64,000 nucleotides of DNA from contig RSEE01000010.1 in NCBI GenBank assembly GCA_003971905.1, positions 434,001-498,000 on the forward strand. The letters run 5' to 3'. A program made the translations under genes and the position numbers. This document shows positions 1 through 64,000 of this stretch, in pieces (positions within the stretch are counted from its first letter, which is position 1; each line of letters opens with the position of its first letter). The notes under the pieces are model-generated. The model saw nothing but the letters and a program-made list of their open reading frames with translations. It ran no database searches and had not been told where the DNA came from. This DNA is from Moniliella sp. 'wahieum'. Lineage: Eukaryota.

Positions 1-1408
1 CGACCCTTTCTGGCGACCTAGTATGTGCGAGGAGCGCGGAGCAGCATGCATAGGCACGTGCGCTGGAGCGACGCAAGCGATATGGTATTAGCAGCAGGAC
101 AGAAACTACAGAAGCAATAGGTGAGCTTTGCCACGCATGCTAAGCGCTTAGGCTAAGCTTAGCGCTAATGGGCGAGACAGCGGCGGGACTGACAACATAG
201 GACAAGTATACGGCGTATCGAGTACAACTGGCTAATCCTTGCCTGTTATGCGTTACGCGTTACGCGTTACACCGCAGGGATTAAGCGCCAACAAGCCCAC
301 ACCTGTGGCACAGACACTGTGCCTAGGACTGGAACGACTTTTCTAGGCAGACGGCATGGTGGCGATCGCTTGTCGCATGCCCATGTCAGCCTCAGGCGAG
401 GGGCGGTGGGTGCGTACAAGCTGAGAATTCTACTGTGCTAGCAGGCGCCGTCCCACACTATATCGGGGAAGCTAGTGCCAGCTAACGTCTAACGCTCGTG
501 CAGGTCCCTATGTATCAGCCACAGCAACAAGCGCATCACATACATCAGGCCTCAGGCTCAGGGGCAGGCATCATGCATCATGCATCATGCATCAAGTGAT
601 TCTCCAGATCGAGCCCCCAGCGCCTGAGCGCTCCGCGAGCGCCTCAGCCAACGCATCCTCAGACTGGCCAGAGGCCGAGTGCTCAGTCTCAAGAACGAGC
701 GCCTGGGGAGAGAACTACTGACACTGACTTCCTAATCAAGTCATCGATGACTGGTATCGGTGAGCCGGAACGGAGCAAGATGGCGTTCGGTGCCAGTGGT
801 GCAAGCTGGTGCAAGACGGCGGGTGCACACGGTCGGATGTGCAAGACGATCGCAGGGTGCAAGAAGCGACACTCGGTTCTAGACAACCCTTTGATCCGCC
901 CCACTCCCGCCTCGCACAGCGGCCAACCGCGCCGGCGTATCCCTCGCCGCCCAGCCACAACCGGCCACTGATGATCGATGAGATCGATGAGACTATCCTT
1001 TCCCGCGCGTCCACGCTGTCCATGCACTCCCGCCTGTGCCCCGCCCGCATCGAGTACTGAGTGCTAGTACCGACTGACCACTTTGCTCCGAACCAATGCA
1101 GGTGCGCTGTCAAATGCCAGACAGGAGAAGTAATGTTGGACTTAGCCTCAACGTCTTCGACGTTGCTACTGCACTGATGCGATCGCTGACAAGAGCAGAG
1201 CAGCAAAGCGGCTATACTCCCGTCACGCATCACGTCATGATACCGACCAGACGACTACCAAGCCCACTAGTCCTGTACGCAATGCCACGCCCTACAGCCG
1301 GTTGGGCGGCAAGCTAGGACAACAGAGGAGCACAGCTGGACGAAAGGAATTGTTGCTTGTTCTTCACTCCCTCCAGTTACCACCCCCTCGCCCCCACACA
1401 CGCCTTTC

Positions 1409-3057
1409 ATGGACTCCGTAAACGATCTCTCCAAAACGCCCGACTCGATGCGCCTGATGCCCCGCCCGGGTACAGGCGCCAATCGTTCCGCCAGCACTAC
1501 TACTGGGTGGGGAGCCTCTGACTCAGTCTTTAACCTTGATCCCAACTCCAGCAAACAGGCGCTCACGGGTAATCCCACGTCCTTGGATGGGGTGCTCCAC
1601 CATCCTTATTCCCTCCCTGGCGGGCCCAGGGAAAAGCCTCAATCTTGGCTGGCAGCTCACAAAAAACTGCTGTTAACACTGGTCGGGGTGCTGGTCGCCC
1701 TCGCTGTAGCCCTTCCCGTTGGTCTTGGTGTCGGTCTGAGCAAAAAGAATACTCATGGAAGCGGAAATACCTCCAAGCCCAACAGCCCAGCACTCGACAG
1801 TAGCGGCAACGACCCCAGCAAAATTACCCCCCTGCCGTTTTGGGACTGGGCTGACAACAATCGAAAAGTCATGGGTGTATCTCTTGGGGGTGGCTGATTC
1901 TTGAACGTTGGATCGATGAGGATTGGTTCACCCAATATGCTCCTAATGATTGGGACGAGTGGCACTTTACCCAAACTATCGGCTCCAATGCGTCTCAAGT
2001 CCTGAGCGAGCACTATGACCAATGGGTCACTGAAGACGAGGTGGGACGATGTATCAACATGGAGTTAACCAACTGCGTATTCCTGTCGGATTTTGGCCGT
2101 TCATTCCCCTCGCAGACGGGGAACCGTACAGCAACTCGACCCAACTGCACTACCTCACTCGTATGCTCGGTTGGCTATGGAAGCGCACATGTACGCCGTT
2201 ATCGACCTCCATGGCATGCCTGGCTCTCAGGTACGTCACTTCCCTTATCCCTTTGGTAGCATCTACATGCAGCATGGTTCCTATGTTTCTGACCCTTCTC
2301 TTTTTTACAGTCGGGTGACCAATCTTCGGGACTCAACACGACCAATCCCACATGGTGGAATCAAGAAAACCAGGACCGATCAGACCAGACGCTGGCGTCT
2401 CTCATTACTTGGCTGTCCTATAACCCCTACAAGTCCGTCGTCAGCGCCATCTCTCCCGTCAATGAGCCCAACGGCGTTTTCCGCAGCACGCCAGCTAACC
2501 TGAACGTGACTCAAGCATTTTATGAGCGGCCGTACGAGACACTGCAAAAGGCTGGGTACAGTATGTTTTTCCACCATGGTTTTGCCTCAAATCCGGCGAC
2601 GTATTGGAAACCCTTTGCAACAGGGAAAAATGGGTCCATGCTTATCATCAATGACATCCGTACCCCGGATGGTACCCTGCTGTGAACAACGTGACGGAGA
2701 TTAACCAGAGAGTCTGCAAAACGGTGACTGATTATGATGGGTTCCCTGTCCCGATGGTCAAAACGGAATACTGTGTGATCTCGGGTCCGACGGATTCGGC
2801 GTGGAACAGCCAATACTATGCTACCAAACAGCAGCCTATGCTTCTGGAGCAGGATCCTTTTTCTGGACGTTCAAAGTGATGAATTCCACTTCGATGGTCC
2901 AGGCTGAATTGCCATTGAACCAAATGCATTTTCCTTCCTTCAACAAGCAACACTGGGGACCATTCCGTCCATTGGCACAGGCCAGTCTACGACCCAGTAC
3001 ATTGCTGCGCTTCCTAATCCAGCCTGTGGTGCGATGACCCCTACATACAACGCCTGA
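1409..3057 (+). CDS. Glycoside hydrolase family 5 exo-beta-1,3-glucanase-like protein with N-terminal membrane anchor (intron ~2231-2310; several indel frameshifts)
   Basis: Motifs read across frames: GVSLGG(W)LILERW, HYDQWVTE, GVNQLRIPVGFW, IDLHGMPGSQ, ISPVNEP (acid/base Glu), GSFFWTFK. Hydrophobic segment LLLTLVGVLVALAVALPVGLGVGL. Stop TGA at 3055-3057. Confidence 0.85.
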
Positions 3058-4407
3058 ACGCTTTATCCATGTTTGTATCGAGCAGAGCGCATCGTGCCCC
3101 TGAGATGTTATGAAGTGGACGATGCACCGCGTATCTCTTGACTGAAGTTGGTTTCCTCTCGTTTTGACTTGGCCTTTTCCCTACGGATTATCAGCCCCTA
3201 TCCCCGCTCCCTCTTTTTGCTCTGCCCAGGCCGCCATGATGTTCCTGACATTGTGGTCGATGACTTCTACTGTGTACTTGTTATCGGACTGTGCTACTTG
3301 TGTCTTTTGCATTTGTGTTATGTTGCCGAATGTGCATCCCTCCTTTGTACTGTGCGTTTCGTATATTCACAACGATGTTTCCCCCTTCCTGTTAGATTAT
3401 TTGGGTACATATATGTGTGTAGGCATCAGACGAACAATATCGATAATGGGAAGAGATGAAAGCTTTAAGGCATAGAGACGCAGGGGATGAGGCTTTCGTT
3501 TTCAAAGCTCGTAGGTGTGGGCCGTGGAACTTCGACGTGAGGAATGAGAGGTAGGGAGATATCTCCATATTATTGTCTACTACTTTTACGACAGGGTTGC
3601 TGTGCATTCCTTCGCTGCCCATATGACGATGAGTGAAGCAAAAACTAATGCTGGCCTTCTCTAGTTTGTGTAGCGATTGTGGGAGACCAGAGGCCGTCAT
3701 TGAAAAGAGGGTAGCAGTATGGTTTAACGTTTATGTTTCTCGATGACCCTTGGTCATTGTACCATCGCACATGCCTATAATGGTTTGTTCAACAAGTGTG
3801 GTTGTGTCGCCACAGATAAGTACACTTCAAAAGTGTTTTCCTTTTTCACAGTACCGCTATATTCAGCTTTTAACTCTCTCACGTCACTTACCAAAAGAAC
3901 TTTAAAAGGTGAACGGCCTCCCAGGACCTCGTTTCTGGGAGGAGTATGTCATACTCCTCAGCTCTGCTGGAAGTCCTTCTCATCTATTCACCGCCCTATT
4001 TCCTTCTCTCTTTCAGTGTATAAATCGTTGGCTTCCTTGGCACTTGTTGGTTCTATTTTTCTACCATCCTAATTCGGCTCCTGTCACGTTACAATGTGCG
4101 TCAGCTCCTGCAGTACTACTGGTCGATCACGTGGAGCGGAATCCGACAAATTCCGATACTTGTGGTGCGCAGTGCATTACGTGGTCCCCCGATGATCGAT
4201 GATCGATGATCGTTGGCATCGATGAGCTGCTGAGCAGGACTGAGCCGTTGCGCCACTGAGCTGGCTGGCTTTATTGCCTCAGTAGCTCAACAAGGTTTTG
4301 ATCTGGGCCACAGCGACATCTCAGAGCCACACAACAGCGTTGCTTTGTCCCACCAAATCGCCGCTATCTCTGCCATTCGCTTCTTCCTTCCCCCTTCCTT
4401 GCCACCC

Positions 4408-5289
4408 ATGTCCGACCCTAGCAAGTCACCCTTGGGGCAGAGTGCCCTCCCTGTCAAGGTGTTCAAGCCGCCATCTGGTAATGCTGGTACGTCCCACCAC
4501 TGGTCCGTGTCGCGCGCGCTTCACAAGTCTGCTCCCAACTGACCCAGCCCTCTTTATTCACCAGCTCCCCCGCCGCCACCCCCAGAGCAGGGAATCAAGG
4601 CCACCTCTGCCAATACAAGCCGCATTCAAGGACCACATCCAGCAGAGGCATGGGCCCGATGCGCCCATGATGACCAAGGCGATGCGGGAAAAGGAGATGG
4701 CCAAGCGTCGTGCTGGGCGCAAGGTGTACTCTGAGGTGAAGATTCGCATTCGCTTTTCCGATCGTACTCAGATTGAAACGACCTTGCCGGTAACAGCAAC
4801 TCTGTCCCAAGTCTACGATTTTGGTCCGCAGCTCGGTCATGCTGCTGCACAATCAACCTCGTTTACTCTCTTCACATCCCCGCCCAAGACAGACTACAAG
4901 GAGTCTGATCGACGCTCGCTCAAGGATTTGGGATTTGTGCCAGCGGCCGTATTGAGTGTGAGGTGGGAGAATGCAGCGTTGAACAGTATGTCGCTAAAGC
5001 TCTGTTCTTCTGCTTTCATTCGTGCTGACTAGTTCTCTCAGATCCTTCCACCGCCGCGCCCTTGCGCACCGATTTAGCATCTTCTGCTACTGACTTGCCT
5101 CCGCCCAAGCAATTTGATGAAAGCCAAGCTGGCCCTTCCACATCAGCCTCTGCTCCGGCGGCCACTGCAAGTGCTGGTTCCAAACCTATGCCGAAGTGGA
5201 TGAAGGGTATCATCAGTACGTCGCCCCCTCCCCTCAGACTATGATCCATGATCGTTGACATTGTCTTTCAACATGCAGAGAAGAAGTAA
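4408..5289 (+). CDS. UBX-domain Cdc48/p97 adaptor (Ubx4/ASPL-like C-terminal region), 3 introns
   Basis: VKIRIRFSDRTQIETT...VYDF...FTLFTSPPK...SLKDLGFVPAAVLSVRW is a UBX fold; terminal KPMPKWMKGII-KKK. GTAYGT...YAG introns near 4487, 4987 and 5217. Confidence 0.75.
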
Positions 5290-6420
5290 TTTGATCTCTA
5301 CACACTTCCATGCAAATGGTGCAACGAGTTCAACGCGGTTTATATAGTCAACAATCCATTGACTTTCAGGTCAAAAGAAAAGGATACACAAGTCAACCTG
5401 CAATGGGCTGGAAGGTTGGGGGGGGGCAGATATACTGAAAAACAACCTTGCTCAAGCTATGCCGTTATAGTCTTGCAGTTGAAATACTGTTGGTACGAAC
5501 GGCTAATGCTTTAGGAACAGTACCGGCGTACACGGCACTTGTCCCGCAATTCGGGAGTGATCCGGGCATCCTGACTACTAGCCTTCCGAATGGCATGGTC
5601 CACTGCTTACTGTTGATCCCATACTTGCTCAGGGATTATCCATCACATACGACATCGGACAGAAAAGTAGCACAGAATCTGCCCGACGAGGAAGGGACGT
5701 GGACGAAATCCCATGCACACTCATCGCCCAGTCTTTCCAACCCTTGCAATCCTCAAACCCCGTCATCAGGCTTACCGTTTCGGATCGTCAATGACAACAA
5801 ACGAACTGTGATCCTCAAATCCATGTGCCACCCGCTGCTGCTGTCTGTGGTGGCGGCAATAATGGTGGCGGGGATGCTCAGGGCGCTCAGGCCAGCATTT
5901 GAAGCTTCAAGCTTCTGGGGCTCAGGGCCTCAGGCCTCAGATTCCTCAGACTGAGGCCTCAGATGCGCCTCGCATCTCAGAGGAGATAAGGGTGACCGGT
6001 GGTGCACGATGGGTAAGCTACCCGGTAACGTTCGAAGACGACATGCATGACAATGGACAGGCCGCAGATTGAGGTGTTGAGCTCAGTGGTGGGAGGTTAG
6101 TTGGACGTGGATGCCGACGATAGGGAATGCGACTTAGTGGCAGGCCCATTGATACTGACCGATTGACCAGCCTCAGGGGGCGCTGGCACCCTTCAGGTTT
6201 GCGCCAGACCCAGGAATGCAATTATGAAATGTCAATGGATCAACTTGGTAGATGGCGGAACGCTGAATTCCGCTGATGGGGCACACGCGTCCAAAGAGTA
6301 ACCCTACAGCGTTCATATGCTCACAGCCTACACCGTGCCCATACTCTCCGCACCACCCTACCTTGGAACCACCTTCCTACCACCAACACCCTGATTGCGT
6401 CGCTTGTGGCCCTCCCCGCC

Positions 6421-9400
6421 ATGGCCGCGCCTATCTCGTCTGCCATCGGCGTCCTGTCGCTTCTGGACGAAGACGATGTCGATCTGCAGTCCTATGCTCT
6501 CGAGAAGCTTAACACTATTGTCGACCACTTCTGGGCCGAGATTGCTGACTCTGTGTCCAAGCTGTACGTCTTCAGTGCCCCCCTTCTCTTCGGTCTTCCA
6601 GCCACTGACCCCGCTGTAGTGAGACCCTATACGAAGATCCCTCTTTCCCACATCGTCAGCTCGCCGCGCTCATCACCTCCAAGGTTTACTTCCACCTCGG
6701 TGAGTTTGATGACGCCCTCACGTTTGCCCTTGGAGCTGGTCCCCTGTTCAAGCCGGTCGAGGATCGTGATGACGAGTACACCACCACCGTCGTGAGCAAA
6801 GCCATCGACACGTACATTGATCTATCTCATAAGCCCGACTCTGCTTCCGCAACAGACAAGACATTCCGTGAAGGCCTCACCGCCATCGTTGAACAGATGT
6901 TTGACCAATGTGTTCACGATGGAGAATACAAGCAAGCTGTCGGCATTGCTATTGAGGCCCAGCGGATCGACGTGATCAAGCGTGTATTTGAGGCGTCCCG
7001 CGATGTGGCCCTGCTGACTTACATCCAAGATGCCGCCATGGGTGTCGTTCAACGTCTTGACTTCCGCAAGGAGCTTCTTAATACACTTGTCGAACTGTAC
7101 AAGTCCCTCTCCTCGCCCGACTACTTTTCTGTCGCACAATGCTTCGTGTACCTGGCAGAGCCTCAGAGGGCAGCTCAGCTACTGGTTAACCTGACCAACA
7201 AAGCGTTTGACCCTGCCTCGGTTAAACTAGAGAACACAAGTGACGATCCTTTGTTAATCGTCTACCAAGTCGCCTTTGACTTGGCCGAATCAGCCACCCA
7301 AGAGTTCCTCGAGTCGATCCGCACCACGCTTAAGACCCACGTGAAAGATACACCGGCCCCAGCCCCTCCCGCTGCCGTTCCCTCCTCGACAGACACGGAC
7401 GGCGACGTCGCAGTTACTGAGGATGACCCATCCGACCCCCCTGGTTCAAAGGCAACTCCCTCTTCTGTATTGCAACGAATCCGCGCCATTCTCAAGGGTG
7501 AGGAGAGCATCCAGCTGTACCTCACGTTCCTCAAGACGAAGAATAACACCGATCCTCTGATCTTGAAGAACATCAAGGAATCGATTGATGGGCGCAACAG
7601 TGTGTATCACACTGCCATGTCCCTTGCCAACGCATTTATGAACGCAGGTACAGCTTCGGACGAATTCCTTCGTAACAATCTTGACTGGCTGATCAAGGCA
7701 TCCAATTGGTCCAAGTTTACTGCCACCGCCGCTTTGGGTGTGCTGAACCGCGGCAATCTCAAGGATGGAATTGACATTTTGCGACCCTACCTTCCCCGCA
7801 GTACTGGGTCCAATGCTTCGGTATACCAAGAAGGTGGATCGCTCTACGCCCTAGGTCTGATCCATGCCAATCATGGCGGAGAGGTGCTTGAACTTTTGAA
7901 GAACAACCTGCACAGCAGCAATGAAGTGGTTGTGCAGCACGGTGCTGCACTGGGTCTGGGTGCCGCTGGAATGGCCACCGGTAACGAGGATGTATATGAT
8001 GAGCTTCGCAATGTTTTGCTCTCTGATAACGCCGTTGCTGGTGAGGCATGTGGTTATGCTATGGGGTTGGTTATGTTGGGCACGGCAAACGAGGCCAAGG
8101 TTGAGGAGATGCTCGAGTACGCTCGTGAGACATCCCATCAAAAGATCACACGTGGCCTGGCCATTGGCACAGCCATGTTTTACTACGGAAAACAAGAGGC
8201 GGCCGAGGGTATCATTAGCCAACTTCTCGCCGATAAAGATGCTATTCTACGATACGGCGGTGTCTACACACATCGCTCTGGCCTACGCTGGCACAGGTAA
8301 CAACTCGGCTGTTCGTCGGTTGCTTCACGTTGCCGTCAGTGATGTGAGCGACGACGTTCGCCGCGCGTCGGTGACGGCGCTTGGGTTCCTCCTTTTCCGC
8401 AACCCAACGCAGGTTCCCCGCATTGTCGAGCTTTTGGCTGAGAGTTTCAACCCCCACGTTCGTTATGGCGCTACTCTAGCGTTGGGTATTGCCTGCGCTG
8501 GCACTGGGTTGGCCGAAGCAGTTGCGCTGCTTGAGCCTATGACCAAGGACCCAACCGACTTCGTCCGGCAGGGTGCCTGCATTGCCTTGTCGATGATTCT
8601 TATTCAGCAGAATGAGGCGCTCAACCCGGCCGTGGCGGCGGCCAGGAAAACGTTTGCCAAGATCTTGTCAGACAAGCACGAAGAGACCATGGCCAAGTTT
8701 GGGTCCGTTCTCGCTTCCGGGATTTTGGATGCGGGTGGCCGGAACATGACCATTTCCCTTCAGTCGCGCGGTGGGTCAAACAACATGCCAGCGATTGTAT
8801 CCATGGCACTCTTTACCCAGTTCTGGTACTGGTTCCCCTCTCGCCCATTTTGCTTCTCTGGCATTTACCCCCACGCCCTTGATTGGCTTGACGCGTGACT
8901 TGCGTGTACCCGACTTCAAGTTCATCTCGAACGCGCGTCCGAGTCTGTTCGCCTATCCGGCCCCCACCAAGCCCCCTGTTCAGAAACGCGCCCAAAAGCT
9001 CGAGGTGGCTGTGCTGTCCACGACGGCCAAGGCGCAGGCCCGTCAGCGGACCAAAGACAAGGCCCGTCGGATTGAGGAAGGCGGTGATGACATGGAGGTT
9101 GACGATGCGGCCGCCGACGGCGCGATTGGCGGGGACGAAGGGGCAGAAAAGAAGGAAGATGCCCAGGGGCGCAAGAAGCGCAAGCCTGAGTCTTCGTTTG
9201 AGGTGCTGCACAACTATTCCCGTGTCACTCCTGCCCAAGCCAAGTTTGTTTCCTTCCCCTCTGAGGGTCGTTTTGCCCCTATCCGCAGCCTGGCGAGCGA
9301 GGAGAACGATGTTTACGACATTAGCTCTATCTTGTCCAACCGTCGGCTGCTGGATATCGGTGAAACACCCAGCGTCTCTGGCCGAGCCACACCGAAACCC

Positions 9401-9841
9401 ACCTCCAACTCAGGGGACAAGAAAGAAGAGCGCAAGGCGGCAGCTCCGGGCGAGGAGGCCCGTGCCATCTTGGGAGCTCGAGCGATTGCTTCGGGAGGTG
9501 GGATTGTGCTACTGATTGACCGCAAACCGAGCGAGCCTTTGGTCGAGCTTGACCTTGGAGTTGACAAGGGCAACGCGCCTGCTGACGAGCCTCCTGCCTC
9601 GGATCCTGCGGCCTCGGGGGACAACGCTCCCGAAGCGAGTGGGGCGACCGCGATGCTGGACGACTCCGAAATTTCGCCTGAGGATGCGCTGGCCATCGCG
9701 CGTGCGATGGAGATGGATGAAGAAGACGGGGATGATCCCGATGAGCGCATGGGCGTGGATGAGCCCCAGAAGAAGGACAAGAAGGACGACAATCCACCCC
9801 CACCGCCTCCTCCTGGCGCGGGCGATGGCACCGCTAGGTGA
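6421..9841 (+). CDS. RPN2: 26S proteasome regulatory subunit Rpn2 (intron ~6563-6619; frameshifts ~8270, ~8838)
   Basis: SAIGVLSLLDE...YALEKLNTIVDHFWAEI, NLDWLIKASNWSKFTATAALG, RRLLHVAVSDVSDDVRRASV, ILDAGGRNMTISLQ, FTQFWYWFP, AVLSTTAKA. Confidence 0.97.
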
Positions 9842-10105
9842 ACATAAGAATATTGCGGCCTGGTCCGGCGCTATGTCATGCAGCCAAATTGAATCGCCAA
9901 GTAACTGGCTCCCTTGCGGATGCAAAATAGTATCAGGTAGTCGTCTCTATCCCAGCGGAAGGTAACTGCATCGTGTCCATGGCCGTGCATTGGCCCGTCA
10001 CGCGTCACGCGTCACTAACGTTATTAAATAGGCGCGAAGTCGCTTGGGGAAGAAACATGCCCGTTGAAATATTCATTCTAATACCAAAATTCTGCTCCGC
10101 GCCAC

Positions 10106-11950
10106 TTGTGCGAAGTAGCCAGCTTAAATCTGGAAGCGCTTGCACGCCATCATCATGTTGGGTCCCCCGCCCGCACCGCCTGTGCCACCCGACTCGGCGC
10201 TGTACATGGCCTCAAGCGGGTGCTACGTCCGCCGGTATGCGTTTCCCCACGGCATGCCAGTTCGGTATCCGCTACCGACGCAAGTGACCCCAAGCGAACT
10301 GCAGGCAACGAACCCGCGTTCCCACGTGGGAGGAAAGTCACCATCCTGGGCATTGAAAGCTCTTGTGACGACTCGTGTGCCGCTGTGATCGAAGGCATCC
10401 CATGGCCCGATCCAGACGACCCCACGCTTCCTCTCCGCTCTCCTCCATGCCAGGGGCGAGAGACGGAGAGGGGCCAGGGATCGGGGCCATGGCAGGCTAC
10501 GGTTCTCTCTAATGTGGTGATCAAGCAAGACCACTACGTTACGCGCGGTGTGCATCCGCTTGTGGCCAGCAAAGCTCATGCTGTAAACATCCCAAGAGCT
10601 GTTCGGGCGGCGCTAGCTGAAGCGCAATCCGTTGTTGCCCGCCGATCTGATCAATGCTCCCCTCCTAATAAAGGAATCGAAGGTGCCCACGACGGGCCCT
10701 CTTCCCCGTTCTCGCCCGATATGATCGATGCAATTGCTGTGACCCAGGGACCTGGAATGCCGGCTTCCTTAGCAAGCGGCTTGGTGACAGCTAAGACATT
10801 ATCGGCTGTGTGGGGGAAACCAGTGATCTACGTGCACCACATGGCTGGCCATGCGCTTGTCCCTCTCCTTGTGCCGCGGGAGGAGAATATCCAAACCCCT
10901 TTCCTTGCCGCGCTGGTTTCGGGCGGACACTCCCTGTTGGTGTTGGTGAATGGACCAGAAGAGTACGAAGTGGTTGCATCAACCACTGACGAGGCCATGG
11001 GTCGAGTATTCGACAAGGCTGCCGTCATTCTCGGTCTCGTATGGGGCCCCGCAGCAGGGCCCGGAGGTCCGAAAAATGCCGGTGCAGCAGTGGAGCTGGC
11101 TGCCAAGCAAGTTTGTCCGGATGCAGTGGAGCGGCTGCGCCAAAAAGGTGTCAAACTGCCGAGGGGGTTATCGGGGCCTGAGTGGGGGTATGATATGGCA
11201 TTCGGGGGATGAAACTGTCGCTGGAACAGCAAGTACGCAAATTGGTTCACCTCCGTCGGCCACGACCAGATGCAGCGGCTCCCATGTCGTCGGAACCAGA
11301 GGTTCGAACCGAAGCATGGGCCATGCTTCACCCCACCCCACTGGGTGGGAGTCCGGATGGGGAGGTTTCAGCGAGGGGGATGGCCATGGAAGCTGACCCG
11401 GAGCTGACTGTAGCGGATATGGAACTGGACCAAGGCCCTGTGGCTGTTTTGGATGTGGAAATTGTGCGGGCATTGGCCTATCTTCTACAAGAAGCCGTGG
11501 TGGGACAATTGGTGCGGCGTATTATGAATGGTTGGGGGGATACAACAAGAAACATGGCAAACTCGACTCTTCTGCCCTGGTGCAGGAGTGAAGAGCGTTG
11601 TGCTGGCCGGGGGTGTGGCAGCGAACGCATATCTGCGGGAACAACTTGAGGCCGGTCTAACGCGGGGTGGGCGGGATGATGTGAAGGTGTACAGCGCGCC
11701 CCCAGAATGGTGTACCGACAATGCAGCGATGATTGCACACGCGGGACTAGCGACCTTTGCTCGTCGTACACACGACCTTGGCGGACTAGCCGTGCCGTCA
11801 TGGCCGCTAGGCATGGTGCGCACGCCTCCGCTGCAACCGCTCGCGCGATTGGGTCAGCGCAAGCGCAATGTGCGCGTTCGCGCCCAAACGAGCAACACTT
11901 CCCCCAGTACTGCTAGCGTCGCCACCGATGAACATACCTCCAGCAACTAA
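10106..11950 (+). CDS. QRI7: tRNA N6-threonylcarbamoyladenosine synthase, TsaD/Qri7 (mitochondrial) type; start uncertain; frameshifts ~11205, ~11570
   Basis: [81 protein letters not shown]. Arg-rich N-terminal extension. Confidence 0.88.
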
Positions 11951-12402
11951 AATGCCATCCATGAAAGCTGGCTTTGGCGCTTTGAATCAACCGGCGCGCA
12001 TCATGCTCGGTGCTTCTGCAGGCGACAAGGCTGCACCACTGTGATTGCGCGCCGGTATCCCTGTTGTGACGCCCTATTCCGCGTACCGGATCCATTTCAT
12101 GCGGCTGTCTACCGATGGATTCGGATGTCAACGACAGACGCACGTGGACCATCGCATCAATGGCGCATCTGTCGTCGCTCTGCTTTTCGGTCGGGCTGGC
12201 TCTGCAGGGCGACAAGTCACACCGGCAGCGGCATGACGCATCTGCTAGAACAGGGAATGCTTAGTGGGATGGAATTTATACCACAGGACTGAGACTAGTG
12301 TTGGGTGGAATGGAAGAGTGGAGTGGGTTGAGTTGGGTGCATATTCCGGCTCTTAAAGACGGCCCTGTGCCGTAGCGACTGGATTGATATACGATTCCTC
12401 GC

Positions 12403-14825
12403 ATGGTCGAGCGCCCGCCTGCATCACGTGCCGATTCACCGAAGCCAGCTATAAACCCTTTTGCGTCCATACTAATACCACATACTTCTACGCGGAGATT
12501 GCATGCGCCCCCTCTTTCACCATCACCACCACCGCCTGCAGTAGCAGCTTCTGTGTCGTTGGCATTTGCAAGAAAGCACCACCAGGTCAATGCCCTCCTT
12601 CCTCCCATTCCCCTCCAGCACTCCACCCACCTCAGCTTGGGCCGAGCACCCTCCGAGCCTGTCGTCAGTCCCCGCCGCGCCTGAGACTGTCGCCAACGCC
12701 ACACGCACCTGGTCCCCACGCCCCTCGCCCCTTCCCGACTGGTTCACACTATCGGCTGATTCGCCCCCCTACATCCCCAGGACAAACCCCACACCTTCCT
12801 TTATTTCCCCAGAGACCATCACCAGCAGCGCCCAGCCCTGGAGCGGGCCCATCATCACCTCAGACATGGGCATTCAGGCTTTCAATCCGCTTGCCCATCA
12901 TGGCCGCTTCCTCTGTGACAATCCACCATCTCTCACCCACACTCCATCTCCATTGAATGAAGGACCTCGTATGAGCAATCGCCTTGCTCCCCAATATCCA
13001 TTCCCCGCCTCTCCCAGTACCGTCACCTCCGCCAGGCCCTCCCCCTCCCTCCAGCCGTCACCAACGGTATTCAGCCCTCATTCCTCCTTTTTCTCTCCCG
13101 AGGTGCGTTAGAACCACATGGGTCCCGTTAACCAGAACCGGCTCCGTTTTGACGGAATTTACTCACTTTTTCATTCTGAATGCTATAGCCATCCTTATCA
13201 GCGTCAATTGATTTCGCGGTGCCACAGGAACCGCTTGACTACGACTATAAGCGGCATGTGTTGACCACAGGGGTGAACCTGTCTCATTCGAGCGCAATGC
13301 CGTTTCCTAACTTGGTATGTCACGCTGTGGGTCTCCTTTGATAATAGTCCTTTTGGCTTACCGTGTCATCTCATCATGGTGCAGAACACATCCAACAAAA
13401 ATGATGCGTTCACAGAGGAACAATTGCAAATGCTGGCAAATGTGCTGGAGACAATGCGAAACAAAGTGGACGAACAGGAACGGATGCTTTCCAAGTTTGA
13501 CGTGGTCCTACATCAAGTACGGTCTAACGCAATGCACCGCCTACGTCTTTGCCATGTTAATGAGCTTGATGGCAGTGGGAATGACGGTGTTCCTACCAAA
13601 CACGCTTCCTTTTGGGTACGACAAATCTTCTCCAACGAGGAGCATCCCCGTGCATCGTTGCATGCGTCGTGTTTGATGCAAACCCAACTTTGTGGGCTCC
13701 TTTGGTGCGCAAGCAAGAGATTGTGGAGGCTGTTCGCACGTACATAATGCCGCTCAGTACGCACCAACACGGCAACTGGTTGGTCCAGAAGGCGATCAAG
13801 TCCAATCCAGCGCTCGTTACTTCTCTCTTGGGGCGTTGCACAGCCTTGGCTTTGAGCGACTTTGGCTACCATGTGCTGGTGTGGGTGATTAAGGCCACGT
13901 GCGAATCGTTTGCCCGAATGGTGGTGGACGAGATGCTTTCTCACAACGTATACGAAACATTTCGCACCAAGAGCTCAATTCACGTATGGCAACAAGCACT
14001 GGAGGTCAACTGGGTCGAGGAGCCCGACTATCGCCAACGAATGATTAATCAACTCAACCAGGCCATCCGTGGACGCTGGGCGGACATTGCTAGGTCCGAA
14101 TGGGGGTCTATCTTACTTCAGTCCTGGTTTGAGTCAGCAGAGTCAACGGAGAAGGAGGAGGCGATTGGAGAACTGTTGGCCGCATCGCCTGCCTTGCTCA
14201 TTCATCCCCGTGCGGTATGGGTGATGGAGCACATACTCAAGCTTGGTTCGCCCGAGCACAAGGCCAAGGTACTCGACTGCATTGTGCAGCATGCAGTTTT
14301 GGTCACCCAGTCTCAGTACGGACACAAGGTAATTGCCGAGGCACTCCACAAGGGAGACAAGCCCTTCATATCTCGCTATGCCCTTGCCATTTGTGCTCCT
14401 TCTTCCTTGACTGCGCTCGCCTCTACTTCGTCACACTCCTCATTGGGCTTGACGTCGCAACCTCTGTCCCCGGCAGCCCAGATGGATCTTAATCTAGTTG
14501 GAGGCGGCGGCACCAGTCGCCAGCCAGCATTGATCAACTTAGCGTTACGGGACTCGGGAGGAAATATGGTCATGACGCTCTTGTCTAAGTGCGATTCGGC
14601 GGCCCGGGACGCTGTATTGCGTACGGTAGCTCGCAACTCGACCGTTCTCAAGGGGGACCCAAATGGAAGCCGGGTGGAGAAGATGTGCCGTATGTGAAAG
14701 AACCTGATGGGGAGTATGTGTGGGAGGGGGGGTTGAGACTAGATGAAGGCAAGGTTGGCTGCTGACTTATGGTTATGGACAAAACAGAGCGGGCTCGAAC
14801 CTCCAACGCCATGAGTTCTTCCTAA
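12403..14825 (+). CDS. Pumilio/PUF-repeat protein, resembling the fungal Mcp2-type PUF subfamily; Pro/Ser-rich N-terminus; several introns
   Basis: Repeats LSTHQHGNWLVQK, LALSDFGYHVLVW, IHVWQQALEVNW, LNQAIRGRWADIARSEWGSILLQSW, VTQSQYGHKVIAE, RQPALINLA, VLKGDPNGSRV. Last intron 14688-14787 gives stop at 14823-14825. Confidence 0.7.
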
Positions 14826-15527
14826 TCATCCCGTTATTGACAAGCGTTTCGCGTTTGTACCGGCTTCTCCTTAATTTGCTAATGAGGCAACCCGTTCTTT
14901 CCCTGTTCTTCCCCATCCCGTATCTTTCTTAGTCTGCCGATTCACCCTGGTTGGTGGGGCTTTTGATGGTCCGTTCTTATTTGTCCCAGTGCTTGTTGCC
15001 TCTGGCACAGTGCGGCGGTGTCGCCCACCATGTTTATATTTCGCCGTCCACAACAATACACATTCACAGACACACGCTGTAGCACGTTATGCACGTTATG
15101 CCTTTGACTACATGACCTACCCTTCCTGACCTGGCGGATGGAGCCGATCGTGAATACGATTTAGTATAATATAAGGCAAAGGACTCAGTCGTCGCAATTC
15201 CACCAAAACATAAACCTCGATCAAGATGGCACGTCGCAAGTTGTGCGTGGGGGCGTATGGAGACGTGCACAGTCGTAAAAAGAAGGAACCGCCTCCATCA
15301 CTTTAGTACATGCACACACACAGAGACGGCGAAGAAGAATATGAATATATGGACGGGGGAACAGGCACAAACGAGGGTGCAGAGGTGTGTATGGGGGGGG
15401 GGTACAAAAGATGAGGGGCTGAGAGTCAAAGGGGTGACTCACGATGTTTTGTCGTGCTGTTGACCAGAGAGAGAATCGGAGAATGAGGAGGCCCACTACG
15501 AGTGTGTGGGTAGAGGGGATTGTTGTG

Positions 15528-18500
15528 TTAAACTCCAGGCTTAGTAACGCTCCGTCCGCCACACAAAGGTGCCAATGCAAGTACATGGTTGAACGCCGTA
15601 TCACGGCTGGACGAGTCGGGGAATGTTAAAGTCACTCCTTGGCCACGAGAAGGGTCAAGTTGGGCTGGAGCAATTCGGTCTTTTGAACGCGTGGGAAGCG
15701 GAGACGCGTACGCAGGGTTGCGCAAGTGGATGTACAGTTGGGCCTGGGGCAGCTTGGCCAGCACCTGGATTCGATCCAAGGATACATCCAAAACAGATTG
15801 TTGGTCCTGAGTGGAAGGAGGAAGAGTCGTGGGGTCGGCGAACTCATTCATCGCAGCATTAGCCACTTGGGAAAAATTGAGCCGAGATGGGGAAACAACG
15901 AGCAGAAGTGGGGTACTATCCACTTGAATGGCGTATGTGCCTTGGGCCAACCAAGTCGACTGGCCCAAACACTGCTGTGCCAAACGGGCAATTGGCTCAT
16001 AGATTATACCGGCAGCCAATGCGCTCGGGCTGGAAGTTGAGGCAGTCGTGACTGAGGAGGCACGTTGACGGATGAATTCCATAGCCAGCTCCGTGTCGTC
16101 AGGAGCAGCCAGGATGCGCAGAATGGTGCGCCCACCCTTGCCTCCAAGGCCTAGCTTGGAGCGGACGGGTGCGCTGAAGAAGAGCATCGCTAATAGGAAC
16201 GAGACCCAGTGCAAGCCAAGGGCAAGCAGGGCAACCCATCCTAGCAGGATCAACGCGACTGCTCTCCGGCTGGCCCCGGGTGCGCGCCAAAAGATCACAT
16301 TGCCCATTTGCTCGTGTAAACGGATCAGACTTGTCGCCCAGGCAGCAGCGTCAGGATCGTAGAAAGAAAGATCAGTGCCGCCTGTGGAAGACCCATGGCT
16401 ATCCAACCTCCCCGCTTGAGGGTGAAGACCAAGCGAGGCAGAGCCAACCTGACGCAGCGCCGTCATGTCTTGGCTGTACGTCGACAGACTACCGCGTGCC
16501 ATGATGACGAGGAATCCGCCAATAAAGACTGGCGCCACGACCCCATACTTCCAAGCCAGCAGCCACACCTGACACACGACAGGCCGTCAAGTTAGTACAT
16601 GCGTCCTTCTTCTTCACCCAATCGGGAAACAATCAAAGGGAGACGTACCAAAAAAACCAAAGTAATGTAGCGATGCTGTCCCATCTGTAGACCGCGCCCA
16701 ATGTATCATCAAGGGCGGTAAGGATAGGGCGATAGCAGCGTAGAGCCTCAAGAGGCCAGCGTGCCCAAATCCCGTTCCTGCCATCCCCATTGTGCCTTGT
16801 GATTTGTAGATGACGGTCGGGAATGGATGCTGCTCTTCGAGCTCGATGAAGGAAACGAGTAATCGTTGTCCTGTGAGCTCGAAATCCAAGCGCTCTGGAA
16901 CCGTTGGGGGTTGTGGCGGTCTCGGCTCAGTTCGGGGGCCTGGCGCCAAGCGGGTTGGAGTAGTAGCTGACATGAGCGAGATTAGCGTAGTGACGAAAGC
17001 CATAATGTACCCAGCCACGTTAAACACCTTTCTTCCATCATGCTGAGTCATTGTCCACTGTTCTTCGTTGGAAGCTGATCCAGAAAGACGATTTCCTCTG
17101 ATGATTCGTAGGATTAGCAATACTCTCTCCTTGGCTTGCGTAAAAAAGAGCCTCCTCGGCCACCTGAGAAGTATCCACGGCGGTACAGTGAGCAACGCGC
17201 GGGCAGTGTGGATGTTCTTGCCCCACGACATAAGATACCGCACCACCATTAGATCCGACCATGTCGTCTGGTTCAGCACGTCGGCCGTAGCAGCTTCCTT
17301 GGAACGTGCAGACGATGCCGGCGTGGTCCTCCTTGGGGTCGGCAAGGGACGTCAAGGCAGACAGGGTCGCAGATGCAGCAGCGACGCCGCCCCAAAATCG
17401 GTCGCAAGCCTCGAGCTGTGATGCCCCTGTTGCTCCATTCCATCCGGGGGATTCGTGCGGTCCGACAAAGACTCCAAACTTTCACTAATCAGGGCATCAC
17501 TGCCCCGAGCTGACGAATGAGTCGAATCGGGCGTGAACTAATGCTAGCTGGTGCCTTGGTAAAGTCGAGATGGGGGGACTGGTACACGTTCGTCTTAAAT
17601 GCCGAATCAGCTGGCCCACTGGACCATGGAGAACGATGACGCAACTGCTGTGTAGTGGAAGCGGTGGCCTCTGGTTCAGGAGAAGCTGCGAGAGCCCGAG
17701 GGGTGACAGCACCACTTTCCTCCTCTCCCGAAGCGTTAGGATGGGGAGGTACCCCATCGTCTGTTGATGCGGTCGAATCAGTTTCGTTAACTGTAAAGCA
17801 CTGCAAGCTGTGGAGGCTTCCAGAACCCGCCGAGCCTGAGCCAGAACCAGACCCAGAACCAGAAACAGAACCAGAAACAGAGCCAGATCCTTTCGCTGAA
17901 TTGGATCCCCACTTTCCCGAATTAGCCGATGAGGTAGAGCCAGGCCGTGATCCTGAGGAATTGCGAGATGATAAAGATGCGTTGGGGGAAGTCATGGCAG
18001 GGGGTGACTTGGATGTTGATTTCCCACCATGGCTTGGACGTGAAAAGAGGTCAGTTTTCGTGGAGTCCGCGGGTGAATCATTGGAAGACACGGGCGCAGG
18101 GGAAGGGACTGTGCTGGCCTTTTCACGCAATGTGACTGAGACCGTTGAGATTCCCGCCAAGATGGCATTACGGCTTCCAGAACGAGAACTAGGGCGCTGC
18201 GATTTCTTGCGGGATGGGCGGGTACTAGGTTGTGCAGGAGGCACAACTCCAGGGATTGGCTGGAGCCGGGACTGTTGACCACCTTCAGAGGGTGCTGAAG
18301 GTGGGGGGGGTACAGGCGATCCGACAACACTAGCGCTTGCGTTGGGTCCAATCGAGCTAGCAGCCGCTGTGCTACTGAAGCTGCCCCTGCGGGCCACCAT
18401 GCCCGACGCGTCCCCCAGACTTTCCGCGCCAGATGACGCTCGTGGCCGAGAGTGGCGAAGCGGGGGGAGAGGTTCAGCAGAGCTGTCCCCAGATGAGGCA

Positions 18501-19662
18501 GAAGGGGCACTTCCCGAGTTGGAAGGATCATTGTCCAAAAAGACACCTGGAAGACCGACTGCATCAGTCGTTGGTGTATGGAGCGACGCATCTCGAGTTT
18601 TTTCTGCAGCACTCGCATATGGTGCGATACTGCGTGCATTCGACTTGTTGGGGCCTAATTCAGGGGCCTCCCTAGCTGGAAAGGCTGTGAAATGCTGAGA
18701 GGCCATTCCGGAGTCGCTCACGTATTGCCGAACAGGACTGGAGGACCCACGGGCTAAGAGTTCCCTGGGGGCTGTACCTTTGGTCGCAAGCGCATCTGAG
18801 TTGGGCGCAGCAAACGACGGTACCGCTGACTTGTTTCCCATATTAGAATTGGGCCCGGGAGGGAGATAAGCGGATGAGTTGGAGACGGATTTAGCCCGAG
18901 AAAGGGTTGCAGTACTGGATGCCTTAACACCAGAGGAGGACGATGTACCAGACTGGGGCCGAGTGTGGGGAAGACTTTGGTTTGATGCGGGCGAGGAGGC
19001 AAGGCGGACCGAGTCGGCGATTGATTGAGGACGGGATGACGTGCCCGAAACGCGCGAGTCTTCCGAGGGCGAACCAGGAAGCGGGGGGGGTGAGAGTCGA
19101 CAAGCGACTCCCGCGAAGGAGACCCATTCCAATCGGTCGAATAACTGTGGAGGCTCTCCGCGATCGGGGTTAAACCAGTGCGGAGGTAGGCTTCCTGCCA
19201 CGAGTCAGGCCACTCATCTAACCCGCCAGGAGGGCGGCCAGAAAGGCCATGACGGCTGGAGGTGCGCATCATTATGCGTTCCATGTTGTCCCATACATCC
19301 TCGCCCTCATCGCTGGAATCGGACGAGCTGGGATCATCGCCCTCATGAGGATGGCCATACCGGTTGAGAGAGCCGATCCAGGCGGAGGAATCATAATGCT
19401 CCAAGGGGGAATCGTCGGCGCCAAGATAGCGTCCGTAGCTGTCTTCGGTGCTGGGGGTGCTGGAGGCAGAAGAGGCGTCGGGTGTGGAGTGCTGAGGCGC
19501 CGGTTGGGCTGGAAGCGCAGCGGGCGCTGGCTCGGTGGTGGAGGAGGGTGGGGCGCCGCGTGAGGACGGAGGCGCAGGCGCAGGCAGGGCAGAGGGGAGG
19601 GGAGGGAGCGCGTGCAGCACCGCGTGCTGCTCCTCCGGCGGCAGCGTGGACGGGGCAGCCAT
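15528..19662 (-). CDS. Large hypothetical protein: long Ser/Pro-rich disordered N-terminus, central hydrophobic helices, C-terminal PH/GRAM-like region (several frameshifts)
   Basis: Four successive minus-strand ORFs (18754-19662, 17489-19201, 16614-17345, 15528-16577) abut or overlap. TM-like ALILLGWVALLALGLHWVSFLLAMLFFS; C-terminal LDVSLDRIQVLAK...LTFPDSSSRDTAFNHVLAL. Confidence 0.55.
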
Positions 19663-20654
19663 GGCGACGGGGGGAGGGTGGTGGGTCGCGAGGTGGGGTT
19701 GGCGCCCAGAGCGTCTCTTAGCGGCGGCGTGTGCGTGTGGGGCACAGCAACACGGCGGGCGCGACTGGCGCCGTGCCGGAGAAGGAAGCGGTCTGTGGGG
19801 TTGCGTGGGGGCAGCCAGGGGTTGTCACCGGGGGTGGTGGCTACGATGGGTGAGTGCCTGTGAATGTCGCAGTGGTGCACGCGACACTGGCCCTGTGCTG
19901 CCCATGCAGGCACCCGCACGGTGCATGTGGAGCAGAAGGCGAGCGAGCGAAAACGCACACTCGCCGGACATGGCCCTGAGCGCGAGCGTATTAACAAACC
20001 AGCTGCTAGCTCTGAGTATCTCCTGACTACATCCTGCGGGCCCAGTAGCTGGCGATGCGGGAGATGGGGGGATGGAGATGGAATTCCACAGCTAACAAAA
20101 AGCGCTACCGATGGGCCGTGATGTATAACAGGCTCCGGGCTCGGAGGCCAAGAGTGGAAGCCGTGGAACGTCTGGGATGCACTGCCCCCATGCACTGTGT
20201 GTATCGGGTCACGTGCAACTGAAGCTTGAAGGCCGATGGACTCTGGACCACTGGTGGTCAGCACAGGACTTACTCAGTGAACAGTCGGGGCTAATAAGCG
20301 AGGGAGATCAAGCTTCAAGGTCCTCTGTCTTCCAGAGACGGGGAAATGGCAAGATTGTGGGAGGAAACAAGACGCATCATCAGGCCTCTCAGGCCCTCAG
20401 GCAGGGAAGGAAAAAGCAAAGGGAAGGGGAAGAGCGAGATCAAGGCGACCATCGATCACAAGGTATGCCCAGAATTGGTACTTTTTGGAGCGAGCATATT
20501 CCATCAAGCCCCTTTTAGGTCTGAGCTCAGAACTCAGTCTGAGTACTGAGACTCAGTATCAGTGTAACAATGGGGGTGTAACATGTAAGCTCTAAGTTGG
20601 AGAGCAGTGTCATGCTCATGCATCATGCATCAAGCCAGTGCACCACTGTTGTTC

Positions 20655-20686
20655 CTGACTGGGCCGTAGGCCCGGTGGTCCTCTAG
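20655..20686 (+). mobile_element. Helitron-like 3' terminus (GC hairpin followed by CTAG|T)
   Basis: CTGACTGGGCCGTAGGCCCGGTGGTCCTCTAG followed by T; near-identical to 28351-28376. Confidence 0.6.
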
Positions 20687-20854
20687 TTTTTAACCCATTG
20701 ATCACTGGCGTTAAACGTTATCGATATAAGCCAAGACACGGGGAAGGCAGAACTGTGTGCATATTACAACGTTCCGCAACTGGCGAGCTCTCTCTGGACC
20801 CACCGCGCCTCGGTCTCCTCATCCATCCTTTTCGGTCCCTCTGAGACCCACTCA

Positions 20855-22250
20855 CTACACATGGACTAGCGTCGGGAGCTTACAAGAGGCTATATATATG
20901 TGACGGTTCCCTTCTCTCTCTGCGCCCCATATGTCCTTAACCTGCCATATGAGATCTAAGAAAAGCCCATCATAGTGATGCAAGTGATGTGACGCCACAC
21001 TGGTGTTGTGGCGCCGGTAGCCCAAGTCCGAAACCCTCGAGATCATTCCGTGCAATATTCTTTCCTGGCGAGCAGGAATATTCTCTAGCCTTTGTAGCTC
21101 ATGTGCAATACAATACACTACCTGCCACCTGCTCTCTGGTCTATAACAAGCGATCCTTGCGTTATAGCACAGGCAGCCACATAATTTAAAAGTGCTCTCT
21201 GGGGACGACCTCCTCGTCCTCCCAAGTGGAACGCTCAGCGCATACTACCCCTTATTATGCTTTACCAGAGGCCCTTCCCCATTCCCGGAGGGAATGCCCT
21301 GATGTGAAGAAGAGGCTATATGCGTGTACACTCTCAAAATTGTGAGACGTACTAGATGGATAGTTAGCCCAGGTCTCCCTGTCCTTTTCTCATCCCTCTG
21401 GTCGAGTCGCGACCACCACCCGGTGCTCGTGGCACCATCCGATACTTCTCCTTACCCCTTTTATCAAAATGGTCTGATAACCCACTGCAATGGCTGAGAG
21501 TATTCCTATTGAGTAACATCCCGACGCAGCAATACCGGGCCCTATATATTCCCCGGGGCCCAAAAGATACGACCAGATTTTTTCTATATCCCTCTAAGGT
21601 TAACTGTCATTTGCTCGCATATGATGGTGTCATGAGGAATGTTCCCCTCGTTGAAGACAAATGACGTCGATAAAGGCTATCTTGACTTGAAAGTGTTTTG
21701 AAATAGGTCGTGGGTCTTTGCCCAAATTGTATTAGCACCACCTATAATGTACTCACCTGGTAACTGATGTGCTTGTGTGTCTTATCGAAATATGTTCATC
21801 GATCGTCGTTTTGAAGCGTTCATAGCATGTGTTGAACCTTAGGGACAAAACGAGGCGCTACAATCCCTAAGGAACTTGTCATTCGGTTGTCTCCTGTTAG
21901 CCCGTGGCAACCAACAATCAGGAAGCCACAGTGATTCCACCAAAGCAACAGGTTATATGACTTTCTGACACTCACTATTGGCTTCCAACTAAACTGGATG
22001 TAGCGCAAGAGATCAAACTACAAACGAGCGGGTTAAAGGACTGATGGGAGCGCGGATGAGCGATGAACTCCTCGAAGAACCCCCGTGACGGGATTGCAGG
22101 CTTCCCGGGTGGAGACTTTCCCTACTTATAGGAGACAAAAAACTCTTGGAGGACTGAACGCGTTTCATATCATCAAAGTGACAGTACTCCAGCGAAACGA
22201 AGGAGGGTTGCGACCGTGACTTGCTATAGTACTAGTCGGGAAATTAGCTT
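20855..22250 (-). pseudogene. Possible degenerate spliced gene or element relic of unknown type
   Basis: AT-richer block with minus-strand splice signals (GTAAG at 21455, CTAAC at ~21365, TAG at 21352; GTGAGT at 21756) but only short, stop-interrupted frames. Confidence 0.25.
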
Positions 22251-22956
22251 AGAGCTTTTTGCGCATCATAGAGAGCGGGCATGAAGGGAGATTAGGGAAG
22301 CTCCTATGGGCGAAAAGGGCAAGCGAGCTGTTTGAAACCAGGTTCTTCTACAGAAGAGAGTTGGAAAGGGGGGAGAGGAATAGTGTTGGGTGACTTGGTC
22401 TTTTCGCAATTGTGAGATCAAGGAACAGGCAATTTTTTTAGATTAAATATATATATAGGGGACAACAAGACTAAAGATGTGGGCTAAATAGGGAAGGAGA
22501 GAAGAGCAAGGGGGGGATGAGTCCAAGGGAACTGGGAGAGAAGAATGGAGAACAAATACACGAGACAGGAGAGAACGAGCCGAGGGTCACGATGGGAAAA
22601 GGACCCCAGAGGCAATAAGTGAGTCGAGACATTGAGCACAAAACATGTGTGCACACACAGCTTTGAGAAATGTGAGTTGTTGTCAAAAAGACGAGAGAAG
22701 GAGAGGAGAACAAACTGAAAAAATCAGAGAGAGCAGAATAGACAGACTGAGGAGAATAAAAATGGTTCCCATCAAGACAGCAAGAGGCGGGTAGTGATGT
22801 TGAGAAGAGGAGAGAAACCGAGAAGGGTAAGAAAAGAAGAGCGAAGGTGGCTTCACTCCGTGGGGTCCCCACATAGATGTTGGCCCATGACACCAACACC
22901 TCCCATGATACTTTCCAGTCAGTTCCTTCAATATCTTGTGGGCAATCTTGGGCGCT

Positions 22957-22994
22957 GCGTTTTTCTTTTATCCCAGCCTTAAGCTCTCTCAATG
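22957..22994 (+). repeat. Copy of the ~35-bp retroelement 3'-terminal motif
   Basis: GCGTTTTTCTTTTATCCCAGCCTTAAGCTCTCTCAATG matches the reverse complement of 61387-61421 and 60485-60534. Confidence 0.6.
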
Positions 22995-23278
22995 ATATGG
23001 TTGCAGAATAGAGATGTGCGTTACGAAGCGGATGGGTGAAATAGTGTTAGTTGGGCTTCCTACAACAAAACGGGTAGTTTTTAATCAATTTCTGTCGCTG
23101 ATCCCCTGCAGTAGCAACAAAAGACCACCATGTCACCAAACTAGCTTACCATGTAACTACGGATATGCCACTTGTCGTGTGCCAGATGTCACGCGGTCAC
23201 GTCTCATTGATGATCGTTAAAATGCACTCAAAAAGGTATCATATAAAAAAGGATACAGGAGGAGTCATCTCAAAGAGG

Positions 23279-24890
23279 TTACGTCTCCTTGTGGCCCCAC
23301 TTGCACTGGAAGGGGTGACCCACAGTGCCGTCTGAGTAGCCTTGCTTGATGCTCTCGGCTGCAGCGTACATACCAGCACCCAGGATGACAAAACCCATCA
23401 GGATGATCAAGGCGTTGACGGTGCACAAGATAATGTTTTTCTTGCTTGCGTTCCACTTGCCCTCCTTGAGCAAGATAAAGTACATTACTGGAATCAGAAC
23501 AGAGTTAGTACGTGCATTAACGAGAGACGGAACCAGGCGGGACGTACGGGCTGGGAGGTAAAGAGAAGGCCGAGATCAGGAAACTTGAGATGACGGAGAG
23601 AAGAGATGAGAAGAATGGAATAGCTTCGGCCTACAAATGGACTCATTAGTATCAAAGCTGCGAAGAGAGGAGTTGGGTACGTACAATGACCCACGAGATG
23701 ACAGTGAGGATGGCACACAGTCCGACCCAAGCACCCATGCCGAGGGGAGTGTTCATGTAACGGTGAGGAGTGTTCTTAAAGACACGAACGTGAATGTAGC
23801 GAGCGGCCGTGGTGGTGTTGATCGAACCAGAAATGAAGATGACAGGAATAGCAACACCAAATGCAACACGCGAGACCGTGTGGCCGGCTGAAAGAAGGGC
23901 AGGGGATTGGACTTCATTGCCGACAAATACGTATACAATCGCACCCGTAAGAGTGTAGATCAAAATCTCGGCGATACCAAGGGCCCAAATCGACCTCATG
24001 TACTGCTTGGGCTTCCGCATCTCAGCTTGGAAACTAGGCTGGCAAACAGCAAACGAGAACGCAAAGACGATGTCGGTGACGGAATTGAAGGCTTCCGAGA
24101 AACTCGTGCCAGGAGGGGCGGTAGAATGCCAGTCGACGCCGTCGAGGCCACCTGGGCTGTTGTGCGCGCGAATGCCAGTAGCAATCATGGTGATCAAGAT
24201 AGCGGTAATGATACTAACGAAGTCGATGATCCCTAGCAGGGAAACCTTCTCGAAGGTGGTTGGAAGTGCGAGAACGAACTAGTAGACAAGTCCAGGGTTA
24301 GCGCGGGTCCAGTCGTGAATGACACCAACAGGAGCGTAACATACCAAGACCACCGCGGACACGACCGACCACACCAACTTGCAAGCGCGACCATCGGCAA
24401 TGGTCGACAACGCAATCGAACCCGTCAGGGCGTGAGAGCCCGTGATAAGGATAAGGAAGAGCACGAACGCACCCCCGACAATCTCACCGCCCCACTTGCC
24501 CCACATGAGGTAGCCAATGTCGGAGTAGTGCAAGACCTCGATGTCCCACTCCTTGTTGCATACTTGTCCCACAAGATAGGAGGTGTAGATGGTGATCAGG
24601 CCGATGGACACTGTGAGAATGACGCCAGCAGGCAACCCAACCTGAGCAAAGGCACCTGGTAGAGAAAGAGCACCCAATGCGATGGCAGTCACAATAAGTA
24701 GAAGGGCCATGCGGAACCAAGAAACAGTCTTGAGGTTGGTCTCCTCGCCATTGTAATCGCCTGACGAAACGACGCCGTTGTTGTAGTCCTCCGAAAGCTG
24801 CTTCTCATCCTTCAATGAATTGTAGGATGGGTCGTCACGAGTGGTGGATGGGTCATGCTCGATCGGAGCGCTGTAGACCGTGTCGGCCAT
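23279..24890 (-). CDS. mtr: Neutral amino-acid permease (Aa_trans/AAAP family, Mtr-like), ~3 introns
   Basis: VSWFRMALLLIVTAIALGALSLPGAFAQVG, HYSDIGYLMWGKWG, DIVFAFSFAVCQPSFQAEMRKP, VQSPALLSAG, AIPVIFISGSIN; about 11 TM segments. Confidence 0.88.
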
Positions 24891-27601
24891 GTTGTGTGCG
24901 GAGGAAGAAAGGGGGACGGAAAACGGGTGGCGGTTGAAAATGAAGGTGCGTTATATCTAGCCCAGGCGATGGGGAGGGGGCGAGACGGGGAAAGTAAAAG
25001 GGGGCTGTGGTCGGGTCCGCTGGCTTGAGGCAGTCGAAAGCAGGCCATGCCAGGGCAGAACAGGAAGACTGGCTGGGTGCGGACAAATGTCCGCTAGCCT
25101 GGGCGCCCAATCTAGGCGTGGGTATACTGGCCCCGTGCTAGCGGGAATTTCCGCGGCTCACCGGGACAACCGGACACTCGCAAAATGCGATAGTGCAACA
25201 CTGGCGCCAAGCGCGACAACTGGTTTTTTAGAACCCGCATTTTTCCTTCGCGGCTTAGTGGGGCACTAGGTAGCACTACGCCCGAGATAGTCAGGAACCT
25301 GCGGGACAAGTCACATTCGTAGCCTATCATCGAATATCGTTGTGCCTCTTCTTCTGCCAGCCCCGCCAAGGGCAGTGCATCTCACTGCGGTTTCAGTGGC
25401 CCCGAGGGGGAAGTAGTGACATGTGATTGATGATCCATGATGCATGATGCATGATGCATGATGTGCATGCATGGCGCAAGGATGTCACCCGTCACGCGCA
25501 TCACACATTATATATGCCGGCGGCACCCCTCCACTAGTTCATTAGTCACCGGTCCTTAATCGGCAATCACCGGACCGTCATCGATCATCGATCACCGGCC
25601 ACTGGTTACACTCGGTGTCAGTATCAGTATTTGGCGTGGGTTCTGGGCGTTGCCGCGGCTGTCGTCTGGTGCTTGCCGGTGCTTGCGGCGCACCGCAGAG
25701 CACTTTTCGACCAGGGCCAAGCGATTGTGCGCTAGTGCTGTCCCCATCATGCATCATGCATCATGCATCATCGATCATCGACAGTCGAGCTTAGGACCGA
25801 AGTCTCCAACCGGCCTAAGACCTAAGGCCTTCCTAAGGCCTAAGCGCCTAACCGGCCTAATCCTCGGTTCCTGCGTACCTAGTGCGGCGTCTAAGAAAGG
25901 TATGTGGTGTTGATGCATGGTACATGAAATTTGAAAGATCTAAGGCCATATAGATCACCAATCGACGATCAATCAATGTAGGTAAAGAAAAGATCGTATG
26001 TCGCGCGACCGGCGACCCGAATCCCCTGCGCCCCCTCCAGCCCTTGGCGCACTCGACAGGGAAGATGCACGATAGTCAGTGTCTAAGTGCCGCGTTAGAT
26101 TGCTGCAAGTCAGTCTTACACCTTTAGGCAGCTCTGGACGCCGTCTTCGCATCGCTCCGGCTGTCAGTGTTCAGCCCAGCAAGAACGATGCGCCTCGGCA
26201 GCGCTCCTGAGCGGACCAGCCTAAGGCGTAAAGCCGCTTAGCCTGCGCCACATTGTAGTGTGAGTCTGGAGTGCGCTGAGTGGGTAAAATACTGATGACT
26301 TCCATCGAGGCTCTAATACTGAGGCTCAGGCCTCAGGCGCTAAGGGCTCAGAGGCTCAGAGCTCAGACTGAGCTTCAAGGTCTCTCCTCGGGGCTAAGCG
26401 CTAAAGGCCGGAGGGTCTGAGGTACGGAAGAAGTATTAGTGGGGTGGGTGGGAAGGCTTGGGTGCTTGGGCCTGCTTGCACCTCCTGTTAGGCACAAGCG
26501 CGAGTCTTCAAGCTTCCAGCTTTAAGTCACTATAGTGAAATCGCTAGTCACTAGTGGTTATAGTGACTATTATAGTGACAGTCACTTGTGTCCATTCTCA
26601 AGCTCTCATATTCTCAAGCTCAAGCTCCAAGGCCCGTGACGAGTGCGCATGAGGCCTGAGCCTGAGCTGAGGCCCTGAGGCCCTGAGGGCCTTGCCAGGC
26701 CTTGCCTAGAGAAGTTACTAGTTACTAGTTATCGAGTTATCGAAGTTATCGATTATCCGATGTGAGCTGTTGAGCGCATGTGACATGTGGCATGTGAGCG
26801 CGTGCGCGTGAGGGGGGAGCACTGGGGGCTACTATACTACTACTACAGTTGGGGTCGTGGCGCTACTCGTTGAATCATGCACATGCATCAGGTGGGCAGA
26901 AGCCGTCTGTCCATGGCCTATCTATAGAGCATCATGCATCATGCATCATGCAGCACGCGCCACGCACCATGCATCATGCGTTTTGCATTATGTATCACCG
27001 TATCACCTCTGCCCCTGTACCGGACTTTGTCTCTTCTATCTCTCGGCTGAAAGATTGCCTTTATATTTCCGTGTCTCAGTCGGGCGGAAGTTGCTAAAAG
27101 AGAACGCTGCTTGCCCCGGACTTCAGTAGCTTCAGTCAGATTTCTTCCGGCAGGAACAGCAGCACTACGACAGCTATGCACGCTGAAAGTTAAACGTTAA
27201 ACGTTAAACGTTAAACGGTAAAAAGGACTACTGTCCTGCATGTCACATGTCAATGTCGTGCATGTCGCTATCGAATATGAACTGGTGACTAGCGTGACGA
27301 GTGACTAGGCTAGTGCCACAAGCCATGTTTAGCGTTGCAGGAGCCTACCCAGTGCCTACTCTGCCATTCCTTTTTCCCGTCCCCGACCTTCCGGGTCTTT
27401 TCTAGCTTTCAGCTTTAGAGTGAAGCCGAGGCCAGTCCTGGCTTGTATCCGGAGGCCGCAATGCGAACTCAACGATTGGCGCTTGGCGACCATCGACCAC
27501 CGATGAGCGCGATGAGCATCTATCATCAATCATTTTTCCCCCTTGCTTTGGTTTTGAAAATCGCATTACGTATTCCTATGGCCTAACCGATAATCCTCAA
27601 C

Positions 27602-27955
27602 TTACATGGTAGCCAACTCGCTTCGTACGTTCTTGACGTCCAATGTTTTCAACACACGATATGCATTGCGGAATAACACTGAGACAGAGTACACTGGGTT
27701 TCTCATTTCTACCACCTCTTTCGTAACGTGCAGCCTGTAACATGCGACTCGACTCCCGATGGGCTGTTCTTCGATAATCGATAATCGATCGGTCGTCATC
27801 GATCCATCTATCATCATGAATCGATCATATGTAGATAGACCGTGCATCACATATGCATAATGCCATGAATGGATGAATCCTTCTTGGTCGGGCATAGATA
27901 TCTTGGTGGTTGCCCTATACCTGCCACTACCAACAGGCCTTTCTAATACCCCCAC
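27602..27955 (-). CDS. Hypothetical ORF fragment (117 aa) next to a Helitron end
   Basis: Open, normal-complexity frame in an otherwise non-coding block; in-frame stop ~10 codons upstream; no recognisable motif. Confidence 0.25.
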   Translation of the reverse strand: MGVLERPVGSGRYRATTKISMPDQEGFIHSWHYAYVMHGLSTYDRFMMIDGSMTTDRLSIIEEQPIGSRVACYRLHVTKEVVEMRNPVYSVSVLFRNAYRVLKTLDVKNVRSELATM

Positions 27956-28154
27956 AATTGTGACTGTTTTCTTATCGCGTTTTTAATCAAACTCCCCACC
28001 GACAGCATGTGAGCTTATGCGCTTATATCCCTATCGCCTATCTCTATGTCATGCGCAAAAAGGATCGGCCCTGCACTTTTACATCAGCATGCCCCGTGCC
28101 ACGTCCGCAGCCACCCACCAGCGCGTATCGGTGATATTATTTCGTCTTTCCAGC

Positions 28155-28321
28155 GTGGAACGGTGGCCGGTGGAACGGTGGCCGGTGGAACGGTGGCCGG
28201 TGGAACGGTGGCCGGTGGAACGGTGGCTACGGTGGCGAAAGGGGAACGGTGGCTAAGGTGGCAATGGTGGGGGGGAACGGTGGCTAAGGTGGCGAAGGGG
28301 GAACGGTGGCTACGGTGGCGA
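28155..28321 (+). repeat. 15-bp minisatellite (GTGGAACGGTGGCCG) x ~5, then degenerate copies
   Basis: Four perfect units plus a partial one at 28155-28227, followed by GGAACGGTGGCTA(A/C)GGTGGC variants. Confidence 0.95.
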
Positions 28322-28331
28322 CGCAGCACCA

Positions 28332-28390
28332 AGCTGGGGCGAAGCCCCAGCTGACCGGGCCGTAGGCCCGGTGGTCTCCTCGTATACTAG
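28332..28390 (+). mobile_element. Helitron-like 3' terminus with two consecutive hairpins
   Basis: AGCTGGGGC-GAA-GCCCCAGCT (28332-28352), ACCGGGCC-GTA-GGCCCGGT (28354-28372), CTAG at 28387-28390; subterminal minisatellite upstream. Confidence 0.6.
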
Positions 28391-28801
28391 ACTGTGGGCT
28401 CTGTGAACTGTGGTGTGATTAATGATTAATGATTGGCCGCATTATGCATGACGCACGGTGAACTCATTGAGCACAGTCTCGGAGAGTTGAAGACATGCTA
28501 TTCTCTCCGCATATGGTAGGAAGGGTTGGGTTATTAATAATGCCGTATAGAAACGGGAGGGTACCCGTCGGGTGTATGAGAACTTCGTGTCAAAAAGTGA
28601 ACACCTTGCCGTGAACGTTGATGAACGCGTTGAACAACTGTAAGCTTATAAAGCTTTTTCCTGTTTTGGGCCACCGCGGGTCGCTAGTGTGTTTTGGCCA
28701 ACGTCTCCCTTATTCAGTCCCTCTCTTCAAGGCTTCAGGCCTGAGCCTCAGGCCCTCAATAAGCCTATAGGAGTTCAACCGTTGCCTTTTCTCACTACTT
28801 G

Positions 28802-29203
28802 ATGAGACTTTTGGAGTCCGGATGGTCCTCGAGGGTGATGCAATCGCACTGATGGTGGTGGTGGTGGCCCAAGCCATCCAGCAACGCCTACAGAGGAACT
28901 TCAAGCAGCGAGTCGCCACCAGGGGCTAAGCTGCGGAACAATAAGGGAAAACAGGAGAGATAAAACAACGGAGAACTCCTAGGCCTGAGGAGAAACTGAA
29001 GGGACATTGATGAAAGCACGAGCCACCCAATGGTTCAGCACTAGTACTGTTTTCTTTGTTCCGCAGCCTAGCCCCCGGTGGCGACTGTGGCTGCTTTTGA
29101 GATGTTCCTCGCGAGGCGGTGGTGGTTGGCGTAGACCACTGCTTCCACTACCACTAATGCAAATTGTGTGACCCTCGAGGACCATCAGGACTCCAGATCT
29201 CAT
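28802..29203. repeat. Imperfect ~140-bp inverted repeat with ~115-bp spacer (foldback/MITE-like)
   Basis: 28802-28941 (TGGAGTCCGGATGGTCCTCGAGGGT...AGTCGCCACCAGGGGCTAAGCTGCGGAACAA) aligns to the reverse complement of 29056-29203. Confidence 0.85.
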
Positions 29204-30036
29204 ATCACCTTCAAGCTTCAACTGTCAACAAATCTCAGTATACATTACTCACCGTACTAAACATACTCAGTATATACTCACGACTTTACCGTTGCCGAAG
29301 CATCAAGTGTTACGTTTACCGTGACTAAGGTGACTATAGCTCAACTCCTGGCTTTCAGTGGTGGTAGACCTCACAGTACTCAGTGGGCAGAAAGAACCTC
29401 CGGGGACCGGTGCCCTCTCTAAACCGTTTGCGAGAGGACCACGCAGAACAGATCTCACGTGTGCCATGCCAGAGGTGCCACCCAGGGTGCACGGTCCAGC
29501 CTCGGTCAACGTTCAACAGGCTCGTCCATCGCTATTCCAACACATCCATACGGTTCAAAACGTTCTCATTGTGAAATGTATCGAGGCATAACGGCGAAGG
29601 AGTTGAATGTTGATTGGCAGTGACTTGGGAGGACTACACCTCTAAACTAATAGCGGAAGGTGCTAATATAAGACAGGATGAGAGATCATGTCGATCATGG
29701 GACTCGGAGTTGAAGGTGCGTTGGAGCTAATAGAGTTGGGTTTGTTGGGCCTGGGTGCAGCAGCATCTATTATTAGTCGATAGAACCTGGGCCATGGGCC
29801 CGTGACGATACAGTGAGCACATAGCGGATCATTCAACAGAAGCGATGTTGTGGTTCCGGACGAAGATGAAAAACGTCCCATGCATAGTTGTATTCGCATG
29901 ACCTGCATGACTGATGTTAATCACATCGCCATATATTATTGCTATTGCACCACACTCTAATATAACGGCTTGAAGTGCGGCTTGGGTTGGGCACTTCACA
30001 ATCGTCTACTCTCGCACACCATCCTACCGAGCTTTG

Positions 30037-31828
30037 TTAATCGACACCCACCGCCCATACCTCGAGGGCGATGCACTCGAATTTTTCCCCCTTGCGCTCA
30101 CTTCCAGCGCTGGTAGGGAACGCGGTCGTGTTGGCCAAGAGGTCGTTGTCGAACGTGACCGACACCTCCGACACACCATTTTCCAGCTCATCGTCCAACC
30201 ACAGACCATACCGTCCATCTGGGCCTCCACCAAAGGCTAAACTCGATCCTTGAGCCAGGCAGGCGTACATGTTTCGTCCAGACCATGGGAACAGTTTAAG
30301 CATGCGCCCCGCCTCGAACACCCCCTCGGCACTTCCCCGTCCAGGTACCTTCACTGTCTTCCACAGGAACGCTTGGCCCGAGCCAAAGTAGTGGGGCTGG
30401 GGATTGATGGGCTCGTTGAGGAAGGCGCCGAAGACGTTGCCCTCGGCATCTTGAACGGCAAGAACCAGACCGGCATCGTGCATGGCCAGGCCAGATAGGG
30501 AAGCATTATGGGACGCCCGGACAGAAGCTTGGGATGTTTCCGGCCGTGGAGAAGTTTCGGAAAGCCCGCCCGTGCCATCGTCTGCAGCCAAGGCAAATGC
30601 AGCGGCAGAGGAAGCACCACGTAACCAACCTTCGCGAGCAGCGGTACGCGAAGCCGAGGACTGACTCATCAACCGTCCTACACGATCATATAAGGTTTGC
30701 AAGCTGACCCCATGCTGGTCCGTCGAATAGACCAAGCCCCACCCGCGGCCGAGTTGTAGGCGCGCAGGAAGTACGCCCTGGAGTTGGCCGGCCAATCCAG
30801 GTCGGACCACTTCACGCGTATCGGCATACTTCCTCGCAGCGTGACCATCTGAGCGCGGCGATGTGCAAAACGTGATTCAGCGGCGGCTTGGGGGGAGTTG
30901 CCTGTCAAGACACGGACGCGCTCGAGAGGATCAACAGCAGTGGAGGTACGCGAGGCGAGAGAGGAAATTGAAGAAGTGGCTTGTACATTGTGTGAAGGTA
31001 ACGTATTAGGTGTGGAGGGTAAAGTGCTGTCAGGGTCGGGGGCGTGGTGGGATGGCAGGGTCCATTCTGCTCGGTTCCAATCTCGGTTGTCAAAGCGGTC
31101 TTGAGCCATACTGAAACCGGGCGCTCCGGAAAGGACGGGCCCCTTTGTGGGTGCAGTAGTGGGTGAAGTCGTTGGCGGAATCGTGGTGTGTGCAAGCTGC
31201 CGCGAGGGGCGTGGATAGGGGGAAGGCGAGGGCTGTTTGGAAGGTGGCGGTGGGAGAGTTTGTTGGTACGCTTGGAACTCGGGGTCGTCAGCGGCCATGT
31301 CAAATAGACCCTTGGAAGATGGGGGCGAGGAATATAGCTCCAAGCCTCGTCTGCCGCTCCACGGGCTCGTCCCCCGATTTGGCGCAAGTTCATGTTGCCG
31401 AAGGTGCGCCAAAGAGTGTCGGACCAACCCGAATGAGACGCGGGCGGATCACCCAAGGAGGGAGTGGAGCCGCGGGCGAATGGAGATGCGGGAGGATTGG
31501 GCAAATGCGCTTCGTGATCGTCGGGATGGACGGCACGGTGATGGGCGACGGTGTGAGAGGAATGGCATTCTGGGACGGGTGGTTTGCCCGGTGCGTCGGT
31601 CAGCGGCCCAAGTGGGATGGACGGGGTGGGCCGGGCAGGGTGAACAGCGTCCGAGCCGGCGTGGGCTGGATCGGCGCGGGAAGGGGCCGGGGTGGAAGCA
31701 GGCGCAGCAGCCAACACTCCAGAGGACGTGTGGGATGCCGTGCGAGTGTGCGGGGGAGCAGTCATCGCAGAGCAAAGGGGACACGCTCCAGGGGGTGGTG
31801 CTTGGTACTGGGTGCTTGGCACTGGCAC
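30037..31828 (-). CDS. OXR1: Oxidation resistance protein 1 (C-terminal TLDc domain); start uncertain; frameshifts
   Basis: WGLVYSTDQHGVSLQTLY, VQDAEGNVFGAFLNE, YFGSGQAFLW, LAFGGGPDGRYGLWLDDELENGVS...TFDN, FECIALEVWAVG. Confidence 0.9.
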
Positions 31829-32101
31829 TTTTACATTTTGCGCCGCCCCCTATACTGCACGTGTGGCACAGTGCCACAGCCACCCTGCCAGCACGCAGCG
31901 CCCCGCGCACGTGACCACGTACGTCATCCGCACTGGGCTGGCCACGGGGGCAGTCTGGCGTGGCGCTTCGGCCACCGGGGATGGGGGATGCTCCCGCGCG
32001 CCGGGAGCGCTGGCGGGCGCTGGCTGGGTGCTGCTCGGAGCCAGAGCCGAGCTGGGGTTGGCTTCGTTCCACCACCCCTCCTTTGACACGATCCACCCAC
32101 C

Positions 32102-33591
32102 ATGGATGAGCACTACGGTACGCACTCTGCCCCCTCTCCCTCCGCTCCCTGTCTTCCTAACACCCGCCCCAGACGCCATTATCCTCGGCACCGGCGTGAC
32201 CGAATGCGTGCTGTCGGCCCTGCTTTCGGTCGAGGGCAAGAAGGTGCTCCACATGGACCGCAACGAGTACTACGGTGGCGACATGGCATCTCTCACTCTG
32301 TCCCAGCTCTTTACCAAGTTCCGTCCCGATGCTGCTGTGCCCACCGATCTGGGCCGCGACCGCGACTGGGCCATCGACCTGGTGCCCAAGTTCACCATGA
32401 GCAACGGCGAGCTGACCAACATGCTTGTCCACACCGACGTCACCCGCTACCTCGAGTTCAAGCAAATCTCCGCGTCGTATGTGTACCGCGATGGCCGTAT
32501 TGCCAAGGTGCCAGCCACCGAGATGGAGGCCGTCAAGTCGCCGCTTATGGGCCTATTTGAAAAGCGTCGTGCTCGTAACTTTTTCCTTTTCATCCAGAAC
32601 TGGCGCGATGATGACCCTGCCACCCACCAAGGTACGTGCCCCTTCCCCCCCCCCCCTCCCCTCACGTACTCAATGGCCTGAATCCTGACGCTTATATTTT
32701 ACTCCAATAGGCATTGATCTTGACAGCGACTCGATGGACCAAGTGTACACCAAGTTTGGTCTGGAGAAGGGCACCAAGGACTTTATTGGCCACGCCATGG
32801 CGCTGCACTTGGATGATTCGTACATTAAGCGCCCGGCGCGTGAAACGTACGAGCGCATCATCCTTTATACGACCTCCGTGGCCAGGTATGGCAAGTCGCC
32901 TTACATTTACCCCCTCTACGGTTTGGGAGAGCTGCCGCAAGGCTTTGCTCGCCTGTCGGCCATCTATGGTGGTACCTACATGTTGGCCAAGCCTATTGAG
33001 GAGGTGGTGCTGAACGATGAGGGTAAGTTCAAGGGTGTCACGAGCGAGGGCGAGACGGTCACGGCGGATTTGGTGATTGGCGACCCATCCTACTTCCGTG
33101 GCAAGATTGGTGGCAAGGAGAAGGTGCAGACGACGGGCCATGTGGTGCGGGCGATCTGCTTGCTCAAGGCGCCGATTCCCAACACTGGCAATGCCGACTC
33201 GCTCCAACTCATCATCCCCCAGGCGCAGTTGGGCCGCAAGCACGACATTTATGTGACACTGGTGGGCAAGAACCACAACGTGGCACCTGAAGGGCTGTAC
33301 ATTGCCTCGGTCACCACCATTGTCGAGACAGACCGTCCGGAGCTGGAGCTCAAGCCAGGGCTCGACCTGCTCGGCCCCATCTTGGACAAATTTGTTTCGA
33401 TTGCACCGCAAGAGGAACCACTGGAGTCGGGGTCGGACGACAACATCTTCATCACTCGCTCGTACGACGCCACGTCCCACTTTGAGACGGTTGCCGAGGA
33501 CATCCGCGACGTGTGGCGGCGCGCTACCAACGGCAAGCCGTTGGTGCTCAAGCGGCCTGAGCACAGCGAGGGTGCCCAGGTGCAGAGCTAA
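32102..33591 (+). CDS. GDI1: Rab GDP-dissociation inhibitor (16-nt first coding exon; introns 32118-32172 and ~32632-32710)
   Basis: MDEHY|DAIILGTGVTECVLS, LHMDRNEYYGG, RYGKSPYIYPLYGLGELPQGFARLSAIYGGTYML, SYDATSHFET. Confidence 0.98.
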
Positions 33592-34384
33592 TCTAGCCCC
33601 CTTTTGTGTCTTTTGTGGTTGTGTTGCGGATTTTGCGCTCCCCGTGGTTTTTTTGCCTCCTTTTCTATGCCAACATGTTCCGACCTGATTTGTGAAAATG
33701 GCCAGCATGGGACTAACACAGGGTAATCTAGTCACGTTCCTGGAGCGATGCAGATTCCAGATGCCAGTGTTGTAGATTGGGACGGGCCCCTGTGAGGCTA
33801 TGGACATTGTTGAATTTGATACAAGCTGTACTGGGAATACGGGGCTTTTTATCTCCTCACAGCACAAATTGTTGTCTGCTTGTGGGTGGGTGGCCCCTGC
33901 TATATCGCAAAGCTCAAAGAACGCTTATGTGGCTTGTATTGAGCCAAGACCTGCACTGCGCGTCGCACAATATCAGACTAGCGCAGCGGCAGTGTGACGT
34001 TTGGTACCTGCTTATACCGCTTGCTTTCTTCGATCCTGCCCGTTGGCTGAGCGTGGACAAACGGCTTTGCTGGCGTTGCTTGTCGTATTGCCCCCCCCCC
34101 AACTTGCTGTCTCCCCCAAGCCGAAAGAGCCTTGAGCATAAGCGCCCCTGTGTCCCCTGAGAAAGCGGCCTTCGAGCCTAGTCTTTTGCGCTTCGCCCCG
34201 AGTAAGGAGGAAGGGACTGAAGCCTTCACTGGCACCTTAGCCAAACGTGCTCTGGTTCAGCTCCGTTACTTACTCCGTTACACAAATGAAGATTCCTCCT
34301 CTGTCTGCCTCCTTTAATCTTTGCTATGAGTGCAGGGCGCTGTACAAACCGAGGTGCCAGAACCGATTCATTCTTCTCAACACA

Positions 34385-35967
34385 TCAAAGTGAACCTGCC
34401 ACATCCAAAACAACCGGTACATGGTCGCTGGTGCCGTACACGTTGTATCGGATTTCGCACGACCGGACAGGTACCTTGGGAGAAGTGCTCGCTTGTGCAG
34501 CATCGGTTCCGTTCACGTGCTCATATTGGCTGCTGCTCACCAAGAAACTGTCCAAACGCCAACCGATGCCTTTACTGCGGCACATGCCTCGCATCCCAAA
34601 GAAGGCTGGACAAAGGAAAAGTCAGTGGTTTTGTTGCTTGCACCTTCCATGTCACAGCGCCACAAGATCAAGGTACGTACAAAAGTGGCCGACTGCGTCT
34701 GGGTGAAGCTGACGCCATACATCGACAAAGGGGAAGGGGGGCTCCTTCTCCGCCTCTTCCGGGACCGAGTAAACTTTCGTGGAGCCGCCCTCTGCGTCGC
34801 CATCTGCCCCTCCCAACGTATCGGACTTGGGCGGGGGTTGGACCAAACGGCGCCAGTTGGAGCACTCTGCGTCGGTAAAGCCTGGAGACTTGTTCCACTT
34901 GGAGTAGCCCAAAGTAAGGTCGCGCTCGTCGAGAACGACGTTCAAGTCGCCGGTCATGATGATCGGCTTGGAAGGCTGTTGCTGATGCAAGTAATAAAGC
35001 CATTGGATTAGATCGACAAACCACTGTTTTTTGCCATCCAGGCGCTTGAGACCTTCGCCTGCGTTGGGTGCATAATACCCCACCAAGAAGCTCTTGTCCA
35101 GCTCGAGCGTAATGATCCGTCCGTCGTACAGCTTTCCCTTTTTCTCCGACGAAGCACCTTCACTATCGTCGGCAGTAGCATGCTTGCCGACCACAGAGGC
35201 CGGAATCCCAATTGTTGTCTTGAGGGGTTTGGTCTTGGACCACACCGCCACACCTGCATACCCCTTCTTGGACGAGTCGATGGCCCAGGCCCGGTGGGGC
35301 CATTTGCTGAAGCCAGGATGCATGACCGGGATCTCGTTCACCTTGGTTTCGAGGAGCACCACAATGTCCGCATCCTCAGCTTTGAGGTAGGAGAACATGC
35401 CCTTCTTGTCTGAGCTGCGGAAGGAGACGATGTTCCAAACGACGATGCGCGAGTCGCCCTCAATGCGGGGCTTGATGCCCATCGCTTCCAATGCTTCGGG
35501 TCCATTGTAGGGCTCAGGCAGGGTCGCCAAGTTGAGTGGGGTGCGGGGCAGGTCCGGGGCGGCGAGGTTGTCGCCATACTTTTCCCGGAAAGCAGCGGTG
35601 GGAGCAGCGGGACAATCGCTCTCCACTTGGGCCGACTTGGAGGTACGCTTCTTGGGCGTAGGCTCCTTCTTCTCGGCCGGCTCGGACGGGGATGCGACGC
35701 GGGGCTTTTTGGCGGCAGGGGCGCGTCAACGGGGGGGTCCTGGGCGGCGCGGGCCACACGCGATGAACGGCGAGGGGGCATGGCGGCGTCGGGCGAGGAG
35801 TGGAAGCCGGCGGAGGGAACAAGGGTGGGCGCGCGGGGGGCAGAGGCGGGGTTGCAGGCGCGGGAACGGAGGAATGCGTGACAGAGGCGGGGCGGGGCAC
35901 GGACACGCGACACGCTAAGGACAGAACGATGGACGAGGGGGACGAGTGTGGCGCCGGGGCTGGCCAT
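34385..35967 (-). CDS. AP endonuclease, exonuclease III/APE1-like (intron ~34605-34675); alternative starts 35967 and 35781
   Basis: RIVVWNI, DADIVVLLETKV, KGYAGVAVWSK, GRIITLE, YAPNAG, TGDLNV, FVDVWRQLHP, GIGWRLD, SDHVPV. Confidence 0.92.
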
Positions 35968-36291
35968 CGAGTGGTGTCGAGCACAAGGCAGGCAGGCAGC
36001 CCAGGGCAGCCACCTGCGTCTGCCGCGTCGCCCACCTGAGCGCGTCCCGAGATCCGGCGCAGAGCCTCGCCGGCACTCGCGCCGTGCCGGAAGAATGCAA
36101 TTGCGATGATTAATGAGCGTCATGCATGATGCATGAGCCTGCGTCTTTCGCGAATGCACACGCAGGCCGTGAAAGTTTCCCAGCCACGCGCGCGCCATCA
36201 TCGGTGGGCGCACAAGCGCGTCGCGTCGGGCGGACGCGGTGGACCCAGTCCAGTGCCTCGCTGCTCCACCACCCTGCCGCCACCAGCTGCC

Positions 36292-39200
36292 ATGGAAATG
36301 GACGAGGACGACTGGCTTGCCGCCCAGGCCGAGCGCACGCCCTCCCCGGAGCCCGACCCCGAGTTTTTTGCTGCGCTCGAGCCCCGCGGCCTGCTCGAGG
36401 ACGACGCTCAAGCGGTTGCCCTCCCTCCGGCCCTTACCCCGCCATCAACAGCGCCTGCGCCTGCGCCTCCCGGCCAAAGCCACCCCTACCCCCGCGGCCC
36501 CCTGCCAGGCTCTCATATGGTCAAGGACGGTGATTATGCCGTGGCCGATGCTCAGGAGTCGCTACTCGGTCAAGATTGGGAGGACGATTTTTTCAACGAC
36601 AATGCCATGATGGACGAACTGCTGGACCAGCCCTTCGATGACGCGTCTGGTCTGTTGGATGAACCTGCGGGGCAGACTGCGCACCAGACCGCACACGCTT
36701 CCTCTGTCCCTCCTCATGACCCTACTCATACTGGTCCCATCGCTGATCCTGTCCCGGACACGCGTCATGACGCAGCGCTGGCGGCTGCCCTGGCTCGGGA
36801 GCTTGACGAGTCGCAACGCGATCTGGGCAATGCACTGGCCCAACTCGGTTCTTCCAGCAGGGGAGGTGACGGCCGTGCCTCTGGCTCTTTTGACCCTCCT
36901 CCCTAGAAGAGCAGACTCCTGCTGTGGAGGCATACTCTTTCCAGTACGGGCACCGAGATGATCGTGGGATCCCCAAGTACCTCCCCGTTGCTAGCAGCAT
37001 CGCCTTTGCCTTTGATGGTACAGAAATCAGGTTGCCTCGACGTCGAAGAATGAAGGGATGGCGACCTTCCAAGGGGCACTACAATCCGGACGCCGGCGAG
37101 GGCAAGATTGATTCTCGCACAGGAGCCTTGCAGCTCACTGCGCAGCCCGTGTACCAGATGATGGACGACCTGAAACGGCGCAAGGCCCAGACAGCGCAAC
37201 GCATCCAAGCTGAAAGCGGACCCGATCATCAACGCTCGGCACTTCAGGCAATTCAAGATATGGACCGTCCTGTCCCTTCAAGCAGAGCTGCCAAGTCCCC
37301 CGCAGCCCAGTTGGCTGAGATCCAAATACGCTCCAAACTTTGGGTCGACAAGCATCGTCCATCTACCTTTGCCCATCTTCTTGGGGAAGAGCGGGTCCAT
37401 CGGGCTGTTCTAGGGTGGATCAAGGCATGGGACCCTTGTGTGTTCAAGACAACCCCACCGCCTGTCGAACCCAATGCCAATGCGCCGTGGGAGAAGCCCG
37501 ACCCCCTTCATCGTCCGCAGCAAAAGGTACTCTTGCTCTCCGGTCCCGCTGGGGCCGGGAAGACCACGCTGGCCCATATCTTGGCCAAACAGGCTGGATA
37601 CGACGTGTTCGAGATGAACGCGTCGGATGCCCGTGCGGCATCCAGTGTGGACGAGACGTTGAGACAGGCGCTCGATTCTGGGTCGTCGGTCAAATGTGAG
37701 AAACCAACTCTAGTGATTCTGGACGAGATTGATGGTGCGACGGGAGGAAGTGGTGATGGAGCGAGCTTTATCCGCTCTCTTGTCCGTCTCATTGAGCGTG
37801 GCTCTCTGCCCCCGCGGCCCAAAAAAGCGAGAAAGAAGGGGAAACAGCCAACCGTTCTCCAGCGTCCGATCATCTGCATCTGCAACGACCTTTATGCCCC
37901 CTCCCTTAGGGCTTTACGACTAATTGCCAAGGTCGTACGCGTGCCAGTGCCACCAGCCAAGGCGGTCGTACAGCGTCTGCGGCAGGTTAGCACCATTGAG
38001 GGCTTACCAACGGACAACAAGGGTCTCACACTCCTTACGGAGCTTACCGGAGGTGACCTACGATCCTGCTTGAATGCCCTTCAGCTTCTTGCCGCCCACA
38101 CAGCCGATCTGCAACAGAGCAGGATGGACCCAGCAAGCGCGCCCGCAGAGGCATCACCGAAGAATCACTACGCGGTGCGGCTCTCGGTATCAAAGACGGA
38201 GGTTCGAACTTGCCCCGTGTATGGGACGTTCTATTGCGTGCACGAGACTCGCGCAAGCTGAAAGCACTTTCCGCTGCAGCCCTCCTCGCCGAAGACGCGG
38301 CTGGGCGGGGCCAGACCGACGCGTGGCTGCTGGGGGTGGTTCATGAGCTTCAACTCTGTGGGGAATATGACAAGATCAATGTGGGCCTCGCCTCGGCTTG
38401 GCCCTCTTTCCTCGCCACCGCCAAGGACGATGGATGGGGCAGGGCAGTCAAGGCGCTAGATTGGCTCGCCTTCGGTGAAACGCTGTCCATGTCAATGCGC
38501 GGCGGTAGCTTTGAGATGCTCCCATATTGCCCCTTTGCGATCGCTCCCTGGCATGGCCTGTTCGCACACCACCGCATCCCCTTGCCAGATTATCCACGGC
38601 ACGACATCGAGGTGTGTTGTGGTTCCTGGCACCGTCTCTGCTTTGAGACGTTTTAACTAACTTTTGACTCTTTTAGGCACGTCAACGCGCTTCGGCGTTC
38701 CAAGAGATCATTCAATCGGTCCAAGAAACGCTTCCATCTCATTTCCGTGCTACCTTTGACACGGCTCGTGTGGCTACAGAGCTGGGCCCCGTATTGACCA
38801 AGATTATCAATCCTTTGATAAAGCCGGTATGTCATTTCTCAGGTCTTGAGGCATCGATCGAAGCTGACATTTTTGGTGTACAGATCAACTCCCTCGTCAC
38901 CTCTCCGTCGGAGCGAGCGGCAGCCGAACATGCGGTCGAGGTAATGCTCTCTCTCGGTATCCGTTTCGTTTCGGACAAAAACGAGGCAGGACACACGGTT
39001 TACCGGACTGAACCTCCACTGGACGAGTTTGTGGAAGGTTTGACAGAGGATGTGGCCCTCTTTTCCAGGGCGACAGAGTCGTCCGATCCATCCGCCGCAT
39101 CTGACTCGACGGTCAAGGGTGCCAGTTCGGGGAGCGGATTTGCTATTCGCCACTATCTCGCCCGCGAGATGGGAAAGATCGAGTTTGCCAGAGCCGAGAA

Positions 39201-39552
39201 GGCCAAGGCAGAGGCGTTGGCGGCCAGTGGAGAAGCCCGCGCGCCTGGGGCCGAGGTGACCAAGACTTACTTGTCCGGTCAAGCTGGGGGCGAGCTGGGC
39301 AGCGCGGCGGGCGGGTCGGTAGCCAAAGACTTTTTTGGCAGACCTGTTGTGCAGGCTAAGCCGACGCAAGGACGGCCCCATCGCCGTGCCCAGGACGAGG
39401 CTTCTGCCGGCGGAGCCGAGGGCGGAGGAGACGAGCCTACGGAGGAGCCGGCAGCCAAGCGCTTCCGGCCTCATCCCAAGATTTCTTTCCGCTTCAACGA
39501 GGGCTTCTCCAACGCGGTGCGCAAGAGCATCCGACTCCAAGATCTTCTCTGA
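36292..39552 (+). CDS. CTF18: Chromosome transmission fidelity protein 18 (RFC-like clamp-loader AAA+ ATPase); 2 introns, frameshifts ~36903 and ~38200
   Basis: LWVDKHRP, LLSGPAGAGKTTLAH, EMNASDAR, ILDEIDG, RPIICICNDLYAPSLR, GDLRSCLNALQ, KDFFGR, RFNEGFSNAVRK. Confidence 0.96.
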
Positions 39553-39960
39553 TATGGTCGTATGCGAAGAGATGTAATAAACGGTCAGAACCAGGATTGC
39601 GTTGTAGCCACCCCCCGTCAGGCCTCGTCGTCGACACCATCGGCGTCGTCCAAGTCTGTAGGCAGGCCAGTGAGCACAGCAGTAGGCAAGCCGTCGGGAG
39701 AGCCTGAGCGATAGCGGAGGACGCGTCTGCTTGCGTAATGCATAATGCGCGCCTACGCGCCTGCTGTCTACCATCGACTATCCCCGACGCGATGATCGCC
39801 TGCTGAACATTTCACGCCCCCGTGCTGTGGACCTGCTGCGGCTCTGTCTCCTCCTCCTTGCCCCTTCTTCCACCATCACCGATACCACTCACCGCTCACC
39901 GCGCCTCCACCGCCGCACGCGTTACGCTGCATGGTGACGACGCCCTTCCTGCCGACTGCC

Positions 39961-41775
39961 ATGGCCAACGTCCCGGGCGCGAATGGGGCGGTCCCCTTCC
40001 GCCCCTCCGTCGCTCCTCCGTCCATGGCCGTCTATGCCGCGCCCCCCACCTCCTGGCCCCAGGGCACCTTGGCCCAGCCCTTGCCTCCGTTCCAGCCCAT
40101 TGTGCCTGGCACACGACGTCAAGCCACCTTCACCTCCTACCCCAGCCGCATCAAGGCCGGGACAACGACTCTTGCTACTCCCAGCGGCGAAAAGGTGTCT
40201 GCTCCTGCCGCATATGGGTCGCGTGGCCTTCCCGATGCCGAACTCAGTCGCGTCTCCAGCTCCCGCACCAGTCGGCGCACTGGCCGGATCGTGTATCGCG
40301 AAGCGTCTGACGAGGAGGAGCTTTATGCAGAGGATAACGATTCCAGCAGCCAAGAGGAGGAAGCGCCTTCACAGGATCAAGACGCGCCTGGAGCCTGGCT
40401 TGGCCGGCCATTGCCAGCAAACAAAACGATCATCCAGGTAGCCCGCCCTTTACCTTACCCGCTCTCGAGCGAGGAGCAACGCCGTGCTGCATCCCGTGCT
40501 CCCGAGACTTTGTACCCCATCAAGATTGACTTGGAAGTGGGGGGGCACCTGATTCACGATGTGTTTACCTGGAACAAGAATGAGACCCTTCTTACCCCAC
40601 TGGCCTTCGCCGAACGCTTTCTCCGGGATTTGGATCTCCCCGAAGAATACGCCGAGTCCATTGCGGCATCGATCACCCAGCAGCTCGAAGATGCGGCCTC
40701 GGCTGATTTTGCTGTTGGGCCTCCCCAGGCAAATCATTGGACGTCTGGGCAAGCCGTTGGGTCTCAAGAGCATGACGCGCTGCCGATCAAGATGAAACGC
40801 AGAGATGCTCGTCCTTGGGACTGGGGTCTCGACAAAGGGTTAGATGTACGTCCGTCCAAGAAAAGGAAACGTGTAGCTCCTTCCGTACCGTTGGATCGGG
40901 ACGAAGAACAAAGCATGGAGCCTACGGACGCCCTGGTATCGTCAGTCGAGAAGGAAGACGACTTGCGTGTGATTGTGTCGGTGAGTACCTTGTCTCGGTC
41001 CAGATGAACTTTGATTGACATGGATATCCAGTATGAAGTCCAGATCCTTCGCGACTTGCTTAAGGACCGAGTAGAGTGGGATTTGTCCTCTCCCTTGACT
41101 CCCGAGGACTATGCTGCAGGCCTGTGCCAAGACCTTGGCCTAACCGGAGAAGCTCTCCCTTTGATTGCCAATGCGGTGAGAGGGGAGTTGGCCCAGCACA
41201 AGCTTGCTGTGATGGAGCAGTACTTGGTTGGATCCGGGGCCCAGTATGACCTCGCGTCCCGCGAGCTGGAAGAAGCAGTGCAGGAAGAGTGGGAGGAACG
41301 GATGGAGTGGGCGGCCACCAAGAAACGTGCCGAATTATTTGGTCTTCCTCCTCCGCAATTGTCCACGGAAGTGACGGTGTCTCAAGGCGCTACGCCTACC
41401 TCAGGCCCATCTGGATTGGACTCACCTGCACTTGTGCCTGCTGTTGTGGAGAAGCGGGGACGAGGGCGTCCATTCAAGTACCCCAGGGCGTCGGGACTGG
41501 ATGGTGAACTTACTGGTCAGGCTGGCTCGGAGCCCATGCTACCGGCCATGAGACGGCGCAAGGAAGCCGAGGCAGCCCTAACGTCTCTTCTCAACCGCTC
41601 GTCCAAACCATTGCAGGACATTTGGCGCGACTGGACGGATGCCAAGGAATCGGGGCCATCGCTGGAACGGATCAGCCCCGAGGACTTGGAGCGCTTGGCA
41701 CATGAGCAGCTGCGTGCGGCTCGTCGGGGGAAGCGCGATCAGGCTCGTGCAGGTCCCAGCCGGCGCCGCCGATGA
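39961..41775 (+). CDS. SFH1: SNF5-family chromatin-remodelling subunit, RSC Sfh1-like (intron 40981-41031)
   Basis: QATFTSYPSRIKAGTT, LYPIKIDLE...IHDVFTWNKNE...FAERFLRDLDL, DRVEWDLSSPLTPEDYAAGLCQDLGLTGE. Confidence 0.85.
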
Positions 41776-43357
41776 GTAGCAAATCGGCCTGTTCCAACGC
41801 TGTTGCTGTCAATGAAACTCCTGTACGCTGCGATCGCAGTAAAGTGAAGCCAGGCATTGATCATCTGATTAGCGAGACCACTCCGGACCTTGTCACCTGC
41901 TATACAACATGCATGATCCTGGAGGCGAGGGGAGCTGGAACTGTGTGACACGAGCAGAAACGATTAATGGGAATGTGGCACAAAGCCCTGTCCACAGGAC
42001 AAACATGCTTCAAGCAGCGGACGGCAGAGCAAAGGCGGGGGCGATGGAAACGAAAAGGGGACGGCGCGCGGTAAGGATTGGAGCGCTTGCTTTAATTCCT
42101 CCTTCCATCAGCATCACTGTCGCTGTCCTTGAGGGCCAGATGACGCGAGAAGGATAGAGGAAAGTGGTAAAGATCATCGGTGCGGGTTGCGCCAATATAC
42201 TGGGGGGTGGGTACTGGGTAAGTAACCTGTTGGTGGGTATCGATAATCAGCTGAGACTCCCAGATCCGGTGAAGGACCGTGGTAGAGGTACATAAGACCG
42301 AACTTATATTCATCGAGAAGAGAGCACAATGCATAGTGAACGAGCTGCGTTCCCAAAGCACAGATATGAAGAAGTCTGCACCTCATCGACTCATCCAAGA
42401 AACTACAGAGATTAACCGACAGATATTGATCCCCACAGGAACCCGAGATGAAGAGGAGACGAAAGCAACGTTCTATACACCCAGACGACTTGATGTTTAA
42501 TGACCGGACAGAACAGGTGCGGGGATTCGTGTCGCAATCGCATGCTACTTAGTACCTATTATGTACTACTGGCGGTACAGTAGTGCAGCATTACATGTTA
42601 CCATATTTAAAGCCAGACTCATGCTGGATCAATTTCTGCAGCAGCTCTCAGTCTCCAGTTAGCCAGGGGATGATGGCCTCTGGACAGAGTGGCCCCTGTG
42701 CCACTGGCCTGCAAAACGGGATAAAAAGGGATGAGGAGGTCGATGAGGCTGGTTTAAGTGATATAGCGGGCGCAATGGCTCATAGCCCCCGATCTCTGTA
42801 GCCGAAAGTGTTGCGCTGCATTGGATCTCACAAAAGCAAACTCACGCTGGGAGCTGTAATGTCGTGCATGACGGAGTATAGCAGCCTACCAGCCACGCTC
42901 AGAAAATAGTGAGTGCAGTGACGAGCAATGGTGGTCGCAACACAGAAGGGAGAGGAGGACAGAGGGGGGGCAGCTGGGGCTGGCTGCAGTTCCTCCGCCG
43001 TGGCAAGCTATCCACCTTCGTCGTAATCATGAAAGGGGGGGCTACTGGGGTTTTGGCGGGTAACGATAATAGGAGCGGCTTCGCTCAGCGCGTGCCGCTG
43101 GTAGCCGTAGGGTTGGTGGAAGTGTTGCTTGCACGAATCTGAAATGTTCAATCGGTGTGCCTGTTCCGCCCACGCGCGGCTCACGGCAGCTGGCCAACAG
43201 CATGTGATACTCCTTGTGCTCCACAGCGTCGACGACACAGACGAACACAACCACCGCCGCCGCCGCCACCACCACCACCGTCCCGCTGTCTCCATCTACC
43301 CTACTGGGCTCTCCGCGTTCTCCGTATTGCCCCCACTCCTTAATCGTCTTGCCCACC

Positions 43358-46300
43358 ATGGCCGACGGCGGCAACATCAAGGTCGTTGTCCGATGCCGCC
43401 CCCTCAACTCGCGCGAGAAAGCTCGCGGAGCCAGCTACCTCATTGATGTTACCAGCCCTACCTCTCTCGTTCTCAACCCTCCTCCGGGTGGCGACACCAA
43501 GGAGAATGCGCGTGCCACAAAGAGAAGCCGATGCCCTTCAGCTTTGACCGCATGTTTCCCGAAGACACCGAACAGTCTGAGCTCTTTGACTTCGTCGGCG
43601 AGGATCTCCTCCAGCATGCCTTTTCTGGGTTCAACACCTGCGTCTTTGCTTACGGACAAACCGGTTCGGGCAAGAGTCATTCCATGGTTGGATATGCTGA
43701 GCAGAAAGGCCTTATCCCCCTCACCTGCTCCCGCATTTTTGTAGACATTGCGTCCAAGACCGCTGCCGACCCCAACCTCAAAGTGACAGTCGAGGTGTCC
43801 TACATGGAGATCTACAACGAAAAGGTCCACGATCTTTTAAACCCCAAAAACAAAGGCAACTTGAAGGTCCGCGAGCATCCTAGCCTGGGCCCCTACGTCG
43901 AGGATCTGAGTCGTTTGCTCGTCAATACCTACGAAGAGATTGATTCCCTTCTTGACGAGGGTAACAAGGCTCGTACCACGCTTCTACCAACATGAATGCC
44001 ACCTCCTCTCGTTCTCATGCCGTCATCACGCTCATTTTGACTCAAAAACGCCATGATGTCGAAACTAAACTCGACACCGAAAAGGTATCTCGCATCAGGT
44101 ATGTCAGCCTCCATGTTCCCCCATCTTTCCCCTCTGCATACATTGACCCCCCTTCTCTGTATTTCCTATTCTTAGCCTTGTTGATTTGGCTGGTTCCGAA
44201 CGTGCAAATTCTACCGGTGCCACGGGCGATCGGCTCAAGGAAGGCGCCAACATTAATCGTTCCCTGACCACTCTTGGTAAGGTCATTGCCGCGCTCGCTG
44301 GGGAACCGATCGGAGCGGCGCCCAAGAAGGGGCAAGAAGAGCGCGCTCGACTTTATCCCTTATCGGGACTCGATTCTTACCTGGCTTCTCAAAGACTCTT
44401 TGGGTGGTAACTCCAAAACAGCCATGATTGCTGCTATTTCACCCGCCGATTACGAGGAGACCCTCAGCACACTGCGGTATGCTGATCAGGCCAAGAAGAT
44501 TAAAAACAAAGCGGTTGTTAATGAAGATCCGAACGCCAAGCTCATTCGTGAGCTCAAGGAGGAGCTCGAACTACTGCGTGCTCAGGTTGGTGTCGGAGGC
44601 GATGGAGCTGGAAACGGATTGCCGCTCTCTACTGCAGCTCCGATGTACGATGCGAGCGTGCCTCCAGAGAAGCAAACAGTCACATACCAGACCAAGAGCG
44701 GTGAGATGCGCACGTTGACGAAAAAGGAACTCCAAGAACAACTGGAACAGAGCGAGAAGCTGATGAAGTCCCTGGATGAGAGCTGGGAAGACAAGATGGC
44801 TCGGACAGACGCCATCCATCGCGAGCGAGAACGAGCCCTCGAGGAGCTCGGGATCTCGATTTCCCATACCATTGCCCACTCCAACGATGTGGGGCTGGTC
44901 CATACTCCCAAATCGTTGCCCCACTTGGTCAACCTCAACGAGGACCCACTCATGAATGAGTGCCTCATTTACCAGCTCAAAGCCGGCAAAACCTTTGTCG
45001 GGAATGATGGGCATCAACAAGCCAGCTCAGATGATCAAGACGGCGAAGGGGAAGGCAATGACGATGGCTCTGCCCATAAGTTAAGCGAAGTCACCATCCC
45101 TTTGAGTGGCACCAACATTCAACCCCTTCATTGCGTCTTCACTAACGAAGGAGGCAAGGTCACCATTCAATCTTTACCGGGTGCATTAACTATGGTCAAC
45201 GGCCAACGCCTAGAGCCTTCCCAAAGCAAGCGACTGCGTTCTGGGTACCGCGTTATCCTGGGAGACTAGTCTTCCGCTTCAATCACCCGGAGGAAGTACG
45301 CAAGGCTCGTGATCGTGTCAATCTAGCCAAAACTAATCCAGCCGAGGGCGAGGCAGACGATTCTCCATCTTCGGATAGTGAAGACAACAACGTCGAAGTG
45401 GATTGGAGCTATGCCCGAGCCGAGGCGGCGTTGGCCAAGTTAAACGGCGAAAATGTTGATTTCGGAAAGTTCGACGAGGCGGAGCTGGAGAAGCTCATGG
45501 AAGATGTGCGACGGGCACAGATTAAGAAACGTGGGGCCGGCTCATCGCTCGAGCTAAACGACAATGGCTCCCAGCCGAGTACATCAAACATTCCGCTTGA
45601 GTGGACCGGCGAATGGGATGACGGTGCACCTTGGGGGGGGCTCAATGGGCATCTGAAGGTGGTTCTGACCTACCGTCTACCCCTGTTGGTTTAGCACAAG
45701 AAACCCAATTGCTCCGTGATCGTGTCCGCAAGTACGAGCAACAGCTTGCGGAGAATGGAGGGGTGCTTTCCGCCTATGCGCCCCTCTCGTCGCGCGAGTG
45801 TACTGTGGCTCGTCTTGCTCTGGCCCATTGGCATATGCCTGCCCCCCTCCGCTTGGCTCGAGACCTACAACATGGCGCGTCTCTCGTCCTCCGCGCCATG
45901 CGTGCTGCTGCATTGGCGAAAAAAAATGTGCAATACCAGCTCACCATTCTTGACCGCGAGCCTCCTTCGGCGGCGGCCCTTCTCAAGTCGGAAACCAGTT
46001 CAAGCCGAAATTTCCCAGATGACTCGAGCTCAATCCTGGGTCTCGAGGCTCCGGATGACATTGCCCCTGACCGTGCTCTAAGCCTGGGGCCTCGCCCTTG
46101 TGTGGCGGTACAAGTCTTGGATCGGGAGCGTTCCGCCATTTTTGTCTGGTCTTTCGACAAACTTGAAGCTACTATTGGCCGGATGGAGCAAGCTGCGGCT
46201 GCTGTGGCCAACCCAGCTATGACCCCCCTTCCCAACCGAGATGTCGAAGTCTCCACTGCCAATCCGTTCACCACCCAAGCCATGGTGCCCCCTTTCTTTT

Positions 46301-49026
46301 TCATCGGTGCGGCACTCGTCCCTTTAGCCCCCCTCTCCAAGGGCCAAAGCACAACTTACGCAATGGTACCGTTCCGCAACGCCCAAACCAATACACTTAT
46401 GGGGACGTGCCGTGTGCGATTATCCGTCCGTGGTCTGGTCCGTCCTCGCCGAGCCAAAGATAAGGCCAGTTATGGTCATTTGCCTTTGGGCGCTCGTCTG
46501 GCCCTCACCATCGAGGTGGACGAAATGGCAGGGCTCGAAACTGCGGATTTCGTCCAGGCACATTTGCAAGTGCGCCGCGAAAGTCTGACAGGCGAACCGG
46601 ACACCTTCCAATTGTCTTACGCCTCCGATCGTGGCGCGCACCCTTTCTTGGACCTGTCAACCGCTGCCGGTAACACCAGTTCCGGCCCCTATCCCATCGC
46701 TAGCGCTTACCTCTTACCTCGATCCCAGCTCGTGTGGCTCAGACGCGCACCTGGCGCAACGTGCGCTTGCGTAAGGCGGTGGATGTACTTCTCACGCCCT
46801 CTTCGGTATATCACCTAACCTACGGGTATGCCGCGATTGAGCTATTTGCCTCCCCTTCGCCCAGCTACTTTACTCGCCTGGAAACACTTTCTGAAGCTTC
46901 CATACCTGCTACGGTTTCCAACACAGAGACGAGTCCCCCTCCTCACCACATGATGGTCCAAGCCCGATCAGTATCTACCACCAGAGTGTCATTATTCGTT
47001 TCGAGATCCACGAGTTGGGTGTCTCGGGCGAGTACGAACCGGTGCAGGTGGTTCCATTGGATTTATCATCCTCTAATAACTCTGAACAGAAGAACACTGT
47101 CTCTGGGGAGAGTGGCAATGGGCCCAAGCCAGTTGACATGCCGGCTTTTTTCCTCCGCCAAGGCAGCCAACGCAAATTCGTGCTCCGTGTCCAGTCGGAA
47201 AAGCGTGGCTGTGTCGAGCTACATCGGATCGCTACCCTAAAAGTAGGTGACGTCTGTCTTATTGACAGTGGGGGCTACTCGCACAAGTCAAGTGATGACC
47301 GTCTCATTCCCTTGGCTCAGCGGTCTACAAACTCCCTCGAGCGTCCCGGTGTTGTCCATCTTCACTCATCGGCGCGATGGGACTTCACCAGTCACCAAAC
47401 AACCTGTTTCTCGACCGCATCACCCGGCCAGGGAATACACCAGTCTTAAGGTCCAAATTGAGATCGAGGCTGAGGTCCGCAACCAACTGTTGCCGGTCAC
47501 TCGACGCACCCAGAGCTAATCGCCTTTGGGACTACCCTCCGAGCAACTGTGCACTCCCCAGACGCAACACCTGCGACAAGTTGGAGGAGCTGGGTCGGAC
47601 AAGCTCCTGAACCCGTCACAACTGTGACGGAACTGTTTGACGTCCAACTGGTGCAGGCATCGGATCAGTTCGTCGACAGTTCGGCCTCCACTTCCGCAAA
47701 AATACAGTTTCCTTACCGATCATCTCGGAGGTGGCTGGATCGTCGCCAGGGCCGGCCCGTGTGGCGGCCACGAAGCCTTTCTCTCCTTGGTGCGTATTCG
47801 GACAGTACGCGCAAGCAAATCCTCCGTGCGGACGTGGAGGCCACCCGTGTTCTCTTAGATGCTCGTACCCTCCCTGCAGCCGCCCCCCCTTCTTCTCCTG
47901 GGACTGCTACATCTCCCGAGTTGCAAAATGGAAAACAACCTTGGGCCTTCACACCCGAGCAGAACCCTCTCCGTTGGAGGATGTGTGGGCCAACTCGACC
48001 ACCATGTCAACTGACCCCGGTCAAATTGATGACCTGGATACGAATGATCCTTGGGCCGCTCCTGATCCATGGCAATCCGAAAGCTCTCGCCCGACATCTA
48101 CTGCACCGATATCGGCCGACTCTGGTGCCGAGCTTCGTGATGGGCAAGATACGCCGCCGAGCTCAACGGACCATACCTTAACGTCGGACGACCCACGACT
48201 CTCTCCCGTAAACCACCTCGATCTCAACCCATGTCGATAGAGCGGGTTGTGGCCTTGTGGCAAAGTGCTTGTCGCGCCACCGAGTATGACCGGATGGGCA
48301 AAGTAAGTTGTGCTCGCTACGCCGAAACCTAGCTAACATTGGTGCAGTTCAATTATCAACCTCAACGGACTCCCCACTCCGTGCCCCTTGGTGAGAACGG
48401 CCCGCCTGCTTCGAAGATTGGACAGAAGGAGCCGACACTAGAGACGACGATCTTGGTCAACCCAGTCAACACCTTCCTTGCCTCCGCTGTGGCGGGGGCG
48501 CGGATGTCCACCTCGGCTGGGGCAAACAGGCGAAGCGGCTGGTTGCGCATTTGCACGGATCCAGTCCGAGCAGCGAACGGGCACCCTCCCGTCGTCCCGC
48601 CAATGCATCTCGTCCTGAGATCGATCCTTGGCCCCGTCTATGGACCGTTCTGTTCGGGCCCCACTTGCTCTTCTTTAATGAGCCGAACCCGCGCCGCCGG
48701 TGTTGGAAGGCGCTGTGCGCATTGACGCCAACTCGACAGTCGAGATCAGTAGCGAGCTTGGCCGGTTGTGTCAAGTACGTTTCTTTTCCTTTGGACCACC
48801 CCTTGCACACGGAGACTGACCCCCTTGTCTTGCTTAGGTTCCTGCCGTATTGTCACTTTTCACGTCAGCCAATTCGTATTTGCTCCTTGCCAGAACAGAG
48901 ACTGACCTTCATGGCTGGTTGTGCGTATCCTACGCCTTTCACACACTTCGCATATTTGACCGAGACTGACGACTGTTCCCTATCAGGATCTCCCTCCAAA
49001 CTGCCGTCAGCGACTGTGACCTTTGA
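43358..49026 (+). CDS. kin3: Kinesin-3 motor (Unc104/KIF1 family) with FHA and C-terminal PH-like domain; several introns and frameshifts
   Basis: [100 protein letters not shown]. Confidence 0.95.
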
Positions 49027-49435
49027 TTGTTTTTTTCCGTGAGCCCCATACCCGATACCCTTGCAGCCTCCGGCATGCAATCCGGCGTGGTCTTGGCTGG
49101 CTACTACATTGTTGGCTTGCTGCTGGCTGCTCAGTGCACCCCAGAGAGCCGAAATTTGACAGCAAAGGAAGCATCATAATGCCCGATCCCTGTTGCAGAA
49201 GTATTAGATGCCACACATCAGCGTTAGGATTGGGAACGTCGATTTTATCGAAAACACGTTATAACCGGAGGGCCAGGGCAACCTGAAAAGGATGGTACAC
49301 ATGCCGCGCGGGAGGAGGAAAGCGAACATAAGTAAAAGGAACCGCATCGAGAAGAAACATATGCCTCTCCTTCTGTACCATTGGCATGCTTTACTATTTT
49401 ATCTGTTGCGCCTCCACAAGATTCTTGCATCTTTC

Positions 49436-50310
49436 TTATTGCTTTAAGAAAGGAGCTAGAAGGCGGGGAAGCCAATCAGTAGCATCCCCTTGGAAGTGCC
49501 ATCCATCAAAATGGGAGTCACGCCCCGTCGATGGGTCCGGGTTGAAAACAGCCACCCGCCCCCCGGCCTCCTCAACTTGATCGATAAAACCAGCGGCCGG
49601 ATATACTGAAGCTGACATACCAATGGCTAGTAGCAGGTCCACACCCTTTTCAAAGAAGCGTTCGGTCTGCTCAAGTGCGTCGTGGGCAGCTGCTCTCCGA
49701 ACCACACAACCCCTGGACGCAAAAGAGAAGCACATTTGGGGCAACGAGGCAGGTCGCAGACTGGAATCGTGGGCTGATCGGGCTCGCCCGCCGACTGCTC
49801 GCTGAGTGGCGGTACTCGTCCCAACGCAGGGGTCAAGGGGTGGGTCAAGTCTTGCTTTTCGTAATCACAATGAAGAGAGGTGCAGCGAACGGTCATATCG
49901 CCATGCAGCTTCAGCAGGGAGGCCCGAGGGTGGTTGGCGCGTTCACACAGATCGTCCACGTTCTGAGAGATGGTCAGCAACCTGGACCCAGCTCCCCACC
50001 CAGAGGCCAAATCTGCCAAGGCGTGGTGGCCTGCATTGGGATGAGCTTGAAGCACGGCCGCGCGCCGGGCAGAGTAAAAGGACCATACCAGGCCCGGGTC
50101 CGCGGCAAAGGCTTGGGTGAGGCGAGCGACATGGCGCTGCGATGGCGCCAACCCCTCCTGGTCCGCGGAAGGTGCCGAGGCCACTGGATGCACTCAGTCC
50201 AGCCCCCAGCAAAGCAACTACCCGGCGCGACTGCGCCATATACGCCTGGAAGCTGGCCACGTCGGACGATATCCAGGGGGGTTGTGGGTGGCGCAAGGGA
50301 GATGGAGATG
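49436..50310 (-). CDS. NAD-dependent deacylase, class III sirtuin (SIRT5/CobB-like); start uncertain; frameshifts
   Basis: LLGAGLSASSGLGTFRG, VWSFYSARR, SQNVDDL, LHG, CxxxxC/CPKC, LRPGVVWFGE, GMSASVYPAAG. Confidence 0.9.
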
Positions 50311-50581
50311 AACTCGGATGACAGCGGCTGCGATCGCCTGGGGCGTCGTGTCGCCTGCGTATCTTCAATCTATGAGGATCTGAGGCTTCATCTGACGTCG
50401 GAAGCGCTGGAGGCCCAAGTTGAACATTCAAACGGTGACGTTGAAACATTGAACTCGCTTCGATCCGAAGACAGCAGAGACAACCCTAGCGTCGTCACGC
50501 ATACGTCACGTCTCCGCGCCGCTTCTTCCACGTCGCACCCGCGCCTGCTCCCGCTCGCCCCACCACCGCCTCCCGCCCGCC

Positions 50582-52675
50582 ATGGCTGGGTCCTACAAGT
50601 ACGACGACGAGGGGACGCAGTTCCTCACCTTCGTCATCAGCGTCCTCTGTCTCGTGCTCGTCCCGCTTACGTGGTCCGGCCTTTCGCTCCGCCGCCGCAC
50701 CCGCTCCACCCACCAGGGCGCGTTCGACGCCCCTGGCCAGAAGATCCCCCCGTCGCCGCACTCAGCACGCGTCTTGGCCCGCGCATCAGTCTCCGCACCC
50801 TCTGTATTCTGCTCGGATGGGCGGCTGTGGGCCTCCTCGCCCACAACTCTCCACCACCACTGCCTCGTCGCCCAACAAAATCTACGACCCTTTCTCCATC
50901 CTCGGTATTGGTGCCTCGGCCACCGAGAAGCAGTCCGCAAGCACTACCGCAAGCTCAGTCTCAAGTTCCACCCCGATAAGCTTGTGCTCGGCCCAAACGA
51001 GACTGCTGCTGATGCGGAGGCACACTTTATTGAGCTCACCAAGGCCTACAAGGCTGACTGACGAGACCATCCGCAAGAATTTCGAGCTTTATGGCCATCC
51101 CGACGGGAGGCAGGAAATGAGTATGGGCATCGCCTTGCCGACCTGGGTCATTGAGAGCCACAACAATGTTTGGGTCTTGGGTGCCTATGGCCTGGTGTTT
51201 GGCCTGCTTTTGCCCATGCTTGTAGGCAGGTGGTGGTATGGGTCGCGGTCACGCACCAAGGATGGCGTGTACAATGCCACTGCCCAAGCCTATTTCCAAA
51301 ACCTGCGTGACGACACGCCTGCCTCGCGCCTTCTCTCTCTTTTGGCCATCTCGGAGGAATTCTCCCAACCAGGTCTGGATTTGCTTGCTGAGCGTTCTGC
51401 CAAATCAGGCAAGCCGTACACTGGCCAAGCCGCACTGGATGCTCTCGAGCGCCAGGTGCGTGAGGGACTGAAGCATTTTTCCCGATGCGCCTTACCCTCT
51501 TCATTCCGTTCGGAAAGTGTGCGACGTGCTCTGGTTTTGCTTAACGCTTACTTGTTGCGCATAAACCCTCTGTCCGGAGCTTGAAAAGGCCAAGTACCGT
51601 GCTGCTTCTACTGCACTGCCCTTGATCCAGTCGATGTTGTCAATTAGCCTTGGGCACAACTGGTTCCAACAAACGGAGAATGTGCTGGCGCTGCAACAGT
51701 GCATTGTGCAGGCCGTGCCATCCAAGCGCCTCGTCTGTAGCAGGACTACTACAGCTGCCCAACATGACGTTGCCAGTTGCTGAGAAGCTGGTGCGCGCTT
51801 CCAATGCCCGGGCTGACTGGGGTGTTCAAGGCCTCGTTGCCATGCCCGAGAATGAGCGGCATGCACTCCTTACCGACGGCAAGAAGGGGCTGAACGAGGA
51901 GGAGTATGCTAGCTTGATGTCTGTGGCCAAGGCCTGGCCCCGGATCCAGCTGCTAGGTGCTCAGTTCAAGGTCGCAGGTGAACGGCTGGTTACTGCAGGG
52001 GCATTGGTACAGCTCGTCATCCAACTCCGCCTTTCCCCGCCTGGCGATTTCCCAAATTACTTAATATGGCGTTGATGGTGATGCCCGACGGACGAAGGAC
52101 ATCTTGGTCACCAAAGAAACCGGTCCTGAGACCAAAGAGACTGTCCCCATCCTGAGGTAGACGATGGGGATGCGGCCCGGAGGATGCTGGCTCTGTCCCC
52201 ATCGGCTCGGCTCGCGCCCCTTACCTCATCGGCGAGCGAAAACCCCATTGGGTTGTCTTCGTTGGCGACTCGAAGGTAGACCGCGTCATGGTCCAGCCTA
52301 CGCGAGTAACTGATGTGGGGACTACAACACGCACATTCACCCTCTCCTTCTCGGCTCCTCCTTCGGCGGTGTCTACACATTTAATGTAGTCGTGCGCTCT
52401 GATTCATTCCTTGGATCGGACGCTGAACAGGCGTTGCGACTGACTGTGGAAGACCCCGCTGTGCTCGATGCGGAGGATGACTTCGACGACGATATTTCAG
52501 AGGCGGATGAAGATACGCTGGCGGGCCAATTGGCATTGATGCGGGGGAAAATGTGAAGCGATCCCCTGTCCATGGCGATGCCGGGTCGGAGGATGAAGGC
52601 GAGGAGGACGAGGATGCCTCGGGCGGGAGCTCAAGCGAAGACGAGGACACAGACACCGATTCTGACTCTGACTAG
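50582..52675 (+). CDS. SEC63: ER translocon J-protein Sec63 (many frameshifts)
   Basis: YKYDDEGTQFLTF, YDPFSILGI, YRKLSLKFHPDK, YGHPDGRQEMSMGIALP, acidic tail DDDISEADEDTLAGQLALMRG...DTDTDSDSD*. Confidence 0.95.
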
Positions 52676-52783
52676 ATTGTTTCTTCCCATCGTCCCTCGT
52701 TTGATGCCTTGTATTCTTCAAAATGGTTGCCCACATGTTTCCATTAGGCCTGCTGAATAGCTGGAACAATGATGGATTAGTCG

Positions 52784-55557
52784 TTAGTAGCGTGGGGGTC
52801 CACTCTGCACTGCCACCGCGGGCGGATTCTCGAATGCATGTCGACCAGGCTCGACCTTGACTTTGTACGGTTCATCGTCGGGCCCAGTGATATGGGCCTC
52901 TTCCGACGTCGAACTGGGGCCACCACCGCTTGCCTGCATGTGGTACACCACATACGGATGGAAGTCAGGATGCTCTTGTTGGAAGGCTTGGTATTCCTCC
53001 AACGTCTCAATCACTGGATCGTCATCGGCCGGGGGCATGCCCGTGTCGTGGATGAGGTTGCGGTACCACATAAATGCGTCTTGCTCCTCTACCAGCCGGG
53101 CAGCCTCATCGGCCTTAGACTGGCGGCGCTTCGCCCCCTCAGCTTCAATCTCCTGGGCACTGGGCTCCGTCTTGATGCCCGGTGGGAGCGATGCATACTC
53201 ACTGAGGTGAAACGGGAAATTGACGCAATCCAAGTCCCAGGGTTGACGGAGTCGCGCGGCCTCGCATTGCTCCAGGGTCCATTGTGATCCATAGCTCAAC
53301 GGTGCGATGCGCCACCATGCCGCCGTGGTAAGAAGTACGACGAGGGAGACCAAGCCCCAACGGGCATAACGAGAGGGTAGTGCCCCCATCACAGCGTCCA
53401 GCACTGTGGCAAAATCAGAACGCTGAAATACAACGCTGGAGGTAGTGATGGAGAAAGAGCTGCCGTTCCATCAAGAAGAAAGGGAGGTAGTGCAAAGCCC
53501 AACCGCAAACGAGGAACGCAAGGATGGTATCGTAAAAGACAACCTTGCGGCGGGTCAATTCGGGGTAGCCACGCTTGCTTCGTAGCATGAGCAACACGCG
53601 CGTACCCAAATATCAAGGTCGCTGCCGCAGAAGCCCACCAGACAAATGGATTGCCCAACAAATACACTTGTCGGCTTTCCTTGTTCCAAAAGTTTATCCC
53701 ACGGCGCAACAGCGGCCACTGGGACGGGCGCGAGTCGTACACATGACGCTCGGTCAAACCCGAATTTGTCTTGAACATTACCTTTTGCAACTCGATAAAC
53801 TTTTGCCAAAAGGAGGGAGTGCGATAGTTGACCTTGACCGCCGTGGGTTCCTCTTCCAACATAGGATGAACATTGGTTTCAATGAACCATAACGTATTGG
53901 GTCGGGTGGGAGATGAGTTGCAGGTCACCTCCTGTTGGAAAAGGCCCATTCGGGGAGCTCGACAGGTGGGAGAACAGGTAGCACCCCGAAAATGGGTGGC
54001 GCAAACGGAATACAGTGCGAAGGGCGCGCACCCTCTCGCGCGATTCCTTGTCGTGGCTAAGAGAAGTGTCGATCTCGACAATCCAATTGTCGTTCCCGTC
54101 ACCAGCAAAGTTGGTAAACCCATACGCCGAAACCTCGTTTTGGTAATCAGCGTCGGTCATGGGCGGACGAATGTCATGCGAGTGCAAGCGCTTATCCGAG
54201 GTGCGATGGGTTAGGCGGATAATGTCGCCGTTGCGAAGCCATTCCAGCTGGTCGAGTGTTGTTCCACCTCATGGGGTCCTTCGAGTGTAAGAGGAACACC
54301 ATCTTCATCTGTGGGCACCTCGGCGTCGAGCGGAGGTGCACGAATGACAAGCCATTCGTTGTTCTCATCCGAGTGAGGATACAACGTGATCTGTTGTTGC
54401 TTGGAACCGGTCTCGTAGGCGTGTGGGTGAGAATGCAGATACCCCCCTTGGGTATTCAGATGGCGGATCGTAACGGTCGACCCAAAGGCCACATCGGCGA
54501 ATGGGAAGCATCTCATGGCCGAGTAAACTGTGCTGGAACTCAGATGCATAAAATTATCCTGCGAACCAGAGCGGTTGATGACACGCAGATGGACAGCAAA
54601 CCAGAACGTGTAAATGGACGCAGGCCACAGAATCAAGAACAGGGCGCGAGCAACAAAGTGCTTAACGAACAGAACTAGTCCGACCTTCGGATCGACAAGG
54701 ATGTTCCACAACTGAAGCACAGTGAAAATGCCAATGGTTGCGATCGTGAACAGTCCCACATACTTGACGCTGACGACTACCCCAGGCTGGTGCCGGTAGC
54801 AATGAGCCAAAGCCACCAGGCTCTCGTAAATGGTCTCGTACCGTTGAGAAGCGAAAACTTGGTGTAGGCCAAGACCGCCGTAGCGGTGAAGAATATAAGA
54901 TGAGAGTCAAGAAGGATCAATCGGCTCTGGGTGGACAACGCGTTGTCAAGCCCAAGCATGAATGTGCCCACTGCGCTGGTTGCTGCGCGCAGCCCCAAAG
55001 AACGCAAAGTGAAATAGGCCACGGGAGCGTCAGGTAGCCCAATACGGCGCAGAGAAGGCGCATCTCGAGATATGGTACGGGCGTGTCCGGCCCATAGAGG
55101 TATTCGCGGCCAATTTCGGAAAAGTCGAAAGAGCCGTCAAACCCAGCCAGCCAACCTGCAGCAGCGATCGACATTGGCCAAGGGCGGATGTACGTCCATG
55201 AAAAGACGCGGTTGATGTACTTGCTAGCAAACCCACCAAAATGAAGTTCGTCAAATCTAATGAGGAGAGAATCGCGTCAGAGGCACAACCCAGATAGCAC
55301 GCTGGGCTGAAGACATTAGACATACACAACGCTGCTTGGTTGGCCGAGTCGGTAGAAGCGAACGGCGGCGGTCACGAGCAGAACCGAGGCAAACAGGACA
55401 AACTCTGCCCGTCGTGAAGAGGGGCGGGATTTGTCCGCATCTTGGAAGTGGATGTAGAGATGTCGCCAACAGGAGAAGAGTCTGTGGTAGTGGAGGGCAC
55501 GGAGTCCTTGAGGGGCCGGCGCCGCTCTCGCAGCACGCTGCTTGCGGGCGAATCCAT
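52784..55557 (-). CDS. PMT1: Dolichyl-phosphate-mannose:protein O-mannosyltransferase, Pmt1 subfamily
   Basis: SRLILLDS, SVKYVGLFTI, MIR region GGYLHSHPHAYETGSKQQQITLYPHSDENNEW, HSHDIRPP, HVYDSRPSQWP, HYLPFFLMERQLFLHHYL. Confidence 0.92.
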
Positions 55558-56072
55558 GGCGGCCGGCGAGCGAAACGAGAAGGGGGTCAGAAGAGGTAAG
55601 GAGAGTGAATGGGTGGGAACGTGGCGTCGCAGAGAGCGGAGACCGAGAAGATGTGCTTCAAGGGCTCGCCGGCAGGGTGGCATGAAGCGATGGTGGTGCT
55701 TGTCTCGTTCAACGCCAACGTGGCGCCGCCGCGAAGAAATGCCACGTCGATAATCACAGATCGACGAAACTAACCCTAGGGCGAAACCCTAGTGTCCGTC
55801 ACAAGTTGGTGCCATAACGCGAACGCATGCAATGCTTTTATTTATTTCAGTGTGGTACACCAAAATAATCGCAGTATACAGCAACCCGTACCTTCACTGG
55901 CTCAGGCTTAGATCCATCAGTAGGTTTGGGATGGCTGCATCGTCGTTACTCATTTGTCCCCTGTTTGGCAAGTACTTGTTGGACATTCATTGCTCTATCT
56001 CTATAATAATACACTGATGTTCATCTCGTAAGGCCGGAGAGACATAAGAGTCATCAGAGATTCGAAGGGACA

Positions 56073-56112
56073 GAGAAGAGACGAGAAGAGACGAGAAGAG
56101 GCGAGAAGAGGC
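56073..56112 (+). repeat. 10-bp purine-rich tandem repeat (GAGAAGAGRC) x4
   Basis: Read directly from the sequence. Confidence 0.85.
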
Positions 56113-56443
56113 AAACAAAATGCACCCTCATCTTCATCATGTATTTACAGAGTCAAAGGTTGGGACAAAGAATCGTTTCGCTCATTCGGCGTGTGCTGCT
56201 TGTTGATGCCAAAAAGTAACCCAATCGCCGAGGACAGGTATATAAGGACCGCCTGGTGATCTCTTCGGCGCATTCGCTTCCAAACTCTGGATCCATAGCT
56301 CTTGGCGTGGATTAGTAGTAAGAAACATTTCAGTAGTATACATGTGGGCTGTGACATGTGAGCGCTGTGAGCTCCCAACTCAGTACCCATTCCTTTTGCC
56401 CGCTGCGGCTTGGTGGAACAGTAACCGGTAACCTCGTGTTTTT

Positions 56444-56532
56444 TTCCCTAGCAGTGGCATGGCGCTGCCAAAAAGTAACACACACAAGATGAGCGTAGAG
56501 TTTCCCTGTCCCCGCCTTAAGTTCTGTCAATG
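56444..56532 (+). mobile_element. Short 3' fragment of the CRE-like retroelement (stop codon region plus 3' UTR)
   Basis: TTCCCTAGCAGTGG..GGCGCT.CCAA..AGTAAC..CAAGATGA..GTTTCCCTGTCCCCGCCTTAAGTTCTGTCAATG matches the reverse complements of 61387-61692 and 62863-62962. Confidence 0.7.
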
Positions 56533-56731
56533 TAATGATATGAATGCATAATTAAGGCGATTAAAGCTTAAAGGCTCTTGAGTGCGCCCTCCGGCTGGTA
56601 CATAAACTTTAAGGGAAAGACAGCTCTCTCCTCTTGGTTCTGAGTATTAAAGAGAGCACTCGGTGACCGGCACGTAGAATGAAAATCATCAGGCTATATA
56701 TCTCTGATGTACACGTGACATATATAGGCGT

Positions 56732-58758
56732 TCAGTACCAAATGGGCAGGAGCAGCAAGAAGTGATGAATGATCAGGAATAGGAAAGGGAGGGACAGAAA
56801 GATGCGAGACAAAACAGGGCCATTGTAGCTTGCCTGGGGAACTAATACCCCTCCAATGAAGTGACGTGATTGATAATACAGAAGCCTAAGGCTGAATGGG
56901 TGATTCGGCCACCTTCTCCTGTGTGGGTGGCTTTCGATGTCAGTGGCAGCTGGAGATTCGGCCCCCTTTGCATCCTGGCGATCGATCTCTGCACGTCCAG
57001 TGTCACTAACTGGGCCATCCAACGTGGCCTCGGTCTGGACGGCAGCGTATGGCGAGCGAGCACGGATGGCCGCGCCCTTCCAGATCAAGATGAAAGGAAG
57101 GGGGATGGCAATAGCGATCAGAAGACTGAGCAGTAGACCAGCGTACTGAAAGCCCATGTTGTTGAACATCTGGTTGGTAAACAAGGGGAAGCTTGCGGCC
57201 ATTAGGTTACGAATGAAGCCTTGAGCACCAATGGCTGAGGCACTCGACTCCCCGTACGCATCAGTCAGATATGCCTGCACCGATTGGAAAATCCACACAA
57301 TTCCGATCAGAAGTACAGCGAGGCCGATTTCGGGGGCGATCCAATGCACCCACGTGTAGGGGGCCGTAAAGGAAAAGATGAACATGCCAATAGTGGATAC
57401 AATGCCCCCTGCGGCGCCGTAGTACAGGCGCACCTCGGGTATGGCATGCCCACCGTGTGCGTCGGCAGATTTCTGGTAGAGGTAAGAGTCGTGGAAAAGG
57501 AACACCCAGCCAATGAAGGTGCCAATGATTGGACCAATGTAAGCTAGACCGGTGTTTCCTTCACCCCAGCCACGCTTTGTGGAGAAGGCAATTGGAATGG
57601 CACTGAAGAGGGCAAAGATCAAACTCCACGTATGACAACCAGAGGGAGAAGAAGAGGACAACTGGTTCCTTCACAATCATTACCGCCGCCGAGTCGTAGA
57701 GACCTTGAGAAGTTCCTTCAAACTTGGCGTTTCCAATTCATCTCGAGAGCGATAACGGTTATCGCCTGTCTCCTTGCGCAGCTTCTTGGCTCGGCGCGAA
57801 AGGAGAGCACTGCCACGGGGCTCACGCAAGAAGATGCACTCTAGAATCAGTGCGGTGCCATTGATGGCCATTTGAATCCACTCGATGGCGCGCCAGCCCA
57901 GATTGTGGCGTGCATCAATGTATCCAGCATATAGAGGCGAAGCAGCTGTGCCCAACACGGCGACAAGGGTGAAGAGCGCGACAGGTAGCCCGATCTCGTT
58001 GGGACCCAGATTGAAGCGAGTGTTCCCGGAATGATCGTCACACCGGCTGCTCCAAAACAACCCGAAAAGAAGCGGCCAATAACAATTGTCCAAATATTCT
58101 GCGCCTCAAAGAGAGCCACGAACCAAATGACAAACCCAGCGTAGCAGATCAGGTAACGGGTTGCGCCCCAACAAACTCGGACACGGGCCCCAGAATAGGA
58201 GGAACCTACGAAGGAGAAAAAAAATCAGCAACGCATTTCCCCACATCAAAGCGAAAGCGGGTATAGTGGTGAAATACGTACCAGGGCAAAGGCTACGTTG
58301 AACGCGGTAAAACCCACACGTCCAAGTTCAATTCCTGTGTGTAATCCATCTCATGGTTAGCATTGTTCCCCAAAAAATAGGGGCATAGACGTACCAGATG
58401 CATGCAGCTCCTTGCACATTCTTGACACCGGAACCATAGGCGGCGGTTGCCAAACCGATGAAGAGGCACATGGCGCACAGGAGACTGGTGTTGGTCCATT
58501 TTTTCATCTTGGACCAGTTCATGGGGTTCAGGGGGTCGTCAGGCCCATCCCAGTCGACGAGGATGATCTTGCCCTCCGATACCTCTTTGAGGATATCCTG
58601 GTTAAGGTGGGTTACAGAACCATGATCGATACTGGGAGATGCTGTATGTGTCTCCGCCTCGGATGTTGCAGCTGCCTCGGGTCAGCGTCGGCTGTAGTGT
58701 ATTGTTCCTTACCAGGAAAGATGTCCGCGCGGGTGTTTGATTGCTTCTTGAGGACCAT
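56732..58758 (-). CDS. MFS drug:H+ antiporter (DHA1 family); introns and frameshifts; 3' end uncertain
   Basis: VDWDGPDDPLNPMNWSKMKKW, IVIGRFFSGCFG, LGWRAIEW, PEVRL, YLTDAYGESSASAIGAQGFIRNLMAASFPLFTNQMF, IRARSPYA. Confidence 0.92.
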
Positions 58759-60076
58759 TGCAGGCAAATAAGAGCCGTCGCGATAACGGAGAGAGTTAAT
58801 AAGATGTGATGGAGATGGAAAAAGATGCTGATAAGAGTGGAAGGTAGAAGTAGTAGAGGTCGCAATCTGTGTTGGTGAGATGCTTTCCAACACGACGGAG
58901 AGGCACTGCTTTAATACAAGAACCGTCTGGCCAGATACAACCCCTATAATACTTTACTAATGAAGAGTAGCGAGACATAAAACATGGCGTGCCGCTTGCC
59001 GGCGAAACGTTTGAGACTCTAAATCTGTTGGACCTAGGAGTTAGGCCTTACGCCTTCTTGGACCTTAATAGGCCTCTTGAAGCTTGTGAAGGGGTTTTGA
59101 TCTTCTTAGACCTCAGATCTCAGACCACATTTTGGGCCCTGTCTGTACTGCGCATCAAAAAACCGGCGTAAGTGCTCCGATCCCCCTCATTTTCGCCTCT
59201 ATCCCATCTGGTGAATAGTTAGTACTAGCAGGAGAAACAGGAATTCGTCACCGTTCCTACACCCCCGCGGGGCTCCAGTCGGACCTGGAACGATGTATCG
59301 AACCGTTCTCTCCCCCGCATTGTTGTGGTGAACGCATGAACCGTGGATGATGATCGATGACGTCGATGACAGTGGCAAGTGGGCTCAGAGAGTGCGCTAG
59401 ATACTCAGGATGAGCCTGAGGCCTGTGAGATTTGAATCTGACGTCTGATGGATCTGAGATCTCTGAGATCTGAACGTTGAACGTTGAACTTCAACCGTCA
59501 ACGTGTCTCAACGCGTGTGAGCTTCAAGCGTCAAGCTTCAAGCTTCAAGCTTGAAGACACTGAACGCCGCTGATGATGATCGATGAACGTTGAACGTTCA
59601 GTTGAACGTGCGCTGAACTACCTTTTGGTACTGGTATTGAACTAAGCACAAATACTACCAATGGAGGACAAGTACAGGCATGTATTAGCTCCACAAGATG
59701 GTCTTTCCCCTTGGCCCTATTCATAGAGGGAGACGTACCCGGGAGACCCACAGCCAAGAAACAAGCAGTATATAAGAGTAATAACAGTATAGGTAAATTT
59801 GTGACTAGGCCTCCCTATTGCCTGCCTGCCTCTGGTCTCAGTGCCTCCGCACGCCTCAGCACCGCCTCAGCACAGCCTGTGACATGCTGACATCCCTGGC
59901 AGTATGTTCATCATGCATCATCACTATACCACTAGAGCAAAACTAGCAAATAGCCCTAGGAAGAAGTACCTCTTTTAGTACTTTCATGAGTAACCGATAA
60001 CTCGATAACCGGTAACCAGACGCCGCCGCTATGGGCGCGCTATCGGCTAATTATATTATCGATCATTAATCGATAA

Positions 60077-60152
60077 TCATCGATCATCGATCATCGATCA
60101 TCGATCATCGATCATCGATCATCGATCATCGATCATCGATCATCGATCATCG
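60077..60152. repeat. Heptamer microsatellite (TCATCGA) x ~11, the longest member of the TNA + palindromic tetramer family
   Basis: Ten perfect units at 60077-60146 plus TCATCG. Confidence 0.98.
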
Positions 60153-60484
60153 TCAACTAATATATTCCTTCCCCACGCTTGTTGATCAACTTGTCATCGA
60201 TACAGCGTCATGGATCTGTTCCTTGCAAAAAGCCCCACGCCTAGTCAACCTCTCTTCTACCATCGATATACCATGGGAAATCGATTCCTTTTGGGGAAGT
60301 TCAACTGTACACACCTCGGTGCATCATCAGATGAGATGCTGTGAGAGTGTGCTTTCCGAAAAGTTGCGTGTTGCCGCAAGGTCAATGTGGAAAAATAACC
60401 CTGAAGGAAGGATATGTCTTGTGCCGCTGGCGTACTCACGCAACCACGTGCAAAAGCCAAAATCTCTATATGCTGTAACTGTAC

Positions 60485-60534
60485 CATTGACATGTGACAT
60501 GTGACAGAGCTTTAAGGCTGGGACAAAGAAACGC
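60485..60534 (-). repeat. Retroelement 3'-terminal motif interrupted by two CATGTGA heptamers
   Basis: CATTGA-[CATGTGA]2-CAGAGCTTTAAGGCTGGGACAAAGAAACGC versus CATTGA-CAGAACTTAAGGCTGGGACAGGGAAACGC at 61387. Confidence 0.7.
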
Positions 60535-61386
60535 TCTCCTGTACCCCCAACAGGCGAAGCACGGCGGGGCCTGTGGGGGTTGGTGGAAACTGTGGAGGAG
60601 CTGCAGCGAGAGACACAAGGGTGCGGAGAAACTGAGACCAGATCACTGTGAAGACAGCGTGGTGGCTTTTAAATTTTATGCCGTTGCTGCGCCGCTGTCG
60701 CGCTCTTGGCCCTCGCTTCTGCCGCAACCTATCGACTCACTTAGTACTCAACTGAGTCACTGATGCACTGAGTTACTAGTTACGGATGCCTTGATGCCGC
60801 GCCGTACAAAGTAACGTTGAACGTTTTCCAGTCTGAGGCCTGACGCGTGACGTGACGCATGAGGGCGGCCTGAAGCCCTGTGACATGTGACATGTGACAT
60901 GACATGCATGACATGTGAAGTGCATGTGAAGCTTTTGAAGCTTGAAGCTTGACGGTTGGAATTGAATATTGGAGCTTGAAGCTTCAAGAACCTCTAGCTT
61001 GAAGGCAGCTCTCGTAGCGAGCTTGCAGTGGCCTCAACGCCTCAGCACCTCAGTACCTCTGGTAATGCTGAGGCCGAGGCTGAGGCTGAGCAGCGCTTGC
61101 TCAGCTGAGCAACCCTCAGGCCTGAGGGCCTCAGGTCCCCTGCCGCTATTATCATTAGATTATCATTAGACGACTTGAAGCTTGACGCGTGACGAGGGGT
61201 CACCGGTCACCCTACGGATCCCTTTTTAAGCTCTGAGACTTCACCGATCGGCATGGCGCCCATCCCGGAGGCCTCAGCCTGAGGCCTCAGCCTGAGGCCT
61301 GATGCATGATGCATGATGTGTATGATGCCTGATCGAGATCTCGCTGACGTCCAAACCCTTATATTGATCCCTATATTGATCCCTAT

Positions 61387-61950
61387 CATTGACAGAACTT
61401 AAGGCTGGGACAGGGAAACGCTATACGCCTAAACTGTCACAGTCGGGGCTACAGCTACAGCGAGGGAGACCAGAATCGGACTACGCCAAGGGGTGTAGCA
61501 ATCGTTCGTGGGGAAGAAGCAAGAACAGAGGATATATGGTGCGAAGTGGAAGAAACAGGGAAGGAGCGAGACGCTCGAGACGAAGAATTTGGAAAATGGG
61601 AGCGAGATCAGCCAAACTATGACATAAACGGACCGGTTACCGGTTACTCAACTTGCGTGAGTTACTTGGTAGCGCCACTACTGCTAGGGAACCAGCAGGA
61701 TCGCCATGATACCAGGACCCTCTGGTGCTCGCCATCTGGTCCCGTACCCGATGTAGCGCATGTGGACACGGATGAACGCGGTAGACATCCGAGCGAGGAA
61801 CCATTTCCATTGAGATTCACAGTAGTCAACTATAGTCAAATCCTTCCAGTGCGCAAGCATCTTTCCCGCTGTCTCGGTGCCGTAATAGTATATCCTCGCG
61901 TCGTCAAAACCAGGAGGGGAAAACGGCTCTTGCGTGCATCCCTGGTACTT
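61387..61950 (-). mobile_element. 5'-truncated, degenerate CRE/Cnl1-like non-LTR retrotransposon (copy A)
   Basis: 61684-61950 aligns by eye to 62955-63203 (KYQG..PLVLTTRG..SQWKWFLARMST..GYGT.W..PEGP) with frameshifts; shared 3' terminus at 61387. Confidence 0.65.
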
Positions 61951-61970
61951 TATAGTTGAAGGTTGATGAC

Positions 61971-62117
61971 GATTCCCGTGAGATCAATATTCAATCCCGA
62001 TTCCCGTGAGATCAATGCCGATTCCAGTGAAGTCAATGCCGATTACAGTGAGGTCAATGCCGATTCCAGTGAGGTCAATGCCGATTCTACAGTGAGATCA
62101 ATGCCGATTCCATGAGG
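61971..62117 (+). repeat. 21-bp minisatellite (GATTCCAGTGAGGTCAATGCC) x ~7
   Basis: Imperfect tandem units read directly. Confidence 0.9.
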
Positions 62118-62862
62118 TTCTTGGAGCTCAGAACGTCGGTCCCGTTCCGCCCCTGCCGTTCACGCCTCCCACTGTCATGCAATCATGCACCTCAGGCTTG
62201 ACCTCAAGGTACACTCCAGCGTGTAATGCTGCCTAACCAGTGACTAGCCAGGTCGGCACAGCTCTCTTCTATATCCGGACCTAACCCACCTCTCAGGACC
62301 TATAGACTCCCATCCTTCTCTGGCCCCAGCTGAGCTGACTAGCACTCCCTACCGCGATGGTAGTCGACCGTGTATATATAGTACCTTGACGTTCATCGTT
62401 GGCCGAGGGGTGTCCATCAAATATGTAGCAAAAGTTCTGGGCTCTTTTAGAAGCCTATAAAGTCTCTGTTGTCTCTTCTGACCTCGGTCTCACACGAACA
62501 ATGCCGAGAACATATCATTCTTTTTCAGCATATTCGTCTCCATCTTCTTTCAAAAGTGTATATGGAAATGATGAGTGAGAAGCACAGACGCAATCCACCA
62601 TCCACTGTAGTACTAATATAGCCTCCATATATGTACTCACATGATGCGGGGAGAGTAAGGGGGGGGGGGGTGCTATCCGCCAAAAATACAATAACGTGGA
62701 GTGGATGCGCCGCGCGTCCAAGAGTACCTCTATTATATATCAGTACATCAGTAGAGTGTAGAGCAACCGAATCCGAACTCCACGCATCACCCTCTTCCCC
62801 GGGCAGTGCACCCCCCAACACAAAGAAGTCAGTTTCCCCTCAGTACTAGAGAACGTCCATTT

Positions 62863-63373
62863 CATTGGCAGACTTAAGAAGGCTGGGACAGGGGAACGCT
62901 ACGTCTAAACCTAACCGTTCATCTTGCGGGGGTTACTTAGGGGCGCCACCAGGGTCAAGGAACCAGGGGGATCGCCAGGATATCAGGACCCTCCGGCTCA
63001 CGCCATCCGGTCCCGTACCCTAGGAAGCGCGTATGGACACGGAGGAACGTGGTTGACATCCGAGCGAGGAACCATTTCCACTGAGACTTAGTAGCCAACT
63101 CCTTCCAATGCACAAACAACTTGCTCGCCGTCTTGGTGCCGTAGTATCCTCGCGTCGTCAAAACCAGGGGGAAAAACGTCTCTTGAGTGCGTCCCTGGTA
63201 CTTGGCGTTCTTCTCGCATTCTGCTTGTTCAAGCATCCGAAGCAGCTCCTTCTCCCGGCGTTCCAAGGGGGGTTGCGGTGCTCGCGTGCACCACCCTCCG
63301 GAACGCGCTCTGCGCTGCCAGTGATCCTATATAATGCTCTACTGTTCCTCTCGTCTATAAAAGTTTTTGCCAC
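62863..63373 (-). mobile_element. 5'-truncated CRE/Cnl1-like non-LTR retrotransposon (copy B) with C-terminal restriction-like endonuclease remnant
   Basis: RALYRITGSA...EKNAKYQ...FFPLVLTTRGYYG fits the (R/K)xD...ExxKxxKY...FxPxVxxxxG layout of REL endonucleases; stop at 62955, short 3' UTR, conserved terminus at 62863. Confidence 0.65.
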
Positions 63374-64000
63374 TTGAAATGAAAGAGACAGATTTTTGTG
63401 TTAGACGTGGTACATGTTAGGCACAGTCTCTCGCTCGAGGCCCCACTGTCTTAATATTTGCTGTGACGCGTGACGGCGTTCTCGAAGCTCTCGACCCTCT
63501 GTTGGTCCCCTGGCGACTTGAACGCGGGGGTAACCGGTAATGGGTAATGGAACGCGTAGCTAGAGCACAATATATAACTGGCATAACCTCCTGGCGCGCG
63601 GTAATACATACGGCACTCTGCCCTTTTAATTGTATTTTCGCAGACTATTCGATCGTTGTGGGACCACACTACGCAGCGGTACTAATTGTACAACCGCTCT
63701 CCTCCACAGCTGCCCGCCCAGGGGGCGCAATTTCCTCTGCTCCTTGGGCAGCACTGTGCGCCTTGGCGTTTTTGTGGCGCGCACCCGGCACTGGCATTGT
63801 ATCTGTCGCCTAGTACTGACAACTGGCATACCCGCGGCAGGGGCACACGTCGGCGCGTGGCTCGTGGCTCGTGCGCCTTATTATATATATAGGAAAAGTG
63901 CCTCCGTCAGAGTTAATTCGTTCGCACCACCATCTCTGTCGTTAGAGTCGTTGTCGCTACCGCATCATGGCTTTGCACGCAGCGCTTACTCCACCTCGGT

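Follow-up and report, generated by a model that had tools for sequence, protein, structure and literature searches.

Transib is described as the sole superfamily among the DNA transposons of eukaryotes to have target duplications of 5 bp; it is recorded, among fungi, from a basidiomycete rust, and its GC-rich targets (e.g., CASTG or CAWTG) have their symmetry about the middle of the 5-mer (PMC1131882). The same account gives 8-bp duplications for the hAT elements (PMC1131882). Hairpins at the flanks are described for hAT, Transib and MULE elements (PMC5499845), and hairpin-capped breaks are made by DDE enzymes including Kat1, a domesticated hAT of a yeast (PMC5499845, PMC4763223). NuwaII, a member of the PIF/Harbinger superfamily (PHIS) found in two basidiomycetes, is reported to use the target C-TNA-G, in which N may be any base and each strand is cut 5' of the T (PMC4482050).

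We have compared with these systems a single window of assembled sequence from Moniliella sp. 'wahieum' (the whole stretch of 64,000 nt, to which all counts refer), where short arrays with a 7-bp period (Table 1) often lie in clusters (25.4-29.5 kb and 59.0-63.5 kb). A sequence-only reading had described them as heptamers of different sequence that share one grammar, TNA followed by a palindromic tetramer, and all 13 of its groups of examples were found again within 1-2 bases of where it had placed them. A literature search found no published description of this 7-bp pattern.

In 25 of 29 perfect period-7 arrays (at least 15 bp) the unit consists of TNA and a palindromic tetramer and can be rotated to N + A-pal4-T, while the other four (39888, 46706, 63536 and 63856) break the grammar. 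Counting perfect arrays of at least two periods plus 3 in length, there were 21 with period 7, four each with periods 5 and 6, one with period 8 and none with period 9; of the 101 rows from Tandem Repeats Finder, we counted 37 as having period 7. The core of the pattern, TNA-pal4-TNA with N unchanged, was counted at 101 positions that join into 70 chains (51 with two TNA, 14 with three, four with four and one with 11). The mean in 200 dinucleotide-preserving shuffles was 2.58 (sd 1.67, maximum 7), and the 15 remaining XNY classes of centre gave 2-14 core positions each, the counts of 14 for ANC and ANG looking like rotated readings of the x11 array. The observation of the sequence-only reading is confirmed within the window. 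Pairs of TNA were enriched at a spacer of 4 only (167 pairs, 101 of them palindromic, against 36-75 at each of the other spacers from 0 to 10). Where at least 11 of the 16 palindromic tetramers had been claimed, 15 were present, TATA being absent. All four bases do occur at N (per chain, G 30, C 20, A 11 and T 9), in proportion to the supply of TNA sites in non-ORF DNA (G 607, C 591, A 299 and T 292).

Table 1. Heptamer arrays of the window and a candidate related insertion (left and right type as defined in the text)
Position	Feature	Strand	Basis
250..270	TTA-CGCG array, 3.0 copies, extends into left flank		
568..594	TCA-TGCA array, 3.9 copies		
4190..4212	TGA-TCGA array, 3.3 copies		
5926..5940	TCA-GGCC, 2.1 copies		
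9996..10015	TCA-CGCG array, 2.9 copies		
20616..20632	TCA-TGCA, 2.4 copies; unit before array one base short		
25436..25463	TGA-TGCA array, 4.0 copies		
25578..25594	TCA-TCGA, 2.4 copies; no extension in either flank		
25745..25781	Compound: TCA-TGCA x3.9 (left) then TCA-TCGA x2.1 (right), one TCA common		
26713..26731	TTA-CTAG array, 2.7 copies, then degenerate TTA-TCGA units of 8-9 bp		
26929..26997	TCA-TGCA array; 3.4 copies perfect, decayed ones after them (77% matches, 9.9 copies)		
27189..27217	TAA-ACGT array, 4.1 copies		
27771..27789	TAA-TCGA, 2.7 copies		
28416..28434	TGA-TTAA, 2.7 copies		
36122..36136	TGA-TGCA, 2.1 copies, adjoins N-switch junction at 36120		
59464..59489	Compound at one TGA site: TGA-GATC (left) then TGA-ACGT x2.7 (right)		
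59531..59556	TCA-AGCT array, 3.1 copies, N-switch (TGA) junction at end		
59577..59598	Compound: TGA-TCGA (left) then TGA-ACGT (right)		
60076..60152	TCA-TCGA array, 11.0 perfect copies, longest of the window		
60488..60506	TGA-CATG, 2.7 copies		
60879..60901	TGA-CATG array, 3.3 copies, then variant units		
60935..60952	TGA-AGCT, 2.6 copies		
61176..61192	Compound: TGA-AGCT (left) then TGA-CGCG (right)		
61293..61318	Compound: TGA-GGCC (left) then TGA-TGCA x2.7 (right)		
61435..61624	190-bp insertion, imperfect inverted ends (candidate related element)	+	Paralogue comparison
61632..61647	TTA-CCGG, 2.3 copies		

The tetramers follow from the bases next to TNA. The site uvTNAwx is turned into uvTNA-v'u'-uvTNAwx (left type) or, in mirror form, uvTNAwx-x'w'-TNAwx (right type), and the seven added bases are five direct ones (TNA and two flanking bases) plus two flanking bases in reverse complement. 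Since the tetramer is made of the two bases that flank TNA and their reverse complement, its symmetry is a by-product of unit making, in agreement with the earlier suggestion of a generating mechanism rather than a transcription-factor motif. Extension into exactly one flank was seen in 39 of the 51 two-TNA chains (20 left only, 19 right only), two extended on both sides and ten on neither, the chance expectation being about 1 in 16 per side; most of these ten are one mismatch off the rule or have a 1-base deletion or an extra TGA. The complete 12-mer rule had 126 matches, where shuffles gave 0.4 (at most 3 in any of 200). When no TNA was assumed, X5 + rc(first 2 of X) + X5 gave 207 matches over the two strands, X being nnTNA in 126. 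A second such search, for a b c d c'b'a' a b c d, had T as base c in 137 of 147 cases, and 126 of these 137 had A as the next base. Searches made without TNA thus recover it, which identifies T and A as properties of the target. The 4 + 3 reading is formally equivalent to a 5-nt direct repeat with two mirrored bases.

The length of the junction is stereotyped, as the spacing of uvTNA direct repeats shows, with 159 cases at a spacer of 2 (126 mirrored) against 10, 22, 33, 45, 14, 22 and 25 at spacers of 0, 1 and 3 to 7, respectively, and 6-45 for control centres. At a spacer of 3 the mirrored dinucleotide is present with one extra base in 17 of 33 (hand count; chance about 1 in 8), as would be so if a repair joint now and then gained a base without a template. 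In six compound arrays (rows 25747, 59464, 59577, 61176 and 61293, and 60834 with one mismatch) the left-type unit is always on the left and the right-type unit always on the right. Among 121 cores the second N was the same in 101, the complement in 14 and one of the two other bases in six together. These N-switch junctions (TNA-pal4-TN'A), 14 complementary against six, indicate that mirror copying of more than 2 nt exists, and slippage with point mutation would not yield such a ratio.

How do the described systems compare? Cleavage of the Transib/RAG type has, formally, the same two ingredients, a 5-nt direct duplication and a few palindromic bases added on the template of the flank (flank hairpins and P nucleotides), and uvTNA indeed flanks the mirrored bases in all of the 126 12-mers (0.4 in shuffles). 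Unlike Transib targets, the arrays have TNA at one end of the 5-mer, and the symmetry in them is centred on N instead of on the repeat's third base. Only one flank supplies their P nucleotides, which nearly always number exactly two, whereas hairpins on both flanks would supply both; the mirror lay on the side opposite to TNA in 126 cases, and on the TNA side in a single one of the 33 non-canonical cases at a spacer of 2. Iteration into tandem arrays does not figure in the available account of Transib (PMC1131882). With Ac/Ds, other hAT elements, the MULE Muta1 and Kat1 the arrays share inverted bases templated by the flank, of the kind found at excision sites. The hAT target is nTnnnnAn, and hAT footprints have the base next to the element complemented (a hairpin with a 1-nt offset). 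The arrays, in contrast, have a 5-nt direct repeat and a period of 7, the 8-bp class being absent from both the spacer and the period surveys; they keep N (101 of 121 the same, 14 complementary), and their centre is TNA, ANT giving only two core matches. The PIF/Harbinger (PHIS) elements agree in their target, T-N-A with any N, as in the arrays (101 against 2-14 for other centres). Their duplication, however, is 3 bp, while the arrays add seven bases and TNATNA is not enriched (66, inside the range of 36-161 for other centres). The flanking C/G of NuwaII is also missing (C is next to the T of TNA in 19%), and the array tetramer is not derived from fixed element ends such as GG..CC (GGCC in 8 of 101 cores). 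Templated insertions by polymerase-theta end joining vary in length and source and are not known to be tied to a trinucleotide. Together with template switching onto a displaced strand, they resemble the arrays in being short direct and inverted copies of the flank, but the arrays have one dominant product at a specific site.

We lean, with about even confidence, to the view that the arrays are scars of one stereotyped and repeatable insertion event that starts with a break at TNA and includes a hairpin or fold-back step, the break probably being made by a transposon or another DDE enzyme. The start would be a sequence-specific double-strand break or paired nicks, and the product would be formally equivalent to a 5-nt staggered cut that is filled in, the DNA end farther from TNA being closed as a hairpin whose opening, 2 nt from the tip, gives the P nucleotides. 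The likeliest agent would be a cut-and-paste transposon with a 5-bp target-site duplication entering and leaving TNA sites; a related, possibly domesticated, DDE enzyme could be an alternative. Because each new unit restores the same TNA site, repeated events stack identical units in phase into an array. Compound arrays are built where a single site undergoes events of both types, and replication slippage may help long arrays such as the x11 to grow. The direction of change, a gain of units, would rest on parsimony, the window's only paralogue pair being too diverged at the one scar that it covers to show the ancestral state. Some points count against a transposon, among them the transposase result given below. 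TNA lies at one end of the formal 5-bp duplication, unlike in Transib targets. A transposon that hairpins both flanks should give both mirror products, and the mirror is one-sided. Finally, Ac/Ds excision footprints are mixed, and a single product is far more dominant in the arrays.

A possible relative of the arrays is a 190-bp insertion (Table 1) with ends TGTCAYAGT and a 5-bp target-site duplication, TAAAC (TNA + 2), present in one of two paralogous copies and missing from the copy near 62906. A search for a second copy of this insertion found none; still, its TAAAC duplication indicates that elements with such a target duplication exist here (n = 1). No transposase domain (Pfam) was found in the 75 ORFs of the window that were scanned (out of 121 of at least 130 aa, the 46 omitted mostly overlapping a longer ORF), nor, in the same window and ORFs, a Transib transposase or RSS-like ends.

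That result fits a process started by a nick, without any transposon, which we consider an unlikely alternative. In this model, built here, a nick in one strand 5' of the T of TNA would be followed by 5 nt of strand-displacement synthesis, a 2-nt template switch onto the displaced flap and ligation to the flap's 5' end, giving a 7-nt mini-hairpin (x'w'-TNA-wx) that adds 7 at the next replication. It yields exactly five direct and two mirrored bases and leaves N identical in the two copies; the flank downstream of the nick is the sole source of the mirror, matching the strict one-sidedness, and nicks on either strand would account for the left and right types (20 versus 19). The price is a hypothetical TNA-specific nickase; if only the loop-closing T:A mattered, ANT, CNG and GNC would be expected as well (2-14 against 101), and ligation across a loop of one to three bases is not an established reaction.

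Ordinary microsatellites, in which hairpin-forming heptamers slip more and only near-palindromic units expand, are decidedly improbable as the whole explanation. The arrays are indeed tandem and perfect, their copy number drops roughly geometrically (51, 14, 4 and the x11 outlier), and the x11 array folds as a long imperfect hairpin (-20.5 kcal/mol), and slippage probably contributes to the long ones. But a slippage microsatellite has a unit that is independent of the flank and grows only from an existing repeat, while 51 of the 70 chains are first duplications, 39 of which were templated by one flank, inverted copy included, and on this ground the arrays do not fit that class. The requirement for T-N-A, the restriction to period 7, the N-switch junctions and the compound arrays would also be left unexplained, and as single-stranded DNA the short arrays are no more stably folded than shuffled versions of themselves (z from -1.2 to +0.7). 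At 121 unrelated metagenome loci with a TCATCGA array, other units occurred at chance density, and 20 of 36 had no flank extension.

Even less probable are selected cis-elements, either sites for a dimeric factor reading T-N-A in a 7-bp register or promoter cruciforms. The arrays are intergenic and often clustered, and their units have two-fold symmetry; however, with a tetramer that takes 15 of 16 palindromes and is set by the local flank, and with all four bases at N, nothing is conserved beyond T.A, and the arrays do not fit an array of transcription-factor sites, which would have a conserved recognition sequence. There are decayed arrays (26929-26997, 77% matches), and the structural role through hairpins or cruciforms that the sequence-only reading had entertained finds no support in the weak folding of typical arrays of 2-4 copies, at -3 to -7 kcal/mol. 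A structural or regulatory role is not supported. A sequencing, base-calling or assembly artefact is hardly credible, since it would not avoid ORFs, obey a flank-templated rule, leave decayed copies or produce compound arrays under the same rule in two unrelated metagenome contigs (L084 and L094).

The gene map used here is an ORF proxy, and within its limits the earlier claim that no array lies inside a coding sequence is supported: 65 of the 70 chains lie outside ORFs of at least 200 aa, and these ORFs, which cover 50% of the window, hold five. One of the five, at 8889, lies in frame within the RPN2 C-terminal domain, extends into neither flank and is regarded here as a chance match. The remaining four are close to ORF ends. 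Selected cis-elements would be intergenic, but the frameshift cost of +7 accounts for the exclusion just as well, and under the preferred reading, scars of a break at TNA, they would survive only where this shift is tolerated, that is, between genes.

The sequence-only reading had also suggested that other smut fungi have intergenic heptamer repeats. A tandem-repeat content of 4.2-7.0% is reported for five smut genomes, and of 11.2% for Pseudozyma flocculosa, in passages that give no grammar for the repeats (PMC4824034). The affiliation itself is roughly right: among named relatives, those closest to the GDI protein of the window are Ustilaginomycotina (72-74% identity). The arrays also show a weak symmetric preference for G/C 2-3 nt outside TNA (73% and 68%, against a background of 52%), as for a dimeric enzyme.

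Counting as a core any TNA-tetramer-TNA with a palindromic tetramer and the same N on both sides, and as a chain any run of linked cores, we have found 101 cores in 70 chains in the window, against 2.58 +/- 1.67 (maximum 7) in 200 dinucleotide-preserving shuffles; the other 15 centre classes gave 2-14 each. The sequence-only reading had described these arrays as many tetramers under one grammar, and this description holds: all 13 groups of its examples were found where it had placed them, 15 of the 16 palindromic tetramers are present, and the use of each of the four N follows the number of TNA sites available for it. Period 7 itself is in excess among the perfect tandem repeats of the window (21 arrays versus 4, 4, 1 and 0 for periods 5, 6, 8 and 9) and makes up 37 of the 101 Tandem Repeats Finder rows by our count. 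By rotation, 25 of the 29 perfect period-7 arrays of at least 15 bp read as N followed by A-tetramer-T with a palindromic tetramer, a class comprising less than 3% of heptamer necklaces, and 4 is the sole enriched spacer length between one TNA and the next. Once tandem repeats are masked, TNA-centred palindromes show only a mild excess (66 with arms of at least 4, versus 43-66 for other centres); the phenomenon is the addition of 7 bases and not palindromes as such.

What the arrays record is a repeatable event at TNA sites, in which 7 bases are added with the flank as template; they are not conserved motifs. The periodic pattern enters exactly one flank in 39 of the 51 two-copy chains (20 left, 19 right), both flanks in 2 and neither in 10, the chance of such an extension being about 1 in 16 per side. 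From this one-flank continuation it follows that the elementary product is the 12-mer uvTNA-v'u'-uvTNA or its reverse complement, that is, a 5-nt direct repeat with two bases in between that are the reverse complement of its two non-TNA bases. This 12-mer occurs 126 times, versus 0.4 in shuffles. A search blind to TNA, for any five bases X, the reverse complement of the first two and X again, gave 207 matches, in 126 of which X was nnTNA; the others look like rotated readings within long arrays. Written as 4+3, the rule has T as third base in 137 of 147 cases, and in 126 of these 137 the second copy is followed by A. Since T and A are recovered by searches blind to TNA, they are part of the target and do not arise from the event. 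In six compound arrays, where two different tetramers share one TNA, the unit templated by the left flank always lies on the left and the one templated by the right flank always on the right (one array with a single mismatch), the expected outcome of two independent events at one original uvTNAwx site. Most of the chains that extend into neither flank miss the rule by a single substitution, by the loss of one base or by an additional TGA, and some arrays are visibly decayed (e.g., 26929-26997), which indicates events of different ages. A pair of paralogous segments (61560-62010 and 62830-63270) is too diverged at the scar to give the direction of change.

Several other routes to the same unit were tried and rejected. 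If a 7-bp palindromic target had been duplicated whole, as a target-site duplication of 7 bp, the pattern should run on into both flanks, but only 2 of the 51 two-copy chains do so, and for a simple uvTNAwx-uvTNAwx duplication the 66 non-palindromic cases with spacer 4 are at the level of other spacers. A tetramer derived from fixed transposon ends, as in a Tc1- or Harbinger-like footprint, is at odds with a tetramer that varies and matches the local flank. Symmetric hairpin models with a 3-bp duplication were also derived by hand in several versions, and the second direct copy of the two flank bases came out of none of them.

Direct repeats of uvTNA number 159 with a 2-nt spacer, 126 of them mirrored, and 10-45 with spacers of 0, 1 and 3-7, within or near the range of control centres. 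Among those with spacer 3, 17 of 33 (hand count) carry the mirrored dinucleotide plus one extra base, which looks like an occasional untemplated base, and the TNA-side bases are mirrored in 1 of the 33 non-canonical cases with spacer 2. Junctions whose second TNA carries the complementary N (perfect 10-bp palindromes) amount to 14, and the other two bases combined account for 6; the 14 lie mostly at array ends and look like mirror copies exceeding 2 nt. There is also a weak and symmetric preference for G/C 2-3 nt outside TNA (73% and 68% versus 52%).

The window comes from the nuclear genome of a fungus and carries housekeeping genes split by introns (RPN2, Kae1/TsaD, a PUF protein, Rab GDI, SNF5, kinesin-3 and PMT). 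The best named relatives of the GDI protein are all Ustilaginomycotina (Thecaphora 74% identity, Pseudozyma flocculosa and Ustilago 73%, Tilletiaria 72%, Malassezia 70-71%), which points to a smut-related lineage without a close named genome in that database; one further database protein matches at 95% identity. RPN2 falls into several reading-frame segments (see the table) and kinesin, PMT, GDI and SNF5 are split likewise, so there are many introns per gene here, probably more than in Ustilago maydis. Confinement of the arrays to non-coding DNA, as claimed from the sequence alone, was borne out using ORFs of at least 200 aa as a proxy: they span 50% of the window and contain 5 of the 70 chains. 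One of these, at 8889, lies in frame within the RPN2 C-terminal domain, has no flank extension and is taken as a chance match; the remaining four sit at ORF ends. Chains cluster in two gene-poor regions (25.4-29.5 and 59.0-63.5 kb), and the stretch with the intron-split kinesin and PMT genes (42.6-56.3 kb) has none.

As the most likely origin of the arrays we infer a break-plus-hairpin event at TNA. It would start by a break with a 5-nt stagger, then filled in, and the end away from TNA would form a hairpin opened 2 nt from its tip. Stagger and flank hairpin together have the arithmetic of a transposon that duplicates a 5-bp target and exits via flank hairpins. Transib is described as the sole superfamily of eukaryotic DNA transposons that makes 5-bp duplications (PMC1131882), flank hairpins are used by hAT, Transib and MULE elements (PMC5499845), and NuwaII elements (PIF/Harbinger superfamily) from two basidiomycetes target TNA with any N (PMC4482050). 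At odds with such a transposon, however, TNA lies at the end of the 5-mer and not at its centre, the mirror is strictly one-sided and one product is dominant. No transposase domain appeared in the 75 ORFs scanned, out of 121 ORFs of at least 130 aa in the window. Our tentative proposal is that an undescribed DNA-breaking activity of a Ustilaginomycotina lineage, perhaps an unrecognised or domesticated transposase or a TNA-specific nickase, may act genome-wide at T-N-A, leave an exact repair product of 7 bases (5 direct and 2 mirrored) and act again on this product, generating new tandem repeats beside genes.

The lack of a transposase in the scanned ORFs, the terminal TNA, the one-sided mirror and the single dominant product have led us to keep a transposon-free alternative, in which displacement synthesis would run for 5 nt from a nick 5' of T, then take the displaced flap as its template for 2 nt, and end in a ligation that closes a TNA loop. 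This would give the exact product and its one-sidedness, but we consider it rather unlikely, as it requires a putative TNA-specific nickase and a ligation that is not established. Slippage may extend arrays such as the one with 11.0 copies of TCA-TCGA; as the sole explanation it is improbable, because it cannot generate the first, partly inverted duplication and leaves unexplained TNA, period 7 and the switches to a second TNA with another N. The sequence-only reading had suggested a generating mechanism or a structural role. The former stands, in the form of flank-templated addition, and the latter does not: typical arrays fold weakly, no better than shuffles, and a selected role, whether in binding or in structure, is very improbable with nothing conserved to act upon. 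Least credible is an artefact, which would hardly avoid ORFs, follow the flank rule, leave decayed copies or put rule-obeying compound arrays on two independent metagenome contigs.

These two contigs come from an outside control of 121 metagenome loci (392 kb) selected solely for a TCATCGA array. The control loci contained 36 chains with other tetramers, approximately the density expected by chance, 20 of them without flank extension, and the rule of the window was followed only in L084 and L094. Since the flanks of both follow the left/right rule, the process may exist in other organisms.

A 190-bp insertion (see the table) is missing from the paralogous segment, where the empty site lies near 62906-62911. 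Excision of the insertion in the proposed way would leave behind TAAAC-GT-TAAAC, and the array at 27189 is built of this unit. As this is a single case, with a chance of about 0.11 of finding TNA at either end of a 5-mer, we regard the element as a lead and not as evidence. No second copy was found in the window, where the end motif has 9 matches versus 8.7 expected, nor in the sequence index of the wider scan.

Searches of openly available main texts returned no account of heptamer arrays anchored on TNA, or of 7-base scars, in fungi. For smut genomes and P. flocculosa a high tandem-repeat content is reported, with no unit grammar in the part of the text covered (PMC4824034). Target duplications and P-nucleotide scars are known from other elements; the distinctive features here are the sequence specificity, the near-single product and its iteration into tandem arrays. 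If the proposal is true, this would be a sequence-specific mutational signature creating microsatellites from nothing, and one of the few instances where a tandem repeat can be followed, base by base, from its origin in a defined molecular event; nearly every array of the window would then record the number of events at its site. It would also offer a natural, genome-wide record of how active a DNA-breaking enzyme is and which targets it chooses, fast-evolving length variation for promoters and gene-flanking DNA in a plant-associated fungal lineage, and a clean in vivo signature of fungal hairpin or fold-back repair, testable in end-joining and hairpin-opening mutants. For annotation, heptamer arrays should not be taken for regulatory motifs.

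Coordinates of arrays, the candidate element and other features
Feature	Sequence	Position	Details
Compound array, TGA-TCGA then TGA-ACGT	L084	301-355	contig about 50% G+C, 624 bases examined
Compound array, TCA-ACGT then TCA-TCGA	L094	285-327	contig about 50% G+C, 624 bases examined
TAA-ACGT array	window	27189-27217	
TCA-TCGA array	window	60076-60152	
Insertion, 190 bp	window	61435-61624	imperfect inverted ends (TGTCAYAGT...), 5-bp target-site duplication TAAAC (TNA + 2)
RPN2	window	6277-9841	four reading-frame segments
Dense CTNAG-type words	window	25810-25860; 26320-26700; 61030-61130	GCTCAGG, CCTAAGG, GCTGAGC; periods 7, 8, 11, 13
15-bp perfect tandem repeat	window	28155-28323	GTGGAACGGTGGCCG x4.9, running into a 57-bp and a 26-bp repeat of related GGTGGC-rich units
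Imperfect palindrome, about 408 bp	window	28800-29207	outer arms 45 nt, 80% complementary; more inner complementarity by eye
Direct copies of a segment of about 310 bp	window	61648-61950; 62919-63203	82% identity, 1.25-1.27 kb apart
45-nt motif	window	head of both 310-bp copies (61390, 62868); 60503	TGACAGA.CTTAAGGCTGGGACA..GAAACGCT
21-bp tandem repeat	window	61991-62118	TCAATGCCGATTCCAGTGAGG, 6 copies, 87% matches

Some of the other repeats in the table deserve a comment. Where CTNAG-type words are dense, scars seem to overlap or to have degenerated, variants with 8 added bases included. The repeat built on a 15-bp unit falls outside the TNA grammar. The large imperfect palindrome, around which no clear target duplication was seen, may represent a foldback or MITE-like element, or else a gene for a hairpin RNA.

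Follow-up and report, generated by a model that had tools for sequence, protein, structure and literature searches.

INTRODUCTION

According to the available part of PMC5499845, hAT, Transib, MULE and RAG1 form hairpins on the flanking DNA, which host nucleases then open and end joining seals. The excision of Ac/Ds in Candida albicans leaves P-nucleotide footprints, of which 28 types were described among 128 events, with two predominant forms that differ at the fusion site (PMC5873905, available part). In the accessible portion of PMC3276498 (Table 4), hAT elements are listed with an 8-bp duplication and the target NTNNNNAN, and the Drosophila 1360 element of the P superfamily is listed with a 7-bp duplication at the TNA-centered motif GTTNAAC.

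The DNA analyzed here, called the window, is a 64,000-nt stretch from the smut-related fungus Moniliella sp. 'wahieum' (GCA_003971905.1 RSEE01000010.1:434001-498000). It contains dozens of 7-base insertions at T-N-A sites, located mainly in intergenic DNA, in which the neighboring bases have been copied part forward and part backward.

RESULTS

The heptamer unit consists of a palindromic tetramer and T-N-A

When exact runs spanning 2.5 units or more were counted in the window, 21 were found at period 7, while periods 6, 8 and 9 gave five, one and none, respectively. Exact period-7 runs with a length of at least 16 nt number 22, and in 21 of them the unit is a 4-bp palindrome joined to T-N-A; the only run built otherwise is located at 63856-63873. 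A chain was defined as TNA-(P4-TNA)n, where P4 is a 4-bp palindrome, and a half-site as an adjoining dinucleotide equal to the matching half of the tetramer. The window contains 101 TNA-P4-TNA cores, while 100 first-order Markov simulations gave 2.9 on average and 8 at most; 91 cores have a half-site, as compared to 0.28 in such simulations. The chains number 70, of which 51 have one unit, 14 have two and four have three, while a single array has 10 units.

According to the original prediction, an array opens on the right half of its own tetramer or closes on the left half. All nine arrays that it named conform to this rule, which also holds in the systematic census: a half-site is present only on the left in 25 chains, only on the right in 25, on both sides in seven and on neither in 13. 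Hence, at least one half-site adjoins 57 of the 70 chains, as compared to about 12% expected by chance (about 1/16 per side; P ~5e-40). Among the 13 chains that have no half-site are those at 25578-25594, 20616-20632 and 60936-60952, and in most of the 13 either one of the two half-site bases matches or the array is decayed. The same prediction described a locally templated 7-nt insertion, by which XY-TNA becomes XY-TNA-revcomp(XY)-XY-TNA, and this description also applies to single events, because 41 of the 51 one-unit chains have a half-site.

Flank templating of the inserted tetramer

An internal control is provided by the 62 chains in which the two halves of the tetramer are unlike. The flank was equal to the predicted half 29 times on the left and 28 times on the right, while it was equal to the opposite half only twice on the left and once on the right. 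Fifteen of the 16 palindromic tetramers are in use, with frequencies that roughly follow those of the flank dinucleotides. The flank serves as the template for the inserted tetramer, and the boundary rule is what distinguishes such templating from more ordinary explanations. Each heptamer unit is a record of one stereotyped mutation at T-N-A: in the left type, XY-TNA-ZW is converted to XY-TNA-revcomp(XY)-XY-TNA-ZW, and in the right type to XY-TNA-ZW-revcomp(ZW)-TNA-ZW.

The length of the period-7 run minus 7n, called the leftover, was 3 nt in five chains, 4 nt in seven, 5 nt in 27, 6 nt in 14, 7 nt in six, 8 nt in six, 9 nt in three, and 10 and 12 nt in one each. The mode of this seed length is therefore 5 nt (27/70), rather than 3, 4 or 7 nt, and the tail is close to chance extension. 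The exact flank extensions are (2,0) nt in 12 chains and (0,2) nt in 14, and an XY-TNA direct repeat (5 nt visible, 7 nt deduced) is kept in 57 of the 70 chains. The peak at 5 nt rules out slippage alone, a 4-bp palindrome as the target, and an origin of the tetramers from transposon ends. A 4-bp palindromic target with a 3-nt footprint predicts a 4-nt seed bounded on either side by a complete tetramer, a 3-bp duplication of TNA with 2+2 bases of an element end predicts a 3-nt seed, and a plain 7-nt duplication has only two real cases in the window; all three are contradicted by the boundary phase.

These data also bear on the explanation by ordinary heptamer microsatellites, which would arise through slippage from chance proto-repeats, or by palindromic protein-binding motifs kept by selection. 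The 10-unit array exceeds the expectation from the 51/14/4 series, and the arrays are located in promoter-side intergenic DNA, as would be expected from such processes. On the other hand, slippage predicts a 7-nt leftover or a random phase, but the mode is 5 nt. In 51 of the 70 chains there was one event only and no earlier repeat to start from; the tetramer is free in sequence and yet matched to its flank, for which a binding site would have no need. This explanation is largely refuted by the seed length and chain data, and we consider it very improbable.

Target, spacer and location of the insertions

The cores were found at TGA (39), TCA (38), TAA (13) and TTA (11). All non-TNA trinucleotides combined also gave 101 cores, of which the commonest, ATC, CAT, ATG and GAT, look like re-parses of TNA arrays, and each of the others gave 1-5 cores. 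The pattern is confined to T-N-A. The central N is unconstrained, with a C/G to A/T ratio of 44:20 in the scars and 909:448 in the background, while C or G occupies positions -3/+3 in 72% of cases as compared to 54% in the background, and C is depleted at position -2. When the distance between the trinucleotides was varied, palindromic spacers made up 101 of 167 at length 4, one of 75 at length 6 and one of 50 at length 8, and the spacer must be 4 nt long. Both the net gain and the period are 7 around NN-TNA-NN.

The part of the window without long ORFs (20%) contains 62 of the 101 cores. Five intergenic regions with a total length of 9.9 kb hold 56 of the 70 chains, and about 1 in 10 of the TNA sites in these regions is scarred; in intergenic DNA, a scar occurs about every 150-200 bp. 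The scars are found mainly in large upstream, promoter-side intergenic regions. The positions of representative arrays and regions are collected in Table 1.

Table 1. Positions in the window of arrays, compound loci, a variant core and scar-rich intergenic regions
Feature	Position	Remarks
Variant TAA-GCGC-TTA, complementary N, left half-site GC	139-152	one of 10 with a half-site
Left-type array CG-TTA-(CGCG-TTA)x2	251-269	
Left-type array CA-TCA-(TGCA-TCA)x3	569-594	
Left-type array CG-TCA-(CGCG-TCA)x2	9996-10014	between RPN2 and Kae1 genes
Large intergenic region, scar-dense	25100-30039	upstream of amino-acid transporter gene, downstream of TLDc gene
Compound locus, TGCA x3 (left flank CA) and TCGA x1 (right flank TC), one common TCA	25745-25779	inferred target CA-TCA-TC
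Left-type array AG-TTA-(CTAG-TTA)x2	26713-26731	exactly 19 nt
Array GT-TAA-(ACGT-TAA)x3-AC	27189-27216	half-sites on both sides; then a further unit carrying a point change
Right-type array (TGA-TTAA)x2-TGA-TT	28416-28434	exactly 19 nt
Large intergenic region, scar-densest	58954-61392	upstream of MFS-type transporter gene; 31 cores in 60001-62000
Compound locus TC-TGA-GATC-TGA-(ACGT-TGA)x2-AC	59462-59489	inferred target TC-TGA-AC
Compound locus GA-TGA-TCGA-TGA-ACGT-TGA-AC	59575-59595	then TGA/TCA variant (complementary N) at 59591
Longest array, right-type (TCA-TCGA)x10-TCA-TC	60077-60151	
Right-type array (TGA-CATG)x2-TGA-CA	60488-60506	exactly 19 nt
Array TG-TGA-(CATG-TGA)x2-CA	60879-60899	half-sites on both sides; decayed copies to ~60929
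Compound locus CT-TGA-AGCT-TGA-CGCG-TGA-CG	61174-61194	inferred target CT-TGA-CG
Compound locus CC-TGA-GGCC-TGA-(TGCA-TGA)x2-TG	61291-61318	inferred target CC-TGA-TG

Compound loci, variant forms and the proposed geometry of the insertion

The chains with only a left and only a right half-site are equally numerous (25:25). At six compound loci two tetramers are combined, and the one matching the left flank is always on the left, while the one matching the right flank is always on the right; five of the six loci are complete. The same TNA was thus struck again through either flank, which bears out the proposal that the product can be re-targeted.

The original prediction also explained the unit as a 5-nt duplication with two palindromic bases. 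This describes the product correctly, and the product sequence is identical to that expected from a 7-bp target with strand exchange. Its literal version, which is a Transib/RAG-like 5-bp staggered break and duplication at NN-TNA followed by the addition of two P-nucleotides at one hairpinned end, agrees with the 5-nt seed mode, although an equal mode follows from a 7-bp duplication in which 2 nt are exchanged. Length variants in which the net gain is not +7 also exist, and they speak for the literal version and against a 7-bp target with loss-free repair: 5+1 forms were observed eight times, as compared to 1.4 expected, and 5+4 forms twice, as compared to none in 100 simulations (<0.01 expected). 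However, the 5+3 form was not observed, and the 5+0 form was near chance (10 observed, 5.9 expected). The literal version further requires that TNA lie at an end of an asymmetric 5-nt target and that the P-nucleotides always come from the XY end, while the inverted bases were derived from the XY/ZW ends in 93 cases and from the TNA side in one true, non-degenerate case. This count speaks against a 5-bp hairpinned break, which we regard as unlikely. A 7-bp TNA-centered target with 2 nt swapped between the strands gives the same product without asymmetry between XY and TNA.

A comparison can also be made with Transib elements and with the coding joints of V(D)J recombination. The scars resemble them in the palindromic nucleotides, which there come from asymmetric opening of hairpins, and the 5+2 description fits the product. 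In contrast, P-nucleotides in those systems come from either end, while here they come from one kind of end only; coding joints are diverse, and the Transib target listed for Drosophila is the GC-rich motif CCANTGG, not TNA (PMC3276498, accessible portion).

In another class of variants, TN'A-P4-TNA with a half-site, the inverted copy extends to N, which is complementary in the two trinucleotides, and the net gain of +7 is kept. This class was observed 10 times, as compared to 0.34 expected. Alternatively, it could be of later origin, through template-switch correction of a quasi-palindrome.

Search for an element, a transposase and related sequences

No transposase domain, and no hAT domain, was found in the 150 ORFs that were checked among the 152 of at least 118 aa in the window. 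A scan of the window for inverted ends with the same NNTNANN 7-mer on either side gave only self-matches inside arrays and no element. A candidate element-end motif occurs 10 times in the window, which is by estimate about chance, and the only pair of such motifs, bracketing 25381-29817, has neither matching ends nor a duplication. No 7-bp duplication accompanies the foldback at 28800-29207. The sole dispersed pair of copies, 61648-61815 and 62919-63086, is 82% identical and differs by one 12-nt indel, and its edge at the 61632 array could not be aligned.

Close relatives are present in public read assemblies, with 95%, 81% and 78% identity to a GDI exon. Metagenome scans gave no relative for the ORF at 56732-57670 and, for a PMT exon, only 10 distant loci with 30-46% identity. 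When public sequencing runs were searched with 56000-63900, no run was listed. In the full-text literature, in which subscription journals are little covered, no description of TNA-anchored palindromic heptamer insertions in fungi was found.

DISCUSSION

The explanation that we favor is a symmetric form of the one in the original prediction. The pattern could be explained by insertion of an element into a 7-bp TNA-centered target, its excision with hairpin formation and ligation across the strands, the agent being one that we infer from the scars; we assign to this mechanism a probability of about one half. The agent, either a cut-and-paste element or an enzyme derived from a transposase, would integrate through a 7-bp staggered cut centered on N, by which XY-TNA-ZW would be duplicated. 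Its excision would leave hairpins on both flanks, which, when nicked 2 nt from the tip, would give two 4-nt palindromic 3' overhangs; a nick at 3 nt would lead to the identical product, because T and A are complementary. Each overhang would then be ligated across the gap to the recessed 5' end, and the heteroduplex would resolve to the left or the right type, giving equal numbers of both. Since no base would be lost or gained in the repair, the net change would be the 7-bp target duplication. Return visits to the TNAs of a scar would add identical units and form simple arrays, while a visit using the outer flank would begin a second tetramer and form a compound array. Slippage probably contributes to the longest array.

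The scars are similar to hAT (Ac/Ds) footprints in that the duplicated target is retained, short inverted copies of the flanks are present at the joint, and there are two main alternative products, which are told apart by their fusion site (PMC5873905, available part). They differ from the 8-bp duplication and NTNNNNAN target listed for hAT, as the net gain here is 7 around TNA. The inverted copy is 2-3 nt long (sometimes 4-5) and highly uniform, unlike in hAT footprints, and the scars are dense and stacked into arrays, with no hAT element or domain found in the ORFs checked. The variation of hairpin footprints in C. albicans counts against the proposed mechanism, since one form dominates here, although the census recognizes only forms that obey the rule. 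The observed scar density would also need very heavy element traffic, and it further counts against the mechanism that the scan of the window gave no element with inverted ends and a 7-bp NNTNANN duplication, and that the ORFs checked gave no transposase domain.

The deduced geometry is like that of Drosophila 1360, with a 7-bp duplication and a palindromic target that has a central T-N-A (PMC3276498, accessible portion). Unlike in 1360, the outer positions, with their C or G preference at -3/+3 and the depletion of C at -2, do not fit GTTNAAC. P elements excise with long 3' overhangs and without flank hairpins, and to our knowledge no 1360-type family is known in fungi. In the scars, as in Tc1/mariner footprints, two copies of the target are separated by a short insert whose length is fixed. 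However, the bases left by Tc1/mariner are constant and derived from the element, while here each of the 15 tetramers in use is matched to its own flank, which contradicts an element-end footprint of the Tc1/mariner or PIF-like kind.

The scars could also be formed with no mobile element, if a host nuclease or a domesticated transposase cut at TNA, and snap-back or turn-around synthesis were followed by end joining; the scars would then reflect an endogenous, promoter-biased mutation process. The lack of an element or a transposase domain in the ORFs checked across the 64 kb, the very high scar density and the strong stereotypy of one outcome are consistent with such an origin. On the other hand, a direct repeat of 5-7 nt requires fill-in, and not re-annealing, at both staggered ends, which is what element integration does. 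We know of no host enzyme with a TNA-centered 7-nt stagger, and when repair polymerases make templated insertions, these usually vary both in length and in source. We consider such an origin without a mobile element rather unlikely.

More broadly, and tentatively, an undescribed agent, which may be either a new cut-and-paste element or a hairpin-forming nuclease kept by the host, could act on about 1 in 10 intergenic TNA sites of this lineage, with its scars turning non-repetitive DNA into heptamer repeats without slippage. A new element would be one with a 7-bp TNA-centered target, hairpin excision and loss-free repair by strand exchange. If this reading is true, the genome would be a dense natural record in which hundreds to thousands of repair events at DNA hairpins can be read at base resolution, and would offer a means to study how fungi open and join hairpinned ends. 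It would also be a worked case of tandem repeats that arise from iterated transposon visits and not from slippage, and a pointer to an element or enzyme with a 7-bp TNA-centered target. The agent would then be a sequence-specific, promoter-biased mutator that continually reshapes regulatory DNA and, since the scars are mostly located in large upstream regions, may steadily supply promoter variation.

A half-site rule at heptamer arrays

Among exact tandem runs in the window, 21 had a period of 7, as compared with five of period 6, one of period 8 and none of period 9, and many period-7 rows were also returned by Tandem Repeats Finder. In 21 of the 22 exact period-7 runs of at least 16 nt the unit was a 4-bp palindrome (P4) joined to T-N-A, which could also be parsed as a 6-bp palindrome A-NNNN-T with one free base. 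The original prediction, drawn from nine such arrays, was that they begin with the right half or end with the left half of their tetramer, and all nine were found in place with these boundaries. The whole window was then covered by a census of every chain TNA-(P4-TNA)n with N and the palindromic P4 constant within the chain, which yielded 70 chains at 64 loci; since it picks up rule-obeying products only, part of their apparent uniformity stems from the way they were collected. In 32 of the 70 chains the left flanking dinucleotide matched P4's right half, and in 32 the right flanking dinucleotide matched its left half; 25 chains had the left half-site alone, 25 the right alone, 7 had both and 13 had neither. 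Hence the half-site rule holds in the systematic census, with a half-site in 57 of 70 chains (P = 5e-40; chance about 1/16 per side). In an internal control matched in base composition, which used the 62 chains with differing P4 halves, the flank was the predicted half in 29 (left) and 28 (right) cases and the other half in 2 and 1. First-order Markov simulations gave 2.9 TNA-P4-TNA cores per window (maximum 8) versus 101 observed, and 0.28 cores with a half-site versus 91. The half-site was also present in 41 of 51 one-unit chains, so that single events follow the rule too. The rule is real and highly non-random.

The inserted unit is copied from the flank

The seed length of each chain, defined as its full period-7 run minus 7n, was 3 nt in five of the 70 chains, 4 nt in seven, 5 nt in 27, 6 nt in 14, 7 nt in six, 8 nt in six, 9 nt in three, and 10 and 12 nt in one each. 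For chains of at least 5 nt, a 5-nt seed with chance extension predicted 32.6, 16.3, 6.1, 2.0, 0.6 and 0.3, while 27, 14, 6, 6, 3 and 2 were observed, which is a good fit with a somewhat heavy tail. Four other origins were considered. Plain 7-nt duplication or slippage predicts a 7-nt leftover, while the observed mode is 5 nt; duplication of a 3-bp TNA target plus bases from element ends predicts 3 nt, seen in 5/70; a palindromic target of 4 bp that keeps a 3-nt footprint predicts 4 nt with a complete tetramer on each side, while 4 nt was seen in 7/70; and tetramers made of element-end bases should be constant, while 15 of the 16 palindromic tetramers were used, each tied to its flank. The failure of these four origins shows that the tetramer is copied from the flank. 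The locally templated 7-nt insertion proposed earlier is thus borne out: at TNA sites, XY-TNA-ZW becomes either XY-TNA-X'Y'XY-TNA-ZW (left type) or XY-TNA-ZWZ'W'-TNA-ZW (right type), where primes mark the reverse complement.

At six compound loci two tetramers had one common TNA, and in all six each tetramer came from the flank on its own side; five were complete, and the remaining one missed the left half-site by one base. Judged from its sequence, every compound locus can be read back to one ancestral site XY-TNA-ZW. The two flank-specific tetramers around a shared TNA rule out slippage as their origin, and repeated hits on the same TNA via either flank can produce them. By size, the chains comprised 51 with one unit, 14 and 4 in the next classes, and a single 10-unit array, an outlier which probably grew by slippage in addition.

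Target specificity

The 101 cores divided into 39 with TGA, 38 with TCA, 13 with TAA and 11 with TTA. All other trinucleotides combined also gave 101, of which ATC, CAT, ATG and GAT were the commonest and look like re-parses of the same TNA arrays, the rest contributing 1–5 each; among all trinucleotides, the pattern is limited to T-N-A. The ratio of C/G to A/T at N (44:20 in scars, i.e., sites bearing such insertions) resembles that at background TNA sites (909:448), and N is thus unconstrained. Same-N cores dominate the matrix of N in the two copies (101 on the diagonal, 14 in the complementary cells and 6 in the other eight), which indicates that N is copied directly. The palindromic spacer must be 4 nt long (palindromic in 101/167 cases, as compared with 1/75 for 6 nt, 1/50 for 8 nt and 16/43 for 2 nt). 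Flank preference beyond TNA is mild: C or G occupied -3/+3 at 72% of scarred and 54% of unhit sites, and C occupied -2 at 17% and 33%, respectively. Seeds in which the flanking dinucleotide repeats the last two bases of TNA made up 13 of 57 half-site chains versus 10.7% of background half-targets (p = 0.008), and carried 31 of 85 units, the 10-unit array included; either microhomology aids the joint, or such units slip more readily.

Variant products

The class TN'A-P4-TNA is a perfect 10-nt palindrome in which the central base is complemented in one copy, and its net gain is still 7 nt. Such cores numbered 10 with a half-site (0.34 expected) and 4 without (2.4 expected). They look, from their sequence, like a longer inverted copy of 4–5 nt, but could also reflect later template-switch correction of a near-palindrome, and are therefore supportive rather than decisive. 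When products were scored as a 5-nt direct duplication plus a number of inverted bases, 5+0 was observed 10 times (5.9 expected), 5+1 eight times (1.4 expected), 5+3 never, and 5+4 twice (none across 100 simulations); plain 7-nt duplications centered on TNA gave only two real cases.

The form with bases inverted from the TNA end (XY-TNA + revcomp(NA) + XY-TNA) occurred 33 times, but XY = NA in 32, where it coincides with the XY form, which leaves one true case versus 93 of the XY form. This absence puts a symmetric 5-bp model in difficulty. The original prediction of a 5-nt duplication plus two P-nucleotides gives a product identical to that of a 7-bp target, so that the product sequence does not separate the two descriptions. 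The missing TNA-side bases make its literal version doubtful, but it ranks, after a host nuclease route, among the main rivals of the 7-bp model.

Genomic setting of the scars

The window DNA is eukaryotic. Its intron-split ORFs match RPN2, Kae1/TsaD, a PUF protein, an amino-acid transporter, TLDc, Rab GDI, SNF5, kinesin-3 with an FHA domain, SIR2, DnaJ, protein O-mannosyltransferase and an MFS transporter; the window yielded neither a tRNA nor an Rfam family match. A GDI exon is 72–74% identical to Tilletiaria, Thecaphora, Pseudozyma, Ustilago and Malassezia proteins, which places the source in the smut-related subphylum Ustilaginomycotina, without a close named relative among the GDI matches; closer matches of 95%, 81% and 78% identity were also present.

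Window features and their relation to scars
Feature	Position	Description
Scar-rich tract	25.1–30.0 kb	Upstream of amino-acid transporter gene; one of two richest
Scar-rich tract	58.95–61.4 kb	Upstream of MFS gene; one of two richest
Two short convergent gene ends	near 49.0–49.4 and 52.1–52.5 kb	No scars; small sample
Amino-acid transporter gene region	20858–25000	Lower G+C (48–50%); strong A-over-T and G-over-C skew; zero scars despite long ORF-free stretches
Long ORF-free stretches in that region	21245–22473, 23047–23654	May be introns, or transcribed DNA shielded from the process
Tandem repeats	28155–28323	Perfect 15-nt repeat (4.9 copies, 100% matches), then 57-nt repeat (2.4 copies), GGTGGC-rich; in large intergenic region; no relation to TNA rule
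Imperfect foldback, ~410 nt	28800–29207	Outer arms 45 nt, 80% complementary, more inner arm pairs; resembles small non-autonomous element; no target duplication seen; right end adjoins scar 29209–29220
21-nt tandem repeat	61991–62118	6 copies, 87% matches; just downstream of ORF 61393–61956; may be coding or non-coding minisatellite
Dispersed direct repeat	61648–61815, 62919–63086	At least 168 nt, 82% identity, 12-nt indel between copies; one copy starts directly after scar 61632–61647
GGCC/CCTNAGG-type sites	61268–61300, 26640–26700	Scars more diverse; 13-nt period alternating TGA/TCA, plus 5+0 and 5+1 forms; several joint types seem piled up at one place
CA-TCA/GA-TGA-type seeds	e.g., 569–594, 25745–25771, 60077–60151	Flank dinucleotide equals last two bases of TNA

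ORFs of at least 100 aa were absent from 20% of the window, and this part contained 62 of 101 cores. Five intergenic regions, 9,909 nt in total, held 56 of the 70 chains together with 487 unhit TNA sites, so that about 1 in 10 TNA sites is scarred there. If a mobile element were responsible, this density would need very heavy traffic, which keeps alive the explanation that a host nuclease makes the scars, a main rival that we consider less likely.

A possible mechanism

Hairpins are formed on flanking DNA by hAT, Transib, MULE and RAG1 enzymes, and host enzymes (Artemis, for example) open them before end joining (PMC5499845). In Candida albicans, 128 Ac/Ds excision events left 28 types of footprint, the two predominant ones being one base apart at the fusion site; all showed short deletions or inserted P-nucleotides in runs of at most 3 nt, which hairpins explain (PMC5873905). 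Cut-and-paste elements have palindromic target motifs; that of Drosophila 1360 is the TNA-centered GTTNAAC, with a modal duplication of 7 bp, while the duplication is 8 bp for hobo and 5 bp, with CCANTGG, for Transib elements (PMC3276498). For active Cryptococcus elements, duplications of 3 bp, 8 bp, 4–8 bp, 5 bp and 6 bp are reported, with no 7-bp TNA duplication mentioned among them (PMC12810828). No description of the TNA heptamer scar pattern was found in a full-text literature search. In the window, no transposase domain was found in 150 of the 152 ORFs of at least 118 aa, nor did any element with inverted ends and a matching duplication turn up.

The rewrite rule is itself established; as to how rewriting happens, the most coherent mechanism we infer, with a probability of about 0.5, is one in which an element inserts with a 7-bp TNA-centered duplication, is excised via hairpins and leaves ends that are joined without loss. 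If the enzyme is of the DDE type and works as a symmetric multimer, its cuts should be symmetric about N, which with a net gain of 7 implies a 7-nt stagger, so that XY-TNA-ZW would be duplicated on insertion. The element would exit via flank hairpins, each opened by a nick 2 nt beyond the tip (a nick at 3 nt would give the same sequence). On the top strand the left flank would then gain Z'W' and the right flank would lose XY, with reciprocal gain and loss on the bottom strand. Ligation of the overhangs to the opposite recessed 5' ends would make the top strand right-type and the bottom strand left-type, and replication or mismatch repair would then fix one of them. Nicking at 4–5 nt would produce the complement-N class, and unequal nicking the rarer +6 and +9 forms. 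Five observations would be explained by this 7-bp hairpin model: a gain of exactly 7, equal numbers of left-only and right-only chains (25:25), the half-site rule, the compound loci, and the lack of TNA-side inverted bases.
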